Below are positions 1-64,000 of a stretch of DNA of 64,000 nt, piece by piece. Location: the NCBI GenBank assembly GCA_965112635.1, contig OZ218778.1, positions 1,888,001 to 1,952,000 of the forward strand. Direction: 5' to 3'. This DNA is from an uncultured bacterium. Its GTDB lineage: Bacteria > Oederibacteriota > Oederibacteriia > Oederibacteriales > Oederibacteriaceae. The notes below the pieces were generated by a model. The model had not been told where the DNA came from. It saw only the letters and a list, made by a program, of their open reading frames with translations, and searched no databases. The first letter of the stretch is position 1; each line of letters starts with the position of its first letter. Both the position numbers and the translations under genes were made by a program.

Positions 1-735
1 GCCAATGCGCCTTCCGCGACCACCCTCGCTTTGAATAATGCTCCTAAGGAAGAAGTCATTGAAGGCCCGCCTACAGCGGAATTAGAGAAGAAAACTGCTA
101 AGCCAAAGGAAGAAGAGGTCGATCTTTGGAAGGCCGATACCCCTTATGATAAGATCCCGGAGACAGTACCCCAGACCCAGGAAGAAAAATCGCAGGATCT
201 GGCAGACACAGACAACGAATGGTCGTGGGGCACTCCTTATCAAAACAAGAAAGTCGGTCCCAAAGTCAGGCTTGACGTGGCCTTGCTGGATTCGGATGGG
301 GATGAGTATCAGGGAGGGGCCAAGCTGACCGCCCGCTCCAATTTTGTGGACTGCAAAAATTGGGAACTCAAGATCGTGGACCAGGACGGGAAAGCGGTCA
401 GGACCTATTCAGGCAAAGACAAGCTTCCCACCGAAGTCGAATGGGACGGAAAAAACACCGCCTCGGAAAAGGTCAAGAACGGGCTTTACGCCTATGTGTT
501 CAAGGCCGTAAGCATAGCAGGGGACCCAGCCGCTGCGGACGGTGAAATTCCCAGCCGGAACCCCACCCTGCTGGAAGAAAAGGACTGGAAAGCGGATACT
601 CTGTATGCTGATAATGCTCCGGGTACGAGTTCTGTTATCAAGGCGAAGCGCAAAGAAGACGTCGATTATCAAAGCCTTGTTTTGAATTCCGGTAAGATTT
701 TATTTGCCATTGCCCTGCTTTTGTTGGTCCTGTAA
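1..735 (+). CDS. 5'-truncated protein with a FlgD-Ig-like domain and a C-terminal hydrophobic tail
   Basis: Frame is open from base 1. Motif WELKIVDQDGKAVRTY...WDGKN..EKVKNGLYAY is FlgD-Ig-like. Ends KILFAIALLLLVL. Confidence 0.6.
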   Translation, partial: ANAPSATTLALNNAPKEEVIEGPPTAELEKKTAKPKEEEVDLWKADTPYDKIPETVPQTQEEKSQDLADTDNEWSWGTPYQNKKVGPKVRLDVALLDSDGDEYQGGAKLTARSNFVDCKNWELKIVDQDGKAVRTYSGKDKLPTEVEWDGKNTASEKVKNGLYAYVFKAVSIAGDPAAADGEIPSRNPTLLEEKDWKADTLYADNAPGTSSVIKAKRKEDVDYQSLVLNSGKILFAIALLLLVL

Positions 736-851
736 ACTTCCCCGCCCTAAAGGGCGGTGTTTTCATAAGGAGGAGATATCTTGTTTGTTCCTCCTCGCTA
801 CGCTCGGGCTGCCGTTTATCCCCGGCCTAAAGGCCGGGGTTTTCTCGGCAG
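732..851. mobile_element. Non-autonomous IS200/IS605-type miniature element (PATE/REP-like)
   Basis: Hairpin CCGCCCT-AA-AGGGCGG at 742-757. Hairpin CCCCGGCCT-AA-AGGCCGGGG at 820-839, extended by CTGCCG/CGGCAG (809-851). Internal AGGAGGA/TCCTCCT stem at 768-795. No ORF. Confidence 0.6.
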
Positions 852-981
852 TAGTCATAAAACCGGCTTAAAATATTTCGTTGGTTTTGATGCAGAGGGC
901 AAAAGCGTTTAGTGGCTAGTTCCAAGCAGGAGGCATTCTACGCAGTCGGAAACCGTCTGGGCGCGAGCTTGCAGGATCTCA

Positions 982-2952
982 TTGGGTTTAGTCTTATTAT
1001 TATGCCCGCTTTTCTTTTGGCTTCAATGCGAAGACGCTTTTAACCTTCCCAAGCAGACCCTGTTGTATCTATTGCTGTTGCTCTCTTTGATCTTCTGGTG
1101 GACTAAATCCGTGGAGTCTCGATTATTCTGGTATCCCCGGCATCTTGTACAGATCGTCCTGCTGGGCTGGCTGGCCTGCGGGATTTTGTCTGTTTTAGTG
1201 AACGGCTCCTCCGTCCTTGGCTGGGCCGCGTGGATCGAATGGCTGGCGCTCGTTGTTCTTTTTATTCTGGTCTTTGGCAGCATCGAGAACGACAGTCATC
1301 TCAATATGTATTTTTCCCTGGCTTTAATTGCCTCAGGGTTGTATGGAGTTTATGGTTTTTTGCAATTTTTCGGAATAGACGTGATCCATTGGTCTTCCCT
1401 GGGCGCAGGCAGGATCTATTCGACCCTTGGGAATCCTGACCAATTAGCGGGCCAAATCGCTTTGGTTCTGCCCCTTGTCGCGATCTTTTTTGTTTTAGGC
1501 ATCAAGCGTCTTTGGACCCTTCCCCTTTTTATGGTCCTGATTTGCGTCCTGTTCTTTACTCAATCCAAATCGGGACTTTTAGCCTCCTTTATCTCTTTCC
1601 TCCTCCTGGTCGTTGGAGTTCTGGTGTTCATGGGGCGGGCGGTTCTTCGGGAGCATCGGATCCAGGTGGTCACCTTGGTGGTAGTTTTTTTTGCCATAGC
1701 TTTTGCCAGCTTCATGGTTTCTCCTGGCAAAACTTCTCCCTCTTTGCCAACTTCCTTGTTCGATCTTAAACAAAGCTCTGCGTCGATCCGTATTTTTATC
1801 TGGAAAGGGGCGGTCCGGTTGATCGCAGAGTCCCCCCTTATAGGTCGTGGATTGGGGAGTTTTCAGGCGCTTAACCCCAGAGAGCAGGCGCAGGTCTGGC
1901 AGAGCGGAGGTTATGAAAGAACGGGGATCGATGTCCACGATGAGGCCTATGCGCATAATGATTATCTTCAGATGGCTGCTGAAGGGGGCCTGCTAACCCT
2001 GGTATTTTTCCTCGCATTTTTTATACTTATTTTCTCTAACGGGTTCAGCTATTTAAAAAAAGAAACCTTGCGCAACCGCCAGGGGGTCGTGTTGGCCTTA
2101 ATGGCAGGATTGGCAGGGTTCCTTACTTTTGCGTTCTTTAATTTTCCGCTTAAGATGCCTTCTGTGGCGGCCACGGCGTTTGCTTGGGGCGCGATCTTGT
2201 GCCGTTATGACGGTATTTTCGCTTCCGGCCGGGTCGTTGGCCTTGCCAAAGGAATTTTGGTCCATCCTTCCTTGAAAAAAGCGCTTGAGTCTTTGGGGGC
2301 CGTGGTATTGCTTGCGCTGATGGTCTTTGTTTTCCAGGGATTTTTGGGCGGAGTTTTCTTTAAGTCGGGATTGCGGGCCATTGAAGCCCATAGGTCCCAA
2401 GATGCTTTGCCGTATTTGGATAGAGCCCTCAATTGTAATCCCTATAATATATCTTGCCTGTTCTATGACGCTTTAGCCTGGGAGGAGAGCGGTAACTGGC
2501 AGGAGGCCGTAAAACAATATAAGGCGACCTTGGCCCTTTATCCTTATTCCATGGGCGCTTGCTATAATCTAGCCAATCTGGAAAAAAGAGCAGGACGATA
2601 TCAAGAAGCCGAGGAGTATTATTTAAGAGCCCTGGCTATCAAGCCGAACTATACCGACGCTTTGAACAATTTAGGGGCACTTTACTACCTTTGGGGGTCG
2701 AGCTTGAGGGACCCCTCCCTTAAATTGCAGGCCCAGCTTTATTACCAAAAAGCGGAGTTGCAATACGCCAAGGCCTTGCAGTACAGACCGGATTTTGTGG
2801 AAGCGCATTTTAATTTGGGCGTTATTTACCTTGCGCTGGATGAAAAGGCGGGAGCAGAAAAAGAGTTGAAGCGTGTTCTGGAACTCGACCCGAATTATGA
2901 CATGGCCAAGACCATTCTGAACAAGCTCAAGAAGAAGAAATCGAAGAAATAA
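982..2952 (+). CDS. O-antigen ligase (Wzy_C) family membrane protein with C-terminal TPR repeats
   Basis: Many TM segments; STLGNPD, TQSKSG, RIFIW..P..GRGLG and AHNDYLQ..AEGG motifs; TPRs such as YNLA...GRYQEA and NNLG. Start uncertain. Confidence 0.85.
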   Translation: MGLVLLLCPLFFWLQCEDAFNLPKQTLLYLLLLLSLIFWWTKSVESRLFWYPRHLVQIVLLGWLACGILSVLVNGSSVLGWAAWIEWLALVVLFILVFGSIENDSHLNMYFSLALIASGLYGVYGFLQFFGIDVIHWSSLGAGRIYSTLGNPDQLAGQIALVLPLVAIFFVLGIKRLWTLPLFMVLICVLFFTQSKSGLLASFISFLLLVVGVLVFMGRAVLREHRIQVVTLVVVFFAIAFASFMVSPGKTSPSLPTSLFDLKQSSASIRIFIWKGAVRLIAESPLIGRGLGSFQALNPREQAQVWQSGGYERTGIDVHDEAYAHNDYLQMAAEGGLLTLVFFLAFFILIFSNGFSYLKKETLRNRQGVVLALMAGLAGFLTFAFFNFPLKMPSVAATAFAWGAILCRYDGIFASGRVVGLAKGILVHPSLKKALESLGAVVLLALMVFVFQGFLGGVFFKSGLRAIEAHRSQDALPYLDRALNCNPYNISCLFYDALAWEESGNWQEAVKQYKATLALYPYSMGACYNLANLEKRAGRYQEAEEYYLRALAIKPNYTDALNNLGALYYLWGSSLRDPSLKLQAQLYYQKAELQYAKALQYRPDFVEAHFNLGVIYLALDEKAGAEKELKRVLELDPNYDMAKTILNKLKKKKSKK

Positions 2953-3028
2953 TTTTTTTCCCTCCAGAACCGCGATTTTTCCTGCCATAATATGAAGTAT
3001 CAGTTAATCTACTATTGGAGTTGGGAAC

Positions 3029-3730
3029 ATGGCTAGATCTGCCGCAAAGACCAGGTGGGTCACGGATATTTTCACGGAGTGCGCTCCCTATTATGATGGC
3101 TTACAGCGGTATTTTACGCTAGGCCAGGACGAGCGTTTGCGCACCAAAGCAGCCAGGCTGCTGAAAAACCCAGAGGGAAACCTGTTGGAGATGTGCTGCG
3201 GCACGGGTGGTTTTACCCAGACCCTGCGCCGGCTTTATCCCGACCTTAGGATCACCGCGGTGGACCATTGCGAGGAAATGCTGCAGATAGCCCGTAAAAA
3301 AATGGCCGGTGAAAGAGGGGTGCATTTTACCGGCGGCAACGCGGAATCCCTTTCTTTTACCGACCATTCTTTTAATTTTGTGGCCATGGCCTTTGGGTTA
3401 AGGCATGTTTCGGACAGCAGAACGGTCCTGGAAGAAGCCTTTCGCTTGCTCAAGAACGGCGGACAACTTGTCGTTCTGGATATCGTCAGCTCGGGATATA
3501 GGATGCCCTGCGACCTTTTTTACCATACTTACCACCATCTCTTTTACCCTTTCGCTTGTAAAAAAGTGTTAAGGGCAGACTGCTCTTACCAATATCTTTA
3601 TGATTCCATTCTCCACTTTCCGTCCCCCAGGAAAATAAAGCGGTTGATGGAGGATGTTGGTTTTGACAATGTTCATTGGAAGCGCGCAGGCTTTGGGCTG
3701 GCTGTGATCTGGACAGCCTGGAAAGGATAG
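3029..3730 (+). CDS. UbiE/MenG-family SAM-dependent methyltransferase
   Basis: F...APYYD, LLEMCCGTG (motif I), GNAESLSF, AFGLRHV, Y.YL..SI..FP. Confidence 0.8.
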   Translation: MARSAAKTRWVTDIFTECAPYYDGLQRYFTLGQDERLRTKAARLLKNPEGNLLEMCCGTGGFTQTLRRLYPDLRITAVDHCEEMLQIARKKMAGERGVHFTGGNAESLSFTDHSFNFVAMAFGLRHVSDSRTVLEEAFRLLKNGGQLVVLDIVSSGYRMPCDLFYHTYHHLFYPFACKKVLRADCSYQYLYDSILHFPSPRKIKRLMEDVGFDNVHWKRAGFGLAVIWTAWKG

Positions 3731-3737
3731 AAGGTAA

Positions 3738-5279
3738 ATGCAAACTCTCATCAGGGCATGTTTTGCTGTGGCATCAGGTATTTTGCTGGGCTTGAGTTTT
3801 CCCAATATTATAACCCCTGAATTCAGCGGTTGGACCTCCTGGCTGGTGTGGGTCGCCCTTATCCCGCTTCTTTTGATCCTGGAAAAGGGAAAAGCCCGCC
3901 AGGCTTTTTGCTTTGGATGGCTGGCGGGATTTGTTTATTTTTTCCTGTCCCTCTATTGGATCAGCCAAGTCCAGGAGTTGCAGGAATTTGCCTGGCCCGG
4001 CCTGTTGGCCCTGGCCCTCTATCTCGGTTTATATGTGGCCGTGTGGTGTTGGGCGGTGGTCTTCATAGAAAGGAACCTTGGTTTTTGGAGCTGGCTCATG
4101 GCCCCATTCCTGTGGGCTTTGCTTGAATTCTGCCGGACCTATTTTTTAACGGGCTTTGCATGGAATACCCTGGCTAGTTCCCAATATTCCCAAAAGTTCC
4201 TGCTGCAGGTTGTTAATTTGACGGGGCAGGGAGGGCTCAGCGCTTTTATAGTCTTTTGCAATATAGCCCTTTATTTTTTGTGGCTTGATATCAAATACAA
4301 ACATAGGGGCATAGGCGTCAGCTTATGCCTGGCTTGCCTGGTGCTGTTTTTGGGTTTGTTCTCTTACGGGGTTTATTTTGTTCTGATGTCTCAGACCGGG
4401 AAAACTTGCAGGGTGGCGGTCGTCCAGGGAAATATCGACCCTTCGGTTAAATGGAATAAGGAATTGTATGACCGGACCCTTTCGGTTTACCAGCGTTTGA
4501 CCCTAGAGGCCGCGAAACAAAGACCCCAATTGATCGTTTGGCCAGAAACGGCCATTCCCGTTGTGCTTTTGTCCGACCCGCAGACCCTGGCCTGGTTAAG
4601 AAACCTGGCTAAAGAGTGCAAAATCCCCCTTTTGGTAGGCAGTTGCGATATCGCCAATCCTCTGGAAGCAAAGCCTGACCATGCGCAGTATTTGAATACG
4701 GCTTTTTTGGTCTCTCCAGACGGGGACATTTTGGGCCGCTATGACAAGATCCACCTGGTCCCTTTTGGCGAATTTATCCCTTTCAAGGATTATTTCCCTT
4801 ATATCCAAAAAATAGCCGGCGGTTTTGGCGAGTCAGCGCCGGGCCGGGAGGCCAAGACCCTGGCTGTTGAGGGCAATTCTTTTGGCGTTCTGATATGTTT
4901 TGAAACCATTTTCCCGGAGCTTTCCAGGTCGTTCGTCCGCCAAGGCGCTTCGTTTTTGGTGAGCATCACCAACGATGGATGGTACGGCTGGACGGCAGCT
5001 GCCTATCAGCATGCCTCTTTTGCAGTGTTGAGGGCGGTAGAGAACGGCGTACCTCTGGCCAGGGCGGCCAATACCGGCGTTTCATTGGTCATCGACCAAA
5101 GAGGCACGATCTTGGGATTTTTGCCCTTGTGGCAGGAGGGATTCCTGGTAAAAGATATCCGTTTGGGGACTGGTAAAACTTTTTATGCCAATTGGGGTGA
5201 ATGGTTCACGGTGGTTTCGATATTGGTGGTCCTGGCCAGTTTTATTTTATATTTTATTCAAAGAGGCAGGAAGAAGTAA
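3738..5279 (+). CDS. lnt: Apolipoprotein N-acyltransferase
   Basis: VQGNI, WPETA (Glu), YDKIHLVPFGEF (Lys), ICFE (Cys), TNDGW, RAVENG, RAANTGVS. Confidence 0.95.
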   Translation: MQTLIRACFAVASGILLGLSFPNIITPEFSGWTSWLVWVALIPLLLILEKGKARQAFCFGWLAGFVYFFLSLYWISQVQELQEFAWPGLLALALYLGLYVAVWCWAVVFIERNLGFWSWLMAPFLWALLEFCRTYFLTGFAWNTLASSQYSQKFLLQVVNLTGQGGLSAFIVFCNIALYFLWLDIKYKHRGIGVSLCLACLVLFLGLFSYGVYFVLMSQTGKTCRVAVVQGNIDPSVKWNKELYDRTLSVYQRLTLEAAKQRPQLIVWPETAIPVVLLSDPQTLAWLRNLAKECKIPLLVGSCDIANPLEAKPDHAQYLNTAFLVSPDGDILGRYDKIHLVPFGEFIPFKDYFPYIQKIAGGFGESAPGREAKTLAVEGNSFGVLICFETIFPELSRSFVRQGASFLVSITNDGWYGWTAAAYQHASFAVLRAVENGVPLARAANTGVSLVIDQRGTILGFLPLWQEGFLVKDIRLGTGKTFYANWGEWFTVVSILVVLASFILYFIQRGRKK

Positions 5280-5280
5280 T

Positions 5281-6324
5281 ATGGCGTTTATAGATGAGGT
5301 CAATGCCCAGCCTGATGTCTTGGAAAACTTGCTCAATTTTTACGAGGGAGCAGAGGGACAAAAAGTCCTTGGGCAAGCTTTCAGGTTGGTCAAAGGGCGG
5401 CCTGTACGGTCTCTAGTTTTTTTAGGGATGGGCACTTCGTATTATGTCCCACTTTTAATAAGGGGCCAGATCAGTCCTCGTTATGCCGCCGTGATCTGGG
5501 ATGCCGGAGAGTTCTTGCACTCTGGCTTGGGTTCGGTCAACAAGGACGACGTGGTTATCGCCATTTCGCAATCCGGTGAGAGCGTAGAAACCAAAAAATG
5601 CGTCGAAGCGCTAAAGAATCACGGGAGGTTGATCGCTTTGACCAATGATCCGGATTCTATCATGGCCAGATTATCTTCCCTGAACCTCCCCCTCATGGCA
5701 GGGCAGGAAGCTTCCATTTCCACAAAAACTTATACCAACTCTATGGCTTTGCTCCTTGTTTTGGCCCAGAGGTTGATGGCGGGTTCCCTGAAGCGGACCT
5801 TTAAGGAGCTTAGAGAGTGCGGCCGGGAAATGAGGCTGTTCTTCGCGCACAATAGAAACCTGATGGCAGAGGCAGGTGAATTTTTAAGAAAGGCGGTTTA
5901 TCTTCATTTTATTGCCCGCGGGCCGTGCAGCGCGGCGGCCCTGCAAGCCAGTTTGACCTGGATGGAAGGTGTTCATCTGGCCAACACGGCCTTTAGCGGC
6001 GGCAGTTTCCGTCATGGGCCTCTGGAAATGGCGGGCAAGGGACATCACGCTGTGGTTTACGCTCCGGAAGGCAAAGAAGGGGAGCTCACCGCTAGTTTGG
6101 CGGAAGAGATCAGCCGAATGGGCAGCAAAGTGGTGCTGTTCTCCGGAGGGAAGAGGAAGAACAAAAAAAATCTCCTGGTCATCCCTGTGCGACCGCCTCA
6201 GAACAGGGTCTTCAGCCTTTCCTGCGCTGTGCCTCAGGAAATGCTGCTGGCTGAAATGGCCCAGGCGAGATCTCTGGTTCCCGGCCATTTTGCCCATATC
6301 AGCAAGGTCACTAGGGTAGAATAA
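5281..6324 (+). CDS. SIS-domain sugar-phosphate isomerase/deaminase (GlmS/AgaS/FrlB-like)
   Basis: E...QP, GMGTS, ISQSGES.ET, STKTY, FRHGPLE. ATG at 5281, just after lnt, is preferred over the ORF-track start 5185. Confidence 0.8.
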   Translation: MAFIDEVNAQPDVLENLLNFYEGAEGQKVLGQAFRLVKGRPVRSLVFLGMGTSYYVPLLIRGQISPRYAAVIWDAGEFLHSGLGSVNKDDVVIAISQSGESVETKKCVEALKNHGRLIALTNDPDSIMARLSSLNLPLMAGQEASISTKTYTNSMALLLVLAQRLMAGSLKRTFKELRECGREMRLFFAHNRNLMAEAGEFLRKAVYLHFIARGPCSAAALQASLTWMEGVHLANTAFSGGSFRHGPLEMAGKGHHAVVYAPEGKEGELTASLAEEISRMGSKVVLFSGGKRKNKKNLLVIPVRPPQNRVFSLSCAVPQEMLLAEMAQARSLVPGHFAHISKVTRVE

Positions 6325-6358
6325 ACACAGGGGTGAAGCGTGAACAGGAAGGAGAAGG

Positions 6359-7405
6359 ATGAAAATTGAGGCGTTGACCCGGGACGAAGTAAGATCTGTT
6401 ATTAAAGGTGAAGCTAAGACGCGGCGTGTCCCCGTTTATGTCCATATTTGGGTGCATACGGAAACTTTTGGAGACCGTGAGCCTGCAGTGAAGGAAATAC
6501 TCAGCCGCTATCCCCAAGATGTCCAGCTTGTTTCATTCGTTATGCCGTGGGTGTTCCAGGGACCGAACGACAGGCCTGACTACAAATGGCTGCCTTATGA
6601 CGATCCCTACATAGGCCGAACCGTAGCGATCGATGAGCAGATCGCTTTACCCGATTGGAACGATTTGGACTCGATACTCGCCCGTTTTCCCGATCCGGAG
6701 TATCCGAACCTGTTCAAGGGAGCGGAAGCTCCTCCGGACGGCCGCTACAGGCTGGCCCATTGGTGGTTTTGTCTCTTTGAGCGCCACTGGAGCCTGAGAG
6801 GGATGACCAATGCTTTGTTGGACTATTATGAGCATCCGGCGGAGACGCACCGTCTTTTCCGGGCTCTGACGGACTTTTACTTACGGATCATTGAACGAGC
6901 TAAAAAGGAAAAGGGCTGCGACGGCATCTGGACCTCGGACGACCTGGGGACGCAGACCTCGACTTTCTTCTCGGTCAAGATTTTCCGGGAGTTTTTTAAG
7001 CCCTACTACACAGAAATAGCCCAAAAGATCCACGATCTGGGCATGGATTTTTGGATGCACGCCTGCGGTTATGTTGAGCCGTTTATCCCGGAATGGATCG
7101 AAGCCGGGCTTGATGTTCTGCACCCGATCCAGAAGCACACGATGGATGAAAAGAAGATCGCCGGGAAATATGGAGACCGTTTGACCATCTTTTCCGGTTT
7201 GGATGTCCAGCGAGTCATCCCTTGGGGGACCCCGCAGGAAGTCCGCGCCGAGGTCAGGTACCTGATGGACACCTTTTGGAGGCCGGGGAAAGGACGCTGC
7301 ATGATCACAGCTGGCAACGGGATCAACCAGGACTGCACCTTGGAGAGCCTGGAGGCGTTCTTGGACGAGGCCGTCCGCTATGGTGCTCAAGTGGCGCTCC
7401 GATAA
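6359..7405 (+). CDS. Uroporphyrinogen decarboxylase (URO-D/MtaA-CmuA) superfamily protein
   Basis: LFER.WSLRGM, DDLGTQ, FFKPYY, HACG, GLDVQ..IPWGTP.EVRAEV. Confidence 0.8.
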   Translation: MKIEALTRDEVRSVIKGEAKTRRVPVYVHIWVHTETFGDREPAVKEILSRYPQDVQLVSFVMPWVFQGPNDRPDYKWLPYDDPYIGRTVAIDEQIALPDWNDLDSILARFPDPEYPNLFKGAEAPPDGRYRLAHWWFCLFERHWSLRGMTNALLDYYEHPAETHRLFRALTDFYLRIIERAKKEKGCDGIWTSDDLGTQTSTFFSVKIFREFFKPYYTEIAQKIHDLGMDFWMHACGYVEPFIPEWIEAGLDVLHPIQKHTMDEKKIAGKYGDRLTIFSGLDVQRVIPWGTPQEVRAEVRYLMDTFWRPGKGRCMITAGNGINQDCTLESLEAFLDEAVRYGAQVALR

Positions 7406-7437
7406 CCTTAACGGCCTGGAGTGCCTGGGTTAATTCC

Positions 7438-7466
7438 TTGAAAAACAACAGTGGGTTTGGTAGATT
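7438..7466 (+). promoter_or_regulatory. Probable sigma70 promoter of tRNA-Gly
   Basis: TTGAAA-N17-TAGATT ending 34 nt upstream of the tRNA. Confidence 0.5.
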
Positions 7467-7500
7467 TTTCAGTTAGATTAATCTAAGGGAGTTCAATAGA

Positions 7501-7575
<75 letters not shown>

Positions 7576-7589
7576 AATTCCATACTATC

Positions 7590-9315
7590 TCACTGGTCGA
7601 CCATTTCCGTGACTTCGAGGACTTCCGACAAGGTGGTTACGCCGCTCAAAATCTTTTGGACACCGTCTTCGAACATCGTGACCATGCCGTTTTTGATGGA
7701 TTCCTCTTTGATCTTGGAAGCCGTCTCTTTTTCCACCACCAGTTTCCTGATACCTTCGTTCATCTCCAGCAATTCCGAAATGACGGTCCGGCCGCGGAAT
7801 CCAGTATTGAAGCAGTTGCGGCATCCCGGAGCATAAAAGATCTTGTGAGGGGTATGGCCAGTCACTAAAAAGGCTTTTTTGTCATCCTCGGTGGGGACCG
7901 TCTCTTTTTTGCAACGCAAACACAATGTCCTGACCAGACGTTGGCTGATGACCGCGCGCAGGGAGCTGGCGATCAGGTAAGGAGGAACTCCCATTTCCAC
8001 CAGTCGCACCACGGCCGATGGGGCGTCGTTGGTGTGAATGGTGGAGAAAACCAGGTGGCCGGTCAAAGAGGCCCGAATGGCGATCTCCGCGGTTTCCAGG
8101 TCCCTGATCTCGCCGACCAAAATGATATCCGGGTCCTGGCGAAGGATGGACCTCAAGGCGTAAGTGAAGTTGAGCCCGATTTCGCTGTGCATCTGTATCT
8201 GCGTAACGCCTTCGATCTCGTATTCCACGGGATCCTCCACGGTCGTGATGTTCTTAGTGCCCGTGTTGAGGGCCTGCAGGGCGCTATAGAGGGTCGTGGT
8301 CTTGCCGCTGCCCGTAGGGCCGCTCATCAGGATGATGCCATAGGTCTTGCGGATGATCCGCTTCAGGGCGTTCAACATATGAGGATTAAAACCGATATTA
8401 TCCAAACCCACGACCAAAACCCCTTTATCCAAGATACGCAGGACGACTTTTTCCCCGTTGATGGTCGGTGTGACGGCCACCCGGAAGTCTATTTCGCGGT
8501 TCTCCACTTTGATATGAAAACTGCCGTCCTGGGGCATGCGGCGTTCCATGATATCGAGCTTGGACATGACCTTGATCCTCGAGACAACGCTCGGCGCCAA
8601 GGCCAGCGGCAAGGTCTGCGCGGGCTGCAGGACCCCGTCCACTCGATAGAACACCTTTAAAAATGTTTTGGTCGGGATGATATGGATGTCGCTGGCCCGT
8701 CGTAAAAAGGCTTCCAAAAGGATCAGGTTAACCGACTTGACCACCGTGCTTTTTTCGTTCTCTTCCTGGACCGAGGCGGAAGGCACGGCGAGGTTGTCTA
8801 TCTCGATCCCCAGCCTTTTGGTCAGCGTCACGCCTTTGTCCACCGCCGTGTTCAACATATGCTGGACGATGCTGACCTTGTAATGGTCTTGATATTCCAT
8901 GAGTTTTTTCAGGATCTCACCGCGGGAGCCCATGGCCGCTTCAACCGGCCCCTGCAGGATGGCCTGGAGACGGTCCACCGTGTCCATATCCATGGGGTTT
9001 TCCATGGCTGACTATGGTGGTATTGTTCTTTTTCTCTATGGGGATCAACACCTTGCTGGAGGCCATATCCTGGGGGACCATGACCACGAGCTCCGGTTCC
9101 GGGGACAGGTTCTCCACGTCCAGGAAGGTGATCCCCATCGTGGATGCCCTTAATTTAAGCAGCTGCAACTCCTCCAGAAGTCCCAGATGGAGCAAAGCTT
9201 CACCAAAGGGAACTTTTTGTTCTTCCTCGTAATGGTGGACTTCCTCGAGTTGCTGGGAGGTCAGGATTTTCCTGTGGATTATCTCGTTTTGCAGGGCCAG
9301 GTCCGCGGGTTTCAA
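7590..9315 (-). CDS. GspE/PilB-family secretion/pilus ATPase, split by a +1 frameshift near 9010 (ORFs 8941-9315 and 7590-9005)
   Basis: ASDIHI, ERRMPQDG, GPTGSGKTTT, TVEDPVE, LRQDPD, TGHLVFSTIHTNDA, two CxxC pairs. The N-terminal T2SSE_N-like part lies in the other frame and has an AGGAGA RBS. Confidence 0.85.
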
Positions 9316-9390
9316 GAAACAATCTCCTTTTAATTAGAAGGGTGCTAAAAAAGTTCTCCACACTGGACTTTTTCAGATTTATTGAATTGT

Positions 9391-9471
9391 AAAGCATCGC
9401 CAATCCCTGCGGATTTGCGATGTAACAGGCTGCTAAATGACCCTCTATTAGGGTTTTTCAGCAGCCTGTTA
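9391..9471. repeat. Dispersed ~80-bp double-hairpin element, copy 1
   Basis: CATCGC..AATCC/GGATT..GCGATG followed by TAACAGGCTGCT...AGCAGCCTGTTA; homologous to 25941-26020. Confidence 0.8.
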
Positions 9472-10473
9472 GAAATCAACGGTCAAAGAAAAGCGATGGG
9501 CCTCGCCTAAACTGGCATAAGGCACAAAGGCGTAATCAAAATGATAATACATCAAACCCAGTAAAAGGGAATAGCCAAAACCCGTCGTGAACATGAAAGG
9601 CAGGGAGGTCTGCTCGATCAAGCCGAGCCTGACTGCCAGGTCCTGCGCGCCCCAACGGGAGTTGTATTCCAATCCCAGATGGATCCCCAAATCCTGGCCA
9701 ATGAAATCATAGGAGGTTTCAGCGGAGGCCAGAATATTGCGGGGTTGTTTTGTTTCTTCCTGCTGGCCGCCGATGTTTTCCATGAGTTCTCCCAAGGCGA
9801 ACTTTTTAGCGATCCCTATCCTCAACAGCAAAGGCAGGGAATATCCGCCGAGCTCGGACCCGAGATTCTGCAGGGTCACGCCCAAGGAAGTTGCTTCGGC
9901 AAAAGGCCGGATGATGCCTCCCACATCAAAAGCGAAGCCGCTAAATCCCGCTCCCACAAAATCTTCGTGCAGCAGTTTAGCCGTGATGCCAGCGTGGAAG
10001 ATCTTGGAAAAGGTCGTGCCATAACTTAATTCGCCGAACAAGGCTGAGAAATTGAGGCTGTCCGCGCTGGGCACGAACATGCCCGGCAAAGGGAAGGACG
10101 GGTCCGTGGGCGTCATTTCATCGGCTTTGGAAACAGGGGAGGACCCCAGACGATTAACGCAAATGCTGAGGCCGCTATGGTTGGAAAGGGGCAGGGCATA
10201 GGCCGCGCTGTCAAAACTGGTGCCCAGAAACCAGTTGATATGGGTGAAAGAAAGTTCCTGGAAGGACAGGTCGCCGAGGCCGGCCGGATTCCAATAGGTG
10301 GACAAGGTGCCGCTGGCCACGGCGCAATAGGCGTCCCCCAGACTGGACGGCCGGGAACCGGTGGCTATCAAAAACTCTTCGCCAGCCACTGTGCCTGCCG
10401 CGAATGAATTCAGGGGATGCGTCAGAATAGAAAAAAGGATAAGGAATGCGATGGCTTGAGATTTTTGTGTCGT
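9469..10473 (-). CDS. PorV/PorQ-like (UPF0164/FadL-type) outer-membrane beta-barrel; probable ACG start at 10473
   Basis: GSRPSSLGDAY.AV......YWNPAGL and C-terminal HRFSLTVDF. The signal peptide lies upstream of the ORF-track start 10389. Confidence 0.8.
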   Translation of the reverse strand, partial: TTQKSQAIAFLILFSILTHPLNSFAAGTVAGEEFLIATGSRPSSLGDAYCAVASGTLSTYWNPAGLGDLSFQELSFTHINWFLGTSFDSAAYALPLSNHSGLSICVNRLGSSPVSKADEMTPTDPSFPLPGMFVPSADSLNFSALFGELSYGTTFSKIFHAGITAKLLHEDFVGAGFSGFAFDVGGIIRPFAEATSLGVTLQNLGSELGGYSLPLLLRIGIAKKFALGELMENIGGQQEETKQPRNILASAETSYDFIGQDLGIHLGLEYNSRWGAQDLAVRLGLIEQTSLPFMFTTGFGYSLLLGLMYYHFDYAFVPYASLGEAHRFSLTVDF

Positions 10474-10586
10474 AGGGCTAACCTCCTAAAATATCGGGTC
10501 ACTATCGGCAGAGAACCCAGGTATGGCTAGAGAATAATATTATACTACTGGTAAGAGAAGACCTGACCCAGGTTCACCATCATTCT

Positions 10587-11588
10587 TTAGAAGCTCGCTC
10601 CCAGGGATATTCTTTGGGCATCACCCAGCTGGTCCATAGGCACAAAAGCGTAATCCAGGGCATATGCGCTGCTGCCGATTTCCAGGGCAAGCCCCACCCC
10701 GCAGCTCAGCAGCAGGTAGCTGCTGGTGGACTTGGCTATACCGCCGCGCAAGGCCAGGATGGTGCTGCCCATCTTAGGGGCCCATTCCAGGCCCAAATGA
10801 AACCCATAGTCCTGGCTGTTCACCAGGTCGGTCAGGTCCAGGCTGGCCAGAATATCTTTGGCCGCCGTCTTATTCTCCGGGGCTAGGGCCAGCAGCTCCT
10901 CAATATCCGTATAGCTCATCCTTTTGGCTATTCCGGCCCTGGCCATGAGGGGAAACGCAAACCCGTCCAATCCCGTGCTCATATTCTGCACAACCAGACC
11001 GGCTATATCCGTATCCGATAGTCTGACCTGCGCTCCCAGATCTCCTGCAAACCCGGTTGCGCTGTCGTCCAGCAGGTTTTCCTGGATACATTTGACATTG
11101 GCGCCGACATTGAGCATGGGCAGCAGGCCCCAGCCAAACCCTATTCCGCCCATGATAGACCCTACACTGACCGTCTGGTTTGCAGGAGAGTATTGGCCGG
11201 ACAAGGGGTTATCAGGGCTAGGCAATGTTTCATTGGTGACCGTGATGTCCGGGATACCCAGACGGCTTACAAACAGGCTTAACCCACTCTTTTTGCCTAT
11301 GTTGACGGCATAAGCCACAGTATCTAGGGAGATATTCTGCATCCACATCAGGTGGGTCAGGGAGATATCCTGGTATTGGAGTCTAGCCAGGCCAGCCGGG
11401 TTCCAAAAAGGGGCGAGAGCGCCGGTGACCACGGCTGTGTAGGCCTCAGCCATACCGCTGGGACGGGAACCGACCCCCAGCAACAGCTCATCGCCCGCGG
11501 TCTCTCCGGCCCCAAAGCAGTGGCTCACCAAACACAGGGAACACAGGCAGATAAGAGTGATTATCTTATCAATACGATAGTGCCGCGT
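10587..11588 (-). CDS. PorV/PorQ-like outer-membrane beta-barrel; start uncertain (ACG 11588 or TTG 11531)
   Basis: GSRPSGMAEAYTAV.....FWNPAGL and C-terminal QRISLGASF; paralog of its neighbour. Confidence 0.8.
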   Translation of the reverse strand, partial: TRHYRIDKIITLICLCSLCLVSHCFGAGETAGDELLLGVGSRPSGMAEAYTAVVTGALAPFWNPAGLARLQYQDISLTHLMWMQNISLDTVAYAVNIGKKSGLSLFVSRLGIPDITVTNETLPSPDNPLSGQYSPANQTVSVGSIMGGIGFGWGLLPMLNVGANVKCIQENLLDDSATGFAGDLGAQVRLSDTDIAGLVVQNMSTGLDGFAFPLMARAGIAKRMSYTDIEELLALAPENKTAAKDILASLDLTDLVNSQDYGFHLGLEWAPKMGSTILALRGGIAKSTSSYLLLSCGVGLALEIGSSAYALDYAFVPMDQLGDAQRISLGASF

Positions 11589-13798
11589 GATGTCTGGCCT
11601 CCTCCTGAGACTAGGTAAAAATACACGCCTGGAGCGACTGCCTGACCGTTGTCATTGGTACCGTCCCAGGCGGCGTAGGTGGTGCTGGTGGCTATGCTTT
11701 TGACCAGCAGGGCTGACATGGTCCGTATCTCAATGGTCGAGCCAGCCGGGATATTGGCGAATTTCAGCTCATGGTTCAGGGCTGTTTTGACCCTAAAAGG
11801 ATTGGGATAGACCACCAGGCTGCCGATGCTCACCAGAGCCTTGTTGCTGGTCAGGGGGGAGTAGGGGGTTATCTGGCTGAGGATATCGTTGTAACTCATG
11901 CTAAAAGTGTTTGAAATGAACACCCCGGTTGGGTCATTGCTGTTGACCTTGGCTACAAGATTTTTGCTGACCGTGCTGTTGGGATTGACGTTGGCGATGG
12001 TCCAGCTATACAGGCCCGGCCCAAGCACGCTATATCCGCTGTCAGCGGAAACAAAGGTCATGGTGTTGGGCAGGGTGTCCCAGATAAGGACATTTTGGGC
12101 GGGACCGCCCCTGTTCTGACAGGAAAGGGTCCAGGTCACCTGGTCACCCTGGTTTGCTTTGGGAACATTGGAGGATTTGGCCAGGGTAAAGCTGGCCGGA
12201 AGAGGAGTTGGAGTATTGGTTGGAGTATAGGTGGAGGTAAAGGTATATGTGTTGGTAAAGGTCGGGCCCGCCGTGGACTCACCGGAATATTTGGTCAGGA
12301 AGCCCTGATTATCTAGGCCTTTGACCGTGTAGTAGTAAAAGGTACTTGTACAGGCATTAGTGGCGGTGGAGTCGGTATAAGTAGTGCCACCCACTAAAGA
12401 ACCGTTGATCTGTGCATAGCCAGTTCCCTCGGTCGTACTACGGTAAACATTGTAGCCTGAGATGCCGAAGGTGGAGATGGGGGGAGCAGACCAGGTGAGA
12501 GATACAGTAGAAGGACAAGTAATGGTGGCAACCAGACCAGAGGGAGGAACCAAGGTGCCCATGGCATTATAGAAGTTGATGCGGCCGTAGCCCAGGTACT
12601 GATTCCAGCCATTAGCATCATAGGCATGATCGGCGGCATCGACCTTATCCGCGGTTTTGGTGATGCGGGTGGAGACTTCATCATAGGACACGCCGTTGGA
12701 CATTAGGACAGCGGCCAGGGCACAAACATAGGGACACGACATGGATGTGCCGCCCCAGTTTGCGTATGCGGAAGGTCCTCCGATTTCAGTGGTCAAATCG
12801 CCTCCCGGGGCAGCGCATATGACATAAGAGCTATAGGTGGAATAGGTTGCCCATTCATCATGGCTTCCCGAGGCGGCTATAGCGAAAGCTATGCCATCTG
12901 AGGCAGGATAAATGAGTTCATAGGTTCCGCTATCCCCTGACGCGGCCATTGCAATATGATGGTCGGTGGAATAGGCATTGCTTATGGCTGTATCAACGCC
13001 GGAAGCGCTCACAAAACCCCAGCTGCAATTAAAGACCTGCGCGCCGTGCTGGGAGGCCCAGTCGATTCCCGCGATAGCGTTGGCCGCTGTCGCGTCCGTC
13101 CAATTGGTCGTGATTTTTACAGGCATGATCAGGCAATTCCAAGCCATGCCCGCTATACCCGTACTATTATTAACTTCTGCTCCCAGTAGTCCTGAGATCT
13201 CAGTGCCATGACCATGGATATCCGTAGTATCAGAACTATTGGAGATCACATTCCAACCCGGGACAATTTTATCCATCAGGTCCACGTGACTGGAATTTAT
13301 TCCGGAATCAATCACAGCAACCACGGTGGAGGTTAACCCTTTGGCCCAGGGCATCATGGCGGGAGTGTTCCAAGCTTTGTCTGTTTGGGTGATAGGAATC
13401 GGCCACAAGACTCCGCTCTGGTAATAGGTATCGTTGGGAAGGGAGTAGGGGGTATAGGCCGGATGGGCGTAATAATTAGGATAGGCGTTTTTGATCTTAA
13501 TATGTTTTTTCGCCTTCCCAGCATAGTCCAGAACATTTTTACCATGGGGTATTTTTAGGTGATAGATATCCAATCTGCCCAGTTTTTTTATAACTTCACA
13601 GCCTAATTCTTTGGCAATGGCACGCGCTTCTGATTCGGGGACTTTTCCTTTTTCAAATTCAATTATTATCTCCCCTTCCACGTAATCAGGTTTTTCTCCG
13701 GCATAAAGGGGGTGTAATAAAAAGGGGATTATCAAGAAAACAGCCAAAAAAATATACGATATTATTATTCCCAATAGTATGTATTTTTTCATTGGCAA
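11561..13798 (-). CDS. Secreted S8 (subtilisin-like) serine protease with propeptide, Fn3, short Thr stalk, DUF11 and C-terminal sorting-like domain
   Basis: Triad VAVIDSG / HGHGTEISG / GGTSMSCP; Fn3 VSLTWSAP..GYNVYRS..YYYTVKG; tail YPNPF...WDGTNDNGQAVAPGVYFY. Confidence 0.9.
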   Translation of the reverse strand: MPMKKYILLGIIISYIFLAVFLIIPFLLHPLYAGEKPDYVEGEIIIEFEKGKVPESEARAIAKELGCEVIKKLGRLDIYHLKIPHGKNVLDYAGKAKKHIKIKNAYPNYYAHPAYTPYSLPNDTYYQSGVLWPIPITQTDKAWNTPAMMPWAKGLTSTVVAVIDSGINSSHVDLMDKIVPGWNVISNSSDTTDIHGHGTEISGLLGAEVNNSTGIAGMAWNCLIMPVKITTNWTDATAANAIAGIDWASQHGAQVFNCSWGFVSASGVDTAISNAYSTDHHIAMAASGDSGTYELIYPASDGIAFAIAASGSHDEWATYSTYSSYVICAAPGGDLTTEIGGPSAYANWGGTSMSCPYVCALAAVLMSNGVSYDEVSTRITKTADKVDAADHAYDANGWNQYLGYGRINFYNAMGTLVPPSGLVATITCPSTVSLTWSAPPISTFGISGYNVYRSTTEGTGYAQINGSLVGGTTYTDSTATNACTSTFYYYTVKGLDNQGFLTKYSGESTAGPTFTNTYTFTSTYTPTNTPTPLPASFTLAKSSNVPKANQGDQVTWTLSCQNRGGPAQNVLIWDTLPNTMTFVSADSGYSVLGPGLYSWTIANVNPNSTVSKNLVAKVNSNDPTGVFISNTFSMSYNDILSQITPYSPLTSNKALVSIGSLVVYPNPFRVKTALNHELKFANIPAGSTIEIRTMSALLVKSIATSTTYAAWDGTNDNGQAVAPGVYFYLVSGGGQTSRGTIVLIR

Positions 13799-13893
13799 TC
13801 CTTTGGAATAGGGAAATTAGAAGATTATCTACGTGTTTCTTCAATTATATGGCAAAAAACGGTTGTATTGGTCTTTGCAAATCCTGGGTATTT

Positions 13894-16800
13894 CTATTTA
13901 ATTATAGAAATTTTTAACGGTTTCTTTTGAGTTTGACCGCTGACCTGGGAATCGGCTTCTACAATTCCCACATAAAGACCGGCCGCAGTATTATTGACAT
14001 CCCAACCCAGGGTGGCAATGCCAGGCCCGGCTGCGGGCAAGCTGAGGGTGTTCACCAGCTCTCCCACCACATCATAAATTCTCACGGTCAGGCTGGATTG
14101 GTCCTGCAAAGCGACCTTGAACCATACCTTGTGGTCTGGGGTGGAGAGGTACGGGTTGGGGTAGACCGAAGCGTCCATAAACCCGCTTAAATTGGAGCTT
14201 AACACGGTCACACTTTGCACCAGCACATCGTGCTGGTGGTTGTAGGTCTGATCTATTTTGATCAAATACTCTCCGCTTTGCACATAATTGCCCAAGGCCG
14301 TGGTGCCGTCCCAGGTCAGGCGGGCTTGGTTCAAGGAGCCTAGCCCATCTGCCATTAACTGACCTGTGGAGGAAAAGATGTTTATCCCGATCGTGGTTGT
14401 CCCTGTGGGTTGATTGCTTATCTGCAGTAAATTACTGGTCAACTTCATGCTTCCCAATTGTCCCTGGACGAAATAGCTCTGGTAAAGCTGTTTGACCAAC
14501 TCTCCGCTGGTGGTGTAGATACTGACGGTCAAAAGGTCTCCTGACTTGAGCACGGTCAGGGGCATGACGACCGTATTGCCTTGCAGGCCGGGGATATCGG
14601 CTTTAAGCACATATTGCCCGCTGTCCACAAGGTAGCCCAGGTCGCTTTTGCCGTCCCAGGGGACATGGTAGATGATGCCAGCGCTTTTGATCTCGATATC
14701 AAAGAGGCCGGAGTTGGGGTCAAAGATGGTAGAGCCGCTGCCTGAGGAAAGCTGGATACCGCTAAACCCACCCAAGACAAGGACATTACTGAAGGTTTTG
14801 ACCACTTCACCGGCTTCGTCGTAGACCTTGAGCTCCAGGTTGGTCATCACCGGGGTATTGGTAGCGGTCACGGTGGCGGTATGGGTCTGGGTTTGGGTTT
14901 TGGACGGAGTCCAGGTCAGGGAAGAAGTCAAGGTCACTGAAGAGGTCACGGTAACAGTGGAGGTCAGAGTGATGGTGGCTGTATTTGTCATTGTTGAAGT
15001 AGGCAGAGGTGTATAGGTGGTAGTGGTCGTGGCTGACTCAGTGAAAGTGTTGGTATTGGTTGAGGTGGGTAAGGGGGTAGGTGTAGTTGTAGGCGTCCCT
15101 GTTTCAGTGGCTGTGTAAGTAAAGGTGAAGGAGTATAAAGTCGTAACCGTGGCCGTAGGGGTCGCTGTATTGGTAGAGGTGCTAGTTAAAGTTATCGTAG
15201 CTGTAACCGTGATGGTCGCTGTTGATGTTGGTGTATTGGTAGCAGTACTAGTTGGCGAAATGGTATGGGTTGGTGTAGCCGTACCCGTGTTTGTGCTGGT
15301 GTAGGTAGAGGTGGCGGTGCTGGTGTTGGTATTGCTGACGCAGGGAGTCACGTTTTCCACGTACACATCGCCGCAGTAGGGCCTTCCCAGCTCCTCGCCA
15401 AGGCCGGCTCCCATGACCAGGGAATTGGTGCCATTGCCGGTCAGGTCGCCTATAAGCACGTTGCCTCCTCCTACTTCTTCCCCGCCGGTGCCAAGGGAAA
15501 CTCCGTAATAACGCATGGTATAGAACGCAGGGTTTGCTATATCCCTTATTTGGCCTTTGCCGGCGGTCCATGGTCCGGTGGTCACCCACACCACGCCATT
15601 TTCCCAAATGTTATTTGGTTTATTAGATAAGGCGCCGCTTCCGGCGTCGCCAGCTCCTATGGCCAGACTCGGCACCGGAGTACAGCTAAAACAAAGTTGG
15701 CCGATGGCCATATTGTCCCCAAAATCAGTAGCATAAGCTCCAAATGCGCCATCGCCGTCTAAGCGGATGTTGAAATTGTTTACAAGATTCAAGTCTACAT
15801 CATTGCCATTACCTAAAGGGAAGTTAGTGGGGTTGTCATTGGAATAGACAATATAGACTGAGCCATTTCCATTCCTTCCTTGGCTGTTTTCTCCCGCCGC
15901 ACCCATGGCCAAATCCAGATTGCCATTTAAAAATCCCAGGGCTATCCCATCGCCAAGGTCTCCTGGTGCCGCGGTATAGGGCATTTCCTCTGAGGCATTG
16001 GCGCTTTGGGCCCCATCAAAACGCACGTTACAGTTATTAATATTATTCATGTCCACCATGACCCCCGGTCCGCCACCTATGGGTCCGTAGATCACATAGA
16101 CTGCACCATTGTTTACCTTGCCGTTCGTGGAGGTGCCGGGTGCGCTCATGATGAGATCAGGATGGCCGTCTGTATTACCTCCAGCGCCCCCTCCCACGTC
16201 AGCTATGGCTACCTGCTGGCCCATGCCAACCTCAGCCGCAGCGCCGACGTAGAGGTGGTCATAGTTATTGACATTATTCAGATCCAGGATTGCGGCTGGA
16301 CCCGCGGGCAGAGGGCCGTCTATCGTGAACACTGACCCGGAAATGAATCTGCCGGCAAAATTGTTATAGAAAATATCTCCGATGGCCAGGTCATTGATGT
16401 TGTCGCCGTTGATGTCCCCTATGGCGAATGAGGCGGCTCCGGCGTAATTATTGACGATCTCCACGTTATAGTTGTTAGGATTGGCGAAGCTCACCACTGC
16501 CCCAGGGCCGCCCGCAAACGGTCCGTATTTTACCCATACCGCCCAGCCGCCCCCCATAACCAGGTCGTTCACATTGTCATTGTTCAGATCGCCGATGGCT
16601 AAGGCAAACCCGAGGTTGGCCCCCCCGCCGGGGCCGTCGTAACGGATATCAAAATTATTGAATATATTGAGGTCGGGCTGGTTGGCCATGGTGAGAGGGA
16701 AATTGACCAGCCCGCCATAGATGATATAGACCGAGCCGCTGCCACCGCCGTTGTAGCTGGCATTGCCATCCCCTATGACCAGGTCAGGGATGCCGTCTCC

Positions 16801-17550
16801 GTTGAGGTCGCCAATGGCCATGCCTCCCTGTGTCCCTTCCTCACCAAAGCTCAAAGTCCAATCGGCTTGCGCACCGACGAACTGCTCGTTGTAGTTGGCT
16901 GGAACAGCCAGATCAACATCCGGATCAATGACCGCCTCACCCTTGGAGCCTACAGAGACCTTTAATTGCAGGTCGATGATGCCGTCCCCTTTTTGCTCGT
17001 AGGCCAGCAACCGGTGGTCCATTTTGGCCACATCAGACCAGCTGAAGTACCCAACGGCTTGTTTATAGCCTCCCCGCACAGGGAACGTCAGAGAGGCTCC
17101 CTTCATGACAGGCATGACATAGCGGCTTAGACCGGGATAGTCCTTGGCCGGCCGTTCCAATTCTTCGTGGGCGCGAAAGTCCAGGGCCTCTTTTTTCTCC
17201 GGCAGGGCGTACTCTTTGCCCTCATAAACAACGCGGTCCGTGTCGATCTGATAGTAGAGGTGGAGCGTGGTTGTCTTGTCTTTTTGAGTGGGATTTTTGA
17301 CCCGGATAGTTTGTTTTAACGACCGTTTTTGGGTCGCCGGCGATGCTTTGCCCAGGTCGTAGGTCACTTTGACCCTAAGCGCAGGATCATCACAGACAGC
17401 ACGGAAATCTTTAAATCCCTGTTTCAGGTCCTCTCGTAAACCGTTACTTTCGAACCCTGCCCCGGAAACTAGTTGGCTCATGCCGCCTACTAGGAGGAGG
17501 GTGCCTATGGTCAGGACTATCGTGAAAAAAGTTGTCGACGATTTATGCAA
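13894..17550 (-). CDS. Secreted FG-GAP (integrin-alpha-like beta-propeller) repeat protein with Thr stalk, two FlgD-Ig-like domains and C-terminal sorting-like domain
   Basis: Repeated AIGDLNGDG..DLVIG and GSVYIIYG motifs; TxT stalk; WDGKSDLG, WDGT, YPNPY...KISIIK. Confidence 0.85.
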   Translation of the reverse strand: MHKSSTTFFTIVLTIGTLLLVGGMSQLVSGAGFESNGLREDLKQGFKDFRAVCDDPALRVKVTYDLGKASPATQKRSLKQTIRVKNPTQKDKTTTLHLYYQIDTDRVVYEGKEYALPEKKEALDFRAHEELERPAKDYPGLSRYVMPVMKGASLTFPVRGGYKQAVGYFSWSDVAKMDHRLLAYEQKGDGIIDLQLKVSVGSKGEAVIDPDVDLAVPANYNEQFVGAQADWTLSFGEEGTQGGMAIGDLNGDGIPDLVIGDGNASYNGGGSGSVYIIYGGLVNFPLTMANQPDLNIFNNFDIRYDGPGGGANLGFALAIGDLNNDNVNDLVMGGGWAVWVKYGPFAGGPGAVVSFANPNNYNVEIVNNYAGAASFAIGDINGDNINDLAIGDIFYNNFAGRFISGSVFTIDGPLPAGPAAILDLNNVNNYDHLYVGAAAEVGMGQQVAIADVGGGAGGNTDGHPDLIMSAPGTSTNGKVNNGAVYVIYGPIGGGPGVMVDMNNINNCNVRFDGAQSANASEEMPYTAAPGDLGDGIALGFLNGNLDLAMGAAGENSQGRNGNGSVYIVYSNDNPTNFPLGNGNDVDLNLVNNFNIRLDGDGAFGAYATDFGDNMAIGQLCFSCTPVPSLAIGAGDAGSGALSNKPNNIWENGVVWVTTGPWTAGKGQIRDIANPAFYTMRYYGVSLGTGGEEVGGGNVLIGDLTGNGTNSLVMGAGLGEELGRPYCGDVYVENVTPCVSNTNTSTATSTYTSTNTGTATPTHTISPTSTATNTPTSTATITVTATITLTSTSTNTATPTATVTTLYSFTFTYTATETGTPTTTPTPLPTSTNTNTFTESATTTTTYTPLPTSTMTNTATITLTSTVTVTSSVTLTSSLTWTPSKTQTQTHTATVTATNTPVMTNLELKVYDEAGEVVKTFSNVLVLGGFSGIQLSSGSGSTIFDPNSGLFDIEIKSAGIIYHVPWDGKSDLGYLVDSGQYVLKADIPGLQGNTVVMPLTVLKSGDLLTVSIYTTSGELVKQLYQSYFVQGQLGSMKLTSNLLQISNQPTGTTTIGINIFSSTGQLMADGLGSLNQARLTWDGTTALGNYVQSGEYLIKIDQTYNHQHDVLVQSVTVLSSNLSGFMDASVYPNPYLSTPDHKVWFKVALQDQSSLTVRIYDVVGELVNTLSLPAAGPGIATLGWDVNNTAAGLYVGIVEADSQVSGQTQKKPLKISIIK

Positions 17551-17615
17551 CAGTATTTCCCGTGAAACTTTTTTGAAGTTACAAGATCAATGGCCGGCCA
17601 AAAAATGTTTCATGC

Positions 17616-20600
17616 TTATCTTATAATGATCACTTTGGTTATTGTTCTGTAGTTCGCAGCAGGGGTGTCCGCCTCCACGGCTGCCAGATACAAACCAGCG
17701 GACATCTTCCCCACATTCCAAGGGATGGCCAGCGTCCCGGACCCCGCAGCGGTGAGGGTCATGATCAAGTTGCCTGCCACATTGTAAATATTGATCCTGA
17801 TGCTGGCTGCCTGATTGATATCCACCTTGAAATAAATGGTCTGCGACCCCATCTCCCGATAGGGATTGGGATACGCTTTGGCGTCAAACCCGGGGTTGGA
17901 GGAGGAGACCAGCACCGTGATGCTCTTGGAATAGGTCACGATCCTGCCATTGTAAACCTGGTCGGCCTTGAGGATGTATTCGCCGTTCTGCACCAGGTTC
18001 CCCAAGCTGTTAGTGCCGTCCCAAAGGATGCGGCCGGGGGCCAGAGTCCCGTTGCTGTCGGAGAGATAAAGGCCGTTATCCCCCAACGCGCCCACTCCAA
18101 CCGTCGTGTTCTGTCCGGGGCCGGTCAGCAATAAGTTATTGGTCAAGGATATGCCTTCCAGCTGGCCCGAAGTGCTATATCCCTGGTAGATCTCCTTCAC
18201 CAGCTCTCCGGAAGTCGTGTAAATGTCCACTTTTAGATGGTTGCCCAAGCTGGTCACTATCACGCTGTTCGTAAAGGTAGTGGCTTTGCCGAACTGCGTC
18301 ACTTGGGATTTCAGGATATAGTCTCCGGGCTGCACCATGGCTCCCAGATCGTTGGTCCCGTCCCAGGGGATTTGCCATTGGCCTTTTTTGGTGGTCAGGA
18401 GGATCTCCAGCGGCACTCCGGAATCCTCCATCAGGGAGCCCGACCCGCCCAGCGTAATGGTGAGGTCGCTCAAATCGCCGAAGATCGGAACCCATCCAAG
18501 GGTCTTGACCACCTCGCCGTTGGTCGCGTAGATCACCAGGTCCACATTGAGCACAGGCGGCGTTATCGTTGGCGTGCAGGAGCTGGTCAGGGTCTTGCTC
18601 GGGGTGACCGTATTGGTCCAGGTCAAAGTCTGGGTGGGCGAAAAGGGAGGAGTGGAGGTGTTGCTGGGCGTAGAAGTGCAGCTGGGCGTGGCAGTATTGC
18701 TGGCGGTCCCGGTATTGGTGAAGGTATAGGAAAAGGTCTTGGTCAAAGTGACGGTATTGGTCAAAGAAGAGGTAATGGTCAAAGAGGGGGTCTGGGTGCT
18801 GGAAGGGGTGTTGGTGATTGAGTAAGTGGGTGTGTAGGTGGTCGTGAGAGTGATGGTCTGGGTATTGCTTTGCGTTATCGTGGCCGAGCCTGTAGGGCTG
18901 GCGGTCAAGGTTGCTGTGACGGTGGACGTGTTGATGAAGGTGAAAGTCGCCGAAGCTGAGGGGCTGACGGTCAAGGTTGCCGTGGGGGTGGGAGTGTTGG
19001 TGGAGGTGTAAGTCGCCGAAGCTGAGGGACTGACGGTCAAAGTTGCTGTGGTCGTAAATGTATTGGTGGCCGTATAGGTTCCGGAGGCGGTAGGGCTGGC
19101 GGTAACCGTGTAGGTATTGGTGGACGTGAAGAGGTTCGTGTAGGTTGCCGTGAGGGATGGGCTGGAGGTCAGGGTAGCTGAACTGGTGGCTGTGTTAGTG
19201 GCCGTGTTGGTGCTGGTGGCAGACGGGCTGACGGTCATCGTGGTCGTGCTGGTGCCTGTAATGGTGGCCGTGCTGGTGTCGGTGGCAGAGGGGCTGACGG
19301 TCATCGTGGCCGTGCTGGTGGCCGTGTTGGTGGCCGTGCGGGTACTGGTGGCAGAGGGGCTGACGGTCATCGTGGCCGTGGCGGTGGCTGTAATGGTGGC
19401 CGTGCTGGTGCTGGTGGCAGAGGGGCTGACGGTCATCGTGGCCGTGGCGGTGGCCGAGTTGGTAGAGGTGCGTGTGCTGGAGGCTGTCGGGCTGACCGTG
19501 GCTGTTGCGCTGGACGTGGAAGTTGAAGTGATGGTGTTGGTAATGGTGGAAGTGCAGGTGCTGCTGCCGGTCGGACTAGCCGTGGCGGTGGTCGTAATCG
19601 TGGGTGTGCATGTTGAAGTGCTGGTAGATGTGGCCGTATCGGTCGCGGTTGAGGTGCTGGTGTTTGTCGGGGCGCAATAAAGAGCCACTTGCGCGTCATT
19701 GGATGTAGTAGCCACTAAACCCGTGCCCTGGAGAGTACCGGTATTGTCGAGAAGGCCGGGACAGGCGGTCGTGGTCACCATAGCGGCAAAACCAAAAGGC
19801 GGAACAGAGGGCAGGTAGTATTTCACCACCACTTCGCAACTATCCACCGCCGAAGCGTCGGCTGGGCCGCTGACCGTGTTGTAGTAGCTGACGCGCAGGT
19901 TGTTCAGGTCAGCCCAGGTCCAGTTCGTATCCGCGGTGGCATCATAATAGCCGTCATCGGTGTTTCCATCAAAAGTTTCGCGCATAATATCAGCGGGAGC
20001 TCCGAGAAAGCCGTTGTTGGTCCCATCCATGGAATAGTTGAAATACAAGGGGTTGACTAATCCGTCGCCACCGTTAACGCCCTGTATTGTGCTGTGGAAC
20101 ATAACTCCGGCGATCACATATTGGTTCTGGTTCACCACGCCGGAGGGGCCGATTTGGAACCATCCCGTGTTGCCTGGAGTGAGGGTCGCAAAATTGCCGT
20201 CAGGGGCCCCTATGGTATTACCGGGGTTGGTCCATCCTGGAGCGTTAATGACAGAGGAAATATACTGGTCAGCGTAGTTGAAGGTCACCGAACCTGAGAG
20301 CGTGAATGTCCAGGAGACCAGGTTGGTCACGGGGTTATAGGTTCCCCCGCCTGTCGCTGAAACAAAGGCCATGCCCGCCGGCACGGTGTCATAGACCGTG
20401 ACCGTGCTGGCATCTTCGTCAAAGGAACCCATGGTGAAGGTGTAATTGACCGTACCGCCGGTAGCGGAAACGGTCACATCAGAGGCTTTGCTCAGGTCAA
20501 TGTCAGAGCCTGGAAAGAAGAAATACTCCCTGTATAAATTCATATCACCGCAGTTATTATTAATAAGCCCCCATGCGCTTGGTCCGTTCCCCAGGTAGGG

Positions 20601-21179
20601 CACATAACTATAGGGAACATTAGGCGGAGCAGGCATTATATAATACATCCACTGTCCTATGCCTGGCGTATCGTCAATAGGTGTGCCCCAGGTTGAATCA
20701 TCAAAACCCGGCATCATCCAATTGGCAGGCGGAACCGCCAGCTGACCGGCGCAGCCGCCGGGTGGATTTGTGCAACCACAACCTCCGGGAACATACAAAA
20801 ATTTTACGTTGGCGTCAGGATTGCTATAAATGACCACTGTGGGGGCGTCTGAATAATGGACAGTCAAGCGAAAAGTCACGGTCTGCGGACCGGAAGTATT
20901 GGGCGGATTGTCAACAGCAATGAGGTTTGTTTGGTTGGGAAGGAAGTCGTGCAAGTCAAGAGTACCGTCCGCGGTGGAATAACTAGTGATTTGGTCAAAG
21001 TTCCAACCAGTTGTCCCGCCATGAATTCCGTTAATGTAAAAATCTGCGTGGTCGTCTCCGGCTATTTCCAGGTCAGCTGAAACAATGTAGGCAATTGTTT
21101 GGCGGGGAACAAACAGTGATAGCAAACATAGAAAAATAATTTTCTTAAAAAATCTTTCTAGTACCTTTTGTTTAAGCAT
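17616..21179 (-). CDS. Large secreted protein: jelly-roll-like head, split DUF11, ~370-aa Thr stalk, two FlgD-Ig-like domains, C-terminal sorting-like domain
   Basis: Signal peptide; GDDHADFYING..PGFDDSTW head shared with 52141 and 54193; YPNPY...KVIIIR. Confidence 0.85.
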   Translation of the reverse strand: MLKQKVLERFFKKIIFLCLLSLFVPRQTIAYIVSADLEIAGDDHADFYINGIHGGTTGWNFDQITSYSTADGTLDLHDFLPNQTNLIAVDNPPNTSGPQTVTFRLTVHYSDAPTVVIYSNPDANVKFLYVPGGCGCTNPPGGCAGQLAVPPANWMMPGFDDSTWGTPIDDTPGIGQWMYYIMPAPPNVPYSYVPYLGNGPSAWGLINNNCGDMNLYREYFFFPGSDIDLSKASDVTVSATGGTVNYTFTMGSFDEDASTVTVYDTVPAGMAFVSATGGGTYNPVTNLVSWTFTLSGSVTFNYADQYISSVINAPGWTNPGNTIGAPDGNFATLTPGNTGWFQIGPSGVVNQNQYVIAGVMFHSTIQGVNGGDGLVNPLYFNYSMDGTNNGFLGAPADIMRETFDGNTDDGYYDATADTNWTWADLNNLRVSYYNTVSGPADASAVDSCEVVVKYYLPSVPPFGFAAMVTTTACPGLLDNTGTLQGTGLVATTSNDAQVALYCAPTNTSTSTATDTATSTSTSTCTPTITTTATASPTGSSTCTSTITNTITSTSTSSATATVSPTASSTRTSTNSATATATMTVSPSATSTSTATITATATATMTVSPSATSTRTATNTATSTATMTVSPSATDTSTATITGTSTTTMTVSPSATSTNTATNTATSSATLTSSPSLTATYTNLFTSTNTYTVTASPTASGTYTATNTFTTTATLTVSPSASATYTSTNTPTPTATLTVSPSASATFTFINTSTVTATLTASPTGSATITQSNTQTITLTTTYTPTYSITNTPSSTQTPSLTITSSLTNTVTLTKTFSYTFTNTGTASNTATPSCTSTPSNTSTPPFSPTQTLTWTNTVTPSKTLTSSCTPTITPPVLNVDLVIYATNGEVVKTLGWVPIFGDLSDLTITLGGSGSLMEDSGVPLEILLTTKKGQWQIPWDGTNDLGAMVQPGDYILKSQVTQFGKATTFTNSVIVTSLGNHLKVDIYTTSGELVKEIYQGYSTSGQLEGISLTNNLLLTGPGQNTTVGVGALGDNGLYLSDSNGTLAPGRILWDGTNSLGNLVQNGEYILKADQVYNGRIVTYSKSITVLVSSSNPGFDAKAYPNPYREMGSQTIYFKVDINQAASIRINIYNVAGNLIMTLTAAGSGTLAIPWNVGKMSAGLYLAAVEADTPAANYRTITKVIIIR
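19200..19480 (-). repeat. Intragenic 66-bp tandem repeat (22 aa, ...TMTVSPSAT...)
   Basis: GTGGCAGA(G/C)GGGCTGACGGTCATCGTGG on the + strand at 19216, 19282, 19348 and 19414. Confidence 0.9.
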
Positions 21180-21237
21180 ATTTAATACCTATTGTCTTCT
21201 CACTAAATTTTTATTACAAAATCTCCCTTATATCAGA

Positions 21238-21268
21238 CAATTATAGACATTAAATGTTCCTGTCACAA
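21238..21268 (-). promoter_or_regulatory. Promoter TTGTGA-N17-TATAATTG upstream of the 21179 gene
   Basis: TCACAA at 21263-68 and ATTATA at 21240-45 on the + strand; matches 52038 and 62299. Confidence 0.7.
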
Positions 21269-21369
21269 CACGGCGTATCTGATCTAATTTTGAATAATGA
21301 TTGTAATTGAAGTATTTAGGTGTATTCAATGGAGTTACGCCCGAGCCCGGACAGGGAAAGAGGGTTGTC

Positions 21370-22551
21370 TTAATGCCTAAAATGCTGTTCTTTCAAGCTG
21401 GCCCAGCCAACAATCTCGTCGCCGTATTTTTTGCGTAGTTGGTCCATGGCGGCTAAAAGTTTGTTTTTTGGGGCGGATTTTTCCTGGAACAGGTCCATCT
21501 GCCGGAGTTGCTGACTGGGATCCAGGCCGTGGACGGCGACCCCAACCAGCCTTAAAAGCCTATTATTTAATCCTTGCCTGTTATAAATTTCCAAGGCCTT
21601 TTTATAAAAGATCTGGGGATCTGAAGTGGGGCCGGCTAATTTAGCCTGACGAGTGATGGTTTTAAAGTCGGGAAAGCGCAGGGTCAAGGTCAGGGAGCCG
21701 GCGGCCAAGCCTGCTTCCCGGACCCTGCGGGCCACCTGCTCAGAAAGGAGCAGGAAAACTTTTTTGAGGAAATCCGGGTCTCGGGTATCTTTTTCAAAGG
21801 TCAGGCAGTGGCTGATGGACTGGGGGCCGGACTCGCCCCTTTTCTGCCACCAGCCCCCTTCCGCATAACCCTGGGCTGTCCTAATGAGGGAACGGCTGAC
21901 CACTCCAAAATCTTTTTGCAACCGGGGGAGGGGAGTTTTGGCCAGGTCTCCGATGGTCATGATGCCCAGGCGGTTCAAATGGTCTCTCATCTTGGGGCCG
22001 ACCCCTATCAGGTTGTCCACTGGAAGGGGAGCAAAAGCCTTCCTTGCCTCTTGCTCGGTGGCGAACATGGTCAGTCCGCGGGGTTTTTTGAACCCCGAGG
22101 CCATCTTGGCTATCAAGGGGTTTGGTCCCAGGCCCAAGGAACAGGTGAGGTGAAAATTCTGTTCCACAGCCTCCTGTATTTTTTGGGCATGCTCCAGGGG
22201 CGGCCCGAAAATATGGCTGCAGCCGGTCAGGTCCAGATACGCTTCGTCAATGGAGGCCTGGTCCACGACCGGGCTGAAGCGGTTCAAAAATTCAAAGATC
22301 TCACGGGAGACGCGGCTATAGACACCATGGCGGCCTGGCAGAAAGATGGCGTGAGGGCAGAGTTGTTTTGCTTGGGCCGTGGGCATGCCTGAGTGGATGC
22401 CAAAAGGCCTGGCTTCATAGGAGGCCGCCGCCACGACAGAACGGGCTCCGGTTCCCACGATGACGGCCTTGCCTTTGAGCCTGGGATTGTCCCGTTGCTC
22501 CACCGAAGCGAAAAACGCGTCCATATCAAGGCATGCGCAGACTTTATCCAT
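21370..22551 (-). CDS. dinB: DNA polymerase IV (Y family)
   Basis: DMDAFFASVEQ, AASYEAR.FGI.SGMP, SIDEAYLD, AKMAS..KKP.G, GVG; C-terminal QMDLF clamp-binding motif. Confidence 0.95.
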   Translation of the reverse strand: MDKVCACLDMDAFFASVEQRDNPRLKGKAVIVGTGARSVVAAASYEARPFGIHSGMPTAQAKQLCPHAIFLPGRHGVYSRVSREIFEFLNRFSPVVDQASIDEAYLDLTGCSHIFGPPLEHAQKIQEAVEQNFHLTCSLGLGPNPLIAKMASGFKKPRGLTMFATEQEARKAFAPLPVDNLIGVGPKMRDHLNRLGIMTIGDLAKTPLPRLQKDFGVVSRSLIRTAQGYAEGGWWQKRGESGPQSISHCLTFEKDTRDPDFLKKVFLLLSEQVARRVREAGLAAGSLTLTLRFPDFKTITRQAKLAGPTSDPQIFYKKALEIYNRQGLNNRLLRLVGVAVHGLDPSQQLRQMDLFQEKSAPKNKLLAAMDQLRKKYGDEIVGWASLKEQHFRH

Positions 22552-22677
22552 AACCACTTGCTCTCCAACTTCTGCCCAGTGACAGGCAGAGTTTTCTTGC
22601 CAGCATGAATTAACCCTAGCATGAATGAGGTATAATGTTAAATTGCTTGATTAAAAAATTCTTTCAGGGAGATTTGT

Positions 22678-23664
22678 TTGCTGCATTATATCGTCAAGCG
22701 ATTGCTGTTGAGCATCCCCATTTTGATCGGGATAACCATCATTACTTTCGTGGTCATGCATCTGGCGCCAGGCAGCCCGGTCTCCGTGCAGATCCAGATG
22801 AATGCCAAGGTTTCCGCAGACACTCAGGAGCGGCTCAAGGCGCTCTACGGATTGGATAAACCTCTGGTTGTCCAGTACGGGTTATGGATCAAAAGGCTGG
22901 CCACCGGCGATTTGGGCGAGTCGTTCATAGATATGAGGTCGGTCACCGATAAAATATTAGAAAGACTGCCGGCCACCCTGGAGCTGGAATTGCTCTCTTT
23001 ATTACTGATCTTTCTTGTGGCCGTGCCCTTGGGCGTATTTTCGGCCAGCCACCCTAAGTCTCTCTACGACAAGATTTTTACCCTCGGGTCTTTTGCCGGT
23101 TTTTCTATCCCAACATTTTGGCTGGCCCTGCTGCTCATGCTTTTCTTCGGGGTTTACCTCAACTGGCTGCCAATATCCGGGATGAGGTCGCTCAACGCGG
23201 AATATATGCCTTTTTTACCCAGGCTGACCGACCATCTACAGCACCTGGTCCTGCCTTTATTTGTCTCAGTTTTTGGGGGATTTGCCGCCATCTCCCGTTT
23301 TACCCGCTCCAGCATGCTGGAGGTTCTGCGCCAAGATTATATCCGCACGGCCCGGGCCAAAGGTTTGCCGGAATCCCAGGTCCTTTATAAACACGCTTTA
23401 AGGAACGCGCTCCTGCCGATCATCACCATCGTAGGCTTGTCCATCCCGGGATTAATAAGCGGAGGGTTCATCTTTGAAACCATCTTTGCCTGGCCCGGCA
23501 TGGGCAGATTGGCCTATGACGCCACCATGAGCTATGACTACCCGGTGGTCATGGGGACGGCGACCGTCGCTGCCCTCTTAACCCTTCTGGGAAATTTGCT
23601 GGCCGATGTTCTTTATGCGCTGGCTGATCCCCGCATCAGATACGGAGGGCCGACGAACCCATGA
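22678..23664 (+). CDS. Peptide/nickel ABC transporter permease (DppB/OppB-like)
   Basis: YIVKRLL, GLDKPL..QY, RLPATLEL, DYIRTARAKGL, HALRNAL. Confidence 0.95.
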   Translation: MLHYIVKRLLLSIPILIGITIITFVVMHLAPGSPVSVQIQMNAKVSADTQERLKALYGLDKPLVVQYGLWIKRLATGDLGESFIDMRSVTDKILERLPATLELELLSLLLIFLVAVPLGVFSASHPKSLYDKIFTLGSFAGFSIPTFWLALLLMLFFGVYLNWLPISGMRSLNAEYMPFLPRLTDHLQHLVLPLFVSVFGGFAAISRFTRSSMLEVLRQDYIRTARAKGLPESQVLYKHALRNALLPIITIVGLSIPGLISGGFIFETIFAWPGMGRLAYDATMSYDYPVVMGTATVAALLTLLGNLLADVLYALADPRIRYGGPTNP

Positions 23665-24494
23665 AACGCTCCTGGATGCTGTCTTTAAAAAAACATCATC
23701 TGGCCATGGCTGGACTGGTCCTGATCGTGTGCCTTTACCTGCTGGCCTTGTTGGCCCCTTTATTATCGTCCTACAATCCGGCTGACCAGGATTTGAACCA
23801 CAGGCTGGAGCCGCCCTCCTGGGCGCATCTATGCGGGACCGATGACTTGGGACGGGATGTTTTCAGCAGGATGGTGTGGGGAGCGAGGGTTTCTCTGACC
23901 GTGGGGCTATTGGCCATAGCCATCTCCACGCTCGTGGGGCTGACTGTGGGGACATGCGCGGCTGCGTTCGGAGGATGGGTAGACCAGGTGCTGATGCGGT
24001 TCGTGGATGTGGTCATTTGTTTTCCCACTTTGTTCCTGATCCTCATCCTGATCGTGTTCCTGGGCCCCTCCCTGACCACGGTCATGATCGTCATAGGACT
24101 GACCAGCTGGACGGACATGGCCAGGCTTGTCCGGGCGGAAATTTTGAGCCTCAAGCAGCGGGATTTTGTCATGGCCAGCCGGTCGCTGGGCGCTTCCATG
24201 CCCAGGCTGATGTTCAGGCATTTGCTGCCCAACGCTCTGGCGCCGGTGTTCGTTTCCGTGACTTTCGGGGTAGCCGGGGCCATCCTCATGGAGTCAGGGC
24301 TGAGCTTTCTCGGTCTGGGTGTGCAGCCGCCCACCGCGAGCTGGGGCAATATCCTGACCACGGGCAAAGATTATCTGCAGACTGCCTGGTGGCTGACGGT
24401 TTTCCCTGGACTGGCCATTTATATCACGGTACTTTCATTTAATTTGTTGGGTGACGGTCTTAGGGATATTATTGACCCGAGACTGAAACAATAG
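23661..24494 (+). CDS. Peptide ABC transporter permease (DppC/OppC-like)
   Basis: H.CGTDDLGRDV.SR, RHLLPN, LSFLGLGVQPP.ASWG, FNLLGDGLRD. Confidence 0.95.
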   Translation: MKRSWMLSLKKHHLAMAGLVLIVCLYLLALLAPLLSSYNPADQDLNHRLEPPSWAHLCGTDDLGRDVFSRMVWGARVSLTVGLLAIAISTLVGLTVGTCAAAFGGWVDQVLMRFVDVVICFPTLFLILILIVFLGPSLTTVMIVIGLTSWTDMARLVRAEILSLKQRDFVMASRSLGASMPRLMFRHLLPNALAPVFVSVTFGVAGAILMESGLSFLGLGVQPPTASWGNILTTGKDYLQTAWWLTVFPGLAIYITVLSFNLLGDGLRDIIDPRLKQ

Positions 24495-24502
24495 GAGAGG
24501 GC

Positions 24503-24952
24503 GTGAAGCTGAAAAAGATAAAAGAAACCTGGCGTGAATTCTCGGAAAAGATCAGGACTTTGGAAGAAAAGCCGGAAAAGATAGCCCGGGCCGCGGCTAT
24601 CGGCGCTTTGCTGGGGAGCTCTCCCACCTTCGGTTTCGCGGTCCTTCTTGTCTATCCTGTGGCCAAGTTTTTTAAGCTCAATGTCTGGGTCGCTTACACG
24701 GTCAAGTTCATGGTTTCCAACCCATGGACCACGCCTTTTATCTGGGTGGGTCAATTCTGGCTGGGATTTTGGGCGCTGGGACTGCCTTTTCCCAGTCAAT
24801 TGCCCCATGTCAGTCTTCATGAGCTCAGCTTTGTGTTCTGGGTCTATGTTTTGGGTGCCACTATTTTTGGGGTCCTTGCCGGCCTGACGATATACTGTTC
24901 TGTTTATGTCCTCCTAAAGCTGCAGTCTGCCAAAAAAGGACGGGCCTCTTGA
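24503..24952 (+). CDS. DUF2062-family membrane protein
   Basis: PEKIARAAAIG...P.FG and SNPWT.PFI. Confidence 0.75.
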   Translation: MKLKKIKETWREFSEKIRTLEEKPEKIARAAAIGALLGSSPTFGFAVLLVYPVAKFFKLNVWVAYTVKFMVSNPWTTPFIWVGQFWLGFWALGLPFPSQLPHVSLHELSFVFWVYVLGATIFGVLAGLTIYCSVYVLLKLQSAKKGRAS

Positions 24953-25941
24953 AGGATTCCCTCCTGCAGATAGAGAATTTAAAGACCTCTTTTACCACCC
25001 CGTGGGGAGAAGCCAAGGCCGTGGACGGGGTATTTTTGGGCATGGAGCAGGGGAAGACGCTGGGCCTGGTCGGCGAGTCCGGCTGCGGTAAAAGCGTGCT
25101 GGCTCTGTCTCTCCTCAGGCTGGTGGCTGAGCCGGCGGGCCGCATCGTTTCCGGAAAAATATTATGGAAGGGAAGGGACCTGACCACTTTAAGCGAAGCG
25201 GAAATGCGGCAGGTCAGGGGCAAGGAGATCGCCATGATCTTCCAGGAGCCTCTGACCTCGCTCAATCCGGTTTTTACCATCGGCTACCAGATCAGCGAAG
25301 CGGTAGAGCTGCACCAGGGGCTGGCCAAGGAAAAGGCCTGGGAAAAAGTGCGGCAGGTCCTGAGAAAAGTGGGATTGTCCGACCCGGAACGCCAGGCCCG
25401 CAGTTACCCGCATGAGCTCAGCGGCGGCATGAGGCAAAGGGCCATGATCGCCATGGCCCTGTCCTGCGAACCGGAGCTGCTCATCGCGGACGAGCCGACT
25501 ACGGCGCTGGACGTGACGATCCAGGCCCAGATCCTGGAGCTTTTAAAGTCCCTCCAGCAGGAGCTCAGGCTGACCCTTTTGCTGATCACCCATGACCTGG
25601 GCATCGTGGCCCAGTGCGCGGACGAGATCGCCGTGATGTATTGCGGCAAGATCACGGAGTATGCGTCCACCCAGGACCTTTTTAAACGGCCGAGCCATCC
25701 TTACACCAGGGGGCTACTGCAGTCCTTGCCGGCCATGGAACATCTGCACCACCGGTTGACCTCGATCCCGGGAGCGGTGCCGCCGGCCTGGCAAAAGCCG
25801 GCAGGCTGCACCTTCCATCCGCGCTGTTCTTTGGCCAAGGAGCGCTGCCGGACGGAGGAGCCGAAAATGGTGAGCGTCCAGCCCGGACACCAGGCCCGTT
25901 GTTTTTTTGCCAAAGAGATCGCGGCACTTACGAAAAATTAA
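24949..25941 (+). CDS. Peptide ABC transporter ATP-binding protein (DppD/OppD-like)
   Basis: [39 protein letters not shown]. Confidence 0.95.
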
Positions 25942-26020
25942 AAGCCTCGCAACTCCCTGTGGATTTGCGAGGTAGCAGGCTGCTAAAGGACTGCTATTAG
26001 AATTTCTAATCAGCCTGCTA
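25941..26020. repeat. Dispersed ~80-bp double-hairpin element, copy 2
   Basis: CCTCGC...GCGAGG followed by TAGCAGGCTG...CAGCCTGCTA; homologous to 9391-9471. Confidence 0.8.
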
Positions 26021-26030
26021 AGGGAGGGGT

Positions 26031-26990
26031 ATGGCGTTTTTAGAACTCAAAGAAGTTAAAAAAGAGTTCCTGGTCAGGGAGGGTTTTTTCAGCACCGAGG
26101 CCAAACGGCTAAGGGCCGTGGACGGGGTGAACCTCAGGCTGGACCAGGGCGAGACGCTGGGCCTGGTCGGCGAGTCCGGGTGCGGCAAGACCACGACGGG
26201 CCGGATCATTTGCAGGCTGCTGGAAAAGACCAGCGGACAGGTCCTTTTCAACGGCGAAGAGATATTCTCCCTTTCCGACGAGAGGATGACCAGCCTGCGC
26301 AAAGACATCCAGATGATTTTCCAGGACCCGCTGGCTTCCCTGGATCCCAGGATGCGGGTGGGGGATTCCATCAGCGAAGGGCTGGTGATCCACCGCATGG
26401 GAACGGCCGAAGCCCGGAAAAAAAGGACCAGGGACCTTCTCCGGATGATGGGACTGGACAGCCAGGACTACGACCGGTTCCCTCATGAGTTCAGCGGAGG
26501 CCAGCGCCAGAGAGTGGGGATAGCCCGGGCGTTAGCCACCCAACCGCGCCTGCTGGTCGCGGACGAACCTATCTCGGCTCTCGATGTTTCCATTCAGGCT
26601 CAGATCCTCAATCTGCTGGGGGATCTGCAAAAAGAGCTTGGTTTTAGCATGATTTTTATTGCCCACGACCTGCGGGTCGTGGCCCATTTGAGCCAACGCA
26701 TCAGCGTCATGTATACTGGTAAGGTCATTGAACTGGCCGAGAGCGAGGATCTGGTCACGGAACCTTTGCATCCTTACAGCCAGGCTTTGTTGTCCGCTAT
26801 ACCCTGGCCGGAACCTGAGCAGCGCCGCAAAAGGGAAGTGCTCGAGGGAGAGCCTCCGAGTCCGCTGGCGATACCTGCGGGATGTCCTTTTCACCCACGG
26901 TGCCGTTTTAGGATGGCCAAATGCGTGGAGCAGGTGCCGCCTTTTGCAGAAGCAAGACCTGGACGCTGGACAGCCTGCTGGTTATACTGA
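26031..26990 (+). CDS. Peptide ABC transporter ATP-binding protein (DppF/OppF-like)
   Basis: [43 protein letters not shown]. Confidence 0.95.
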
Positions 26991-27019
26991 GCTAATTATT
27001 TTAGGAAAGGGGAAGCCTT

Positions 27020-28030
27020 ATGTTGTTCATGAAAAAGAAAAAAGAAAAGGAACCCGGAGCCCTAAAGGTCGGGGTGGTGGGGATCGGGCATCTGGGCCAG
27101 CACCACGCCCGGATATACCACGAACTGCCTCAGAGCGAGCTGGTGGGGGTCGTGGACGCTTCCCTGGAAAGGGCCAAAGAGTTTGGGGACAGGTTCAACT
27201 GCTTCGCGTCCGACAAGTACCAGGACCTTTTTGAAAAAGTCCAGGCGGTTTCCATCGTGACCCCTACCTCCTGGCACTATCCCATAGCCCGGGAATTCCT
27301 GAAAAGGCGCATTCCGGTCCTGCTGGAAAAACCAATGACCCGCACCGCGGAACAGGCCAAGGCCCTCCTGGACATTTCCAAGCGCCTCAAAGTCCCTTTG
27401 CAGATCGGCCACGTGGAGAGGTTCAACGCGGCCATTGACATGCTCCAGAAGCTGAAACAGACCCCCCGGTTTATCGAGTCCATCCGGCAGGGGCCGTTCG
27501 ACGGCCGCGTCAAGGACACCGGCGTGGTCCTGGACCTCATGATCCACGACCTGGACATCATCCTGGACCTGGTGGACGATTCGCCGGTGGTCCAGCTAGA
27601 GGCGGTGGGCGTCAATGTGCTGACCGCTTTTGAAGATATTGCCAACGCCCGCATCCATTTCAAGAACGGCTGCGTGGCCAACGTGACGGCCAGCCGCATC
27701 AGTCCGGAGAGGCTGCGCAAGATCAGGGTGTTCCAACCCAGCTCCTACATCTCCATTGATTACATGAACCAGAAGGTCACGGTCCTCAAGCTCAAACAGG
27801 GCCTCCAGGCCGGCGGCAGTATAGACCCGCAGCATTGGCGCGACGCCATCCAGCGCGAACAGGTCCCCATCACGCGCAAGGAGCCCCTGCGCATGGAATT
27901 GATATCTTTTATCCAGTGCGTCAAGGAAAAGAAAGACCCCAAAGTGTCAGGCCAACACGGGTACGCGGCCCTCAAACTGGCCCTGGACATCGTCAAAGCC
28001 GTGCGTTTGCAGGGCCGCCGGTCCAGGTAG
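27020..28030 (+). CDS. Gfo/Idh/MocA-family oxidoreductase (GnnA-like by position)
   Basis: GVVGIGHLG..HAR, LEKP, GHVERFN, DLMIHD.D; directly upstream of lpxB. Confidence 0.85.
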   Translation: MLFMKKKKEKEPGALKVGVVGIGHLGQHHARIYHELPQSELVGVVDASLERAKEFGDRFNCFASDKYQDLFEKVQAVSIVTPTSWHYPIAREFLKRRIPVLLEKPMTRTAEQAKALLDISKRLKVPLQIGHVERFNAAIDMLQKLKQTPRFIESIRQGPFDGRVKDTGVVLDLMIHDLDIILDLVDDSPVVQLEAVGVNVLTAFEDIANARIHFKNGCVANVTASRISPERLRKIRVFQPSSYISIDYMNQKVTVLKLKQGLQAGGSIDPQHWRDAIQREQVPITRKEPLRMELISFIQCVKEKKDPKVSGQHGYAALKLALDIVKAVRLQGRRSR

Positions 28031-28037
28031 CGACAAG

Positions 28038-29171
28038 GTGAGCATGAAAAACCCTTTGAAGATCATGATCGTTGCCGGCGAGGCCTCGGCGGATGTATAC
28101 GGCAGTTTGCTGGCCAAAGAGATCCTGAAAAGCCGTCCGAGCACCCTCTTTTTCGGTTTTGGCGGAGGTCATATGGCCCGGGCCGGGGTCAAGATCGCCT
28201 ATCCTCTGGTCGACCTGGCGGTCATGGGCTGGGTCGCGGTTTTTAAGAACATCCGCACTTTCCGTTACCTCCTCAAGCTCAGCCACCAGATGCTCAGGTC
28301 CGAGCAGCCTGACGCTGTGGTCCTGATCGATTATCCCGGGTTTAATTTGAGGGTGGCGGAGCAGGCCAAAAAGCTGGGCATCCCCGTGATCTACTATATC
28401 AGCCCGCAGGTATGGGCCTGGAGGCCCAAGAGGATCCACCGCATCGCCGAGCTGGTTACCAAGATGCTGGTGGTGCTGCCCTTTGAGAAGGCTTTGTACG
28501 AGAAAGTGAACTGCCCCGTGGAATTCGTGGGCCATCCGCTGCTGGACGTGGTCAAGGACATCCGCAAGGCCAAAAAGCCCAGCCATAAAGCCCTGGTAAC
28601 CCTGCTGCCAGGAAGCCGAAAGGAGGAAATAGAGAGGCTGCTTCCCACGATGCTAAAAGTCGCGGAAAGGCTGACCGCCTACGAACCCATAGATTTTGTC
28701 CTGCCCCTGGCTTCCACCATCACGCGCTATATGGTCGACGGCCATTTGAGCCGGAGCAAGGTTTTCGTCAAGGTGATCACCAAGGATACCCTGGCCATGC
28801 GCAAGGCGGCGGACTTTGCCCTGGTAGCGTCCGGCACCGCCACCCTGGAAACCGCTTTGATGCAGATACCCATGGTCATCCTGTACAAGGTCTCTCCGGT
28901 CAATTACTGGATCGCCAAGCGGGTGGTTAATGTCTCCTACATCGGTTTGGTCAATATCGTGGCAGGCAAAAGGATCGTGCCGGAATTTTTGCAGGAACAG
29001 GTCCAGCCGGAACTTATCCTGCCCCAGGCCCTGGCCCTTTTGCAGGACACGGAGCAAAGGGCCCAGATGAAAAAGGACCTCAGGACCGTGGCTGTTTCCC
29101 TGGGAGAAGGCGGGGCTTCTCGCCTGGCGGCCATTGCGGTCCTCAAGGTCATCGAACAAAAACGGATATAG
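28038..29171 (+). CDS. lpxB: Lipid-A-disaccharide synthase
   Basis: AGEASAD, IDYPGFNL, YYISPQVWAWR, FVGHPL, LPGSR..EI, ASGTATLE. Confidence 0.96.
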   Translation: MSMKNPLKIMIVAGEASADVYGSLLAKEILKSRPSTLFFGFGGGHMARAGVKIAYPLVDLAVMGWVAVFKNIRTFRYLLKLSHQMLRSEQPDAVVLIDYPGFNLRVAEQAKKLGIPVIYYISPQVWAWRPKRIHRIAELVTKMLVVLPFEKALYEKVNCPVEFVGHPLLDVVKDIRKAKKPSHKALVTLLPGSRKEEIERLLPTMLKVAERLTAYEPIDFVLPLASTITRYMVDGHLSRSKVFVKVITKDTLAMRKAADFALVASGTATLETALMQIPMVILYKVSPVNYWIAKRVVNVSYIGLVNIVAGKRIVPEFLQEQVQPELILPQALALLQDTEQRAQMKKDLRTVAVSLGEGGASRLAAIAVLKVIEQKRI

Positions 29172-29227
29172 GTAAGCAAGCCTAACGGATTCTGTTATAC
29201 TGGTCCAAATTTTTGCTGGAGGATGTT

Positions 29228-30955
29228 TTGATAAAAAGGTATTTCAAACTACTTCTCTTTGCCAAACCCTATATCGGCAGGCTCGTGGCCGCGGCCCTGG
29301 CCATGGCCTGCCTGGCGGTAATATCCGGTGCGCCGGCTTTACTGACCCAGCAAACGATCGACCAATTCCTGGATAAAAGCAAGGATCCGAGGTTGATCCT
29401 GGGACTGGCCATTTTGATCGTAGTCGTTTTTTTCGTCAAAGGAGTTTTCTCTTACCTGCAAGATTATCTTATTGGTTCGGTAGGACACCGTGTCACCAGG
29501 GATATCAGGAATAAACTGAAAGCAAAGATCCATGAGCTTTCCCTGGATTATTTCACCCAGGAAAAGACCGGACAGATCATGTCGCGCTTTACCTACGATG
29601 TCCTGCAGATACGGCCGGGGATTACCGATGTCGTGGGCCGGGTCATCCGGGACGGCCTGACCCTGGTCGTGCTCGTGTCTATCGCCTTTTATATGAACTG
29701 GCGTATGGCGCTCCTGGCGTTCATCATTTTTCCGCCTGTCCTGTGGATCCTCTACAGTTTTGGGAAGCGTCTGACCAAAGCCAGCGGCCAGAGCATGGCC
29801 AGTATCGGAGACCTCACTTCTTTATTGCAAGAGGCCCTAAACAATATGCGTATCATCAAGGCTTTTGGCATGCAGGAATACGAAAAGGAGAGGTTTGCCA
29901 AAGAAAATGCCAAGTTGACCGACATCAATGTGGGTTATACCCGTATTACCTCGCGTTCGTCCCCAGTGGCAGAGTTTGGGGGCGCTGTGGGCATTGCTTT
30001 TTATTTTTGGTACGGCGGAATGCAGGTCCACAACTCCGTGATCACCCCAGGCGCTTTTTTTGCTTTCCTGGTAGCCCTGGCATCCATGTATAAACCCATC
30101 AGGGGTATCAGCGAATTGAATAATGTGCTGCCGACCGCTTTAGCCGCCTCTGACCGTATTTGCGAAATTCTGGAAACGCCACCCACCGTGACAGAAAAAC
30201 CCGGAGCGCAGGCAGTTCAGAAATTTGAGCGTTCCATTACGTATAAGAATGTGAGCTTTTCCTACGGCCGGAACGCGGTCGTGCTGGACAACCTCAATAT
30301 TGAAGTGGCCAAGGGCAAGGTGCTGGCCATTGTCGGGCCCAGCGGAGCGGGGAAGACCACGCTGGTGGACCTGCTGCCCAGGTTCTATGACCCGACCAGG
30401 GGAAGTGTCTTGATAGACGGCAAGGACATCCGGGAATTTACCCTGGACTCCCTGCGCTCCCTGATGGGCATCGTGACCCAGGAGACCATCCTGTTCAATG
30501 ATTCGGTCCGCAACAATATCGCCTACGGCAGGATGAGCGCCTCCCTGGAAGAGATCCAAAAGGCGGCCAAGGCCGCTTACGCCCATTCTTTCATCGAGAA
30601 CATGCCCATGGGATACGGGACCCTGATCGGAGAACGCGGGGTCAAACTTTCCGGCGGGGAGAGGCAGCGGGTGGCCATCGCCCGGGCCATTTTGAAAGAT
30701 CCCCAGATCCTTATCTTCGACGAAGCCACCTCGGCCCTGGACACGGAGTCCGAACGGCTGGTCCAAAGCGCCATCGAGGCGGTCATGGCCAACCGGACCA
30801 CCCTCGTTATCGCACACCGGCTTTCCACCATCCAGAGGGCCGACCAGATCCTGGTCCTGGAAAAAGGCAGGATCGTGGAGACGGGCACCCACCAGGAACT
30901 TTTGGGCAAGGGTGGGCTTTATAAAAAACTTTATGACATGCAGTTCCAAATATAA
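29228..30955 (+). CDS. msbA: Lipid A export ABC transporter (permease plus ATPase)
   Basis: 6-TM domain plus GPSGAGKTT, LSGGERQR, DEATSALD, IAHRLST; follows lpxB. TTG 29228 has a GGAGG RBS (ORF track starts at 29213). Confidence 0.85.
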   Translation: MIKRYFKLLLFAKPYIGRLVAAALAMACLAVISGAPALLTQQTIDQFLDKSKDPRLILGLAILIVVVFFVKGVFSYLQDYLIGSVGHRVTRDIRNKLKAKIHELSLDYFTQEKTGQIMSRFTYDVLQIRPGITDVVGRVIRDGLTLVVLVSIAFYMNWRMALLAFIIFPPVLWILYSFGKRLTKASGQSMASIGDLTSLLQEALNNMRIIKAFGMQEYEKERFAKENAKLTDINVGYTRITSRSSPVAEFGGAVGIAFYFWYGGMQVHNSVITPGAFFAFLVALASMYKPIRGISELNNVLPTALAASDRICEILETPPTVTEKPGAQAVQKFERSITYKNVSFSYGRNAVVLDNLNIEVAKGKVLAIVGPSGAGKTTLVDLLPRFYDPTRGSVLIDGKDIREFTLDSLRSLMGIVTQETILFNDSVRNNIAYGRMSASLEEIQKAAKAAYAHSFIENMPMGYGTLIGERGVKLSGGERQRVAIARAILKDPQILIFDEATSALDTESERLVQSAIEAVMANRTTLVIAHRLSTIQRADQILVLEKGRIVETGTHQELLGKGGLYKKLYDMQFQI

Positions 30956-30988
30956 AAACCAAACCAAAGTGAATGAGGAGCAGGGGCC

Positions 30989-31708
30989 GTGTCGCTAGCA
31001 ATAACCGTTTATGTGCCTGAATGTATTGTCATGGCGGCGGACAGCCGTCAATCCATCAAAATAGACACGGTCGAGCCGGGGAAGCAGCCTGTTTCCGTGG
31101 TCACTCCGGGTTCGGATGCCCTGAATAAGCTGTTCTTTTTTGAGCCGCAAAAGACCGGCGTGGTCACCTACGGCGACACTATGCCGGAAGGGAAGACCGT
31201 GGCCAGTTTTTTGGAAAGGTTCAGCACGGAAAGGCTGGAACCCGAGGACAAAGTGGGCCAGGTGGCCGGCAAGTTGAGGGGGTTCTTTTTTAACAGCCAT
31301 CCCCAGGCTGATACAGCCTTTCACGTGGCTGGCTTTGAAAAGCAGGGCCGCCAGAGCGTCCCGCATGTGTATCACGTCACGGCGGATTTCGTCAGGCGCG
31401 TCAATATCGTGGAAAACAGCAACCCCGCGGAGGTCATTTTCGGATGTACCTGGGGAGGAGAAGCCGACGTCATGGCTTCACTATTTTTGGGCCCTGGGCC
31501 GGAGGGGAAACCCAAGCCGCCGGTGGTTTGGGCCGCTTTTTCGCCCCAGGATGCCATTGATTTTAGCCTCTATGCCATGCGCACCACAATTGATACAATG
31601 AGATTCCAGGCCAGACCCAAAAGCGTGGGCGGGCCGATAGATATATTGCTTTTGACACCCACAGAGTGCTCGTTTATCAAGAAAAAAAAGATCGGGGTGG
31701 ATGTTTAA
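30989..31708 (+). CDS. Ntn-hydrolase of proteasome-beta/HslV-like fold
   Basis: N-terminal S-L-A-I...IVMAADSR, NKLF, C-terminal SVGGPIDILLL. Confidence 0.55.
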   Translation: MSLAITVYVPECIVMAADSRQSIKIDTVEPGKQPVSVVTPGSDALNKLFFFEPQKTGVVTYGDTMPEGKTVASFLERFSTERLEPEDKVGQVAGKLRGFFFNSHPQADTAFHVAGFEKQGRQSVPHVYHVTADFVRRVNIVENSNPAEVIFGCTWGGEADVMASLFLGPGPEGKPKPPVVWAAFSPQDAIDFSLYAMRTTIDTMRFQARPKSVGGPIDILLLTPTECSFIKKKKIGVDV

Positions 31709-31782
31709 AGCAAAGGTTCCGGGTTATTTATTTTCACTTGAAACCGGTAACTTGAAACTAGAAACTGTTTTTAGGAGGATGC

Positions 31783-32256
31783 ATGAGCGATATAAAGGTC
31801 GACAGGGCCAGCAGGGACGATTTCGGGGCCATTGCGGGGATCTGGGAAAGGCACAACACCGAGGTCGCCAAAAAGAACCCGGAGTTCCCGCTGAAGCGCA
31901 ATATGTCCTACTTGTTCAACGAGCATCTCAACAAGGTTTTTTTGGATCCCAAGCAGATCATCTTGGTGGCCAAAAAAAACGACAGCATCGTTGGGTTCGG
32001 GCTGGCCAATCTGGTCGATATGGCCATAGCGTTCAACTATCCCAAGATAGGCCACATCGAGAACCTTTGCGTGCTTGGGGGCGAGACAGCCAAGGAAGCC
32101 CAGGAAGCCCTGATCGAAGCCCTGGCCGCCTGGTTCAAATCAAAAGGGGCGGGGGCTTTGCAGTTGTCGCTCTACGACACCAGCCCTGAGGTCGTCAGCC
32201 CTTTCATCGACCTTGGTTTTAAGTTCGTCAAATCGGTCTTTGAGAAACGTATTTGA
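31783..32256 (+). CDS. GNAT-fold N-acetyltransferase-like protein
   Basis: AGGAGG RBS; ILVAK...IVGFG, GHIENLCV, LIEALAAW...GA..LQL, F..LGF. Confidence 0.65.
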   Translation: MSDIKVDRASRDDFGAIAGIWERHNTEVAKKNPEFPLKRNMSYLFNEHLNKVFLDPKQIILVAKKNDSIVGFGLANLVDMAIAFNYPKIGHIENLCVLGGETAKEAQEALIEALAAWFKSKGAGALQLSLYDTSPEVVSPFIDLGFKFVKSVFEKRI

Positions 32257-32945
32257 CCTCCGGGGATGATCCGCAAGCCATGGCTGAATCTTTCAAAGAC
32301 AGGTTGTTACTAGGCATCGTTTCCCGGCTAGGCCCCTTCTTCCTCCGTGTCTTGGGTCTTTCTCTCAGGATCAAAGAGGACGGCGTTCCCGGCCTCAGTC
32401 CCCGTCAATCAGAGAACCATAAGGCGATCTACGCTGTCTGGCACAGCCGGATGCTGGCCGGTGTCTACTATTACAGGAACCTGGATATCCGGGTCCTGGT
32501 CAGCATGAGCCGTGACGGGGAGCTCATCAGCCGGGTCGTGGAGAACTGCGGTTTCAAATCCATCCGGGGTTCGGTGAGCCGGGGCGGGGCGGGCGCTTTG
32601 CGAAAAATGCTGGAGGCCCTGGAGGCAGGCAAGCCTGTGGTCGTCACGCCCGACGGGCCCAAGGGACCTGAGCGAAAAGTGCAGGATGGCATTATTTTCC
32701 TGGCCCAGCAGAGCGGTCTGCCGGTCTATCCTATTGCCTTCAACAGTTCCAGGGGGATCCGCTTCAAAAGCTGGGACAAATTTTTATTGCCCCTTCCATT
32801 CAGCCGGGGAGTGTTCATCTGGGGCAATCCTGTGACCATGGCCAAGGACGCGGACAGCGCGGAACAGGGAAAGAAAAAACAGGAATTAGAGAACGAGCTG
32901 AACCGTATCACCGACCGGGCAGACCATTATTTTGAGAAAAAATAG
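32253..32945 (+). CDS. DUF374 / lysophospholipid acyltransferase family protein
   Basis: WHSR, S.SRDGE, IRGS..RGG, TPDGPKGP, SWDKF..PLPFSR. Confidence 0.85.
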   Translation: MTSGDDPQAMAESFKDRLLLGIVSRLGPFFLRVLGLSLRIKEDGVPGLSPRQSENHKAIYAVWHSRMLAGVYYYRNLDIRVLVSMSRDGELISRVVENCGFKSIRGSVSRGGAGALRKMLEALEAGKPVVVTPDGPKGPERKVQDGIIFLAQQSGLPVYPIAFNSSRGIRFKSWDKFLLPLPFSRGVFIWGNPVTMAKDADSAEQGKKKQELENELNRITDRADHYFEKK

Positions 32946-32968
32946 GGACCTTGCAGAGGTTGTCCAGA

Positions 32969-34007
32969 TCAAAAATCCAAGGTCAGGGTAATGCGGTGGG
33001 AGTCGCCGAGATTGGAATAGGGCACATAAGCGTAATCCAGGATCATCTGAATGGCCTGGAAGTCCAGGATATAACCCAACCCCACAGGTAAAAAGTATAG
33101 GCAGGGACATCTGCGTGGAAAAGCCCGCCCGCAGGCTGACACCCTGTGACCCGAAACGCGGGCTATAGTCCACCCCGAAATGGAACCCCATGTCCTGGCC
33201 GACCGTGTCGTAAGACACATCCGCGGTGGCCAGAATATCCTTTTGTTTGGGGATGTTATCCGGCTGCCCGCCGGTCATTTCTTCCAACTCCTGGATGTTG
33301 AACTTTTTGGCGGCCCCGAGTTTGACTAGCAGGGGCAGGGAGTAGCCGCTGATCGCCGGGCCGATGTTCTGGACCGCGACGCCCAAAGAACTGGACCCGG
33401 CGAATGGCCGGAGGATGGCGCCCACGTCAAAACCATAACCTTTGAAACCGATGTCCTGAAAACTTTCCTGCAGATACTTGACGGTGATGCCGACGTTGAT
33501 GGTGTGGAAAAAATGTTTTCCATAGCTCAGTTCCCCGAAGAACGAACTAAGATTATAGGAGTCCGGACTTGGGGAATAAAGGCTGGGCAGGGGGTAGCTA
33601 GGGTCCGTGGCCGGCGTCTCGCCGGCCATGCTGATGGGCGTGGAGGCCATTTTATTAAGGCATATCCCGATGCTTTCGCCCGGCACAAGGGGCAAGGCGT
33701 AGGCCACGCTGTCAAAGGTGACCCCTTCGAACCATTGGAGGTGGGTAAAGGACACTTCCTGATAGCGCAGGTCGCCCAACCCCGCGGGGTTCCAGTAGGC
33801 GGCCAGGGCGCCTGTCGCCACGGAAGTGTAGGCGTCGCCCAGGGCGGACGGCCGGGCGCCGAGGCTGATGAAGAACTCCTCGCCAGCCACGGTGCCTGCC
33901 GCTTGGGCCTCCACGGCGATGAGCGCAAGGGCCAATGCGGCCGCGATCGTTTTAATAGAATTGATCATCTTGTCCTTTTCCATTTTTTTAGAGCGTTTTA
34001 GCGGCAT
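32969..34007 (-). CDS. PorV/PorQ-like outer-membrane beta-barrel with a +1 frameshift at 33080-33083
   Basis: Signal peptide and GARPSALGDAY...YWNPAGL. The true C-terminus DYAYVPYSNLGDSHRITLTLDF lies in ORF 32969-33220. Confidence 0.8.
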
Positions 34008-34013
34008 CTTGGG

Positions 34014-35609
34014 TCAGGGTTTGACTAGGAACTTGCCCCGGTGAGTGTCTCCGCCGGAGATCACGTAATAGTAGACCCCGGGCGCCACCAGCTGGCCCTG
34101 GTCATTCCGGCCGTCCCAGGTGGCGTAAACATTGGACACGTGGAGGGATACCACCAGGCGTCCGGACAAGGTCCTGATGTCGATCGTGCTGCCCGGAGTC
34201 ACGTTCACGAATTTAAGCTCCTGGCCCGCGGCTTGGCTCAGGCTGAAAGGATTGGGATAGACCAGCAGGTTGCCCGTGCCGATCCAGACCGTGTTGCTGG
34301 AAAGCCCGAGGTAGTTCATGTTGCTGACCGTATCGAAATAATTGACCTGAAAATGGTTGGGGATCAGTTTGCCCAGTTGACTGGCCGTGTTGAGCTGGAC
34401 CGTGATATTCTCCGTGAAGGAGCCTCCAGGCGCCATATTCCCGATGTTCCACGCGACCAAGGGCGGGCTGTTGGTGGTAGGGGTGGGGTTGAGCTGCAAA
34501 ACCCCAAAGTCGCTGGCTATAGAGTCCCACATCACGATATTGTTGCACATTCCCGTGCCGTTGTTGGTGATGGCTAGGGTATAGCTGAGCCTGTCCCCCG
34601 GGTTAATTTTGACGTTAGAGACCGATTTGTTGAACCGCAGCTGGGGAGTGGGGGTCGGGGTCATGGTCGAAGTCGGGGTCTGGGTGGAGGTGAAGGTTTT
34701 GCTGGAAGTCAAAGTATAGGTCGGAGTGTAGGAGGAGGTGAAAGTGCAGGAGGAAGTAAAGGTCAGGGACGAGGTGAGCGTGCACGAGGGCGTGTAGGTC
34801 TGGCTGGGTGTGTAAGTGTTGGTAAAGGTCAAGGTCTGGGTGGGGGTCAAAGAGGGCGTATAAGTCAGGGACGGAGTGAATGTGTTGGTCGATGTATACG
34901 TGTTGGTATTGGTGGGGACAGGCGTCACCGTGGGGATCTGGGTCCCTATGGAAGTAGGTCCAAAGGCCAGGTCGTCGATGTAGCCGTAACAAAAATGTCC
35001 GCTGGGGTCGCAGTCGTGGGCTTCATACGAGACCGTCACGTTTTGACCGACAAAAGCACTAAGGTTATATCCGTAATTGGTCCAGGGCAGGTATTTCCAT
35101 TCATCTTCTTGGTCGCCGATATCCCAATAGCCTGGGTTTGGGGATGCTGGAAGTAACATGGCGGCGTTATCGTACCAACTAAATCTCTGGTCAAAAATGA
35201 CAGCGGCTCCGACCGTGATCCTGAAGCGGACATAGGCATCTGTGTCATAGGCGTTTCCAGCGAGAAAGTGGTGGCCGTTGAGGGAAGCCGCGATCCAAAC
35301 TGAAAGGAAGGCATTGCCAGGGGCGATGACATCTGATTGATATATTTGCGCATAGTCCGCGTGTGCATTGTCCCCAAATCCAGAATAAAGTTGACAGCAG
35401 TAGTTACCACCATGAGGAAGGACCAAGTTGTTGCCAGTGTTGTATCCGAAACCTGATCCAACCACGGTACAGGCAGGAGTATCCAGACCAAAAGCTGTGG
35501 TCCAACCCGTCAAATCGCCTGTTTCAAAACCACCGTTGACTTGGGCAAAGGCAAAAGCGGGGTAAAACCACCAAGCCAGAAGGCACAAAACTAAACAGAT
35601 TTTTTTCAT
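34014..35609 (-). CDS. Secreted protein: CBM-like head, Thr stalk, DUF11, C-terminal sorting-like domain
   Basis: MKKICLVLCLL signal peptide (ATG 35609); NGGFETGDLTGW; YPNPF...WDGRNDQGQLVAPGVYYY. Confidence 0.8.
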   Translation of the reverse strand: MKKICLVLCLLAWWFYPAFAFAQVNGGFETGDLTGWTTAFGLDTPACTVVGSGFGYNTGNNLVLPHGGNYCCQLYSGFGDNAHADYAQIYQSDVIAPGNAFLSVWIAASLNGHHFLAGNAYDTDAYVRFRITVGAAVIFDQRFSWYDNAAMLLPASPNPGYWDIGDQEDEWKYLPWTNYGYNLSAFVGQNVTVSYEAHDCDPSGHFCYGYIDDLAFGPTSIGTQIPTVTPVPTNTNTYTSTNTFTPSLTYTPSLTPTQTLTFTNTYTPSQTYTPSCTLTSSLTFTSSCTFTSSYTPTYTLTSSKTFTSTQTPTSTMTPTPTPQLRFNKSVSNVKINPGDRLSYTLAITNNGTGMCNNIVMWDSIASDFGVLQLNPTPTTNSPPLVAWNIGNMAPGGSFTENITVQLNTASQLGKLIPNHFQVNYFDTVSNMNYLGLSSNTVWIGTGNLLVYPNPFSLSQAAGQELKFVNVTPGSTIDIRTLSGRLVVSLHVSNVYATWDGRNDQGQLVAPGVYYYVISGGDTHRGKFLVKP

Positions 35610-35764
35610 TTTTATCCATCCTGACTTAAAACTAAGGAAACTGTATTCCAATTTAATTATATACTTTTTCGAAAAAAGTATTGAAAATATTGCTCTAGGC
35701 AATGGTAAACTGAATCAGTCTTTGAGGGAAAGCTCTAAAAAGTTTAGGGGAAAGGGTTTTTTAA

Positions 35765-37075
35765 ATGGTTTTTTTGTATAACCTTGTCCTTTATTTGGCA
35801 GCGATTGTTGCTTTGCCTTTTGTCCTGGTGGGTTTGATTTTTATTCCCCGCTGGCGGGCCGGACTCTGGAAAAGGCTGGGATGGCTGACTTTTGAGCTCA
35901 AAGAAACGGAAAAACCCTGCTTATGGCTGCATGCCGCCTCGCTGGGCGAGGTCAGGGCTGTCAGCCTCCTTGTCGCCGAACTTAAAAAAATGATCCCCCA
36001 GGCCACTTTGGTCATGTCCGCTACCACGGCCAGCGGTTATAAGGAAGCGCTGAAGCTGCAGGGCGTCCCTGCCGGAGTCACCTATCTGCCTTTGGAATTA
36101 AATTTTGTCGTACGCCGGGTGGTCAAAAAACTAAAACCCGCTGTCCTGGTGCTGGTGGAGACCGAACTGTGGCCCAACCTTATCCTGCAGGCCAAGGCGC
36201 GGGGCGCCAAGATTATGGTCGTCAACGGCAGGTTTTCCCAGGAAGCAGCCAAAAGATATATGAAGTTCAAAAAGTTTTTCAAGCTGTTCTGCGGGCCGGT
36301 GGACCTTTGGGCCATGCGCTCGGAAGAGGACAGGCAGTACGCCCTGAACCTGGGAGTGGACCCGGACAGGGTCCAGGTCACGGGCAACATCAAGTTCCAG
36401 CCGGGTGTCAGCGGCCAATGCGCGGGGGCCCCGTTCTACCGCTCCCTTTTTCATGACGCGCCGGTTTTGGCCTGCGGCAGCACACGGCCCGGCGAGGAAG
36501 AGATCATTCTGGAGGCTTTTAGGGAGCTCAAAACCAAATTCCCGGAGTTAAAGCTGGTTTTGGCTCCCCGTCATTTGGAGCGGGTCAGCGAAGTGGCCGC
36601 CTTGTTGGGGAAAAAAGGTTTTGATTTTGAACGCCGCAGTGAGATCAAAGAGCCCCTCTCGAAAGGCGAGACGCTGCACTATTTAAAAGGCGATGTCTTG
36701 CTTCTGGACACCTATGGGGAGCTTTTGGCCGTATACCAGGTGTGCCAGGCGGCTTTTGTGGGGGGCACCCTGTTGCCCTTTGGCGGGCACAATGTCCTGG
36801 AGCCGGCGGCCTGCGGCAAGCCGGTCCTGTTCGGACCCTATACAGACCATTTCCATGATGAAGCCAAGCTGCTGCTGGACCGGGGCGTTGGTTTTTTGGT
36901 CAAGGACGCGGACAGCCTGGCCCTGCAAGCCGGGACTTTGCTGAACGACGCGGGTTTAAAACAGGCGGCGGAAGAAAAAGCCAAGGAAATATTCCAGGAA
37001 AAGCAGGGGATAGTCCAGAAAAACGCCAGGCTTATCGCCCAGTTATGGAAAGAGGCGGTGTTTGAAAAAAAGTGA
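35765..37075 (+). CDS. waaA: 3-deoxy-D-manno-octulosonic acid (Kdo) transferase
   Basis: WLHAASLGE, ETELWPN, VNGR.S, TGNIKF, GST..GEE, APRHLER, GGHNVLEPA. Confidence 0.95.
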   Translation: MVFLYNLVLYLAAIVALPFVLVGLIFIPRWRAGLWKRLGWLTFELKETEKPCLWLHAASLGEVRAVSLLVAELKKMIPQATLVMSATTASGYKEALKLQGVPAGVTYLPLELNFVVRRVVKKLKPAVLVLVETELWPNLILQAKARGAKIMVVNGRFSQEAAKRYMKFKKFFKLFCGPVDLWAMRSEEDRQYALNLGVDPDRVQVTGNIKFQPGVSGQCAGAPFYRSLFHDAPVLACGSTRPGEEEIILEAFRELKTKFPELKLVLAPRHLERVSEVAALLGKKGFDFERRSEIKEPLSKGETLHYLKGDVLLLDTYGELLAVYQVCQAAFVGGTLLPFGGHNVLEPAACGKPVLFGPYTDHFHDEAKLLLDRGVGFLVKDADSLALQAGTLLNDAGLKQAAEEKAKEIFQEKQGIVQKNARLIAQLWKEAVFEKK

Positions 37076-39083
37076 CGGGTCAGCCGCGGCCTTAATACTC
37101 GGGGCGATTTGCTTATGCGTCTATTTCCTCACCCTAGCGCCCACCGTATGCTGGTTCGACTCCGGCGAACTCATCACCAGCGCCGTGACCTTGACCGTGT
37201 CCCACCCGCCGGGAGCTTCTTTATTTAACCTGCTGGCCAAGTTGTTCTCATATTTGCCTTTTGGCACCGTGGCTTTCCGCATCAACCTGTTTTGCGCGGT
37301 CCTGGGAGCGTTGACCATCGCGGTCCTATACCTTTTTTTTAGCGAGGTGGGGCCGATCCCGGCTGCTCTGGCCGGCTGTTTGACTTTTGCTTTTTCCAGG
37401 CAGTTCTGGAACCAGGCCACCTTCACGGACATCTATACCCTCCACCTGCTGCTGGTCTCTTTGTTGTTCCTTTCGCTGGCCAGGTGGGAATCAGGCCGGG
37501 GGCCCCGATGGTTTTATACGGCCAGTTTTACTTTGGGCCTGCTCCTGACCTTGCGGACCCCCATCCTTATTTATGTGCCCAGCGTGCTCATCTTGATGTG
37601 GCCTTTCAGAAAAAAACTCAAAGGCGTTTCCTGGGTCAAAGCCGGGCTGAGTTTTTTGACCGGGTTTTGCTTTTACCTTTATGTGCCCCTGCGGATGTAC
37701 GCCGCACCTGACCTCAACAGCGGAAGTCTCCACAATATGAAAGAAGCGCTTCTTTATTTTACGGCGGCGGGTTACAAGAGATGGCTGTTCAACCTGCCCT
37801 TGAAGGCTCTGGCAGAGCAAGCGTGGTTTTTTGGGAACGGCCTGACCAGGCAGTTCACCCTGGTCGGGGTCGGGCTGGGGTTGTGGGGCATGACTGTGCT
37901 TTTCCGGAAGAGGAAAAAATATTGGTTCTGGCTTGCGGCCATCTTTCTCATAGACGCGCTTTTTTATATGCAGGTTTACCCTTCGCAGAACAGAGTAGAG
38001 CATTTTTATTTTGTGTCCTTTTTGGTCTTTTCCCTGTGGATAGGTTTGGGGCTCTGGGACCTGGGTAGCCGCCTGAGACCTTTTGTTCCCATTGCCGGGG
38101 TGGGGTTATGCGTGGCTTTCCCCCTTTGCCTGCTGGTGCTGAATTGGCCCAAGGTGGACAAGCATGATTTTTACCAGGCCAGGGATTATGCCCGGAACGT
38201 GTTCAGCGTCTGCGGACCCGATGCCCTGCTGGTCACGGATTTTGACAATGAATATCACGCCCTGAAATACCTCAAGTATGTCGAAGGCCAAAGACCTGAC
38301 ATTGAACTTATCCATACCGGCCTTTTTGAAATGCAGCGCCATATTCCCTGGGAAACGGAATTATCAAAAGCCGGAGGGAGACCGGTTTATTTCACTTATT
38401 ATGCGGACTGGCTGGTCGGGGAGGGCTATCAATTCGTTCCTTGCGGTCCAGTCTGGCAGTTGGAGGGGAAAAGCAGGATACAGGAAAGCTCAGCCGGTCT
38501 GCCCCGGGGGGGCAGGATCCAGGCGGACAAAAATTCAAAACTGGCAGGCCTTCTGACGCGGGACGTGGATTGGCGGCCCGGACAGACCAGCCAGGTAGAG
38601 TTGTTTTGGCGCCGGCCCACCAAAGACGACCTGCCGTTCGCCTGTGTGTTCGTGCTGACCGACTCCCAGGGCCATTGGCTGGATGAAAAGGGTGAGCCGT
38701 ATTTTATCCATATCCACTCTCCCCTTTACGACCGTTATCCGGTCGGACTGTGGAAGCAGGGAAGGTTTTATAAAGAAAAATTCGGCTGGGTGGCCCGATG
38801 GGACCTGAAGCCCGGAGCCTATGAGCTTTGGGAAGGGGAACAGCCTTCTCAAGAGCTTTTGGACAGATTGGAAACCGCCAGCCCTGATGTGCCGGCCTTT
38901 GATAATTATGATAAAGACAACCCCGAAATGTTAAAATACAATTTCAGCCAAGGAGGCTGGGAACGGGGGCATACCCCGGACCAGATCAAGGCCGGCGTCG
39001 GGGATTGGGTCCAAAGCTCTTTGGCGGCCAACAGCCTGACCAAGGTCAGGACCATCAATGTCAGCAAAGGAGAAAAGGATTGA
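37062..39083 (+). CDS. DUF2723-family (TMEM260-like) GT-C membrane glycosyltransferase
   Basis: Y.LTLAPTV.W.DSGEL......L.VSHPPG..L..L; FW.QA...DIY.L; YLYVPLR. Confidence 0.8.
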   Translation: MKKSDGSAAALILGAICLCVYFLTLAPTVCWFDSGELITSAVTLTVSHPPGASLFNLLAKLFSYLPFGTVAFRINLFCAVLGALTIAVLYLFFSEVGPIPAALAGCLTFAFSRQFWNQATFTDIYTLHLLLVSLLFLSLARWESGRGPRWFYTASFTLGLLLTLRTPILIYVPSVLILMWPFRKKLKGVSWVKAGLSFLTGFCFYLYVPLRMYAAPDLNSGSLHNMKEALLYFTAAGYKRWLFNLPLKALAEQAWFFGNGLTRQFTLVGVGLGLWGMTVLFRKRKKYWFWLAAIFLIDALFYMQVYPSQNRVEHFYFVSFLVFSLWIGLGLWDLGSRLRPFVPIAGVGLCVAFPLCLLVLNWPKVDKHDFYQARDYARNVFSVCGPDALLVTDFDNEYHALKYLKYVEGQRPDIELIHTGLFEMQRHIPWETELSKAGGRPVYFTYYADWLVGEGYQFVPCGPVWQLEGKSRIQESSAGLPRGGRIQADKNSKLAGLLTRDVDWRPGQTSQVELFWRRPTKDDLPFACVFVLTDSQGHWLDEKGEPYFIHIHSPLYDRYPVGLWKQGRFYKEKFGWVARWDLKPGAYELWEGEQPSQELLDRLETASPDVPAFDNYDKDNPEMLKYNFSQGGWERGHTPDQIKAGVGDWVQSSLAANSLTKVRTINVSKGEKD

Positions 39084-39970
39084 GCAATTCAAAATGCCGG
39101 GTCAGCGTAGTGATCCCTGTTTATAATGAAAAGGACGGGCTCAAGCCGGTCCTGGAAGGATTGCGGAAAACCCTCGCCAAGGTGAGCCACGAGATCATCG
39201 TGGTCGACGACGGCTCGCAGGACCAGACCAGCCTGGCTGTTGCAGGGAACAAGGGAATCACCCTTTTACGCCACCCCTATAACAAAGGATACGGCGCGGC
39301 GCTCAAGACAGGCATCCGGGCCAGCCGGGGAGAATGGATCCTCATCATCGACGGGGATAACACCTACCCGGTGCGGGCCATCCCCAGGATGCTGGAGATG
39401 ACCAAAGAATACGACATGGTCGTGGCAGGGCGGACGCAGGAAAAACCGCCCAGTCTGTTCCTCAGGAATTTCGCCAAATTTTTCCTGGTCAAGCTGGCCC
39501 AGTTCCTGACCGGACGGAAGATACCCGACCTGAATTCGGGGCTCAGGTTGTTCAGGAAACGGGCCAGCCTGCCCTTTTTCAGCATCCTGCCCTCGGGGTT
39601 TTCCTTTACCACCACCATCACCCTGGCTTACCTGACCCACGAATTGACCGTCGGTTATTTGCCGGTGGATTACCGGGAGAGGGTCGGCCGGTCCAAGATC
39701 AGGCCGATCAGGGACACTTTTAACTTTATATTGCTCATCGCCCGGACGGTCATGTATTTCAACCCGCTCAAGATCTTCATGGCGGTCAGCCTGGTCCTGA
39801 TGGTTTTGGGTCTGGCTGAAGCCTGTTTTTACCTCACGGTTAGCCACTCCATCAGCAAATCAACAGTTCTGCTCCTGCTGTCCAGCATCCTGGTGGGCAT
39901 GCTCGGCCTCCTGGCCGACCTGATCATCAAACGGCTGCCTTTGCTGGATGAGGACAAGGCCGGCCGCTGA
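39080..39970 (+). CDS. GT2 glycosyltransferase, DPM1-like (polyprenol-phosphate glycosyltransferase)
   Basis: SVVIPVYNE, VVDDGS.D, NKGYGAALK.G, DGD.TY, DLNSGLR, two C-terminal TM helices. Confidence 0.88.
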   Translation: MSNSKCRVSVVIPVYNEKDGLKPVLEGLRKTLAKVSHEIIVVDDGSQDQTSLAVAGNKGITLLRHPYNKGYGAALKTGIRASRGEWILIIDGDNTYPVRAIPRMLEMTKEYDMVVAGRTQEKPPSLFLRNFAKFFLVKLAQFLTGRKIPDLNSGLRLFRKRASLPFFSILPSGFSFTTTITLAYLTHELTVGYLPVDYRERVGRSKIRPIRDTFNFILLIARTVMYFNPLKIFMAVSLVLMVLGLAEACFYLTVSHSISKSTVLLLLSSILVGMLGLLADLIIKRLPLLDEDKAGR

Positions 39971-41391
39971 TGAAAGTCCTTTTCATCAATCCAGCCACAG
40001 CCCAGCGCATTTCCACCAACCTCCCGACCCTGGTGGAACAGGAACGCGGGGTCCTTCCATCCCTTGGCCTGATGTATGTGGCCGCGGCCACGGAAAAATA
40101 CACAGAACACCAAGTCGAGTTTCTGGACATGCAGGTCGAGGATATGACCTATGCCTGGCTGGAAGAGGAATTAAAGAAGCGGAAACCCGACGTGGTGGCG
40201 ACCCAGGCCATCACCTTCACCCTTTTGGACGCCCTGCAGGTATGCCGGACCGTCAAAAAGGTCAATCCGGATATTTTGGTCGTGCTCGGCGGTCCGCATG
40301 TATTTATCTACCCGGAGGAGACCATACGGCAGGACTGCGTGGATTTTTTGGTCCTAGGAGAAGCGGAGCTGTACTTTCCCAAACTGTTGGAGGCTTTGCG
40401 CGACGAGAAAAAACTGCAGCAGGTCCAGGGAATTGTTTTCAAGAAGAAGAACGGGGAGGTGGTGCAGACCCCCCACCACGGCTTTATCCAGAACCTGGAC
40501 GAGATACCTTTCCCGGCCAGGCATTTGACCCCTTATAAAAAATATTACTCCCTGATCGCCAAAAGGGCGCCGGTCACGACCATGATCACCAGCCGGGGCT
40601 GCCCTTACCGCTGCACTTTTTGCATGAGGCCCCATTTGGGCAAACTATTCCGGGCGCATTCGCCCCAATACGTGGTGGAGGAGTTGAAAGCCTGCCTGCA
40701 AATGGGCATCAAAGAATTCATGATCTACGACGACACCTTTACCATCGATAAAAAAAGGGTGGAAGGGATATGCGACCTTATCCTCAAGGAAGGGCTGGAA
40801 AAAGAGATCGGATGGGATGTGCGGGCCAGGGTCAATACCGTGGATGAAGCGCTGCTTAAAAAAATGCGGCAGGCGGGATGCGAGCGGATACATTTCGGGA
40901 TAGAAAGCGGGGACCCGGCTATCCTGAAAGTCCTGCAAAAAGATATTACGGTCGACCAAACCCGCAACGCTTTCCGATGGGCCAAGGAGGCCGGCATCTC
41001 GACCTTGGGATACTTCATGATCGGCAACCCCACCGAGACAGCCGAACAGATCCAGCGCTCTATTGATTTCGCCCTGGAACTGGAGCCTGATTACGTGCAT
41101 TTTTCCGTGACCACCCCTTTCCCGGCCACGCCGCTTTATGAGTACGGGCTGAAAAAAGGGGTGTTTAAAATGGATTTTTGGAAGGAATTCGCTCAAAATC
41201 CGCAGCCGGGTTTTATGCCCCAATTATGGGAAGAGGTGCTGACCCGCGACCAGCTTTTGCATTATCTCCGCAAAGCCTACAAGTCTTTTTATGTCCGGCC
41301 CAAATACATCCTGGCCAGGCTCAAAGATACGGGCTCCCTCCTGCAGTTGTGGCGCCGGTTCAAAGCCGGGCTCAAGCTCATAAGGGCTTAA
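39970..41391 (+). CDS. Cobalamin-binding radical SAM protein
   Basis: PSLGLMYVAA, GGPH, GEAE, TSRGCPYRCTFC (CxxxCxxC), GIESG, FMIG.P.ET. Confidence 0.92.
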   Translation: MKVLFINPATAQRISTNLPTLVEQERGVLPSLGLMYVAAATEKYTEHQVEFLDMQVEDMTYAWLEEELKKRKPDVVATQAITFTLLDALQVCRTVKKVNPDILVVLGGPHVFIYPEETIRQDCVDFLVLGEAELYFPKLLEALRDEKKLQQVQGIVFKKKNGEVVQTPHHGFIQNLDEIPFPARHLTPYKKYYSLIAKRAPVTTMITSRGCPYRCTFCMRPHLGKLFRAHSPQYVVEELKACLQMGIKEFMIYDDTFTIDKKRVEGICDLILKEGLEKEIGWDVRARVNTVDEALLKKMRQAGCERIHFGIESGDPAILKVLQKDITVDQTRNAFRWAKEAGISTLGYFMIGNPTETAEQIQRSIDFALELEPDYVHFSVTTPFPATPLYEYGLKKGVFKMDFWKEFAQNPQPGFMPQLWEEVLTRDQLLHYLRKAYKSFYVRPKYILARLKDTGSLLQLWRRFKAGLKLIRA

Positions 41392-41394
41392 AAG

Positions 41395-42885
41395 ATGAAA
41401 GCCCGCAAAAGCGCCAATCCCAAATCCCATGACGGCCAAGCACTTGGGCCTTTGGCCGGTCTGGCGGTTATTTTTGCCCTGAGCCGCCTGCTATTTTTTT
41501 TGGCGGGAGTCCGCTTCGATGCCTCAGGCCTCAATAACCTCGCGCAATTCATTGACCCGGCTTTGCTGAAAAATAACCTATGGCAAAGTCTTTTTTACCT
41601 GCACAGCCAGCCTCCGCTTTACAACCTTTTCCTGGGTGTGGTCCTGCAGATTTTTCCGGGACATGAGACCGCAGCTTTCTATATTTTTTCTTTATTGACC
41701 GGGTTGGCGTTTTACCTTGCCTTATATCTTTTGATCAAAAGGCTCGAAGTGCCCGGGCCGATAAGCTGGGGCCTGACAGTTATTTTTATGGTCAGCCCGG
41801 CCAGCATCCTTTACGAGAACTGGCTTTTTTATACTTATCCTCTGGCCATGGTGCTTTGTTCGTCCGCTTATTTCCTGCACCGGTTCCTCAGCACCAAAAA
41901 ACTGAGACACGGAGCGATCTTTTTTTCATTGCTGGCAGTCCTGGCGTTGGTCCACAGTATGTTCCACCTGCTCTGGTTCGTCCTTGTCGGGGGTGTGCTT
42001 CTATGTTATTTCCCGGAAAAAAAGAAGGTGCTCCTTGCCTGCAGCGTGCCTTTCCTGATCATCCTGGCCTTGTATATCAAAAACTTTCTAGTCTTCGGGA
42101 GCTTCACTTCCAGTTCCTGGCTGGGGATGAACCTGTCCAGAGAAACGACCTTTATGATGCCTTTTCAGGAACGGAAGAGTTTGGCCGAGCGAGGGGAACT
42201 GTCGGTTTTTAGCCTGGTCCCAGCGTTCCCTCCGCTGGGGTTCTATGAAAACGAATGTCAGCCTCTCACTTCCACGGGCGTTGCCGTGTTGGACCAGAAG
42301 GTCAATTCCACAGGAGGTTACAACTTCAACCACGCGGAATATTTGGAAGCCTCCAAGATCTATTTCCGTGACGCCCTGTGGGTCATGAGCCGGCACCCGG
42401 AAGCTTATGGCAGGGGGATGGCGCATTCTTTCCTGTTCTATTTTTTACCCGCGAGCAATTACCACCGCCTTGACGGGAACCGCGAAAAGATCCGGGGCTG
42501 GGATGACGCCTTTAATTTCCTTTTCCAAGGCAGGGTGGCTGACCCTATGGCACCGGCCGCAGAAAGGGAAGCCATGAAGCAGTTGTATGTCCCGCCTTTT
42601 TGGAACATGAGCTTGCTCCTGGTCTGCGGGTTTCCTTTTTTGGCCTTGTTCGGCCTATGGCTGGCTTCAAAATCCCTGGAAAAAGCCCGGAAAAACCTTG
42701 CTTTTAGCCTAACTCTTCTCTTTGTGTGGTTTAATATCCTGTATGTGACCCTGGTGGGAAACTCCCTGGAAGTGGGCGAGAACAACCGGTTCCGTTTCAT
42801 TATAGATCCGCTTTATGTCGTGTTGCTGGCCCTGTTCCTCAAGATGGTTTGGGAAAAAATGACAAGGAGGTTTGCGAAAAAATGA
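41395..42885 (+). CDS. Polytopic membrane protein, probable GT-C fold
   Basis: About 11 hydrophobic segments, HSQPPLYN loop, ENNRFR near the C-terminus; lies within the glycosylation operon. Confidence 0.55.
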   Translation: MKARKSANPKSHDGQALGPLAGLAVIFALSRLLFFLAGVRFDASGLNNLAQFIDPALLKNNLWQSLFYLHSQPPLYNLFLGVVLQIFPGHETAAFYIFSLLTGLAFYLALYLLIKRLEVPGPISWGLTVIFMVSPASILYENWLFYTYPLAMVLCSSAYFLHRFLSTKKLRHGAIFFSLLAVLALVHSMFHLLWFVLVGGVLLCYFPEKKKVLLACSVPFLIILALYIKNFLVFGSFTSSSWLGMNLSRETTFMMPFQERKSLAERGELSVFSLVPAFPPLGFYENECQPLTSTGVAVLDQKVNSTGGYNFNHAEYLEASKIYFRDALWVMSRHPEAYGRGMAHSFLFYFLPASNYHRLDGNREKIRGWDDAFNFLFQGRVADPMAPAAEREAMKQLYVPPFWNMSLLLVCGFPFLALFGLWLASKSLEKARKNLAFSLTLLFVWFNILYVTLVGNSLEVGENNRFRFIIDPLYVVLLALFLKMVWEKMTRRFAKK

Positions 42886-44255
42886 ACCTGTGGCTAATCT
42901 TTTTATTGACCCTGGCCAGCCGTTTGGTTTTCATCCACTTTAACGCAGCCGAGCACACGGACGCTATCTGGCAGATGACCCTGTTCCAGAACAGCACTGA
43001 CCTTTACCTGCCCCTTTATCCCGCCGTGATCTGGTGTGTGAACCTGGTCTGCCACAACCTGGAGCTGGCGGGGAAGCTTGTCTCCATGCTGGCAGGAGCA
43101 TTGCTGGTCCTGCCGCTTTACAAAATTACGGAAAGGGTGTTTTCCAAAAGCGCGGCCCTGGCGGTCCTGGGCCTCTACCTTTTGTCCCCGGAATTTATCC
43201 GCTGGGATGTTCGCATATCCGGCGACAGCCTGTTCGTTTTCTTTTTCCTGTGGGGTTTGGGGACTTGGCTTCATTTTTACCACAACAGGGACAAGGGGAG
43301 CCTGGGGTCCCTTATTTTTGTCGCGGGCCTGGCCAGTCTGACCAGGTTTGAGGGGATGAGTTTCCTGGGCCTGATCCTTCTGGCCCTGGTCCTTTATATC
43401 AAGGAGCGGAAAAAGGAAAAAGCTTCGCTCCCGTTCGCCTTGTCCTTCCTGCCCTGGCTGCTGCTTTATTTCTGGGTGCACCTCAGGGGGTTTGCTTTTG
43501 GCGGCTGGTATGAGTTGGGGTGGGGCTGGGGAAATCTATACGCTTTGCAGCAGCTCGCCCGTTATATGGGCGGCATCCTCGTGGTCCTGACCCTGCCGGT
43601 GTTTTTCCTGGCGTGTTACGGCCTGGGCCAGAGCCTCAAGGAGGGGAATAAAACTCAGAGAGTCCTGGTGTGGTCCTTTTTCTATTTTTTGTTGCTGTGG
43701 GCGGTCAGCCGCGCGTATATGATCGTTTTTACCACCAGGTATTTCTTGCCCATCCTAGCCGTCCTGCTCATTTTTGCCGGAGCGGGCCTGGCCAGCTTCA
43801 AGCTCAGGGCCAAAACCACGCTCCTTTGCCTGTGCCTAGTCTTTAACCTGGTCTTCACCGTCGTGTTCATGTGGTCGGAAAAAGATTTTTTTGGGGACAT
43901 CAAACGCAGCGCGGTGTTCATCAAAGACAATCTGCCCAAAGCGGTGGTGGCGTCCGACGAGCAGGTCAAAGTGCCTTTTTGGATGGGACGGCCGGTCGCC
44001 AGCCTGGACGGCCCGGTCCTAACCAAAGGAACGACCCATGTGGTACTGCATAGCTACTACAGCGACTTGACCAAGGCCGTGAGCCTGCTCCAGCAACATT
44101 ACCGGCTCAAGGTGGTGGATAGGGAAATTTCACAGGTCTGCCTTCTGCTGCCTGACTTCTATGTTTACAGCGAGCCCGCTCCCATCCCCAGCCTCACCAC
44201 CCGCAACCTTTACAAAGGGTTCGAAAGCGTGGTCCTGGAGGTCAGGGCTAAATAG
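42882..44255 (+). CDS. ArnT/PMT_2-like GT-C glycosyltransferase
   Basis: D in first loop, PLYP, G.LVS.LAG, LTRFEG, RYFLP. Confidence 0.75.
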   Translation: MNLWLIFLLTLASRLVFIHFNAAEHTDAIWQMTLFQNSTDLYLPLYPAVIWCVNLVCHNLELAGKLVSMLAGALLVLPLYKITERVFSKSAALAVLGLYLLSPEFIRWDVRISGDSLFVFFFLWGLGTWLHFYHNRDKGSLGSLIFVAGLASLTRFEGMSFLGLILLALVLYIKERKKEKASLPFALSFLPWLLLYFWVHLRGFAFGGWYELGWGWGNLYALQQLARYMGGILVVLTLPVFFLACYGLGQSLKEGNKTQRVLVWSFFYFLLLWAVSRAYMIVFTTRYFLPILAVLLIFAGAGLASFKLRAKTTLLCLCLVFNLVFTVVFMWSEKDFFGDIKRSAVFIKDNLPKAVVASDEQVKVPFWMGRPVASLDGPVLTKGTTHVVLHSYYSDLTKAVSLLQQHYRLKVVDREISQVCLLLPDFYVYSEPAPIPSLTTRNLYKGFESVVLEVRAK

Positions 44256-44323
44256 GGATTTGATGGATATTTCTGATAGAATTGGACGCTAGTTACTAAA
44301 TCATTCCTGAGAAAAGAGAAGCG

Positions 44324-45301
44324 TTGATCAAAAAGATCTTTTCCTGGCAGAATCTATTAAGATACCTTCCGTTATTGCTTTTCGTTTATATCCTGTGGAG
44401 GGTAGACCTAAAGAAGACATGGGATATTCTCAAAGAGACGGACCTTTGGCAGTTAGGTTTGGGGTTTTTGTTCCTTTACCCGTTGGTCTTATGCAAATCC
44501 TGGCGCTGGCAGTACCTTTTAAAGATGCAAAACATCGCTTTCCCGCTGAATTCCGCTTTCCGTGGTTATCTGGCCAGCATTTTACTCGGGAATTTTACCC
44601 CTGCCAGGGCAGGGGATTTCGCGAGGATCTTCTATCTTAAACAGGAAAGGTCCGTGTCTTTTGGGAAAGGGTTTTCCAGCGTTCTCGTGGACCGTTTGCT
44701 GGACCTCGGGGTCCTGATGCTGCTGGGCGCCCTGGGTGTGGTGATCTTTTCCATGAGCAAAGAGATCTTCATCCTGGTTGCCGCGGCTTTCGCGGCGCTC
44801 GGGGGGGTGGCCGTGGTCATGCTCAGCAGGCGCCTGTCCAAGCCTTTTTTCAACCTGGTCTTTAAGAAGACGCCCTTAAAAAGGTTCCAGCACGGCGCCA
44901 TGGCGCATTATGACAGTTTTTTTGAGGGGATACAGGACTTCAAGAAATTGAAACTGATCATACCCGTTTTGCTCTCTTTTCTTTCCTATGTTTTCTTTTT
45001 CGGGACCTGCTATTGCCTTGCCCTGTCACTGAGATTCCCGATAAGCCTGTCTTACGTGGTTCTGACCAATACCATTTGCAACGTGGTCTCCGTATTGCCC
45101 GTCTCCGTGGCCGGGGTAGGCACCTGCGACGCCTGCCTTATCGGTCTTTTTAAAGCGATCCACCTGGGCGCCTCAGAAGCCATGGCCTACCGCTTTTTAC
45201 TTTTCTTCGTTTTCCAGATCGTCCTGAGCCTGTGGGGCGGGTTGACCCTGCTCAGGCATCCCCTTCCTCTGGACTGGAAAAAGAAAGTAGGCGAGGAGTG
45301 A
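44324..45301 (+). CDS. Lysylphosphatidylglycerol-synthase-TM (YbhN/AglD2-like) flippase-like protein
   Basis: RWQYLL, GNFTPARAGD..R, VDRLLD, P.S.AGVG..D. Confidence 0.8.
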   Translation: MIKKIFSWQNLLRYLPLLLFVYILWRVDLKKTWDILKETDLWQLGLGFLFLYPLVLCKSWRWQYLLKMQNIAFPLNSAFRGYLASILLGNFTPARAGDFARIFYLKQERSVSFGKGFSSVLVDRLLDLGVLMLLGALGVVIFSMSKEIFILVAAAFAALGGVAVVMLSRRLSKPFFNLVFKKTPLKRFQHGAMAHYDSFFEGIQDFKKLKLIIPVLLSFLSYVFFFGTCYCLALSLRFPISLSYVVLTNTICNVVSVLPVSVAGVGTCDACLIGLFKAIHLGASEAMAYRFLLFFVFQIVLSLWGGLTLLRHPLPLDWKKKVGEE

Positions 45302-46308
45302 TCCCCTACGCCGTTGGTTTTGTCCTGGCGTTGTGCCTCAACTTCATCCTGACCCCGTTGGCCAAGCGGCTGGCCTTTGCCCTGGGTTTCGTGGACCATC
45401 CCGACAAGAAGCTCAAAGACCACCACAAGCCCACCCCCTATCTCGGCGGGGCAAGCCTGTTCGTCTCCTATGGGTTGAGCGTTTTGGCCGTGAAGCTTTA
45501 TTTTTTCCACACCATCTTCGGGGTCATCGGGATCCTGAGCGGGGGGTTCATCGTCCTGCTGCTGGGCCTGGCGGATGACTGGATGGTCTTTTCTCCTTCC
45601 GTCAAATTTTTCGGCCAGGCCGTGGCCGCGGTCGTCCTCCTCATCTGCTCCATCCACATCCGGTTCATCACGCTGGGCTGGCTCAGCGCCCTTGTGACCG
45701 TCCTGTGGGTGGTCGGGGTGACCAATGCCTTTAACCTCATCGATATCATGGACGGGCTGGCCGGAGGGGTCAGCCTCATCGCTGCCCTGACCTTTTTGGC
45801 GATCGCTTCGGAGACCCTGAAGCTCAACGACATGATCCTGTGCGCCTGTTTGGCCGGAGCCCTGATACCCTTTTTATGGCAGAACTTTTTCCCGGCCAAG
45901 ATCTTCATGGGCGACGCCGGGGCCCTCTTGCTGGGGTTCACCCTGGCCAGCGTCAGTATCGGCGAAAGTTATTCTCGGTTCAATGAAGTGGCGCTCATCT
46001 GCCCCCTGCTCATCCTGGCGGTGCCCTTGTTCGACACTTTTCTGGTCATGGGGATACGGCTGGCCCGCAAGACCTCACCGTTCCGCGGAAGCCACGACCA
46101 CCTGGCCCACCGCCTATGCCAGGCTGGTCTCAAACCCAAGCAGGCTGTGCTGACCCTGTATGCCAGCGCTGTAGTTTTGGGCCTGCTGGCCTTCCTGAGC
46201 ATCCATCTGCCCCTTCAGCTCGTCTATTTGATGTACGCCGTGCTCGGCTTGTTCGTGATCATCTTCGCGGTTTGGGTCTCCAGCATCAAGATGCCTCAAA
46301 CCAAGTGA
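45298..46308 (+). CDS. MraY/WecA-family undecaprenyl-phosphate sugar-1-phosphate transferase
   Basis: H..PTPYLGG, GLADD, NAFNLID.MDGLA, PAKIFMGDAG, HL.HRL. GTG start overlaps the previous stop. Confidence 0.9.
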   Translation: MIPYAVGFVLALCLNFILTPLAKRLAFALGFVDHPDKKLKDHHKPTPYLGGASLFVSYGLSVLAVKLYFFHTIFGVIGILSGGFIVLLLGLADDWMVFSPSVKFFGQAVAAVVLLICSIHIRFITLGWLSALVTVLWVVGVTNAFNLIDIMDGLAGGVSLIAALTFLAIASETLKLNDMILCACLAGALIPFLWQNFFPAKIFMGDAGALLLGFTLASVSIGESYSRFNEVALICPLLILAVPLFDTFLVMGIRLARKTSPFRGSHDHLAHRLCQAGLKPKQAVLTLYASAVVLGLLAFLSIHLPLQLVYLMYAVLGLFVIIFAVWVSSIKMPQTK

Positions 46309-46325
46309 GGAGGGGAGGCTTGAGA

Positions 46326-47627
46326 GTGAAGGAGCCGATCGTCATCGTCGGGGCGGGTCTGGCCGGCCTGTCCACCGGCATCCATCTGGGCGGGAATAAT
46401 TGTATCTTGTTCGAAAAAGAGGAGAGGCCCGGGGGCCTGTGCCGGACCGAGAGGGTTAAAGGGTTTTCTTTTGATTACGCAGGACATTTCCTCCACTACG
46501 GAACGAGCGAGGCCAAGCATTTAGTCAAGCGTTTCCTGGGCGCCAACCAGGTGGCCAGGGAACGCCAGGCCTGGATCTACTCCAAAAAAGTTTTTACCCG
46601 CTATCCTTTCCAGGCCAACACTTTCGGCCTGCCCGACCCGGTCATTGAGGAATGCCTCAGCGGCCTGCTGGAAGCGCAGGCCCAGGCCAAGAGAGGCAAG
46701 CGGTTCTCGAATTTTAAAGAGCAGGTCCTGAAAACTTTTGGACAAGGGATCGCCAAACATTTCATGCTCCCCTACAATGCCAAGCTTTGGCGCGTTCCCC
46801 TGGACCAGCTGACCTGTGAATGGATGGGCCGGTTCGTGCCCGTCCCGTCCCTGGAGGAATTCCTAAAAGGGGCGGTGGGTAACCAGGAGACCAGGTTCGG
46901 GTATAACGCCAGGTTTTGGTATCCCAAAAAAGGGGGAATTGAAGCCTTAGCCAAGGCTATGGCCGCAAAACTTCCTTACCTGAAATGCGGCTATTGTTTG
47001 ACCAAACTTTCGGTCAAAAACAAGACCATTGAGTTCAACGGCCGGCTGCTGGCGCCCTTTGACCAGCTTGTTTCCACCGTGCCCCTGGTGGAGCTGGTCC
47101 GCAGTCTGGAGGACGCGCCCAGCGCGATACGCACGGCTGGCACAAAACTCCGCTGGAACAAACTCGTGGTGGTCAACCTGGGGACGAGCAGGCCGCTGGT
47201 CCACGATAAGCACTGGGTCTATGTGCCGGAAAAAGAGTTTGTCTTTTACAGGGTCGGTTTTCCCGGCCAGGCAGCCCCTGGCCTGGCTCCGCAGGGCCGC
47301 GGGTCGGTCAGCGCCGAAATATCTTTGAGCCCCTCCAGCAGGGTCGACTTGAAGGCCTTAGAAAAACGCGTGGAAAAAGATCTGGGGCGTATGGGTTTGC
47401 TGACCGCAAAAGACAGGGTCCTGGCCCGTGCTTCCATGGTTATTCCCTATGCCTATGTTATTTATGACAAAGAGCGTCGCCAAAGCGTGGATTTAATCCT
47501 AAAATACCTTAAAGAACATGGTATCTTTTCTATTGGCCGCTATGGAGCCTGGGAATACTCGGCCATGGAAGACGCGCTCCTGAGCGGCAAGAGAACGGCA
47601 GAGAAAATTTTTAGCAGGAGAGGTTAG
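46326..47627 (+). CDS. FAD-dependent oxidoreductase resembling UDP-galactopyranose mutase
   Basis: IVGAGLAGL, EK..RPGG, FDYAGH, YPFQAN, FMLPYN.KLW, F.YP..GG, GRYGAWEY. Confidence 0.75.
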   Translation: MKEPIVIVGAGLAGLSTGIHLGGNNCILFEKEERPGGLCRTERVKGFSFDYAGHFLHYGTSEAKHLVKRFLGANQVARERQAWIYSKKVFTRYPFQANTFGLPDPVIEECLSGLLEAQAQAKRGKRFSNFKEQVLKTFGQGIAKHFMLPYNAKLWRVPLDQLTCEWMGRFVPVPSLEEFLKGAVGNQETRFGYNARFWYPKKGGIEALAKAMAAKLPYLKCGYCLTKLSVKNKTIEFNGRLLAPFDQLVSTVPLVELVRSLEDAPSAIRTAGTKLRWNKLVVVNLGTSRPLVHDKHWVYVPEKEFVFYRVGFPGQAAPGLAPQGRGSVSAEISLSPSSRVDLKALEKRVEKDLGRMGLLTAKDRVLARASMVIPYAYVIYDKERRQSVDLILKYLKEHGIFSIGRYGAWEYSAMEDALLSGKRTAEKIFSRRG

Positions 47628-47630
47628 CCG

Positions 47631-48572
47631 ATGAAGTGTTTAGTGACCGGCGCAGCGGGTTTTATCGGGTCCCATTTGACCGACCGTTTGCTGGAGCAGG
47701 GCTGGGAGGTCGTGGGAATGGACAGCCTGACCCCCTATTATTCCCGCCAGCAAAAAAAGGACAATCTGAGCCTGGCCAGGCAAAGCAAGAAGTTCAAGTT
47801 CGTCCAAAAGGATGTTTTGAAAGCTGACCTTAAAAAACTTTTGGACGGCACCGCTTGCGTGTTCCATCTGGCCGCCCAGCCAGGTGTTTTAGCCAGCTGG
47901 GGAACCAATTTTTCCACCTATATCCGGGACAATGTGCTGACAACCCAAAAGCTCCTGGAGGCGGCCAGGGACAGCAAGATCAAGAAATTCGTCTACGCCT
48001 CCTCCTCCTCGGTTTACGGCAACAGCCCTTTGCCGATGAGGGAGGACGGGGTCACCCGGCCTTTTTCACCCTATGGGGTGACCAAACTGGCCGGTGAGAA
48101 TCTGGTGCAGCTTTACCATAAAAATTTCGGGGTGCCTTCCGTGTGCCTGCGTTACTTTACCGTGTTCGGGCCCAGGCAACGACCGGACATGGGGTTTTAC
48201 AAATTCATCTCGGCCATTTTGAGAGGGAAGAAGATCATCCTCTATGGGGACGGGCGGCAGTCCCGTGACGTGACCTATGTCGGGGACGTGGTGCAGGCCA
48301 ATTTGCTGGCCATGCTGACCAAAAGAACAGGGGAGATCTACAATGTGGGCGGGGGCAACCGCACCACGGTCAACCAGGTCATCAGGATGATGGAAAAACT
48401 GACCGGCCGCAAGGCGGGTGTCACCAGGATCAGCCGCCAAAAAGGGGATGTCCTGGATACAGAGGCCCACCAGGCCAAGAGCAGGAAAGAGCTGGGGTTC
48501 CATCCCCAGGTCGGGCTGGAGGCGGGCTTAAAGAAGCAGGTAGCCTGGATGAAAGGGAAGATGGCCGTATAG
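47631..48572 (+). CDS. NAD-dependent nucleotide-sugar epimerase/dehydratase (UDP-glucuronate 4-epimerase-like)
   Basis: TGAAGFIG, HLAAQPGV, SSSSVYG, YGVTK, RYFTVFGPRQRPDM. Confidence 0.9.
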   Translation: MKCLVTGAAGFIGSHLTDRLLEQGWEVVGMDSLTPYYSRQQKKDNLSLARQSKKFKFVQKDVLKADLKKLLDGTACVFHLAAQPGVLASWGTNFSTYIRDNVLTTQKLLEAARDSKIKKFVYASSSSVYGNSPLPMREDGVTRPFSPYGVTKLAGENLVQLYHKNFGVPSVCLRYFTVFGPRQRPDMGFYKFISAILRGKKIILYGDGRQSRDVTYVGDVVQANLLAMLTKRTGEIYNVGGGNRTTVNQVIRMMEKLTGRKAGVTRISRQKGDVLDTEAHQAKSRKELGFHPQVGLEAGLKKQVAWMKGKMAV

Positions 48573-49748
48573 GTGGCAGCCGCAGACAAAAGCCCCAAAA
48601 AACTAAAGGTCATGCACCTGATCACCAAGCTGGAATTAGGCGGGGCCCAGCAGAACACGCTTTACTGCGTGGGGCATCACGACCGCCATCTCTTTGATGT
48701 ATCCCTGGCCTGCGGTAAAGGCGGCATCCTGGACCCTGAAGCAGCCAAGATCCCGCGAGCAAAGATATTCTTCCTGGATTGTCTCAGGCATCCCATCCAT
48801 CTATTCTATGACCTGGTTGCTTTGTTCAAATTGAGGGCGTTATTTAAACGCGAGAAGGTGGACATCCTGCACACCCACAGTTCCAAAGCCGGCATCCTGG
48901 GCAGGATCGCCGGAAGGATGGCCGGTGTACCGGTCATCATCCATACCTTTCATGGTTTTGGCTTCCATGATGAGCAGTCTTTTTTGGTACGGAAATTTTT
49001 TGTAACGCTGGAACGCTGGACCGCGAAATACAGCCAGGCCCTGATCGCAGTCTCCACCCAAAATGTGAAAAAGGGGCTGGCCAACAAGATCGGCCAGCCC
49101 AGGCAATACACAGTCATCCACAGCGGCATCCCGCTCCGGGAGTTCGTCAAAGCCAGGAGCGGCAAGCTCCGCAGAGAGATCCGTATCTCCCCGACAACCC
49201 CGCTGGTGGGCATGGTCGCCTGCTTGAAACCCCAAAAGGCGCCTGTTGATTTTGTGCTGGCTGCCGCAGAGGTGCACCGCCAAAGGCCGGAAGTCCAGTT
49301 CATCCTGGCAGGGGACGGCGAGCTCAGGCCGGAAGTGCAAAAGGCTGTCCGTGACCAGGGGTTAGGCAAGGTCATCCGCCTTTTAGGCTGGAGGCGTGAT
49401 GTGCCTGAGATCATGGCTGACCTGGATATTTTAACCTTGAGTTCCTTGTGGGAGGGCTTGCCCCGGGTATTCCCGCAGGCCATGGCCTGCGCTAAACCTA
49501 TCGTGGCGACCGCCGTGGACGGGGCCCTGGAGGCGATACAGAACGGCCGGCAGGGTTATCTGGTGCCGCCCCATGAACCCAAAGCTCTGGCCAAAAGAAT
49601 CGTCGACCTTGTGACTAATCCCGGTTTGGCCAAGCGGATGGGACTTAGCGGCCGGACCAAAGCACTCCAGGAGTTCGACATACAAAAGATGGTCAAGGAT
49701 ATCGAGAAGGTGTATTTGAAAGCCTGGAAGCAGGTCCGCGGCCGATGA
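48573..49748 (+). CDS. GT4 glycosyltransferase
   Basis: GGAQ, HTHSSKAG..GR, HTFHG, K.P..F, WEGLP....QAMA. Confidence 0.9.
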   Translation: MAAADKSPKKLKVMHLITKLELGGAQQNTLYCVGHHDRHLFDVSLACGKGGILDPEAAKIPRAKIFFLDCLRHPIHLFYDLVALFKLRALFKREKVDILHTHSSKAGILGRIAGRMAGVPVIIHTFHGFGFHDEQSFLVRKFFVTLERWTAKYSQALIAVSTQNVKKGLANKIGQPRQYTVIHSGIPLREFVKARSGKLRREIRISPTTPLVGMVACLKPQKAPVDFVLAAAEVHRQRPEVQFILAGDGELRPEVQKAVRDQGLGKVIRLLGWRRDVPEIMADLDILTLSSLWEGLPRVFPQAMACAKPIVATAVDGALEAIQNGRQGYLVPPHEPKALAKRIVDLVTNPGLAKRMGLSGRTKALQEFDIQKMVKDIEKVYLKAWKQVRGR

Positions 49749-51976
49749 ACTTACGGGGAAAACGCAGGACCCTTCCAAAGAAATTTTTCAGCTCCGAGAG
49801 TTCCAAAGAGCTGTTTCTATACCTGGGCATGTTCGTGTTTGTGGTCCTGTTCTTCGCACCTTTGTGGTTAAGCCAGCGTGTTGTTTGCTTCGGGGATGTT
49901 TCCAGGTTTTACTATCCCCTTAAATTTTTCGCGAGCAGCGAGCTCCAGCAGGGAAGACTGCCTCTTTGGAATCCGCATCTTTTTTGCGGGACCCCGCTTT
50001 TGGCCAACCTGCAGACCGCTATATTCAGCCCCTTGAGCCTGATCTGCTATCTTTTGCCTTTCCCGCAGTCGTTCAATTATTACCTGGTCGCCCATTTTGT
50101 CCTGGCCGGATGGTTCATGGTGCTGCTGCTCAGGAGCTGGCCGGCCGGAAGATTGGCCAGCCTCATCAGCGGAACGGCCTATGTGCTGGGAGGTTTTTTT
50201 GTTTCCTCCCTGCACCTGGTCAGCACCCTGTCGGCCATTGTCTGGGTGCCGCTGGCTGTGTTTTTTTTCAGGCGTCTCATCAGCCGGCCGGGATTTTTTA
50301 ACCTGCTTCCGGCAATGGTCAGCTGCGGGTTCGTATTTTTGGGAGGAGAGCCGACGGTTTTTCTGGAAACCTTCGGCCTTTTATTTTTTTACGCCTTGTT
50401 CAGCTCCACGGCAGCCCCAGAGCGACCGTTCCGTCAGTTATTTTTAAACCTGGGATGGCTGGTGGCGCTGGGGGCCGGGTCCCTGATCGTCATTTCCATC
50501 CAGTTGTTGCCGTTCCTGGAGCTGGTTGGGCAGTCCGTCAGGGGGAACGGCACGCCTGTCCAGGACGCCCTGGCTTGGTCCATCCCGCCAGCCCATCTTT
50601 TGACCCTTATTTTTCCGTTCCTTTACGGCAACCTCATTGAGCCCAACCAGTATCATTCCAGCCAGTTGTGGCTCAATAGTTTTTATCCGGGAGTCGCCGT
50701 GCTGTGCCTGGCTTTGCTGGCGTTTTTTTACCGTGAAAAGATGGAAGCGGCCTGGTTGTGGATCGTCGCCCTTTTGAGCGTCGAGATCTCCCTGGGGATC
50801 TTTACGCCTCTGTATCCCGGGCTATACAGGAATCTTCCGTTTTTTAATTACCTCCGCTATCCGGTCAGGTTCATTTTTTTGACTTCGTTAGTTCTGCCGA
50901 TCCTGGCCGGCTTGGGATGGGACGGCGTGATGGCGCTCAAGCCAAGGGACAGGTGGAAACCGGTCATGGCCCTGGCGGCCGTGCTGGTCCTGGCCGTGTT
51001 CCTGCTCATCATCCTCAATTGGTTCCAGGGGGTCAGTTTTTCCCTGGCCTGGAGAAGCCTGGGCATTGTCTGCGGGGTGATCCTGGCCCTGCTCCTGGCC
51101 ACGAAGAGCAAGGGGGCGTTCTTGGCGGGGTGCCTGGTCTTGGGACTGGTGTTTTTTGATCTCTTGAGTGTGCACGAGAGCGCCTATCAGACGGTCCAGG
51201 CCGGTCTTTTTACAGACCCGCCGCTAAGCCGATCCAAACTGACCAAAGAGGGAAGGCTGTTCCTGGACCGGTCCGCCGAGGAAAAGGGGGCGGTGATCTA
51301 CGGCCGGACCTACGATGAAGCCCTGGGGCAGGCCAAGAACTCCTATTTTACCAACCTGGGGCAGGTTTTCGGCGTGGATTACGTCAACGGCTATGATTCT
51401 TTGTTCCGCAGGGACACGCAGTTGTTCCTGGAGAGGCTGCGGCAGGATGACGACAGCCAGAAGTTCCTGCTCAATCTGGCCCACTGCCGTTATATCGTGA
51501 GCGCCAGGAAGCTGCAAAGCAAGGAATTTGCAGAGGTCAGCCAGAAACCGCTGTTCATCTACGAGAACCTGGCCTGCTGGCCAAAAGCAACTGTCGTCGG
51601 CGCCCAGAGGCAGGAAGGCGGTAATCTCATCCTGGATTGGAAAGAGCGGCAGGCCGTGGGAACAGCGGAAATAAAGCAGGATGATCCCGATAAAGCAGTG
51701 ATCGAGGCGGACCTGAAAAAAGCAGGAGTGGTGATCCTGGGCGAATCGTTCTATCCGGGATGGAAGGCGGAGGTGGATGGGGTAGAGAGCGCGATTTACC
51801 GGGTAGAAGGGGTGTTCCGCGGGGTTTTGGTCCCGGTGGGCAAGCATAAAATCGTTTATTATTACAGGCCAGGTTTATTTATTATTGGATCGATTGCCAG
51901 TTATTTAGCCCTGGCCGCAGGATTGGCCTTAGTTCTTATAAGAAGGTTATTACATAATACTAAACAGCGGGGCTAA
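49745..51976 (+). CDS. YfhO-family GT-C membrane glycosyltransferase
   Basis: D....YYP, LPLWNP..FCG.P, RYP.RF, ESFYPGWKA.VDG, VP.GKH.I.Y.YRP. Confidence 0.85.
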   Translation: MNLRGKRRTLPKKFFSSESSKELFLYLGMFVFVVLFFAPLWLSQRVVCFGDVSRFYYPLKFFASSELQQGRLPLWNPHLFCGTPLLANLQTAIFSPLSLICYLLPFPQSFNYYLVAHFVLAGWFMVLLLRSWPAGRLASLISGTAYVLGGFFVSSLHLVSTLSAIVWVPLAVFFFRRLISRPGFFNLLPAMVSCGFVFLGGEPTVFLETFGLLFFYALFSSTAAPERPFRQLFLNLGWLVALGAGSLIVISIQLLPFLELVGQSVRGNGTPVQDALAWSIPPAHLLTLIFPFLYGNLIEPNQYHSSQLWLNSFYPGVAVLCLALLAFFYREKMEAAWLWIVALLSVEISLGIFTPLYPGLYRNLPFFNYLRYPVRFIFLTSLVLPILAGLGWDGVMALKPRDRWKPVMALAAVLVLAVFLLIILNWFQGVSFSLAWRSLGIVCGVILALLLATKSKGAFLAGCLVLGLVFFDLLSVHESAYQTVQAGLFTDPPLSRSKLTKEGRLFLDRSAEEKGAVIYGRTYDEALGQAKNSYFTNLGQVFGVDYVNGYDSLFRRDTQLFLERLRQDDDSQKFLLNLAHCRYIVSARKLQSKEFAEVSQKPLFIYENLACWPKATVVGAQRQEGGNLILDWKERQAVGTAEIKQDDPDKAVIEADLKKAGVVILGESFYPGWKAEVDGVESAIYRVEGVFRGVLVPVGKHKIVYYYRPGLFIIGSIASYLALAAGLALVLIRRLLHNTKQRG

Positions 51977-52037
51977 GAGGATGTCATGAAAATCCTTTTA
52001 GAATAGGGATTTTTTCAGTTCTTATCAGGCTCTTTGC

Positions 52038-52068
52038 TTGTGAGCGGAACTTTTTATGGCTATAATTG
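52038..52068 (+). promoter_or_regulatory. Promoter TTGTGA-N17-TATAATTG upstream of the cargo array
   Basis: TTGTGA at 52038-43 and TATAAT at 52061-66. Confidence 0.7.
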
Positions 52069-52140
52069 TCTAATATTATGTAAAATTCGAACTTTTTATT
52101 AAGCAACTGTTGAGAAGAGTTAAGAAAAGGAGATTAAAAG

Positions 52141-54138
52141 GTGGCAGGCTTTTCGAGGCAGGTTGCTTTCACAAAAAAACTTGGTCTTTTCTTTGTGTTT
52201 TTACTTTTACTTCCCTCCTTAGCCAGCGCCTATATCGTGACCGCGGACCTGGAAATATACGGTGATGACCACGCGCAATTTTATATTAACGGAAATCTGG
52301 GGGGACAGACCGGCTGGGATTTTGACCAGCCCACCAATTATTCCACAGCTGACGGAACTTTGGATTTGAACTGGTTTCTTCCCGGCAACCCTCTAAATCT
52401 TCTCGCAGCCGACAATCCGCCCAATACTTCGGGTCCGCAGAACTTGTCGTATCGATTGACCGTCCATTATTCTGATGGCACCACGGCGGTGGCCTGGAGC
52501 GATCCCACCACCGCAAAATTCATATATATACAGTGGCCCCTGACCCCTCCCCCTGGATGGATGAACCCGGGTTTTAATGATTCGGGGTGGTCAGCGCCCT
52601 TTGATTTTACGCCCAACGATGGTTCAGGCCAGTATTATCCCATGCCCGACCCCAGTAATGTGCCCTGGGATTATGTGCCTATTTTGTCCAACTCGGCCAC
52701 CACCCAGCCTAACCCCAGCGGCAGTCAAAATCTCTATAGGACTTATTTTAATTTTCCTGGTTCGGGCATTAATCTATCTAAAAGCTCCAATGTGACCGAA
52801 ACCGCTACAGGCCAAACCCTGAACTATACTCTCAATATAGGAACCCTGAACGATACGACCAGCACCATCACGGTCTATGACACAGTGCCGGCCGGCACGA
52901 CCTATGTCGCTGGCTCGGCGAACAATGGAGGGACTTATAACGCTGGGGACAACATGGTTACATGGAATTTTAATTTGACCGGACAGGTCAATTTCCAGTA
53001 TGCCTATTCCGATATCAGTTCGGTCATCAGCGCTCCGGGATGGACCAGTCCCGCTAGCGCCGTTGGTTTGACCACAGGCGCTTTTGGGGCCTCGTTCCCA
53101 TCCGGCGTGGGCAATACGGGATGGTTCCAGGTCGCGCCGTTCAATGTAGTTAATCCAAATCAATACATCATTGCCGGGGTCATTTTCCATAGCACTGTGG
53201 AGGATAAAGGGAGCAGCGGGGTCATCAACCCGATCATGTTCAATTATTCCGTGGACGGGACCGATAATCCGTACCTGGCCCAGGGGGTAGATGTCGAGCG
53301 CGAGACATTTCAAAATACTTCCGTAGACGGCTATTATGACGCGACCGCTGACAGGAGCTGGACCTGGGCCGACCTGAATAATCTGCGTGTTAGTTATTAC
53401 GATGACATTACGGCTCCGGCCGGAGATACGATGTCCCTAGACGGGCTGGAGGTCGTGATCAAATACTACCTGCCTTCCGTAGTGCCGTTCGGGTTCAGCG
53501 CGCTGGTGACCATCACGGCGAACTGCCCCGGGCCCACCACGATCGATAATACCGCGATGCTGCAAGGGGTCAGCCTGGTGGCCACGACCTCCAATGACGC
53601 CCAGGCGGCCCTGTATTGCAACACCACCAACACCAACACGCCAACCATTACGAACACCTCTATCTTTACGAGTACGGCTACTCCGACAATCACCGGGTCT
53701 GCCACGGCTACTCCCACCATCACCACCACCGCGACCAATACCGTGACCGGAAGCAGCACCGTGACCCCATCACTGACTGTAACCTCGTCCCAGACTTTTA
53801 CGCCCAGCCAGACAATGACCTCTACCCTGACCTTCACGCCGGTGCCTTCCATTTACATTTATCCGAACGTCTTTAATCCTGATAAGGGTCAGAAGCTGAA
53901 GTTCTGGGGCATTCCTCCTGCCAGCAAGGTTTCCATCTACACTTTGACCACCGAACTGGTGTGGCATAGCGACCTGTCGCCCAACAATAACCTGCTGCTC
54001 ATTTGGGACGGCAGGAATATGCAGGGACAGGTAGTGGCCACTGGATTGTATTTCTATGTCCTGGATATGTGGGACAGCCCCTTGCAGCGCCGGCACATCA
54101 AGAAAGTGGGTAAGATAGGCATCCTCAGAGGCGAATAG
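52141..54138 (+). CDS. Secreted protein: head X (jelly-roll-like plus split DUF11), Thr stalk, short C-terminal sorting-like domain
   Basis: Close paralog of the 21179 head; tail YPNVFNPDK..KFWG...WDGRN..GQVVATGLYFY...IGILRGE. Confidence 0.85.
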   Translation: MAGFSRQVAFTKKLGLFFVFLLLLPSLASAYIVTADLEIYGDDHAQFYINGNLGGQTGWDFDQPTNYSTADGTLDLNWFLPGNPLNLLAADNPPNTSGPQNLSYRLTVHYSDGTTAVAWSDPTTAKFIYIQWPLTPPPGWMNPGFNDSGWSAPFDFTPNDGSGQYYPMPDPSNVPWDYVPILSNSATTQPNPSGSQNLYRTYFNFPGSGINLSKSSNVTETATGQTLNYTLNIGTLNDTTSTITVYDTVPAGTTYVAGSANNGGTYNAGDNMVTWNFNLTGQVNFQYAYSDISSVISAPGWTSPASAVGLTTGAFGASFPSGVGNTGWFQVAPFNVVNPNQYIIAGVIFHSTVEDKGSSGVINPIMFNYSVDGTDNPYLAQGVDVERETFQNTSVDGYYDATADRSWTWADLNNLRVSYYDDITAPAGDTMSLDGLEVVIKYYLPSVVPFGFSALVTITANCPGPTTIDNTAMLQGVSLVATTSNDAQAALYCNTTNTNTPTITNTSIFTSTATPTITGSATATPTITTTATNTVTGSSTVTPSLTVTSSQTFTPSQTMTSTLTFTPVPSIYIYPNVFNPDKGQKLKFWGIPPASKVSIYTLTTELVWHSDLSPNNNLLLIWDGRNMQGQVVATGLYFYVLDMWDSPLQRRHIKKVGKIGILRGE

Positions 54139-54192
54139 GCTTGGCCGTTCCTCCTGGGTCAGAGGTTTGTGCCCTAAAGACTGGCGCAGAAG

Positions 54193-57081
54193 ATGCACTT
54201 AGAAAAGAAGGATAGCCCTATGCAAGGGATGAAGATATTCGGGCAACTCATCATTAAACCTTTATTGGTCCTAATCCCTCTCTCTTTTTTATCCCCCGCC
54301 CTGGCCAGTGCCGGAGGATATCTGCGGGCCGTTGACCTGGAACTGACCGGGGATGATTATATACAGGGTGCTTATGTCAACAACACTCTGATAGGTGGTA
54401 CTCCCTGGAGAAACGACACCATGTTCTTTTATTCCACGGTGGACGGGACCCTGCCCATCAATATTTTTATGCCTGGCGTCACCAACCTTTTGGCTGCCAA
54501 TAATCCACCTGAGTCAGGGGGGCCCAATGATATTACCTACCGGTTGACCTTTCATTTTTCGGACGGGACCGAGACCTATGCCTGGAGCAACCCTGACGCC
54601 AACTCATTTATGTTTCAGGCTCCGAACGCTGGGGCAGTTCCTCCTGGATGGATGAACATTGGATTTTCCACGGCGGGTTGGACAAACCCCTCGCCGGCTC
54701 TTTCGTACGCGGCCGCGCACCAGTGGTATTATGTCATTCCCGATGCCAATAATGCGCCTTATGGCTATGTGCCCTATTTATCGGACAGCGGTCCCAGCGT
54801 TCACAATAATCCTGGTGGTGTGGTGGATCTATTCAGGACGAATTTTACCTTTCCCGATTCCAATGTGGCTCTCGAGAAGAGCTCGAACGTGACCGGCACG
54901 GCGGTAGGAGGCACGATTGCCTACACCATTACCCTGGGCGACTTTGGGGCCAGCATCGGCGACGTCACGGTCTACGATACCCTTCCGGCCGGCACGACCA
55001 TCATCCCCGGTTCGATAATCGGAGGCGGGTCCTATAATCCCGTGACCAACATGGTTTCCTGGAACTTTAACGTCCCCAACGCGGTCACCATGAATGATGT
55101 CACTACGAATATAAGTTCTGTGGTCAGCGAACCAGGGTGGATAGACACAAGCCCTTCGTCAGCTATTGGAGTGACTGATAATGCCTGGGATGCTTTTTTT
55201 TCCGGCCAGCCTGGATGGTTCCAGGTGGCCCCGCCTGTTGTGGCTAACGAAAACAATTATGTCATTGCCGGAGTTTTGTTTTACAACACCGTCGTGGACG
55301 CCGGCCCTGCCGCTGGCGGAAGTCCTGTCGGGATGGACCCCCTGGACTTTAACTATTCCGTGGACGGGACCGATAACCCTTTTCTGGCCTCACCCCCGAA
55401 TATCATGCGCGAGGCCGGCGACCCCACCGGCTATTGGGGTGTGGGTCCGGGGACCCAGTCGTTAGGTTATTATGACGCCACCTCGGACAGGAACTGGACC
55501 TGGGCGGATGTGAACAATCTCAGGGTGAGCTACACTTCCATTGCTCAATTCCAGCAGGAGTTGGTGGCCCTGGACGGCATGGAGATGGTCGTCCAGTATT
55601 ACCAGCCTTCGGTCCCGCCGTTCGGGTTCAGCGTCACCGTGGACAATCAACCCTGCCCCTCCACGCTCCATAATACGGCATCGGTTGCGGGGTCCAAGAT
55701 CATCACCACGACTTCCAATGACGCGCCCGTGGACGTCCTGTGCGCCATCACCGGCACGCCCACCGCCACGTTCACGGCCACGGCGACCGCCACACCCACG
55801 GCGACGGCCACGGCCACGGCTACTCCCGCCCCCGGCACTTCCACTTTTACGAGCACGGATACCTCCACGGGCACGCCTACCCCGACCTACACGGTGGGCC
55901 CTTCACAAACCGCTACGAACACAAATACCGCCACTGCAACCGGCACCGCGACCGCCACGAGCACCAACACCCCGCCTCCCACGAACACGATGTCCGTCAC
56001 CTATACGCCGACCATCACCTGCACTTCCACGGTCACGCTCACTTCCTCCAATACTTTCACTTCTTCCATGACCTCGACGGTTTCCTATACCTCGACGGCC
56101 ACGGCCACGAACACGCCCCAGACGGTCGTGATGCAGTTGAAGCTGTATAACAGCTCAGGCGAGATCGTCAAGACATTCAACAACCTTGTTTTTGTCCAGA
56201 TGGGTTTTGATTTCTCCAAGGTGCAGATCGACCCGGCCGGTGGGTCGGACCTCTTCGACCCGAGCACCGGTCTTTTCAACATCGAGGTGAAATCCGGAAG
56301 TTCGGTCTTTACCATCCCGTGGGACGGCAAGAACGACCTGGGTTACACGGTGGACAGCGGGGGATATTTGTTCAAAGCCGAAGCCCAGGGGCAGAACAAC
56401 ACGATCACGATGCCCGTGACGGTCTTGAAATCGGGCGACCTGACGACCATCTGCGTCTACACGACCAGCGGGGAACTGGTGAGGCAGCTTTACCAGAACT
56501 ATCTGGTTCAGGGTCAGCTCGGCAGCATGAAACTGAGCGCCAACGTGCTGACAGTGAACGACAAGAACAAAAAGACGGTGAATATCGGCATCAATTCTTT
56601 GTCCGAGAGCGGGTCGGCTTTGATGGACCAGATCGGACCCCTGGACCAGACCCGCATCTTTTGGGACGGCACCAGTTCCACGGGCGGTTTTGTGCAGAGC
56701 GGGGAGTATTTGATCAAGATAGACCAGATCTACAATGGCTCTCATTACTCGACTGTGCAGAGCGTCACGGTGCTGGTGTCCTCGTTCAGCGGGTTCATGG
56801 ACGCCTCGGCCTATCCCAACCCCTACATCTCCACCCCGGACCAGAAGGTGTGGTTCAAGGTCAGCTTGCACGACCAGTCGGACGTCAAGATCAGGATCTA
56901 CAACGTGGTGGGAGAACTGGTCAACACGCTCTTCGCGCCGGGAGCCGGAGCGGGTTCGGCCAGTCTGGGATGGAACGTGGGAGGGGCTGCCAGCGGGCTT
57001 TACGTGGGGGTCGTGGAGGCCAAATCCCTGGTCAGCGGCGAAACGCAGAAAAAGCCCGTCAAGATCACCCTCATCAAATAG
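54193..57081 (+). CDS. Secreted protein: head X, Thr stalk, two FlgD-Ig-like domains and C-terminal sorting-like domain
   Basis: Head paralogous to 52141; tail paralogous to the 59329 and 17550 genes; YPNPY...KITLIK. Start may be 54220 or 54229. Confidence 0.85.
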   Translation: MHLEKKDSPMQGMKIFGQLIIKPLLVLIPLSFLSPALASAGGYLRAVDLELTGDDYIQGAYVNNTLIGGTPWRNDTMFFYSTVDGTLPINIFMPGVTNLLAANNPPESGGPNDITYRLTFHFSDGTETYAWSNPDANSFMFQAPNAGAVPPGWMNIGFSTAGWTNPSPALSYAAAHQWYYVIPDANNAPYGYVPYLSDSGPSVHNNPGGVVDLFRTNFTFPDSNVALEKSSNVTGTAVGGTIAYTITLGDFGASIGDVTVYDTLPAGTTIIPGSIIGGGSYNPVTNMVSWNFNVPNAVTMNDVTTNISSVVSEPGWIDTSPSSAIGVTDNAWDAFFSGQPGWFQVAPPVVANENNYVIAGVLFYNTVVDAGPAAGGSPVGMDPLDFNYSVDGTDNPFLASPPNIMREAGDPTGYWGVGPGTQSLGYYDATSDRNWTWADVNNLRVSYTSIAQFQQELVALDGMEMVVQYYQPSVPPFGFSVTVDNQPCPSTLHNTASVAGSKIITTTSNDAPVDVLCAITGTPTATFTATATATPTATATATATPAPGTSTFTSTDTSTGTPTPTYTVGPSQTATNTNTATATGTATATSTNTPPPTNTMSVTYTPTITCTSTVTLTSSNTFTSSMTSTVSYTSTATATNTPQTVVMQLKLYNSSGEIVKTFNNLVFVQMGFDFSKVQIDPAGGSDLFDPSTGLFNIEVKSGSSVFTIPWDGKNDLGYTVDSGGYLFKAEAQGQNNTITMPVTVLKSGDLTTICVYTTSGELVRQLYQNYLVQGQLGSMKLSANVLTVNDKNKKTVNIGINSLSESGSALMDQIGPLDQTRIFWDGTSSTGGFVQSGEYLIKIDQIYNGSHYSTVQSVTVLVSSFSGFMDASAYPNPYISTPDQKVWFKVSLHDQSDVKIRIYNVVGELVNTLFAPGAGAGSASLGWNVGGAASGLYVGVVEAKSLVSGETQKKPVKITLIK

Positions 57082-57120
57082 AGTGGTTCTGTTCGTCGGA
57101 TTAATTATTTTAGGAGTTCA

Positions 57121-59286
57121 ATGGGCATAGTAATATCTAAATCGAAAATTTATTTTATTGCCGTCACCATGGCCGCCCTTTTTGCTGTCCCTGTTTTTGC
57201 CTATGTGCCGGCTTGCCCTCAATTTTCCATAGCCTGTAAAAGCTCGGAACTGCCAGGCGGCAACTGGGACCATCAGCCCATTTTCCCTGAAATAGGGGAC
57301 GAGGGAATGGTCCATATCACCGGCTCTGGCGCTGGACCCGTGACCGCGGGTCAAGCCGGCACGGCGACTTTTAGCCCCTTTTGGCCTGTGGGCAATCCCA
57401 CGGATGGCGTGTATTTTGGATTGGCCAGCTCGGGTCCCAACAACAACTCAGCCTGGTGGGAGTGGAACGGGGCGGATGTGGGCAACTGGTTCAACGGAAC
57501 CTGTGGCGGTGAACTGACCTTTAATATCTGCTCCAATTACACCTGGGCCCAGCGGCAGGCAGGGTCCGGGGGAGGCACTGTATTCGGGGTCACCGATAAC
57601 GGGACCCGCCAGATATTCGGTTTTTCCATTAACGCGCCTGCGGGGAACAACCTGTCCGTTTCCTACTCCACGGGCCAGAACGGTTCCAGCAATTGCGGCA
57701 CGGTTCCCGGGGGTGACGCCAACTTCGGGGTGGGCAAAGCGCTACAGGTCAGAGTGGAGTGGAACGCTTCACCCGTGGTGATCACCAACTACCTTTACAT
57801 CAACGACGTTTTGATCTGCTCCGGCCTGTATTTGCCGGTCACCCCGAGCTGGGGCGCTAACTCATATTTCAACCTGGGAGCGAATACAGGAGGCTACAAC
57901 AGCTGCTTGGACAGCATTGCCGATTTTGAGTGCAGCACCTTCACCGGCTGCAGTTGTCTCAATACGCCTACCGTCACCCAGACCCCCATCCCTTACCCAA
58001 CTCCGTGGCCGAATACGGCCTGCCCCGACCTTTCTACCTGGAAATTGGTGGGCACTGCCGCTTATGTGGCCGGGAACAACCAGATCAACTTGTGCCAGAT
58101 GCAAAACGGCCCGGGCGGGGCCTGGGCGCCCACCTGCATAGACCTGACCAAGAATTTCGCCTATTCCTTTGAGCTGAATTTTGGGACTCCGGCTGACACT
58201 CCTCCGACCGGCGCGGACGGCATCTGCTTTGTCCTGCAGAACGACCCGGCTGGGACGGGCGCATTGGGCGGGGGCGGAGGCGGCATAGGCTTCGCGGGCC
58301 TCGGCGCGACAGGCGGCGCCCTGGCCGCCGAATTTGACACCTATACCAACGGCTGGGACATATCATTTCCGGAGGACCATACCGCCATTGACCTTAACGG
58401 GGACGTGACCCATACCATTCCGGCTCGCTATCCCGTGTGGGCCAGTTTGACCCAGCCTGACATCAAGGACGGCAATGACCATCTGGTCAGGGTGCTCTGG
58501 GACGCGACCAATCATAACCTTTTTATTTACTTCGACGGCAGCCGGCGCATCGTCTATAACTCCGACATCGTCAATGCCGTCTTTGGGGGGACCCACTGCG
58601 TTTACATGGGACTGACCAGCAGTATCGGCGGAAGTTATACCAATTTGCAGATGTTCCATTGCGTGTGCGGCACCGTGACGCCCACCAACACCTGGACCAT
58701 TTCGCCGACCAGCACGGCCACGCCGACCATCACTCCCACCTCGACCATAGGACCTTCCGGGACCCCTACCAGCACGGCCACCCCTACCTTGACCCAGACG
58801 ACCACCTCTACCGCCACGCAGACCACTACCATCACCCAGACCTTCACGAATACCTTTACCTTGACCTTTACAGCGACCTTCACCTTGACTTTGACGCCTT
58901 CCCAGACCCTGACCAGCAGCCAGACCCTGACCTCGTCCCTGACCTTCACGCCCACCCTGACCAGCACCCCTTCCGGGACCAGCACGCCCGTACCGCCGAT
59001 CATTGTGTATCCCAACCTCATCAACCCTGACAAGCACCAGTCCGTCAAGTTCTGGGGATTGCCCGCGTACAGCAAGGTCACCATTTACGACCTGAGCACG
59101 GAATTCGTGTGGCGAAGCGCCCTTTCCGGCGGCAACGAGCTGGAGATCATCTGGCCCGGATGTAACCAGAGCGGTATACCCGTGGCCCAGGGCATTTATT
59201 TCTACATTATCGAGATGTGGAACGGCCCGGACCACAGTGTGCTTAATAAGAAGATGGGCCATATCGGAGTCCTCAGGGGCGGTTGA
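57121..59286 (+). CDS. Secreted protein: head Y (includes a legume/L-type lectin-like domain), Thr stalk, short C-terminal sorting-like domain
   Basis: GADGICFVLQN, AEFDTY.N, DH.AI..NG, H.VRV.WD, Y.G.T.S.GG; tail paralogous to 52141. Confidence 0.85.
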   Translation: MGIVISKSKIYFIAVTMAALFAVPVFAYVPACPQFSIACKSSELPGGNWDHQPIFPEIGDEGMVHITGSGAGPVTAGQAGTATFSPFWPVGNPTDGVYFGLASSGPNNNSAWWEWNGADVGNWFNGTCGGELTFNICSNYTWAQRQAGSGGGTVFGVTDNGTRQIFGFSINAPAGNNLSVSYSTGQNGSSNCGTVPGGDANFGVGKALQVRVEWNASPVVITNYLYINDVLICSGLYLPVTPSWGANSYFNLGANTGGYNSCLDSIADFECSTFTGCSCLNTPTVTQTPIPYPTPWPNTACPDLSTWKLVGTAAYVAGNNQINLCQMQNGPGGAWAPTCIDLTKNFAYSFELNFGTPADTPPTGADGICFVLQNDPAGTGALGGGGGGIGFAGLGATGGALAAEFDTYTNGWDISFPEDHTAIDLNGDVTHTIPARYPVWASLTQPDIKDGNDHLVRVLWDATNHNLFIYFDGSRRIVYNSDIVNAVFGGTHCVYMGLTSSIGGSYTNLQMFHCVCGTVTPTNTWTISPTSTATPTITPTSTIGPSGTPTSTATPTLTQTTTSTATQTTTITQTFTNTFTLTFTATFTLTLTPSQTLTSSQTLTSSLTFTPTLTSTPSGTSTPVPPIIVYPNLINPDKHQSVKFWGLPAYSKVTIYDLSTEFVWRSALSGGNELEIIWPGCNQSGIPVAQGIYFYIIEMWNGPDHSVLNKKMGHIGVLRGG

Positions 59287-59328
59287 TAGCCTCTCCAGGC
59301 ATTTTTTGACAAACTTAAGGAGAAGATC

Positions 59329-62280
59329 GTGGTCAAAATGGCAGTCGTCATTCTTGGATGCATAGGCCTGACCCTCCTTGTTGTCCTGGCAACGGTCCCC
59401 CTCCAAGCCGGCTGCACGGAATTCCAGGTCAATGGCAATTCCATGGAAGTACCTGACGGCGATTACAACGGGAACATCATTGTGCCAGAGGTGGGTCCCT
59501 TGGGCACGGTCCAAATAGACGGCACGGGAGGCGGGCCGGTCAATACTCCCGCGCAAGAGGGATTTATCAAATGGGACCCTTTTGACGGGGTGGGCAATCA
59601 GGACGGTTTTACCTTTGGCCAGGGCGGGGGAGGCACCAACCTTAACGCCTGGTGGAGCTGGCAGGGAGCGCAAGTGGGGGATATTTTCAGCACCTGCGGG
59701 GGCGATATCAACTTTGATATCAAATCGGATTTCACCTGGTTGTTCCGGGAGGTTGGCGCGGGCGGGGGTATTACCTTTGATGTCAGCGATGACGGGAACC
59801 GGTCTCTTTTTACATACTCCATGAGCGGCACTGCCTGCACTCAACAATGTTTGCTCGGCGGCTATACGGCTATGGGCACCGCTGGCAACGGCGTTATCCA
59901 GGGCGCGTTCGCTTTTTTCGGCAATATCGGCGATGTCATGCATATGGATATACGCTGGGATACCAATAACATTTATTTATACGTTAATGGCAATCTGTTG
60001 GACACCACTCCCATAGCCGCTCTTAACCCGCCCATCACCTGGGGCCCCAACTCCTACTTCAATATAGGAGCGGGGGCGGAATTCGCCCCCTGGATGGGAC
60101 GCTTTTGTTTTCAGGACACCGTTGCTGATTTTAAGATAACTTCAGCGGCCGGGTGCCCCTGCATCGGCCCGGATATGCCCCAGCCCACTCCCACCCCTTT
60201 TCTCATCCCGGATAATTTTTGCCCTGACCTGTCCACTTGGAGGATCGTCGGCACAGCCCAAAAGGTGCCTGCGAATAATCAGATCAACCTGTGCGAGACG
60301 GACCACGGTCCGGGAGCGGCCTGGGCGCCCACCTGCATCAATCTGACCCAGAACTTTGCTTTTACTTTTTATGAAAATTTTGGCGTGCCTGCTGACAATC
60401 CTCTCACCGGCGCGGACGGCATCTGCTTTGTCCTGCAGAATTCCGGCCCTAATGCCATAGGGGGCGGCGGAGGAGGTATTGGCGCTGCCGGAGTGCCTCT
60501 TGGCGGGATCAGCCCGTCCGTTATCGCGGAAATAGACACCTATGACAACCTGGGTTGGGATCCCGGCTTTGACCACGCGGCCATAGACCTCAATGGCGAT
60601 GCGGAGCACCAGGGCCACGCGCCGGTGTGGGCCAGCATGGTCCAGCCGGATATCAAGGACGGCTTGGACCATATCTGCCGTTATCTTTGGGACGCAGGGA
60701 CAGATACTTTGTATGTGTATTTTGACGGAAGCCTGCGCCTGACCTATACCAACCCCAACATCATTACCGCCCTGGGGACCAACTGCCCCTATTGGGGCCT
60801 GACCAGTTCCATTGGCGGGAGCTATACTAATTTGCAGATGTTCCATTGCATTTGCGGGACCCCGACCAACACGAACACGGCGACTGCTACCAATACCGCC
60901 ACGGCCACGGCTACGGCGACCGCGACTCCGACCGTGTCGCCGACCGCCACGGCTTCGCCTTCGGCGACCGCCAGCCCCACGGTCACCAACACCCGGACCG
61001 TGACCAACACCGGAACGGCTACCTATACCGGCACGGCTACAGGGACCGCCTCGAACACCTTTACCATCACCGTGACCGCCACCCAGACCGATACGGCCAC
61101 ATCCACGGACACGCCAACCTGGCAGTTCTCCCCGACCACCACCTTTACGGCCACCCAGACCTATACCGCAACCGTGACGGATACTTCCTCGCTGACCGCC
61201 ACCATCACGCAGACCTCCACGGTCACGGTGACCAGTTCCACGACCCTGACCTCTTCCCTGACCTCCACCCCTTCCAAGTCCTTTACCCAGACCTGGACCG
61301 CCACCGTGACCGCCACCAGCACGCCGGTGATGACCGACCTGAAGTTAAAGATCTACAATGAGGCCGGGGAGGTAGTCAAAACTTTCAATGATGTGCTGGT
61401 CCTGGGGGCCTTGAGCGGCATCCAGCTCGATTCGGGAAGCGGCACCGTGCTTTTTGACCCCAGCAGCGGCATCTTTGACATCGAGGTCAAGAGCCAGGGG
61501 ATCGTGTACCATGTGCCGTGGGACGGCAAGAGCGACCTAGGAAATACCGTGGACAGCGGGGAATACGTGCTCAAGGGAGAGGTGCCCGGGCAGAGCTCGA
61601 CCGTCACCATGCCCGTGACGGTCTTTAAGGCCGGCAATCTCCTGACCATCGGCGTGTATACCACCAGCGGCGAACTGGTCAAGCAGTTGTATGAGAGCTA
61701 CCTGGTCCAGGGCCAGCTCGGCAGCATGAAACTGAGCGCCAATCTGCTGACCGTGAACGACAAGAATAAAAAGACCGTGAATATCGGCATCAACTCCTTG
61801 TCCGAGAATGGGGCGGTTATGGCGGACCAAATAGGGCTCCTGGACCAGAACCGGATCTTCTGGGACGGCACCAACAGCCTGGGCGGTTTCGTGCAGAGCG
61901 GAGAATACCTGGTCAAGATCGAGCAGACCTACAACCACAATCATGACGTGGTGGTGCAGAGCGTGACGGTGCTGGTGTCCTCGTTCAGCGGGTTCATGGA
62001 CGCTTCGGTGTATCCCAACCCGTACATCAGCACGCCGGACCAGAAGGTATGGTTCAAGGTCACCCTGCAGGACAATGCCGACGTCAGAGTGAGGATCTAT
62101 GACGTGGTCGGGGAACTGGTCAACACCCTCAGCAGTCCGGGGGCGGGCCCCGGTCCGGCCAGCCTGGGGTGGAACGTGGGCGGGTTGGCCAGCGGGCTTT
62201 ACGTGGGCATCGTGGAGGCCAAGTCCCTGGTGAGCGGAGAAACCCTGAAAAAACCTTTAAAAATATCGATTATTAAGTAA
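59329..62280 (+). CDS. Secreted protein: head Y (L-type lectin-like), Thr stalk, two FlgD-Ig-like domains and C-terminal sorting-like domain
   Basis: Head paralogous to 57121; tail paralogous to 54193; YPNPY...KISIIK. Confidence 0.85.
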   Translation: MVKMAVVILGCIGLTLLVVLATVPLQAGCTEFQVNGNSMEVPDGDYNGNIIVPEVGPLGTVQIDGTGGGPVNTPAQEGFIKWDPFDGVGNQDGFTFGQGGGGTNLNAWWSWQGAQVGDIFSTCGGDINFDIKSDFTWLFREVGAGGGITFDVSDDGNRSLFTYSMSGTACTQQCLLGGYTAMGTAGNGVIQGAFAFFGNIGDVMHMDIRWDTNNIYLYVNGNLLDTTPIAALNPPITWGPNSYFNIGAGAEFAPWMGRFCFQDTVADFKITSAAGCPCIGPDMPQPTPTPFLIPDNFCPDLSTWRIVGTAQKVPANNQINLCETDHGPGAAWAPTCINLTQNFAFTFYENFGVPADNPLTGADGICFVLQNSGPNAIGGGGGGIGAAGVPLGGISPSVIAEIDTYDNLGWDPGFDHAAIDLNGDAEHQGHAPVWASMVQPDIKDGLDHICRYLWDAGTDTLYVYFDGSLRLTYTNPNIITALGTNCPYWGLTSSIGGSYTNLQMFHCICGTPTNTNTATATNTATATATATATPTVSPTATASPSATASPTVTNTRTVTNTGTATYTGTATGTASNTFTITVTATQTDTATSTDTPTWQFSPTTTFTATQTYTATVTDTSSLTATITQTSTVTVTSSTTLTSSLTSTPSKSFTQTWTATVTATSTPVMTDLKLKIYNEAGEVVKTFNDVLVLGALSGIQLDSGSGTVLFDPSSGIFDIEVKSQGIVYHVPWDGKSDLGNTVDSGEYVLKGEVPGQSSTVTMPVTVFKAGNLLTIGVYTTSGELVKQLYESYLVQGQLGSMKLSANLLTVNDKNKKTVNIGINSLSENGAVMADQIGLLDQNRIFWDGTNSLGGFVQSGEYLVKIEQTYNHNHDVVVQSVTVLVSSFSGFMDASVYPNPYISTPDQKVWFKVTLQDNADVRVRIYDVVGELVNTLSSPGAGPGPASLGWNVGGLASGLYVGIVEAKSLVSGETLKKPLKISIIK

Positions 62281-62298
62281 TTTAACTATCGCTATTTC

Positions 62299-62329
62299 TT
62301 GTGACACAATCACTTCAGGGCTATAATTG
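62299..62329 (+). promoter_or_regulatory. Promoter TTGTGA-N17-TATAATTG upstream of the LolA-like gene
   Basis: TTGTGA at 62299-304 and TATAAT at 62322-27. Confidence 0.65.
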
Positions 62330-62361
62330 AACACAATTTGCATTGGTAGAAGAGGAGTTCA

Positions 62362-63081
62362 ATGAAAAAGGGACTATTAATTTTGTTCGCGCCTCTTTTG
62401 TTATTTTGTATTCCAGTTTGGGCGGGCCATGAGTACACGATGGATGAAATAGTCAGTAAGGTCCAGGAGGGGAGCGGGGGCATAGGGCAAATCGACGTGA
62501 AAGTGAAAGAAACGACCCTGCAGGGGTCGGAGACCAAGCAGCGGCAGTACCGGATAAGGAAAAAAGGGGACATGGTGAGGATGGACATGGACGACCTGGG
62601 CCAGAGCATTGTCCTCAAAAACAATGAAATACAGGTAAGGGGCAGGGATAGGAAGGTCCACAAAAATAAAACTGCGGCTGGTCTGGCAGGGCAGACGATG
62701 GATAAGATATTTGGAAAAGACCTGGCGGAGATGAAAAAGGACTATGACCTGCAAATAGACAGGCAAGCCAGCCAATCAGACAAAGAACTGTATGTTGTTC
62801 TTGCGGTGCCGAAGAAGAAAAACAACTCCACCCCACCGCTGAACCTTACGGTGGACATGAACAAGGGGTTGGTCATAAAAAGCGAGCAATTAACTGATGA
62901 CCATAAGCCCTGGGTCACAACAGAAGTGTTGGATTCCGTCCAAAAGAACGGCAAGTGGGTCGTCCTTAAAACAAGAACAAAGACCAATTACAAAGGCAGG
63001 GAAAGGATCAAAGAAACCCAATTTGAGTTCAGTTCCCTGAATGAAGGGGTCAGCGATACGGATTTTGAATTAGGTCACTAA
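62362..63081 (+). CDS. LolA-like / outer-membrane lipoprotein-sorting-fold periplasmic protein
   Basis: Signal peptide; EIV.KVQ, VRMD, YVVLAVPK, L.VD..KGL..K.E, C-terminal N.GVSD.DF. Confidence 0.6.
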   Translation: MKKGLLILFAPLLLFCIPVWAGHEYTMDEIVSKVQEGSGGIGQIDVKVKETTLQGSETKQRQYRIRKKGDMVRMDMDDLGQSIVLKNNEIQVRGRDRKVHKNKTAAGLAGQTMDKIFGKDLAEMKKDYDLQIDRQASQSDKELYVVLAVPKKKNNSTPPLNLTVDMNKGLVIKSEQLTDDHKPWVTTEVLDSVQKNGKWVVLKTRTKTNYKGRERIKETQFEFSSLNEGVSDTDFELGH

Positions 63082-63125
63082 AAATATCTACTCAGTAATG
63101 AACAAGTGAAGGGTTAAGATAAAAA

Positions 63126-64000
63126 ATGTTTAAGTTAAAAAGACTGGAAATCTTTGGGCTGTTTTTCTGCCTGCTTTTGTTTTTTGGGCAAAGCGTTAGG
63201 GGAGACAACAGCTCTAACTTTATTGCCTGGCAAAAAGGGGTAAATGGCACCACGACTTATGGCCATCTTTTTTTCTACGCTTTTACGAACAATACCTCGG
63301 CCACCCTTTACGGCACCCAGGTTTCGAACGTACAGATGGACCTGCCCGCCAACTTTATATCCCAGAACAACTTTGTCAATGCCGGGACCCTGGGAGGCCA
63401 GCCCTGGAACCCCATGAATGATTTCAACACTTATTACTTTTACGTGACCTGCAGCAGTTCGGTCATCTGGGAGGCCGACGAGGACATCTACAACAGCGAC
63501 TATAACGCGGATACCTGGCTTACCTCCACGAACGGGACCGATGCAGGAACCATGTTCTTCACGCATTTGTTCAGCGACGTGGACCAGCCCGCCAACAACA
63601 ACAACGGCGAGGCTGTGGCCGTGGTCAACAATAACGCCTTTGATGTGACGGTGAATTGGGATAAGTGGAACGGCGCTGGCTGGACCAACCTGAGCGCCAA
63701 CAATGTTGTAACGGCCGGCGGGATTTGGATGACCAGCGGCACGGTGGGCGGCACCGGCACTGTCCTGGCTGATGAAAACGATTTCCGGCTCACGGCCAGC
63801 GCCAATGTCAGTGTTCTCAAGGGGTGGCTGGGAAACGGAGGCGCGGATGACTGGTGGACGGTTTCTCCGGACCTGGTGACCGGTTTAAAATACGGCACAA
63901 ACTTGGTAGGGGTCATTTCTTCGGGTCCTGGTTTAAATTTCTCCCTTTCCGCGCCGGCCGGCGGTCCCAGCGTAAACTACCAGATATTCGAGTATGTGCC
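63126..64000 (+). CDS. 3'-truncated secreted Asn/Gly/Thr/Trp-rich protein (probably another cargo)
   Basis: ATG 63126 with signal peptide MFKLKRLEIFGLFFCLLLFFGQSVRG. Frame is open to the window end, so it is absent from the ORF track. Confidence 0.75.
   Translation, partial: MFKLKRLEIFGLFFCLLLFFGQSVRGDNSSNFIAWQKGVNGTTTYGHLFFYAFTNNTSATLYGTQVSNVQMDLPANFISQNNFVNAGTLGGQPWNPMNDFNTYYFYVTCSSSVIWEADEDIYNSDYNADTWLTSTNGTDAGTMFFTHLFSDVDQPANNNNGEAVAVVNNNAFDVTVNWDKWNGAGWTNLSANNVVTAGGIWMTSGTVGGTGTVLADENDFRLTASANVSVLKGWLGNGGADDWWTVSPDLVTGLKYGTNLVGVISSGPGLNFSLSAPAGGPSVNYQIFEYV

Follow-up and report, generated by a model that had tools for sequence, protein, structure and literature searches.

T9SS-type tailed proteins with threonine-rich stalks and PorV/PorQ-family barrels encoded side by side in an uncultured bacterium

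The 64-kb stretch of DNA analysed here (the window) probably encodes a set of surface proteins of T9SS type and, with them, three outer-membrane barrels of the PorV/PorQ family to which these proteins pass as cargo, the translocon being encoded elsewhere. The C-terminal tails of the cargo and the barrels belong to T9SS families, have the corresponding predicted folds and are linked by gene order. An earlier note on this DNA had described an analogous or divergent export system with its own cargo grammar. The link to the T9SS proved real, but profiles and predicted folds indicate homology and not analogy, and to speak of a separate cargo grammar is an overstatement, since both tails and barrels are picked up by models that already exist. 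What is particular to the window comes down to two features: the Thr-X stalk, which occurs elsewhere too, and the division of the tails into three classes.

Cargo proteins and their C-terminal tails

All eight cargo ORFs noted earlier are present, and their shared plan of signal-like N-terminus, variable head, Thr-X stalk and tail is borne out (Table 1). The N-termini, judged by eye, carry a basic and then a hydrophobic segment; the fourth ORF opens at 35702, and its signal-like N-terminus begins at the ATG at 35609. Pfam matches in the heads include Peptidase_S8 (114.6 bits) in 11561-13798, where a Fervidolysin prodomain and DUF11 were also matched, FG-GAP (58.7 bits) in 13894-17550, which also matches FlgD_ig (56.7 bits), DUF11 (39.5 bits) in 34014-35609, and Lectin_L-type_dom in both lectin-headed proteins (108.2 bits for 57121-59286 and 97.2 bits for 59329-62280, cut-off 78.3). 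One head family is common to 17616-21179, 52141-54138 and 54193-57081, and four more paralogues of 59329-62280 lie beyond the window on the same contig of 2,876,006 bases.

Table 1. Features of the window. The last column gives TIGR04183 scores in bits for tails scored alone (cut-off 23).
Feature	Coordinates	Strand	Composition or basis	TIGR04183
Barrel 1, PorV/PorQ-family outer-membrane barrel	9469..10473	-	NF033709, WNPAGL	
Barrel 2, PorV/PorQ-family barrel	10587..11573	-	NF033709, AF2 fold	
Cargo, S8 subtilase	11561-13798	-	N-terminal prodomain, fn3, DUF11, short Thr-X stalk, class-B tail	24.3
Cargo, FG-GAP repeat head	13894-17550	-	177-residue Thr-X stalk, internal Ig-like domains, class-A tail	24.1
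Cargo, N-terminal head without family, and DUF11	17616-21179	-	379-residue Thr-X stalk, Ig-like domains, class-A tail	29.6
Barrel 3, PorV/PorQ-family barrel, signal-like N-terminus	32969..34007	-	WNPAGL, frameshifted	
Cargo, head without family, and DUF11	34014-35609	-	111-residue Thr-X stalk, class-B tail	29.1
Envelope glycosylation gene set, possible accessory	37062..51976	+	Between cargo groups; Pfam and NCBIfam names	
Cargo, DUF11	52141-54138	+	85-residue Thr-X stalk, class-C tail	12.1
Cargo	54193-57081	+	136-residue stalk, Ig-like domains, class-A tail	23.9
Cargo, L-type lectin head	57121-59286	+	115-residue stalk, class-C tail	14.1
Cargo, L-type lectin head	59329-62280	+	171-residue stalk, Ig-like domains, class-A tail	23.1

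The stalks, which range from 39 residues in the subtilase to 379, consist of Thr to 31-44%, whereas 10 proteins of the window that are not cargo have 4.4%. Thr occupies alternate positions in the stalks, T(i)/T(i+2) pairs being far more numerous than T(i)/T(i+1) pairs (110 vs 8 in 17616-21179, whose stalk contains 66-base tandem repeats). The same kind of stalk was found in 16/16 relatives of class-A cargo from other contigs and in one locus of candidate division FCPU426.

A six-frame scan of the window with a profile built from the tails returned exactly eight full tails, the number first reported, and, in ORF 1-732, a single partial match of internal Ig-like type. Each of the eight tails forms the extreme C-terminus of its protein, with the stop at most a few residues behind it, and each opens with the motif YPN, which is missing from the internal Ig domains. 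A single tail plan, as proposed earlier, stands for position and YPN start but not throughout, as the tails split into class A with four members and classes B and C with two each. When the tails were scored alone, the TIGR04183 cut-off was reached by 6/8 (23.1-29.6 bits), both class-C tails falling below it, and that of PF18962 by one (17616-21179, 30.4 bits vs 27); no tail reached either cut-off when whole proteins were scanned. For the class-B and class-C tails the best NCBIfam match was the PorZ C-terminus, at 28-41 bits (37.6 for 11561-13798 and 41.4 for 34014-35609). CHU_C (PF13585, cut-off 27) was reached by the tail of 52141-54138 at 27.6 bits, that of 57121-59286 scoring 22.6, and TIGR04131 gave no match to the tails at E up to 1. 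Pfam scans of the 64 kb returned no PorP/SprF match, and the combination of TIGR04131 or CHU_C with a PorP/SprF-type partner, which marks a type B sorting domain, was not found in the window.

The one tail modelled, that of the subtilase (pLDDT 95.6), is predicted to adopt the Ig-like beta-sandwich of solved C-terminal domains (CTDs), as had been anticipated. Its best PDB match was PorZ (5m11; E 4.6e-6, TM 0.82, rmsd 2.2), followed by PorU (6za2), the mirolase CTD (8qb1) and the substrate CTDs in 8gl8 and 8glk.

The barrels, their genes and their relatives

The three paralogous barrels with the WNPAGL motif were confirmed at 9469-10389(-), 10587-11531(-) and 32886-34007(-), and they form one clade, starred on the tree; barrels 1 and 3 are 55% identical. 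Scoring against PorV/PorQ models, suggested in the earlier note, placed barrel 1 (102 bits) and barrel 2 (93.1 bits) above the cut-off of 90 of NF033709, and barrel 3, scored on the piece before its frameshift, reached 87.4. The equivalog cut-offs (NF033710, NF033711 and NF052325) were missed by the barrels, which scored about 16 bits vs 250 for PorV, 32-42 vs 220 for PorQ and 42-57 vs 325 for PorV2. An AF2 model of barrel 2 (pLDDT 93.3, pTM 0.88) had as its best PDB matches the PorV chains 8gl6_F (E 1.7e-11) and 6h3i_F, both with TM 0.69 and with 16-17% identity over the structural alignment. The FadL-type barrels FadL, TodX and TbuX followed closely in the same search.

We also predicted how barrel 2 and the subtilase tail would pair; the complex scored 0.83 against 0.00 for the best of 3 controls, with at least 92% of contacts shared between runs and a partner pLDDT of at least 86. 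The mark used was reached by 116/157 solved complexes and 2/215 mismatched pairs, counts that hold only roughly because our own alignments were used. Since PorV-CTD complexes have already been solved, the pass may reflect the model's familiarity with them, and the prediction points to a likeness to PorV-CTD pairs and not to binding by this particular copy.

The gene models of the barrels required attention. Barrel 1 had been listed from a GTG at 10389, and a signal-like segment lies upstream of it, preceded in turn by AGGAGG (10487-10482), 8 bases and an ACG (10473-10471). For barrel 2, listed from a TTG at 11531, the signal-like segment reaches back upstream as far as an ATT (11573-11571), which overlaps with the end of the gene for the subtilase. 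Reading of the upstream frames and DNA revealed no ATG, GTG or TTG before the signal-like segment of either gene. The terminal Phe attributed to the barrels is reached in barrel 3 only across a one-base frameshift near 33073-33075, which moves the last ~40 residues and the Phe to another frame; an intact form of 332 residues in the protein library (P0153) is 99.3% identical over 297 residues. All three barrel genes are hence off the standard gene model, two lacking a canonical start and one being frameshifted, and this counts against the main explanation.

The subtilase gene lies immediately upstream of barrel 2 and the cargo gene 34014-35609 immediately upstream of barrel 3. This order recurs among relatives. 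We confirmed 557 barrel relatives, spread over many phyla, and kept the best 80 loci. Among these 80, a tail-bearing ORF stood directly upstream of the barrel in 29/58 loci with a same-strand upstream ORF, against a background of 61/760 ORFs of at least 250 residues. Within the best 80 the arrangement was found in 22/38 loci of the clade of the window trio, which includes many FCB genomes, vs 4/34 in the other clade; in one of these four (L007), which was scanned, the ORF upstream of the barrel scores above the cut-off of the PorU model (432.6 bits vs 420).

Proposed export route, known systems and alternative explanations

In the mechanism that we favour, cargo would cross the inner membrane via Sec, and its Ig-like CTD would mark it for export across the outer membrane by an SprA-type translocon whose gene lies elsewhere in the genome, the CTD then passing to a PorV/PorQ-like barrel that may serve as shuttle or anchor. 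Because the class-B tails are PorZ-like and each of their genes lies directly upstream of a barrel, we infer that these tails stay uncleaved and dock in the adjoining barrel, like PorZ on PorQ and PorU on PorV. Class-A tails would be type-A signals and may be shuttled, then processed or anchored. With the C-terminus held at the membrane, the Thr-X stalk would keep the head away from the surface, and the heads so displayed would be a protease, lectins, an FG-GAP propeller and DUF11 domains.

As the earlier note had observed, no SprA, PorU or PorK-N was detected in the 64-kb window by Pfam scans of 43 ORFs and NCBIfam scans of 34 of the 43; within the ORFs scanned, the PorU and PorZ models matched tails only. 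As the 64 kb are a small part of a 2.88-Mb contig, the absence of core genes carries little weight. Two further points tell against the main explanation. The accounts consulted, PMC12398890 among them, restrict the T9SS to Bacteroidota or the FCB group, and on sequence grounds the lineage here is not evidently FCB: LpxB, a single gene in a window that holds no marker set, has one relative at 68% identity, the rest being at most 48% identical, and the named nearest, from Deltaproteobacteria, Sumerlaeota, Hydrogenedentes and Syntrophales, at 46-48%.

In the Porphyromonas gingivalis attachment complex, according to one report (PMC10947112), a PorV/PorQ-family barrel holds a surface protein via its uncleaved Ig-like CTD. 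The window resembles the PorQ-PorZ and PorV-PorU pairs of this organism in the profile matches of its class-B and class-C tails and in the structural matches of its subtilase tail. Unlike in P. gingivalis, the heads joined to class-B tails belong to a subtilase and a DUF11 protein and not to PorZ or a C25 sortase, the barrels miss the PorQ and PorV equivalog cut-offs, and cargo and barrel genes are adjacent; the likeness is one of tails and barrels. The SprA-PorV-substrate complexes of Flavobacterium johnsoniae (8gl6, 8gl8, 8glk, 6h3i) contain the PorV chain nearest to our barrel model and bound substrate CTDs that our tail model resembles, with a predicted barrel-tail complex that passes its controls, perhaps owing to the model's familiarity with these structures, but barrel 2 has the low identity to PorV given above and SprA is not in the window. 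By one account (PMC12618676), the genes of type B substrates are often linked to those of the matching shuttles, and to that extent the window is like F. johnsoniae type B CTD substrates, in that a cargo gene adjoins that of its own outer-membrane partner; the partner here is of the PorV/PorQ family and not PorP/SprF. A further parallel comes from candidate division FCPU426 (L029), where a 1163-residue protein has a signal-like N-terminus, heads, Thr-X stalks (606 residues) and a tail ~32-35% identical to those of the window, and where the barrel gene directly follows the tail-bearing gene. Unlike the barrels of the window, the one in L029 carries additional domains fused to its C-terminus, and the tree gives no supported grouping of it with the window's barrels.

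Could the barrels display the cargo on their own? In a lineage without a T9SS core, they and BAM or some other route might carry and hold the tails, which we regard as unlikely. To our knowledge, a FadL-like barrel of ~300 residues has no obvious passage through which folded proteins of 560-1200 residues could move. Core genes are absent from the window, but this means little for the reason given. The missed PorV, PorQ and PorV2 equivalog cut-offs, the position of the barrels in a clade apart from the PorU-linked ones, the cargo and barrel genes that overlap or nearly abut, and a lineage not placed in FCB would all agree with such a scheme, yet the same barrel clade contains many FCB genomes, and in two other genomes an SprA-like gene occurs in the same locus as barrels of this clade, at 241.6 bits vs 200 in L025 and, below the cut-off, at 155 bits in L019 (Aerophobetes), which favours a conventional translocon elsewhere in the present genome. 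Unrelated housekeeping genes separate the SprA match from the barrels in L025, and this counts against the main explanation.

It is very improbable that tails and barrels are neighbours by coincidence, the tails being generic structural or adhesive Ig domains of FlgD type and the barrels FadL-like transporters of hydrophobic compounds unlinked to the cargo. FlgD_ig does match both tails and internal domains, FadL, TodX and TbuX come close behind PorV, and the tails score only just over the TIGR04183 cut-off. The barrels nevertheless pass the PorV/PorQ family model with PorV as top fold match, PorZ, PorU and T9SS substrate CTDs rank above or level with FlgD in the fold search, the eight tails are strictly C-terminal with a YPN start, unlike the internal Ig domains, and tail gene and barrel follow each other across many phyla well above background.

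Possible glycosylation of the stalks and a possible T9SS variant

Returning to the favoured scheme, the gene set between the cargo groups includes the GT-C enzymes TMEM260-like, PMT_2 and YfhO, a GT2 resembling polyprenyl-phosphate hexose synthases, a flippase-like protein, a WecA-like enzyme, an epimerase and a GT4. By its gene content this set may possibly be an accessory to the stalks. A bolder version of the scheme, which we hold to be unlikely, is that in a non-FCB lineage multiplied PorQ/PorV-family barrels serve as dedicated, gene-linked anchors for uncleaved PorZ-like tails, that the S8 subtilase-barrel pair replaces PorU-PorV and processes class-A tails, and that the adjoining GT-C and polyprenyl-phosphate-sugar set O-glycosylates the stalks in the periplasm. 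If the subtilase does act as sortase and the stalks are O-glycosylated, this would be a variant of the T9SS in which the sortase is a serine protease and the stalks are mucin-like.

Cargo proteins and their C-terminal domains

The eight long reading frames that the earlier note had listed as genes of surface proteins are present where it placed them, in a window with a G+C content of about 54%, and a six-frame scan with a profile built from the last 85-95 residues finds, as the note had counted, exactly eight full copies of the tail. All eight cargo proteins share the same order of parts: an N-terminus with a basic and then a hydrophobic stretch (read by eye), a head, a Thr-rich stalk and a C-terminal domain, the tail, that starts with YPN. 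This order fits display from a C-terminal anchor. The heads comprise an S8 subtilase that has a prodomain and, legible in its sequence, the Asp, His and Ser motifs, FG-GAP repeats, L-type lectin domains (two) and DUF11, and an N-terminal head domain that has no family assignment is common to three of the proteins. An Atlas search with one of the heads gave one hit, at 0.75, which is under the level of a lead. Two reading frames are cut by the window edges. The one at the left edge is the 3' end of a gene with an internal, partial match to an FlgD-type Ig-like domain, and its product ends in a hydrophobic segment, not in a YPN tail; the one at the right edge is the start of a secreted-looking protein with no family match, which could be a ninth cargo protein.

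Thr makes up 31-44% of the stalks; in ten other window proteins its share is 4.4%. In the longest stalk, that of cargo protein 17616, 110 T(i)/T(i+2) pairs are found against 8 adjacent Thr pairs, so that Thr alternates with other residues. Part of this stalk is encoded by tandem repeats with units of 66 and 132 bases (2.4-4.5 copies, 79-88% matches), which suggests that its length changes through gain and loss of units.

The tails fall into three classes. Class A tails are preceded by two or three internal Ig-like domains, class B tails belong to two genes that each lie immediately upstream of a barrel gene, and class C tails have a C-terminal end unlike those of A and B. Among the models that had been proposed for scoring them, TIGR04183 (cut-off 23 bits) is reached by six of the eight tails scored alone, at 23.1-29.6 bits, the two class C tails falling below it (12.1 and 14.1 bits); TIGR04131 gives no match among the isolated tails at E values up to 1, and the FlgD_ig cut-off is reached by none of the eight (maximum 26.6). 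With CHU_C (cut-off 27) one class C tail barely passes, at 27.6, and the second scores 22.6. When the tail models are run on whole cargo proteins the scores lie slightly below the cut-offs. In NCBIfam the class B and C tails match the PorZ C-terminus best, with 28-41 bits. The tail of the subtilase, modelled from 59 aligned tails (pLDDT 95.6), likewise has PorZ (5m11) as its top PDB match (E 4.6e-6, TM 0.82, rmsd 2.2), followed by PorU, the mirolase CTD and the substrate CTDs of translocon complexes.

Features of the window discussed in the text (window-relative positions; a single number is the left end of a gene)
Feature	Position	Strand	Remarks
Cut reading frame	1-732/735	+	3' gene end
tRNA-Gly	7501-7575		confirmed
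PilB/GspE-type ATPase	7590-9005	-	about 460 bases downstream of barrel 1
Barrel 1	9469-10473	-	
Upstream of barrel 1	10471-10487	-	AGGAGG, 8 bases, ACG
Barrel 2	10587-11573	-	
ATT of barrel 2	11571-11573	-	overlaps end of subtilase gene
Cargo 11561	11561	-	subtilase; tail class B
Cargo 13894	13894	-	tail class A
Cargo 17616	17616-21179	-	tail class A
Tandem repeats	18895-19549	-	in longest stalk
tRNA-Lys candidate	22050-22146	+	97 bases, inside DinB-like ORF
Barrel 3	32969-34007	-	
One-base shift, barrel 3	33073-33075	-	approximate
Cargo 34014	34014	-	tail class B
Glycosylation run	37062-51976	+	TMEM260-like and PMT_2 GT-C enzymes, YfhO, GT2 like polyprenyl-phosphate hexose synthases, flippase-like protein, WecA-like enzyme, B12 radical SAM enzyme, epimerase, GT4
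Cargo 52141	52141	+	tail class C
Cargo 54193	54193	+	tail class A
Cargo 57121	57121	+	tail class C
Cargo 59329	59329	+	tail class A
LolA-like protein	62362-63081	+	directly follows last cargo gene
Cut reading frame	63126-63998	+	secreted-looking protein

The cargo genes are surrounded by envelope genes, namely those for LpxB, an MsbA-like exporter, a Kdo transferase, Lnt, an O-antigen-ligase-like protein, a LolA-like protein and a PilB/GspE ATPase, and a run of glycosylation genes lies between the cargo groups. From gene names and position we would guess that this set could glycosylate the stalks or the lipopolysaccharide. The LolA-like protein scores 30.9 against 30 for Pfam LolA_like and only 23 against 83 for NCBIfam LolA3. 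The tRNA-Lys called by ARAGORN does not reach the Rfam gathering score and is probably false.

With the C-terminal third of one class A cargo protein as query, 23 proteins were found: three of the window itself, four other paralogues elsewhere on its contig of 2,876,006 bases and 16 on other contigs, the latter with at most 30% identity. A Thr-rich stalk is found in all 23, a count that may be biased by the query, which held the last residues of the stalk and could have shaped the word-based candidate list. Among the loci fetched around relatives of the barrels, only one of 63 tail-bearing reading frames has such a stalk. It lies in L029 (6437-12073), a locus of candidate division FCPU426, where the gene of a 1163-residue protein that has a tail and a pair of long Thr-X stalks is directly followed by that of a barrel. 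The Thr-X stalk is not unique to the genome studied here. The barrel reading frame of L029 continues for about 380 residues further; in a tree made to see whether this barrel is sister to the window barrels, it sits on a long branch and does not group with them with support. The literature that we found on FCPU426 consists of community surveys alone.

Barrels of the PorV/PorQ family

Three reading frames of the window carry the WNPAGL motif, in agreement with the three barrels of the earlier note. Its suggested comparison with the PorV/PorQ family (cut-off 90 bits) holds for two of them, at 102 and 93.1 bits; barrel 3 stays below at 87.4, a score that covers the portion ahead of a frameshift. 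None of the three reaches the equivalog cut-offs of PorV, PorQ or PorV2. Each of the three genes deviates from a simple gene model. In barrel 3 a one-base shift is needed for the last strand and terminal Phe (the last ~40 residues), and since an intact form (P0153 in the protein library, 332 residues) is 99.3% identical over 297 residues, the frameshift is either a variant or an error of the assembly. In barrel 1 a good signal-like segment lies before the listed start, preceded by AGGAGG and, 8 bases on, by ACG, but by none of ATG, GTG and TTG; the signal-like segment of barrel 2 extends back to an ATT and likewise lacks these three codons in front of it. Rare start codons, coupling or errors may account for these two odd starts.

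The model of barrel 2, made with 83 aligned relatives, is a confident barrel (pLDDT 93.3, pTM 0.88); in the PDB it resembles most closely the PorV chains of 8gl6 (E 1.7e-11, TM 0.69) and 6h3i, with FadL-type transporters ranking after them. The predicted complex of barrel 2 with the subtilase tail scores 0.83, against 0.00 for the best of three controls, with at least 92% contact agreement between runs and a partner pLDDT of at least 86. Among solved complexes 116 of 157 attain the mark used, and among mismatched pairs 2 of 215 do, rates that apply only roughly here because custom alignments were used. As PorV-CTD complexes have already been solved, this model score is a measure of likeness to known complexes, not of binding.

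Tail genes beside barrels in other genomes

An exhaustive search with barrel 2 gave 5029 representatives at E<=0.001, 1079 at E<=1e-10 and three at E<=1e-30, these being barrel 2 itself, the intact barrel 3 and one protein at 31% identity; a word-based homologue search gave nine proteins. We examined the loci of relatives, starting from a 7-row barrel alignment and retaining the best 80 of 557 confirmed relatives' loci, at 23-33% identity; the genome of the window is not among their sources. These 80 include FCB members (Bacteroidota, Ignavibacteria, Zixibacteria, Marinimicrobia, Calditrichota, Latescibacteria and others) and Poribacteria, Elusimicrobiota, Aerophobetes, Riflebacteria, Firestonebacteria, Desantisbacteria, Stahlbacteria and FCPU426 from outside that group. 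Tail-like domains were found in 67 reading frames, in 44 of the best 80 loci. Where a same-strand reading frame lies directly upstream of the barrel, it ends in a tail in 29 of 58 loci, against a background of 61 among 760 reading frames of at least 250 residues.

A tree of 83 barrels has two starred halves, and the window trio forms one starred group within the 47-row half; measured by path, the closest rows are one barrel of Aerophobetes and one of Eisenbacteria, and the group has no sister with support. The tail gene directly upstream is found in 22 of 38 loci in this half against 4 of 34 in the other, where all four are from Poribacteria; three more such loci lie outside the tree. In the one of these four that was scanned, L007, the gene ahead of the barrel scores above the cut-off of the PorU sortase model (432.6 against 420 bits), the only one to do so among 32 scanned reading frames upstream or downstream of barrels. 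Most of the large tail-bearing reading frames upstream of barrels in FCB loci have no family match. Six FCB-group loci (L037, L052, L069, L039, L040 and L080) contain, at about 3-10 kb in each locus, a conserved run in which a ~950-residue TonB-dependent-receptor-like gene is followed by a tail protein (835-1290 residues, with no Pfam family or just a weak tail match) and, last, by the barrel. Our literature search found no published description of a pair of tail gene and following barrel.

Other neighbours recur less. Two candidates only were found among further window genes that recur beside barrels elsewhere, too few for inference. A PilB ATPase lies ~1.5 kb downstream of the barrel in L074 (12355-14097), L077 and L042, which are closely related, two of them Riflebacteria. 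Among the best 80 loci, a large S8 subtilase-like reading frame adjoins the barrel in one other case, L028 of Eisenbacteria (10764-15113).

The presumed translocon and the proposed role of the barrels

The tail proteins and barrels of the window are most likely T9SS-type cargo together with barrels of the PorV/PorQ family. The earlier note had seen no SprA, PorK-N or PorU in the window, and scans with the respective models agree, finding no gene for these or for PorP/SprF within the 64 kb. In a scan of 26 further large reading frames in the relatives' loci for SprA and PorU2, L025, where a tail gene and, in tandem, two barrels from the clade of the window trio are also present, gave a SprA match of 241.6 bits (cut-off 200); an Aerophobetes locus, L019, gave one of 155 bits, under the cut-off, and one Bacteroidota locus a PorU2 match. 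The linkage in L025 is loose, since housekeeping genes separate the SprA match from the barrels. Given these SprA matches beside barrels of the same clade, we think it quite probable that a conventional translocon is encoded elsewhere in the genome. On T9SS in candidate phyla our literature search found no report to the point; PMC12204202 mentions the system through PorE alone.

PMC10947112 describes that in P. gingivalis PorQ holds PorZ at the surface, that PorU and PorV are in the same attachment complex as PorZ and PorQ, and that the CTDs of PorU and PorZ remain uncleaved; PMC12618676 reports frequent linkage of the genes of type B substrates to their own shuttle. Because of the gene adjacency, the PorZ-like tails, the case of PorQ and PorZ and this type B linkage, we infer that class B cargo would dock in the adjoining barrel and that class A cargo would use the barrels as shuttles. 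The PorQ-PorZ case would be extended by a rule of private anchors, the arrangement here being a tail gene and then a PorV/PorQ-like barrel.

A new kind of machine is not revealed here. Standard models already recognise the tails and the barrels as a known kind of protein; the points of interest to specialists are the lineage, the widespread pair of tail gene and barrel, and the Thr-X stalk. The literature that we found, PMC12398890 included, treats the T9SS as a system of Bacteroidota or FCB. The cargo signal and the shuttle family of this system are found here in a poorly sampled lineage that is not evidently FCB, as judged from a search with LpxB, in which one relative is 68% identical and no named relative is near. 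The recurring pair suggests a testable rule, that many PorV/PorQ-like barrels would be the private anchors of neighbouring cargo, and the design of head, stalk and tail offers a clear model for holding adhesins, lectins and a protease away from the surface.

Follow-up and report, generated by a model that had tools for sequence, protein, structure and literature searches.

Why would a bacterium encode the same protein head twice in adjacent genes, once on a short and once on a long C-terminal tail, and then do so again with a different head? The question arises at one end of the window, the 64,000-nucleotide stretch of contig OZ218778.1 analysed here, where the original prediction described four tandem genes running headX-short, headX-long, headY-short and headY-long. 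Four open reading frames with this composition are present on the + strand, namely gene A (52141..54138, 665 aa, head X and short tail), gene B (54193..57081, 962 aa, head X and long tail), gene C (57121..59286, 721 aa, head Y and short tail), and gene D (59329..62280, 983 aa, head Y and long tail), and the identities among their heads and tails confirm the scheme. The pairing had been expected to continue past the end of the window, and a third pair was found there. Behind a gene for a small, exported LolA-like protein (62362..63081, + strand, 239 aa; Pfam LolA_like 30.9 bits, cut-off 30), which separates it from C/D, lie gene E (63126..64000 in the window, 1951126-1953273 in the genome, + strand, 715 aa, head Z and short tail) and gene F (genome 1953257-1956211, L001 3257-6211, outside the window, 984 aa, head Z and long tail). 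The array is a co-directional set of three by two genes, with the short-tailed gene first and the long-tailed gene second in all three pairs and intergenic spacings of 54, 42, and -17 nt within A/B, C/D, and E/F, respectively. In the whole genome, these are the only adjacent same-head pairs with differing tails; two further directly adjacent same-head pairs have one tail type in each pair.

Judged from their sequences, all six genes probably encode Sec-exported surface proteins consisting of a head, a Thr-rich stalk, and a C-terminal sorting tail. In gene A, the signal peptide is followed by head X (residues 31-501, nt 52231-53643), the stalk (502-570, nt 53644-53850), and the short tail (571-665, nt 53851-54135), and in gene B by head X (40-527, nt 54310-55773), the stalk (528-644, nt 55774-56124), and the long three-domain tail (645-962, nt 56125-57078). 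Gene C encodes a signal peptide, head Y (27-525, nt 57199-58695), a stalk (526-626, nt 58696-58998), and a short tail (627-721, nt 58999-59283), and gene D a signal peptide, head Y (28-518, nt 59410-60882), a stalk (519-668, nt 60883-61332), and a long tail (669-983, nt 61333-62277). The stalks differ in length as predicted (A 69, B 117, C 101, and D 150 aa; Thr ~40% in each), and that of the long form exceeds its short-form partner's by 26-49 aa. YfhO and Wzy_C genes flank the array, and the Thr-rich stalks may be O-glycosylated. The same promoter-like site, TTGTGA-17-TATAAT, occurs upstream of gene A (52038..52066, + strand; 10 of 12 consensus matches, a match to the consensus only) and upstream of the LolA-like gene (62299..62327, + strand), and the array probably comprises two transcription units, A-D and the LolA-like gene with E and F. 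The sequencing runs listed as containing the sequence include no RNA run.

The heads within a pair are 46%–52% identical across the three pairs, with 233 of 454 aligned residues (51%) for A/B and 244 of 465 (52%) for C/D in global alignments, and 49% over 529 aa for E/F. At ~50% amino-acid identity, saturation is to be expected at synonymous sites. Between pairs, BLAST with low-complexity masking gave no match of head X to head Y, A and C aligning only in the stalk and tail, and heads Y and Z are unrelated. By profile match, head Y is an N-domain plus a predicted L-type lectin domain (PF18483, Lectin_L-type_dom; C 108.2 and D 97.2 bits, gathering threshold 78.3). Head X holds a DUF11-like repeat, detected in gene B (TIGR01451, 26.4 bits, cut-off 24) and scoring below the Pfam cut-off in gene A (DUF11, 20.9 bits). 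A protein-cluster search with heads X and Z returned weak leads only (DUF11-type 0.75; unnamed clusters 0.91-0.93), a PDB sequence search with the X-head profile gave one marginal match (E 0.007), and when the X-head alignment was compared with genome contigs, one of 43 pattern stretches passed, which belonged to an unrelated Thermoplasmata contig. The search for homologues of the B head found four proteins: B itself, A, a 692-aa protein at 50% identity, and X3 (17616..21179, - strand, 1187 aa). The latter, a third copy of head X in the same gene family, has a divergent three-domain tail, and its head is 57% identical to that of A and 43% to that of B; its CTD clusters with the CTD of gene 2632176 in the CTD tree. 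Head X is joined to four different tails in the genome. The four head-X copies are monophyletic (100/100) against eight outgroup proteins, each with a single C-terminal domain, while the branching order among the four paralogs has internal supports of 27-42.

The short tail is a single domain of 95 aa in A, C, and E, with identities of 54%–70% among the three (A/C, 51 of 95 residues or 54% in a global alignment; E 65%–70% to A and C). In a tree of 80 CTDs, these tails form a clade (SH-aLRT 99) with no other member in the genome, in agreement with the prediction that short tails resemble each other across different heads. The A tail matches the PorZ C-terminus (E 1e-5), and the AF2 model of the C tail (pLDDT 91.7) has a seven-strand CTD-like beta-sandwich. 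Its top PDB match is the PorZ CTD (5m11; E 2.3e-5, TMq 0.72, rmsd 2.7 over 92 columns), with further matches to PorU (6za2), FlgD, and the substrate CTD 8glk_D. The short tail is thereby predicted to adopt the C-terminal Ig-like beta-sandwich fold of T9SS CTDs, and the long tail likewise ends in a domain modelled as a beta-sandwich. Against the type B CTD profile CHU_C (PF13585), which we take to be the equivalent of TIGR04131, the scores were 23.1 (A), 18.4 (C), and 23.0 bits (E), below the cut-off of 27. The short tails had no match to TIGR04131 at E<=0.1 and none to TIGR04183 or PF18962, and FlgD_ig stayed below its threshold in C (13.4 bits) and E (18.1 bits; cut-off 27).

The long tail (~315 aa) is carried by 11 genes in the genome and comprises three FlgD_ig/CTD-like domains according to jackhmmer; the AF2 model of the D tail has three beta-sandwiches (mean pLDDT 82.7), and in Foldseek the whole tail resembles generic Ig arrays, PorU and PorZ among them. 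Identities among the B, D, and F tails are 68%–88%. B and D share 227 of 315 residues (72%, global alignment), and the F tail is 88% identical to that of D, or 90% in nucleotides with an exact run of 195 nt. All three belong to the nine-row core of the long-tail clade (SH-aLRT 100), and the predicted likeness of long tails across different heads holds as well. The alternation of tails is no chance resemblance. The FlgD Ig-like domain (PF13860) was detected in B (36.9 bits), D (37.1 bits), and F (38.4 bits; cut-off 27), and two T9SS profiles scored close below their cut-offs, TIGR04183 for type A (B 21.8, D 19.4 bits; cut-off 23) and PF18962, Por_Secre_tail (B 16.9, D 20.6, F 18.4 bits; cut-off 27). 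The long tail ends in a T9SS type-A-like CTD, which belongs to another clade than the CTDs of A, C, and E. A derivation of the short tail from the long tail by loss of two domains was considered and is ruled out, because its CTD and the terminal CTD of the long tail are in separate clades.

How did the same two tails come to be combined with each head? The tail family has ~80 members in the 2.88-Mb genome, and the two array tails come from two separate clades within it. The original prediction held that module exchange at the stalk was needed, and that head and tail trees would be incongruent. AU tests bear this out, rejecting every head pair as a tail clade (A+B, p 1.6e-38; C+D, p 2.3e-6; E+F, p 9e-4). 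Furthermore, three loci at 204 kb, 371 kb, and 1901 kb combine unrelated heads with near-identical long-tail cassettes, which differ from each other at only 18-19 of 948 nt. The last of these is L1901 (13894..17550, - strand), which joins an FG-GAP head to a cassette with 98% nucleotide identity to the other two. At the same three loci, the 300 nt of upstream stalk are 66%–74% identical, and identity collapses past the stop codon. In another case, genes 1363879 and 1977598 have heads that are 95% identical and CTDs in different clades. Because the histories of heads and tails disagree, and because cassettes of 98% identity with sharp borders are found at distant loci, tail exchange at the stalk is demonstrated. 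The head-tail combinations arose by cassette exchange, by gene conversion or recombination, in which the cassettes extend from the 3' end of the stalk to the stop codon. Gene conversion is self-reinforcing, and uniform tails need not mean selection for a common partner.

If tails are sorting signals, the genome should be considered for what could read them. It contains 36 PorV-like barrel ORFs in addition to the ~80 CTD ORFs. Of the 49 genes in other CTD clades, 23 are followed by a barrel within 1 kb, versus none of the three genes of the A/C/E clade, one of the 11 long-tail genes, and none of the 17 genes of the ‘x4’ clade. Since barrel linkage correlates with CTD class, the CTD clades are handled differently. 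No partner barrel gene was found near either tail in the array, the nearest PorV-like barrel being 4.9 kb beyond F, behind unrelated genes. The six genes share the CTD superfamily and the barrel family with the barrel-paired cargo genes of the same genome, but they have no adjacent barrel, and their CTD clades are essentially never barrel-linked. A canonical T9SS core was not found when the genome was searched for SprA, PorV, PorU, GldK, GldM, and PorP. For SprA, a single 1851-aa ORF contained five partial matches, none of which reached the cut-off (best 104.5 vs. 200 bits), and the 30 matches to PorV all fell short of theirs as well (best 98.1 vs. 250 bits). The PorU search gave matches to CTD regions only, GldK had no match, GldM had none with a profile that was also silent in every control genome, and the PorP family had none in a search without a positive control.

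To our knowledge, nearly all work on CTD-type sorting signals concerns Bacteroidota, where engineered swaps are the basis of the idea that the CTD also encodes the destination. In the T9SS of Flavobacterium johnsoniae, the CTD attached to a given passenger decides whether it is released, attached to the surface, or sent to the gliding track, according to Paillat et al. 2025 (PMC12618676). Type A CTDs work with PorV and type B CTDs with cognate PorP/SprF-like shuttles (PMC12618676, PMC9143113). The likeness lies in the build of the cargo (Sec signal, passenger, and an Ig-like sorting domain at the C-terminus), in CTD classes that use different outer-membrane barrels, and in relocation of a passenger by a CTD swap. 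In that system, some cargo genes also lie beside their own shuttle gene and others are ‘orphans’ sharing one, which may be compared with the array genome, where barrels follow 23 of 49 genes versus 0-1 in three large clades. Unlike in F. johnsoniae, the swap in the array occurs naturally and is fixed in three successive pairs of neighbouring genes, one ‘signal’ is a 315-aa three-domain tail, and the barrels of the genome are PorV-like, not PorP-like. Moreover, the organism is not a member of the named T9SS model groups, and PorU, GldK, GldM, and PorP were not found in it (for GldM and PorP in searches without a positive control).

A second parallel is offered by the gingipains of Porphyromonas gingivalis, of which RgpB lacks adhesin modules. 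According to PMC5266723, a catalytic head occurs among RgpA, RgpB, and Kgp both with C-terminal adhesin modules and without them, and the paper describes the shuffled modules of gingipains/HagA as ‘combinatorial modularity’, with gene conversion between the C-terminal ones. Like the array, these are T9SS cargo paralogs with a common head in which the region between head and CTD varies in length and content. In contrast to it, gingipain genes are dispersed, without ordered pairs, and all of one CTD class, and their long form adds adhesin domains, whereas the long form of the array adds Ig-like spacer/docking domains and a CTD of a different clade.

We favour, at about an even chance, the reading that the three-pair array with its exchanged tails delivers each head in two ways via different outer-membrane partners, because of the analogy with the Flavobacterium CTD-swap experiments; these experiments and the distinct CTD clades lend plausibility to the two-destination idea. 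The tails would be sorting or anchoring signals read by different outer-membrane partners, like the CTD classes of Bacteroidota, with one mode of delivery per tail. The long form, with its longer stalk and two extra Ig domains, might extend to a greater distance from the cell or use another anchor, and the short form might stay near the surface or be released. An elaboration that we consider rather doubtful sees a built-in dual display, in which every head is made twice and each CTD clade is addressed to its own shared outer-membrane receptor. This would create a proximal tier (short stalk and single CTD) and a distal tier (longer stalk and two Ig domains), or one released and one anchored pool. 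Gene conversion would keep the address tags uniform genome-wide and new heads pluggable, in a phylum with a CTD-sorting machinery other than the canonical T9SS. The locus is a natural counterpart of the engineered swaps, with three unrelated heads that each occur with both tails. For relating tail class to receptor or surface location outside Bacteroidota, it offers a test set of two tail classes in six proteins and 36 candidate barrels, and tail cassettes copied between distant genes are a simple mechanism for making new surface proteins.

Related arrangements occur in the same phylum, in regions that were chosen around long-tail or lectin matches and from which no frequency of recurrence can be derived. 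In L031, a long-tail gene shares a 427-aa head, at 87% identity, with its neighbour, which has a single CTD. Adjacent genes in L055 and L054 share a 380-aa lectin module (99.5% and 86% identical, respectively) and have unrelated CTDs. None of the other genomes in the collections searched, which include no close relatives, showed the exact short and long pairing, and a non-exhaustive search of the T9SS/CTD literature found no description of ordered short/long tail pairs.

The alternation might instead be a neutral by-product of a genome in which ~80 stalk-plus-tail genes have their tails freely shuffled by gene conversion, the tail difference being of little consequence. The pairs would then be old tandem duplicates of a head that fixed different tails by chance, and the divergence of the heads, towards new ligands, would be what matters. 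Tail swapping is indeed rife, as head X with its four tail types and genes 1363879/1977598 illustrate, near-identical cassettes sit on unrelated heads, the heads within pairs have diverged to ~50% identity, and the same pairing is absent from the other genomes searched. As the heads are only 46%–52% identical, pair members may differ mainly in ligand and not in destination. However, chance fits poorly with three pairs that agree in order, in their two tail clades, and in head divergence (46%–49%), with an A/C/E tail clade found nowhere else in the genome, and with the fact that only three adjacent same-head pairs differ in tail while the other two keep one type. The adjacent pair of another family in the phylum, with modules 86%–99.5% identical and different tails, likewise looks maintained and not accidental. 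We regard a neutral origin as unlikely; even in that case, the locus would illustrate clearly how sorting modules evolve in concert.

Less probable still is a co-assembly of short and long members into hetero-oligomers via their paralogous heads, in which only the long member anchors or both tails dock on one receptor. L-type lectins commonly oligomerise, and paralogs derived from homo-oligomers often keep the interface; the lectin domain of the Y heads would suit this explanation, and the tight co-directional spacing fits stoichiometric co-expression. Yet three unrelated head types would each have to oligomerise, and each member has its own complete CTD-like sorting domain, so that neither needs a partner for export. 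Complex predictions that included the long tail of D and the short tail of C gave no verdict (score 0.00) and have no bearing either way. Finally, an assembly chimera, in which repeats in the Thr-rich stalks or tails were mis-joined, is largely refuted and in our view highly improbable. The stalks are low-complexity sequence, and short contigs of other runs show a few joints in stalk regions, for which other paralogs or organisms are the simplest explanation, but the genome is a single 2.88-Mb contig. In addition, the longest exact word between any two of the six genes is the 195 nt shared by the D and F tails, all other pairs having <=42 nt. Logan contigs with 0 differences also bridge key junctions, although one run may be the source sample, so not all of them are independent. 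They cover the stalk/short-tail junction of A (X1 record 3, 53658-54004, and X4 record 22), the B-C intergenic region (X1 record 6, 57061-57405), and the stalk/long-tail junction of D (X2 record 13, 61228-61423). The array as predicted is unlikely to be an artefact of this kind.

When the short-tail alignment was compared with metagenome contigs, one of 260 stretches passed, L025, which encodes a generic CTD at 39% identity without a downstream long-tail paralog. Among the Logan contigs, joints sit in stalk regions or have short sides, and one X4 contig has a part that maps to the B tail and another that maps to the D tail; we take these contigs to represent other paralogs or strains.

The host genome G000 is a single contig of 2.88 Mb, and genes A (52141–54138, 665 aa), B (54193–57081, 962 aa), C (57121–59286, 721 aa), and D (59329–62280, 983 aa) are co-directional ORFs in the window (C1:1888001–1952000). 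Each begins with a hydrophobic, signal-like segment at the N-terminus, followed by a head of ~470–500 aa, a stalk in which Thr makes up about 40% of the residues, and the tail at the C-terminus. The original observation that head X (A, B) and head Y (C, D) each occur once with a short tail (one 95-aa domain) and once with a long tail (315 aa, three Ig-like domains) was borne out in every particular, and following the short-long pairing past the window end revealed a third pair. Gene E (short tail, 715 aa) starts at window position 63126 and runs off the window end (genome 1951126–1953273), directly followed with a 17-nt overlap by gene F (long tail, 984 aa, genome 1953257–1956211). Judged by sequence, the array is thus 3 × 2: three heads, each with a short and a long tail. 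Stalk lengths differ, as had also been claimed for A to D (69, 117, 101, and 150 aa; E 88 and F 114 aa), so that the long forms exceed the short ones by 26–49 stalk residues and two Ig domains. A gene for an exported LolA-like protein (window 62362–63081, 239 aa) lies between the second and third pairs, and the spacers from A through F including this gene are 54, 39, 42, 81, 44, and −17 nt. The same promoter-like consensus match, TTGTGA-17-TATAAT, precedes both gene A and the LolA-like gene, which suggests an organization in two transcription units.

Head Y contains an L-type lectin domain (108.2 and 97.2 bits in C and D, Pfam cut-off 78.3), head X has a DUF11-type repeat that exceeds the cut-off in B only (TIGR01451, 26.4 bits vs. 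24), and the domain-family search assigned no family to head Z (E, F). Heads X and Y have no mutual match once low-complexity sequence is masked. The short tail has sub-threshold matches to CHU_C and to the PorZ C-terminus, and its model is a high-confidence seven-strand sandwich (pLDDT 91.7) whose best PDB match is the PorZ C-terminal sorting-type domain (CTD; 5m11, E 2.3e-5, TMq 0.72), with PorU, FlgD, and a type IX secretion system (T9SS) substrate CTD ranking next. The long tail comprises three CTD/FlgD_ig-like domains, modeled as three beta-sandwiches (pLDDT 82.7); it scores above the cut-off for FlgD_ig and just under that for type-A sorting-domain models (TIGR04183, 21.8 bits vs. 23). 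Based on these sequence matches and predicted folds, both tail types are predicted to end in a T9SS-style sorting domain.

In global alignments, 233 of 454 aligned residues (51%) are identical between heads A and B and 244 of 465 (52%) between C and D, and heads E and F share 49% identity over 529 aa. Across different heads, the short tails of A and C are 54% identical (51/95) and the long tails of B and D 72% (227/315), also in global alignments; the E short tail is 65–70% identical to those of A and C, and the F long tail 88% identical to that of D. Iterated searches identified ~83 ORFs of G000 with a CTD-type domain, which is C-terminal in 80. A tree of these 80 terminal domains places A, C, and E in a private clade with a long stem (SH-aLRT 99) and the terminal domains of 11 three-domain tails in another (SH-aLRT 95; nine-member core 100), with a third large clade, “x4”, of 17 members (SH-aLRT 95). 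AU tests on 28 of the 80 CTDs, picked to cover the clades, reject tail clades A+B (p 1.6e-38), C+D (p 2.3e-6), and E+F (p 9e-4), confirming for all three pairs the expected incongruence of head and tail trees.

Head X occurs in four copies with four different tails: short in A, long in B, divergent long in X3 (window 17616–21179), and x4-type in gene X4 (genome 222979–225138). A single clade for these four tails is rejected (AU, p 2e-8), and the heads are monophyletic (100/100) relative to eight outgroup proteins from three genomes of another family; B forms the longest branch, and no branching order among the copies is supported. All eight outgroup proteins are 640–690 aa long. A single weak CTD-like match lies at the C-terminus of each of seven; the eighth (in region L051) gives no match, although by eye its C-terminal sequence is of the same kind. 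Furthermore, near-identical long-tail cassettes are attached to unrelated heads at window 13894–14841 (−) and genome 206656–207603 and 373683–374630. Between the respective genes (at 1901, 204, and 371 kb) the cassettes have 18–19 differences per 948 nt (98% identity), the preceding 300 nt of stalk are 66–74% identical, and similarity is lost past the stop codon, which points to recent gene conversion across distances of up to 1.7 Mb. The D and F tails share 90% nucleotide identity, including a 195-nt exact run, with similarity beginning within the last ~35 stalk residues. Together, these sharp identity borders and the AU rejections show, at the level of sequence, that tails are copied as cassettes bounded by the stalk end and the stop codon, in agreement with the proposed module exchange at the stalk. 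Two dispersed genes (genome 1363879–1365438 and 1977598–1979472) share 95% head identity over 327 aa, with CTDs from different clades, which we interpret as another recent tail swap.

The concern that the alternating pattern might be an artefact, a chimeric assembly of repeats, was not borne out, and we regard this as extremely improbable. Apart from the D/F run, the longest exact word common to any two of the six genes is at most 42 nt, and the A stalk/short-tail junction (runs X1 and X4), the B–C spacer (run X1), and the D stalk/long-tail junction (run X2) are each bridged by Logan contigs showing 0 differences. These contigs are short, cover the region sparsely, and span no whole gene, with one run possibly representing the source sample. 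A 241-nt contig of run X4 joins window 56520–56591 in the B tail (4 differences) to 61838–61956 in the D tail (6 differences), which weakly hints at a mosaic tail in another strain or paralog.

Among relatives, all from the same phylum and counted including G000, 38 of 41 genomes have the three-domain tail (~25–36% identity) and all 41 have a CTD of the short-tail type. At the E-value cut-offs used, head X has matches in 14 of 99 genomes (full-length in only three, belonging to one other family); the corresponding numbers are 19 for head Y, with its lectin domain, and six for head Z. The exact short/long pairing was seen in none of the same-phylum genomes searched outside G000. We inspected 29 regions, a biased sample selected around long-tail (n = 20) and lectin (n = 9) matches. 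In L031 (3757–12205; G020:C4:598756–607204), a 1955-aa three-domain-tail gene precedes a 733-aa single-CTD gene, and their N-terminal heads are 87% identical over 427 aa. Adjacent genes in L055 (460–7178; G094:C2) and L054 (512–7125; G025:C20), from two species of one genus in another family, have a common 380-aa lectin-containing module (99.5% and 86% identical, respectively), differing N-terminal parts, and CTDs unrelated by BLAST at E 1e-4; here, the common module looks homogenized while the tails stay different. These three adjacent pairs suggest that the same head with two tails side by side is a recurring theme in the phylum, as far as this biased sample indicates.

The PorV-like barrel family comprises 36 ORFs in G000, and the many PorV matches in this genome all score below the equivalog cut-off. 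Counting a barrel gene ≤1 kb downstream of the cargo gene on the same strand as linked, linkage is 0/3 for the A/C/E clade, 1/11 for long tails (the divergent one), 0/17 for x4, and 23/49 for other clades. CTD clade thus predicts barrel-gene linkage in this genome, paralleling the cognate- vs. shared-shuttle cargo of Bacteroidota, where shuttles are specific to the CTD class (PMC12618676; PMC9143113). The array's nearest barrels are 18 kb upstream of A and 4.9 kb downstream of F, with Wzy_C-TPR, efp, accB, accC, and recO intervening between F and the latter. In the region continuing past the window end (L001 11157–12809; genome 1961157–1962809), a 550-aa frame has a RecO-like beginning, behind which follows a PorV-like barrel that brings a signal-like segment of its own; probably two genes share one frame here, or the ORF is mis-extended. 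An 1851-aa SprA-like ORF (genome about 116.6–119.9 kb (−)) with five partial SprA matches, all below cut-off, is a candidate distant translocon. Searches of G000 for PorU gave CTD-region matches only, GldK was not found, and neither were GldM and PorP, weak negatives as the same searches matched no control genome. Membership in the canonical T9SS therefore does not follow from these matches, and the likeness to it lies in cargo tails and barrels.

The tails may act as address tags. Each head would then be exported in two forms that differ in their final receptor or in their height, with two extra Ig domains and 26–49 more stalk residues in the long form. The analogy is with Flavobacterium johnsoniae, in which, according to PMC12618676, the CTD is both a secretion and a targeting signal: after CTD exchange, SprB is released into the medium or attached statically to the surface, and AmyB or RemA reaches the gliding track. 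We give dual destinations an even chance; the only ~50% identity of heads within pairs and the lack of a partner gene inside the array locus count against them. Alternatively, the array could be neutral, a side effect of rampant tail shuffling, which we consider rather unlikely, or the members of a pair could co-assemble, an option we regard as more doubtful still. Modular C-terminal regions and gene conversion are also described for the T9SS cargo gingipains and HagA (PMC5266723). A full-text literature search found no description of an ordered array, outside a recognizable T9SS, that combines each of three unrelated heads with the same two tail classes as alternatives.

Finally, the array is flanked upstream (window 47631–51976) by genes for an NAD-dependent epimerase, a GT4/GT1 glycosyltransferase, and a YfhO-family membrane protein, and downstream (L001 6257–8143; genome 1956257–1958143) by a gene for a Wzy_C (O-antigen-ligase-like) protein with TPR repeats. 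Based on this neighborhood, the flanking glycan genes might serve to glycosylate the ~40% Thr stalks.
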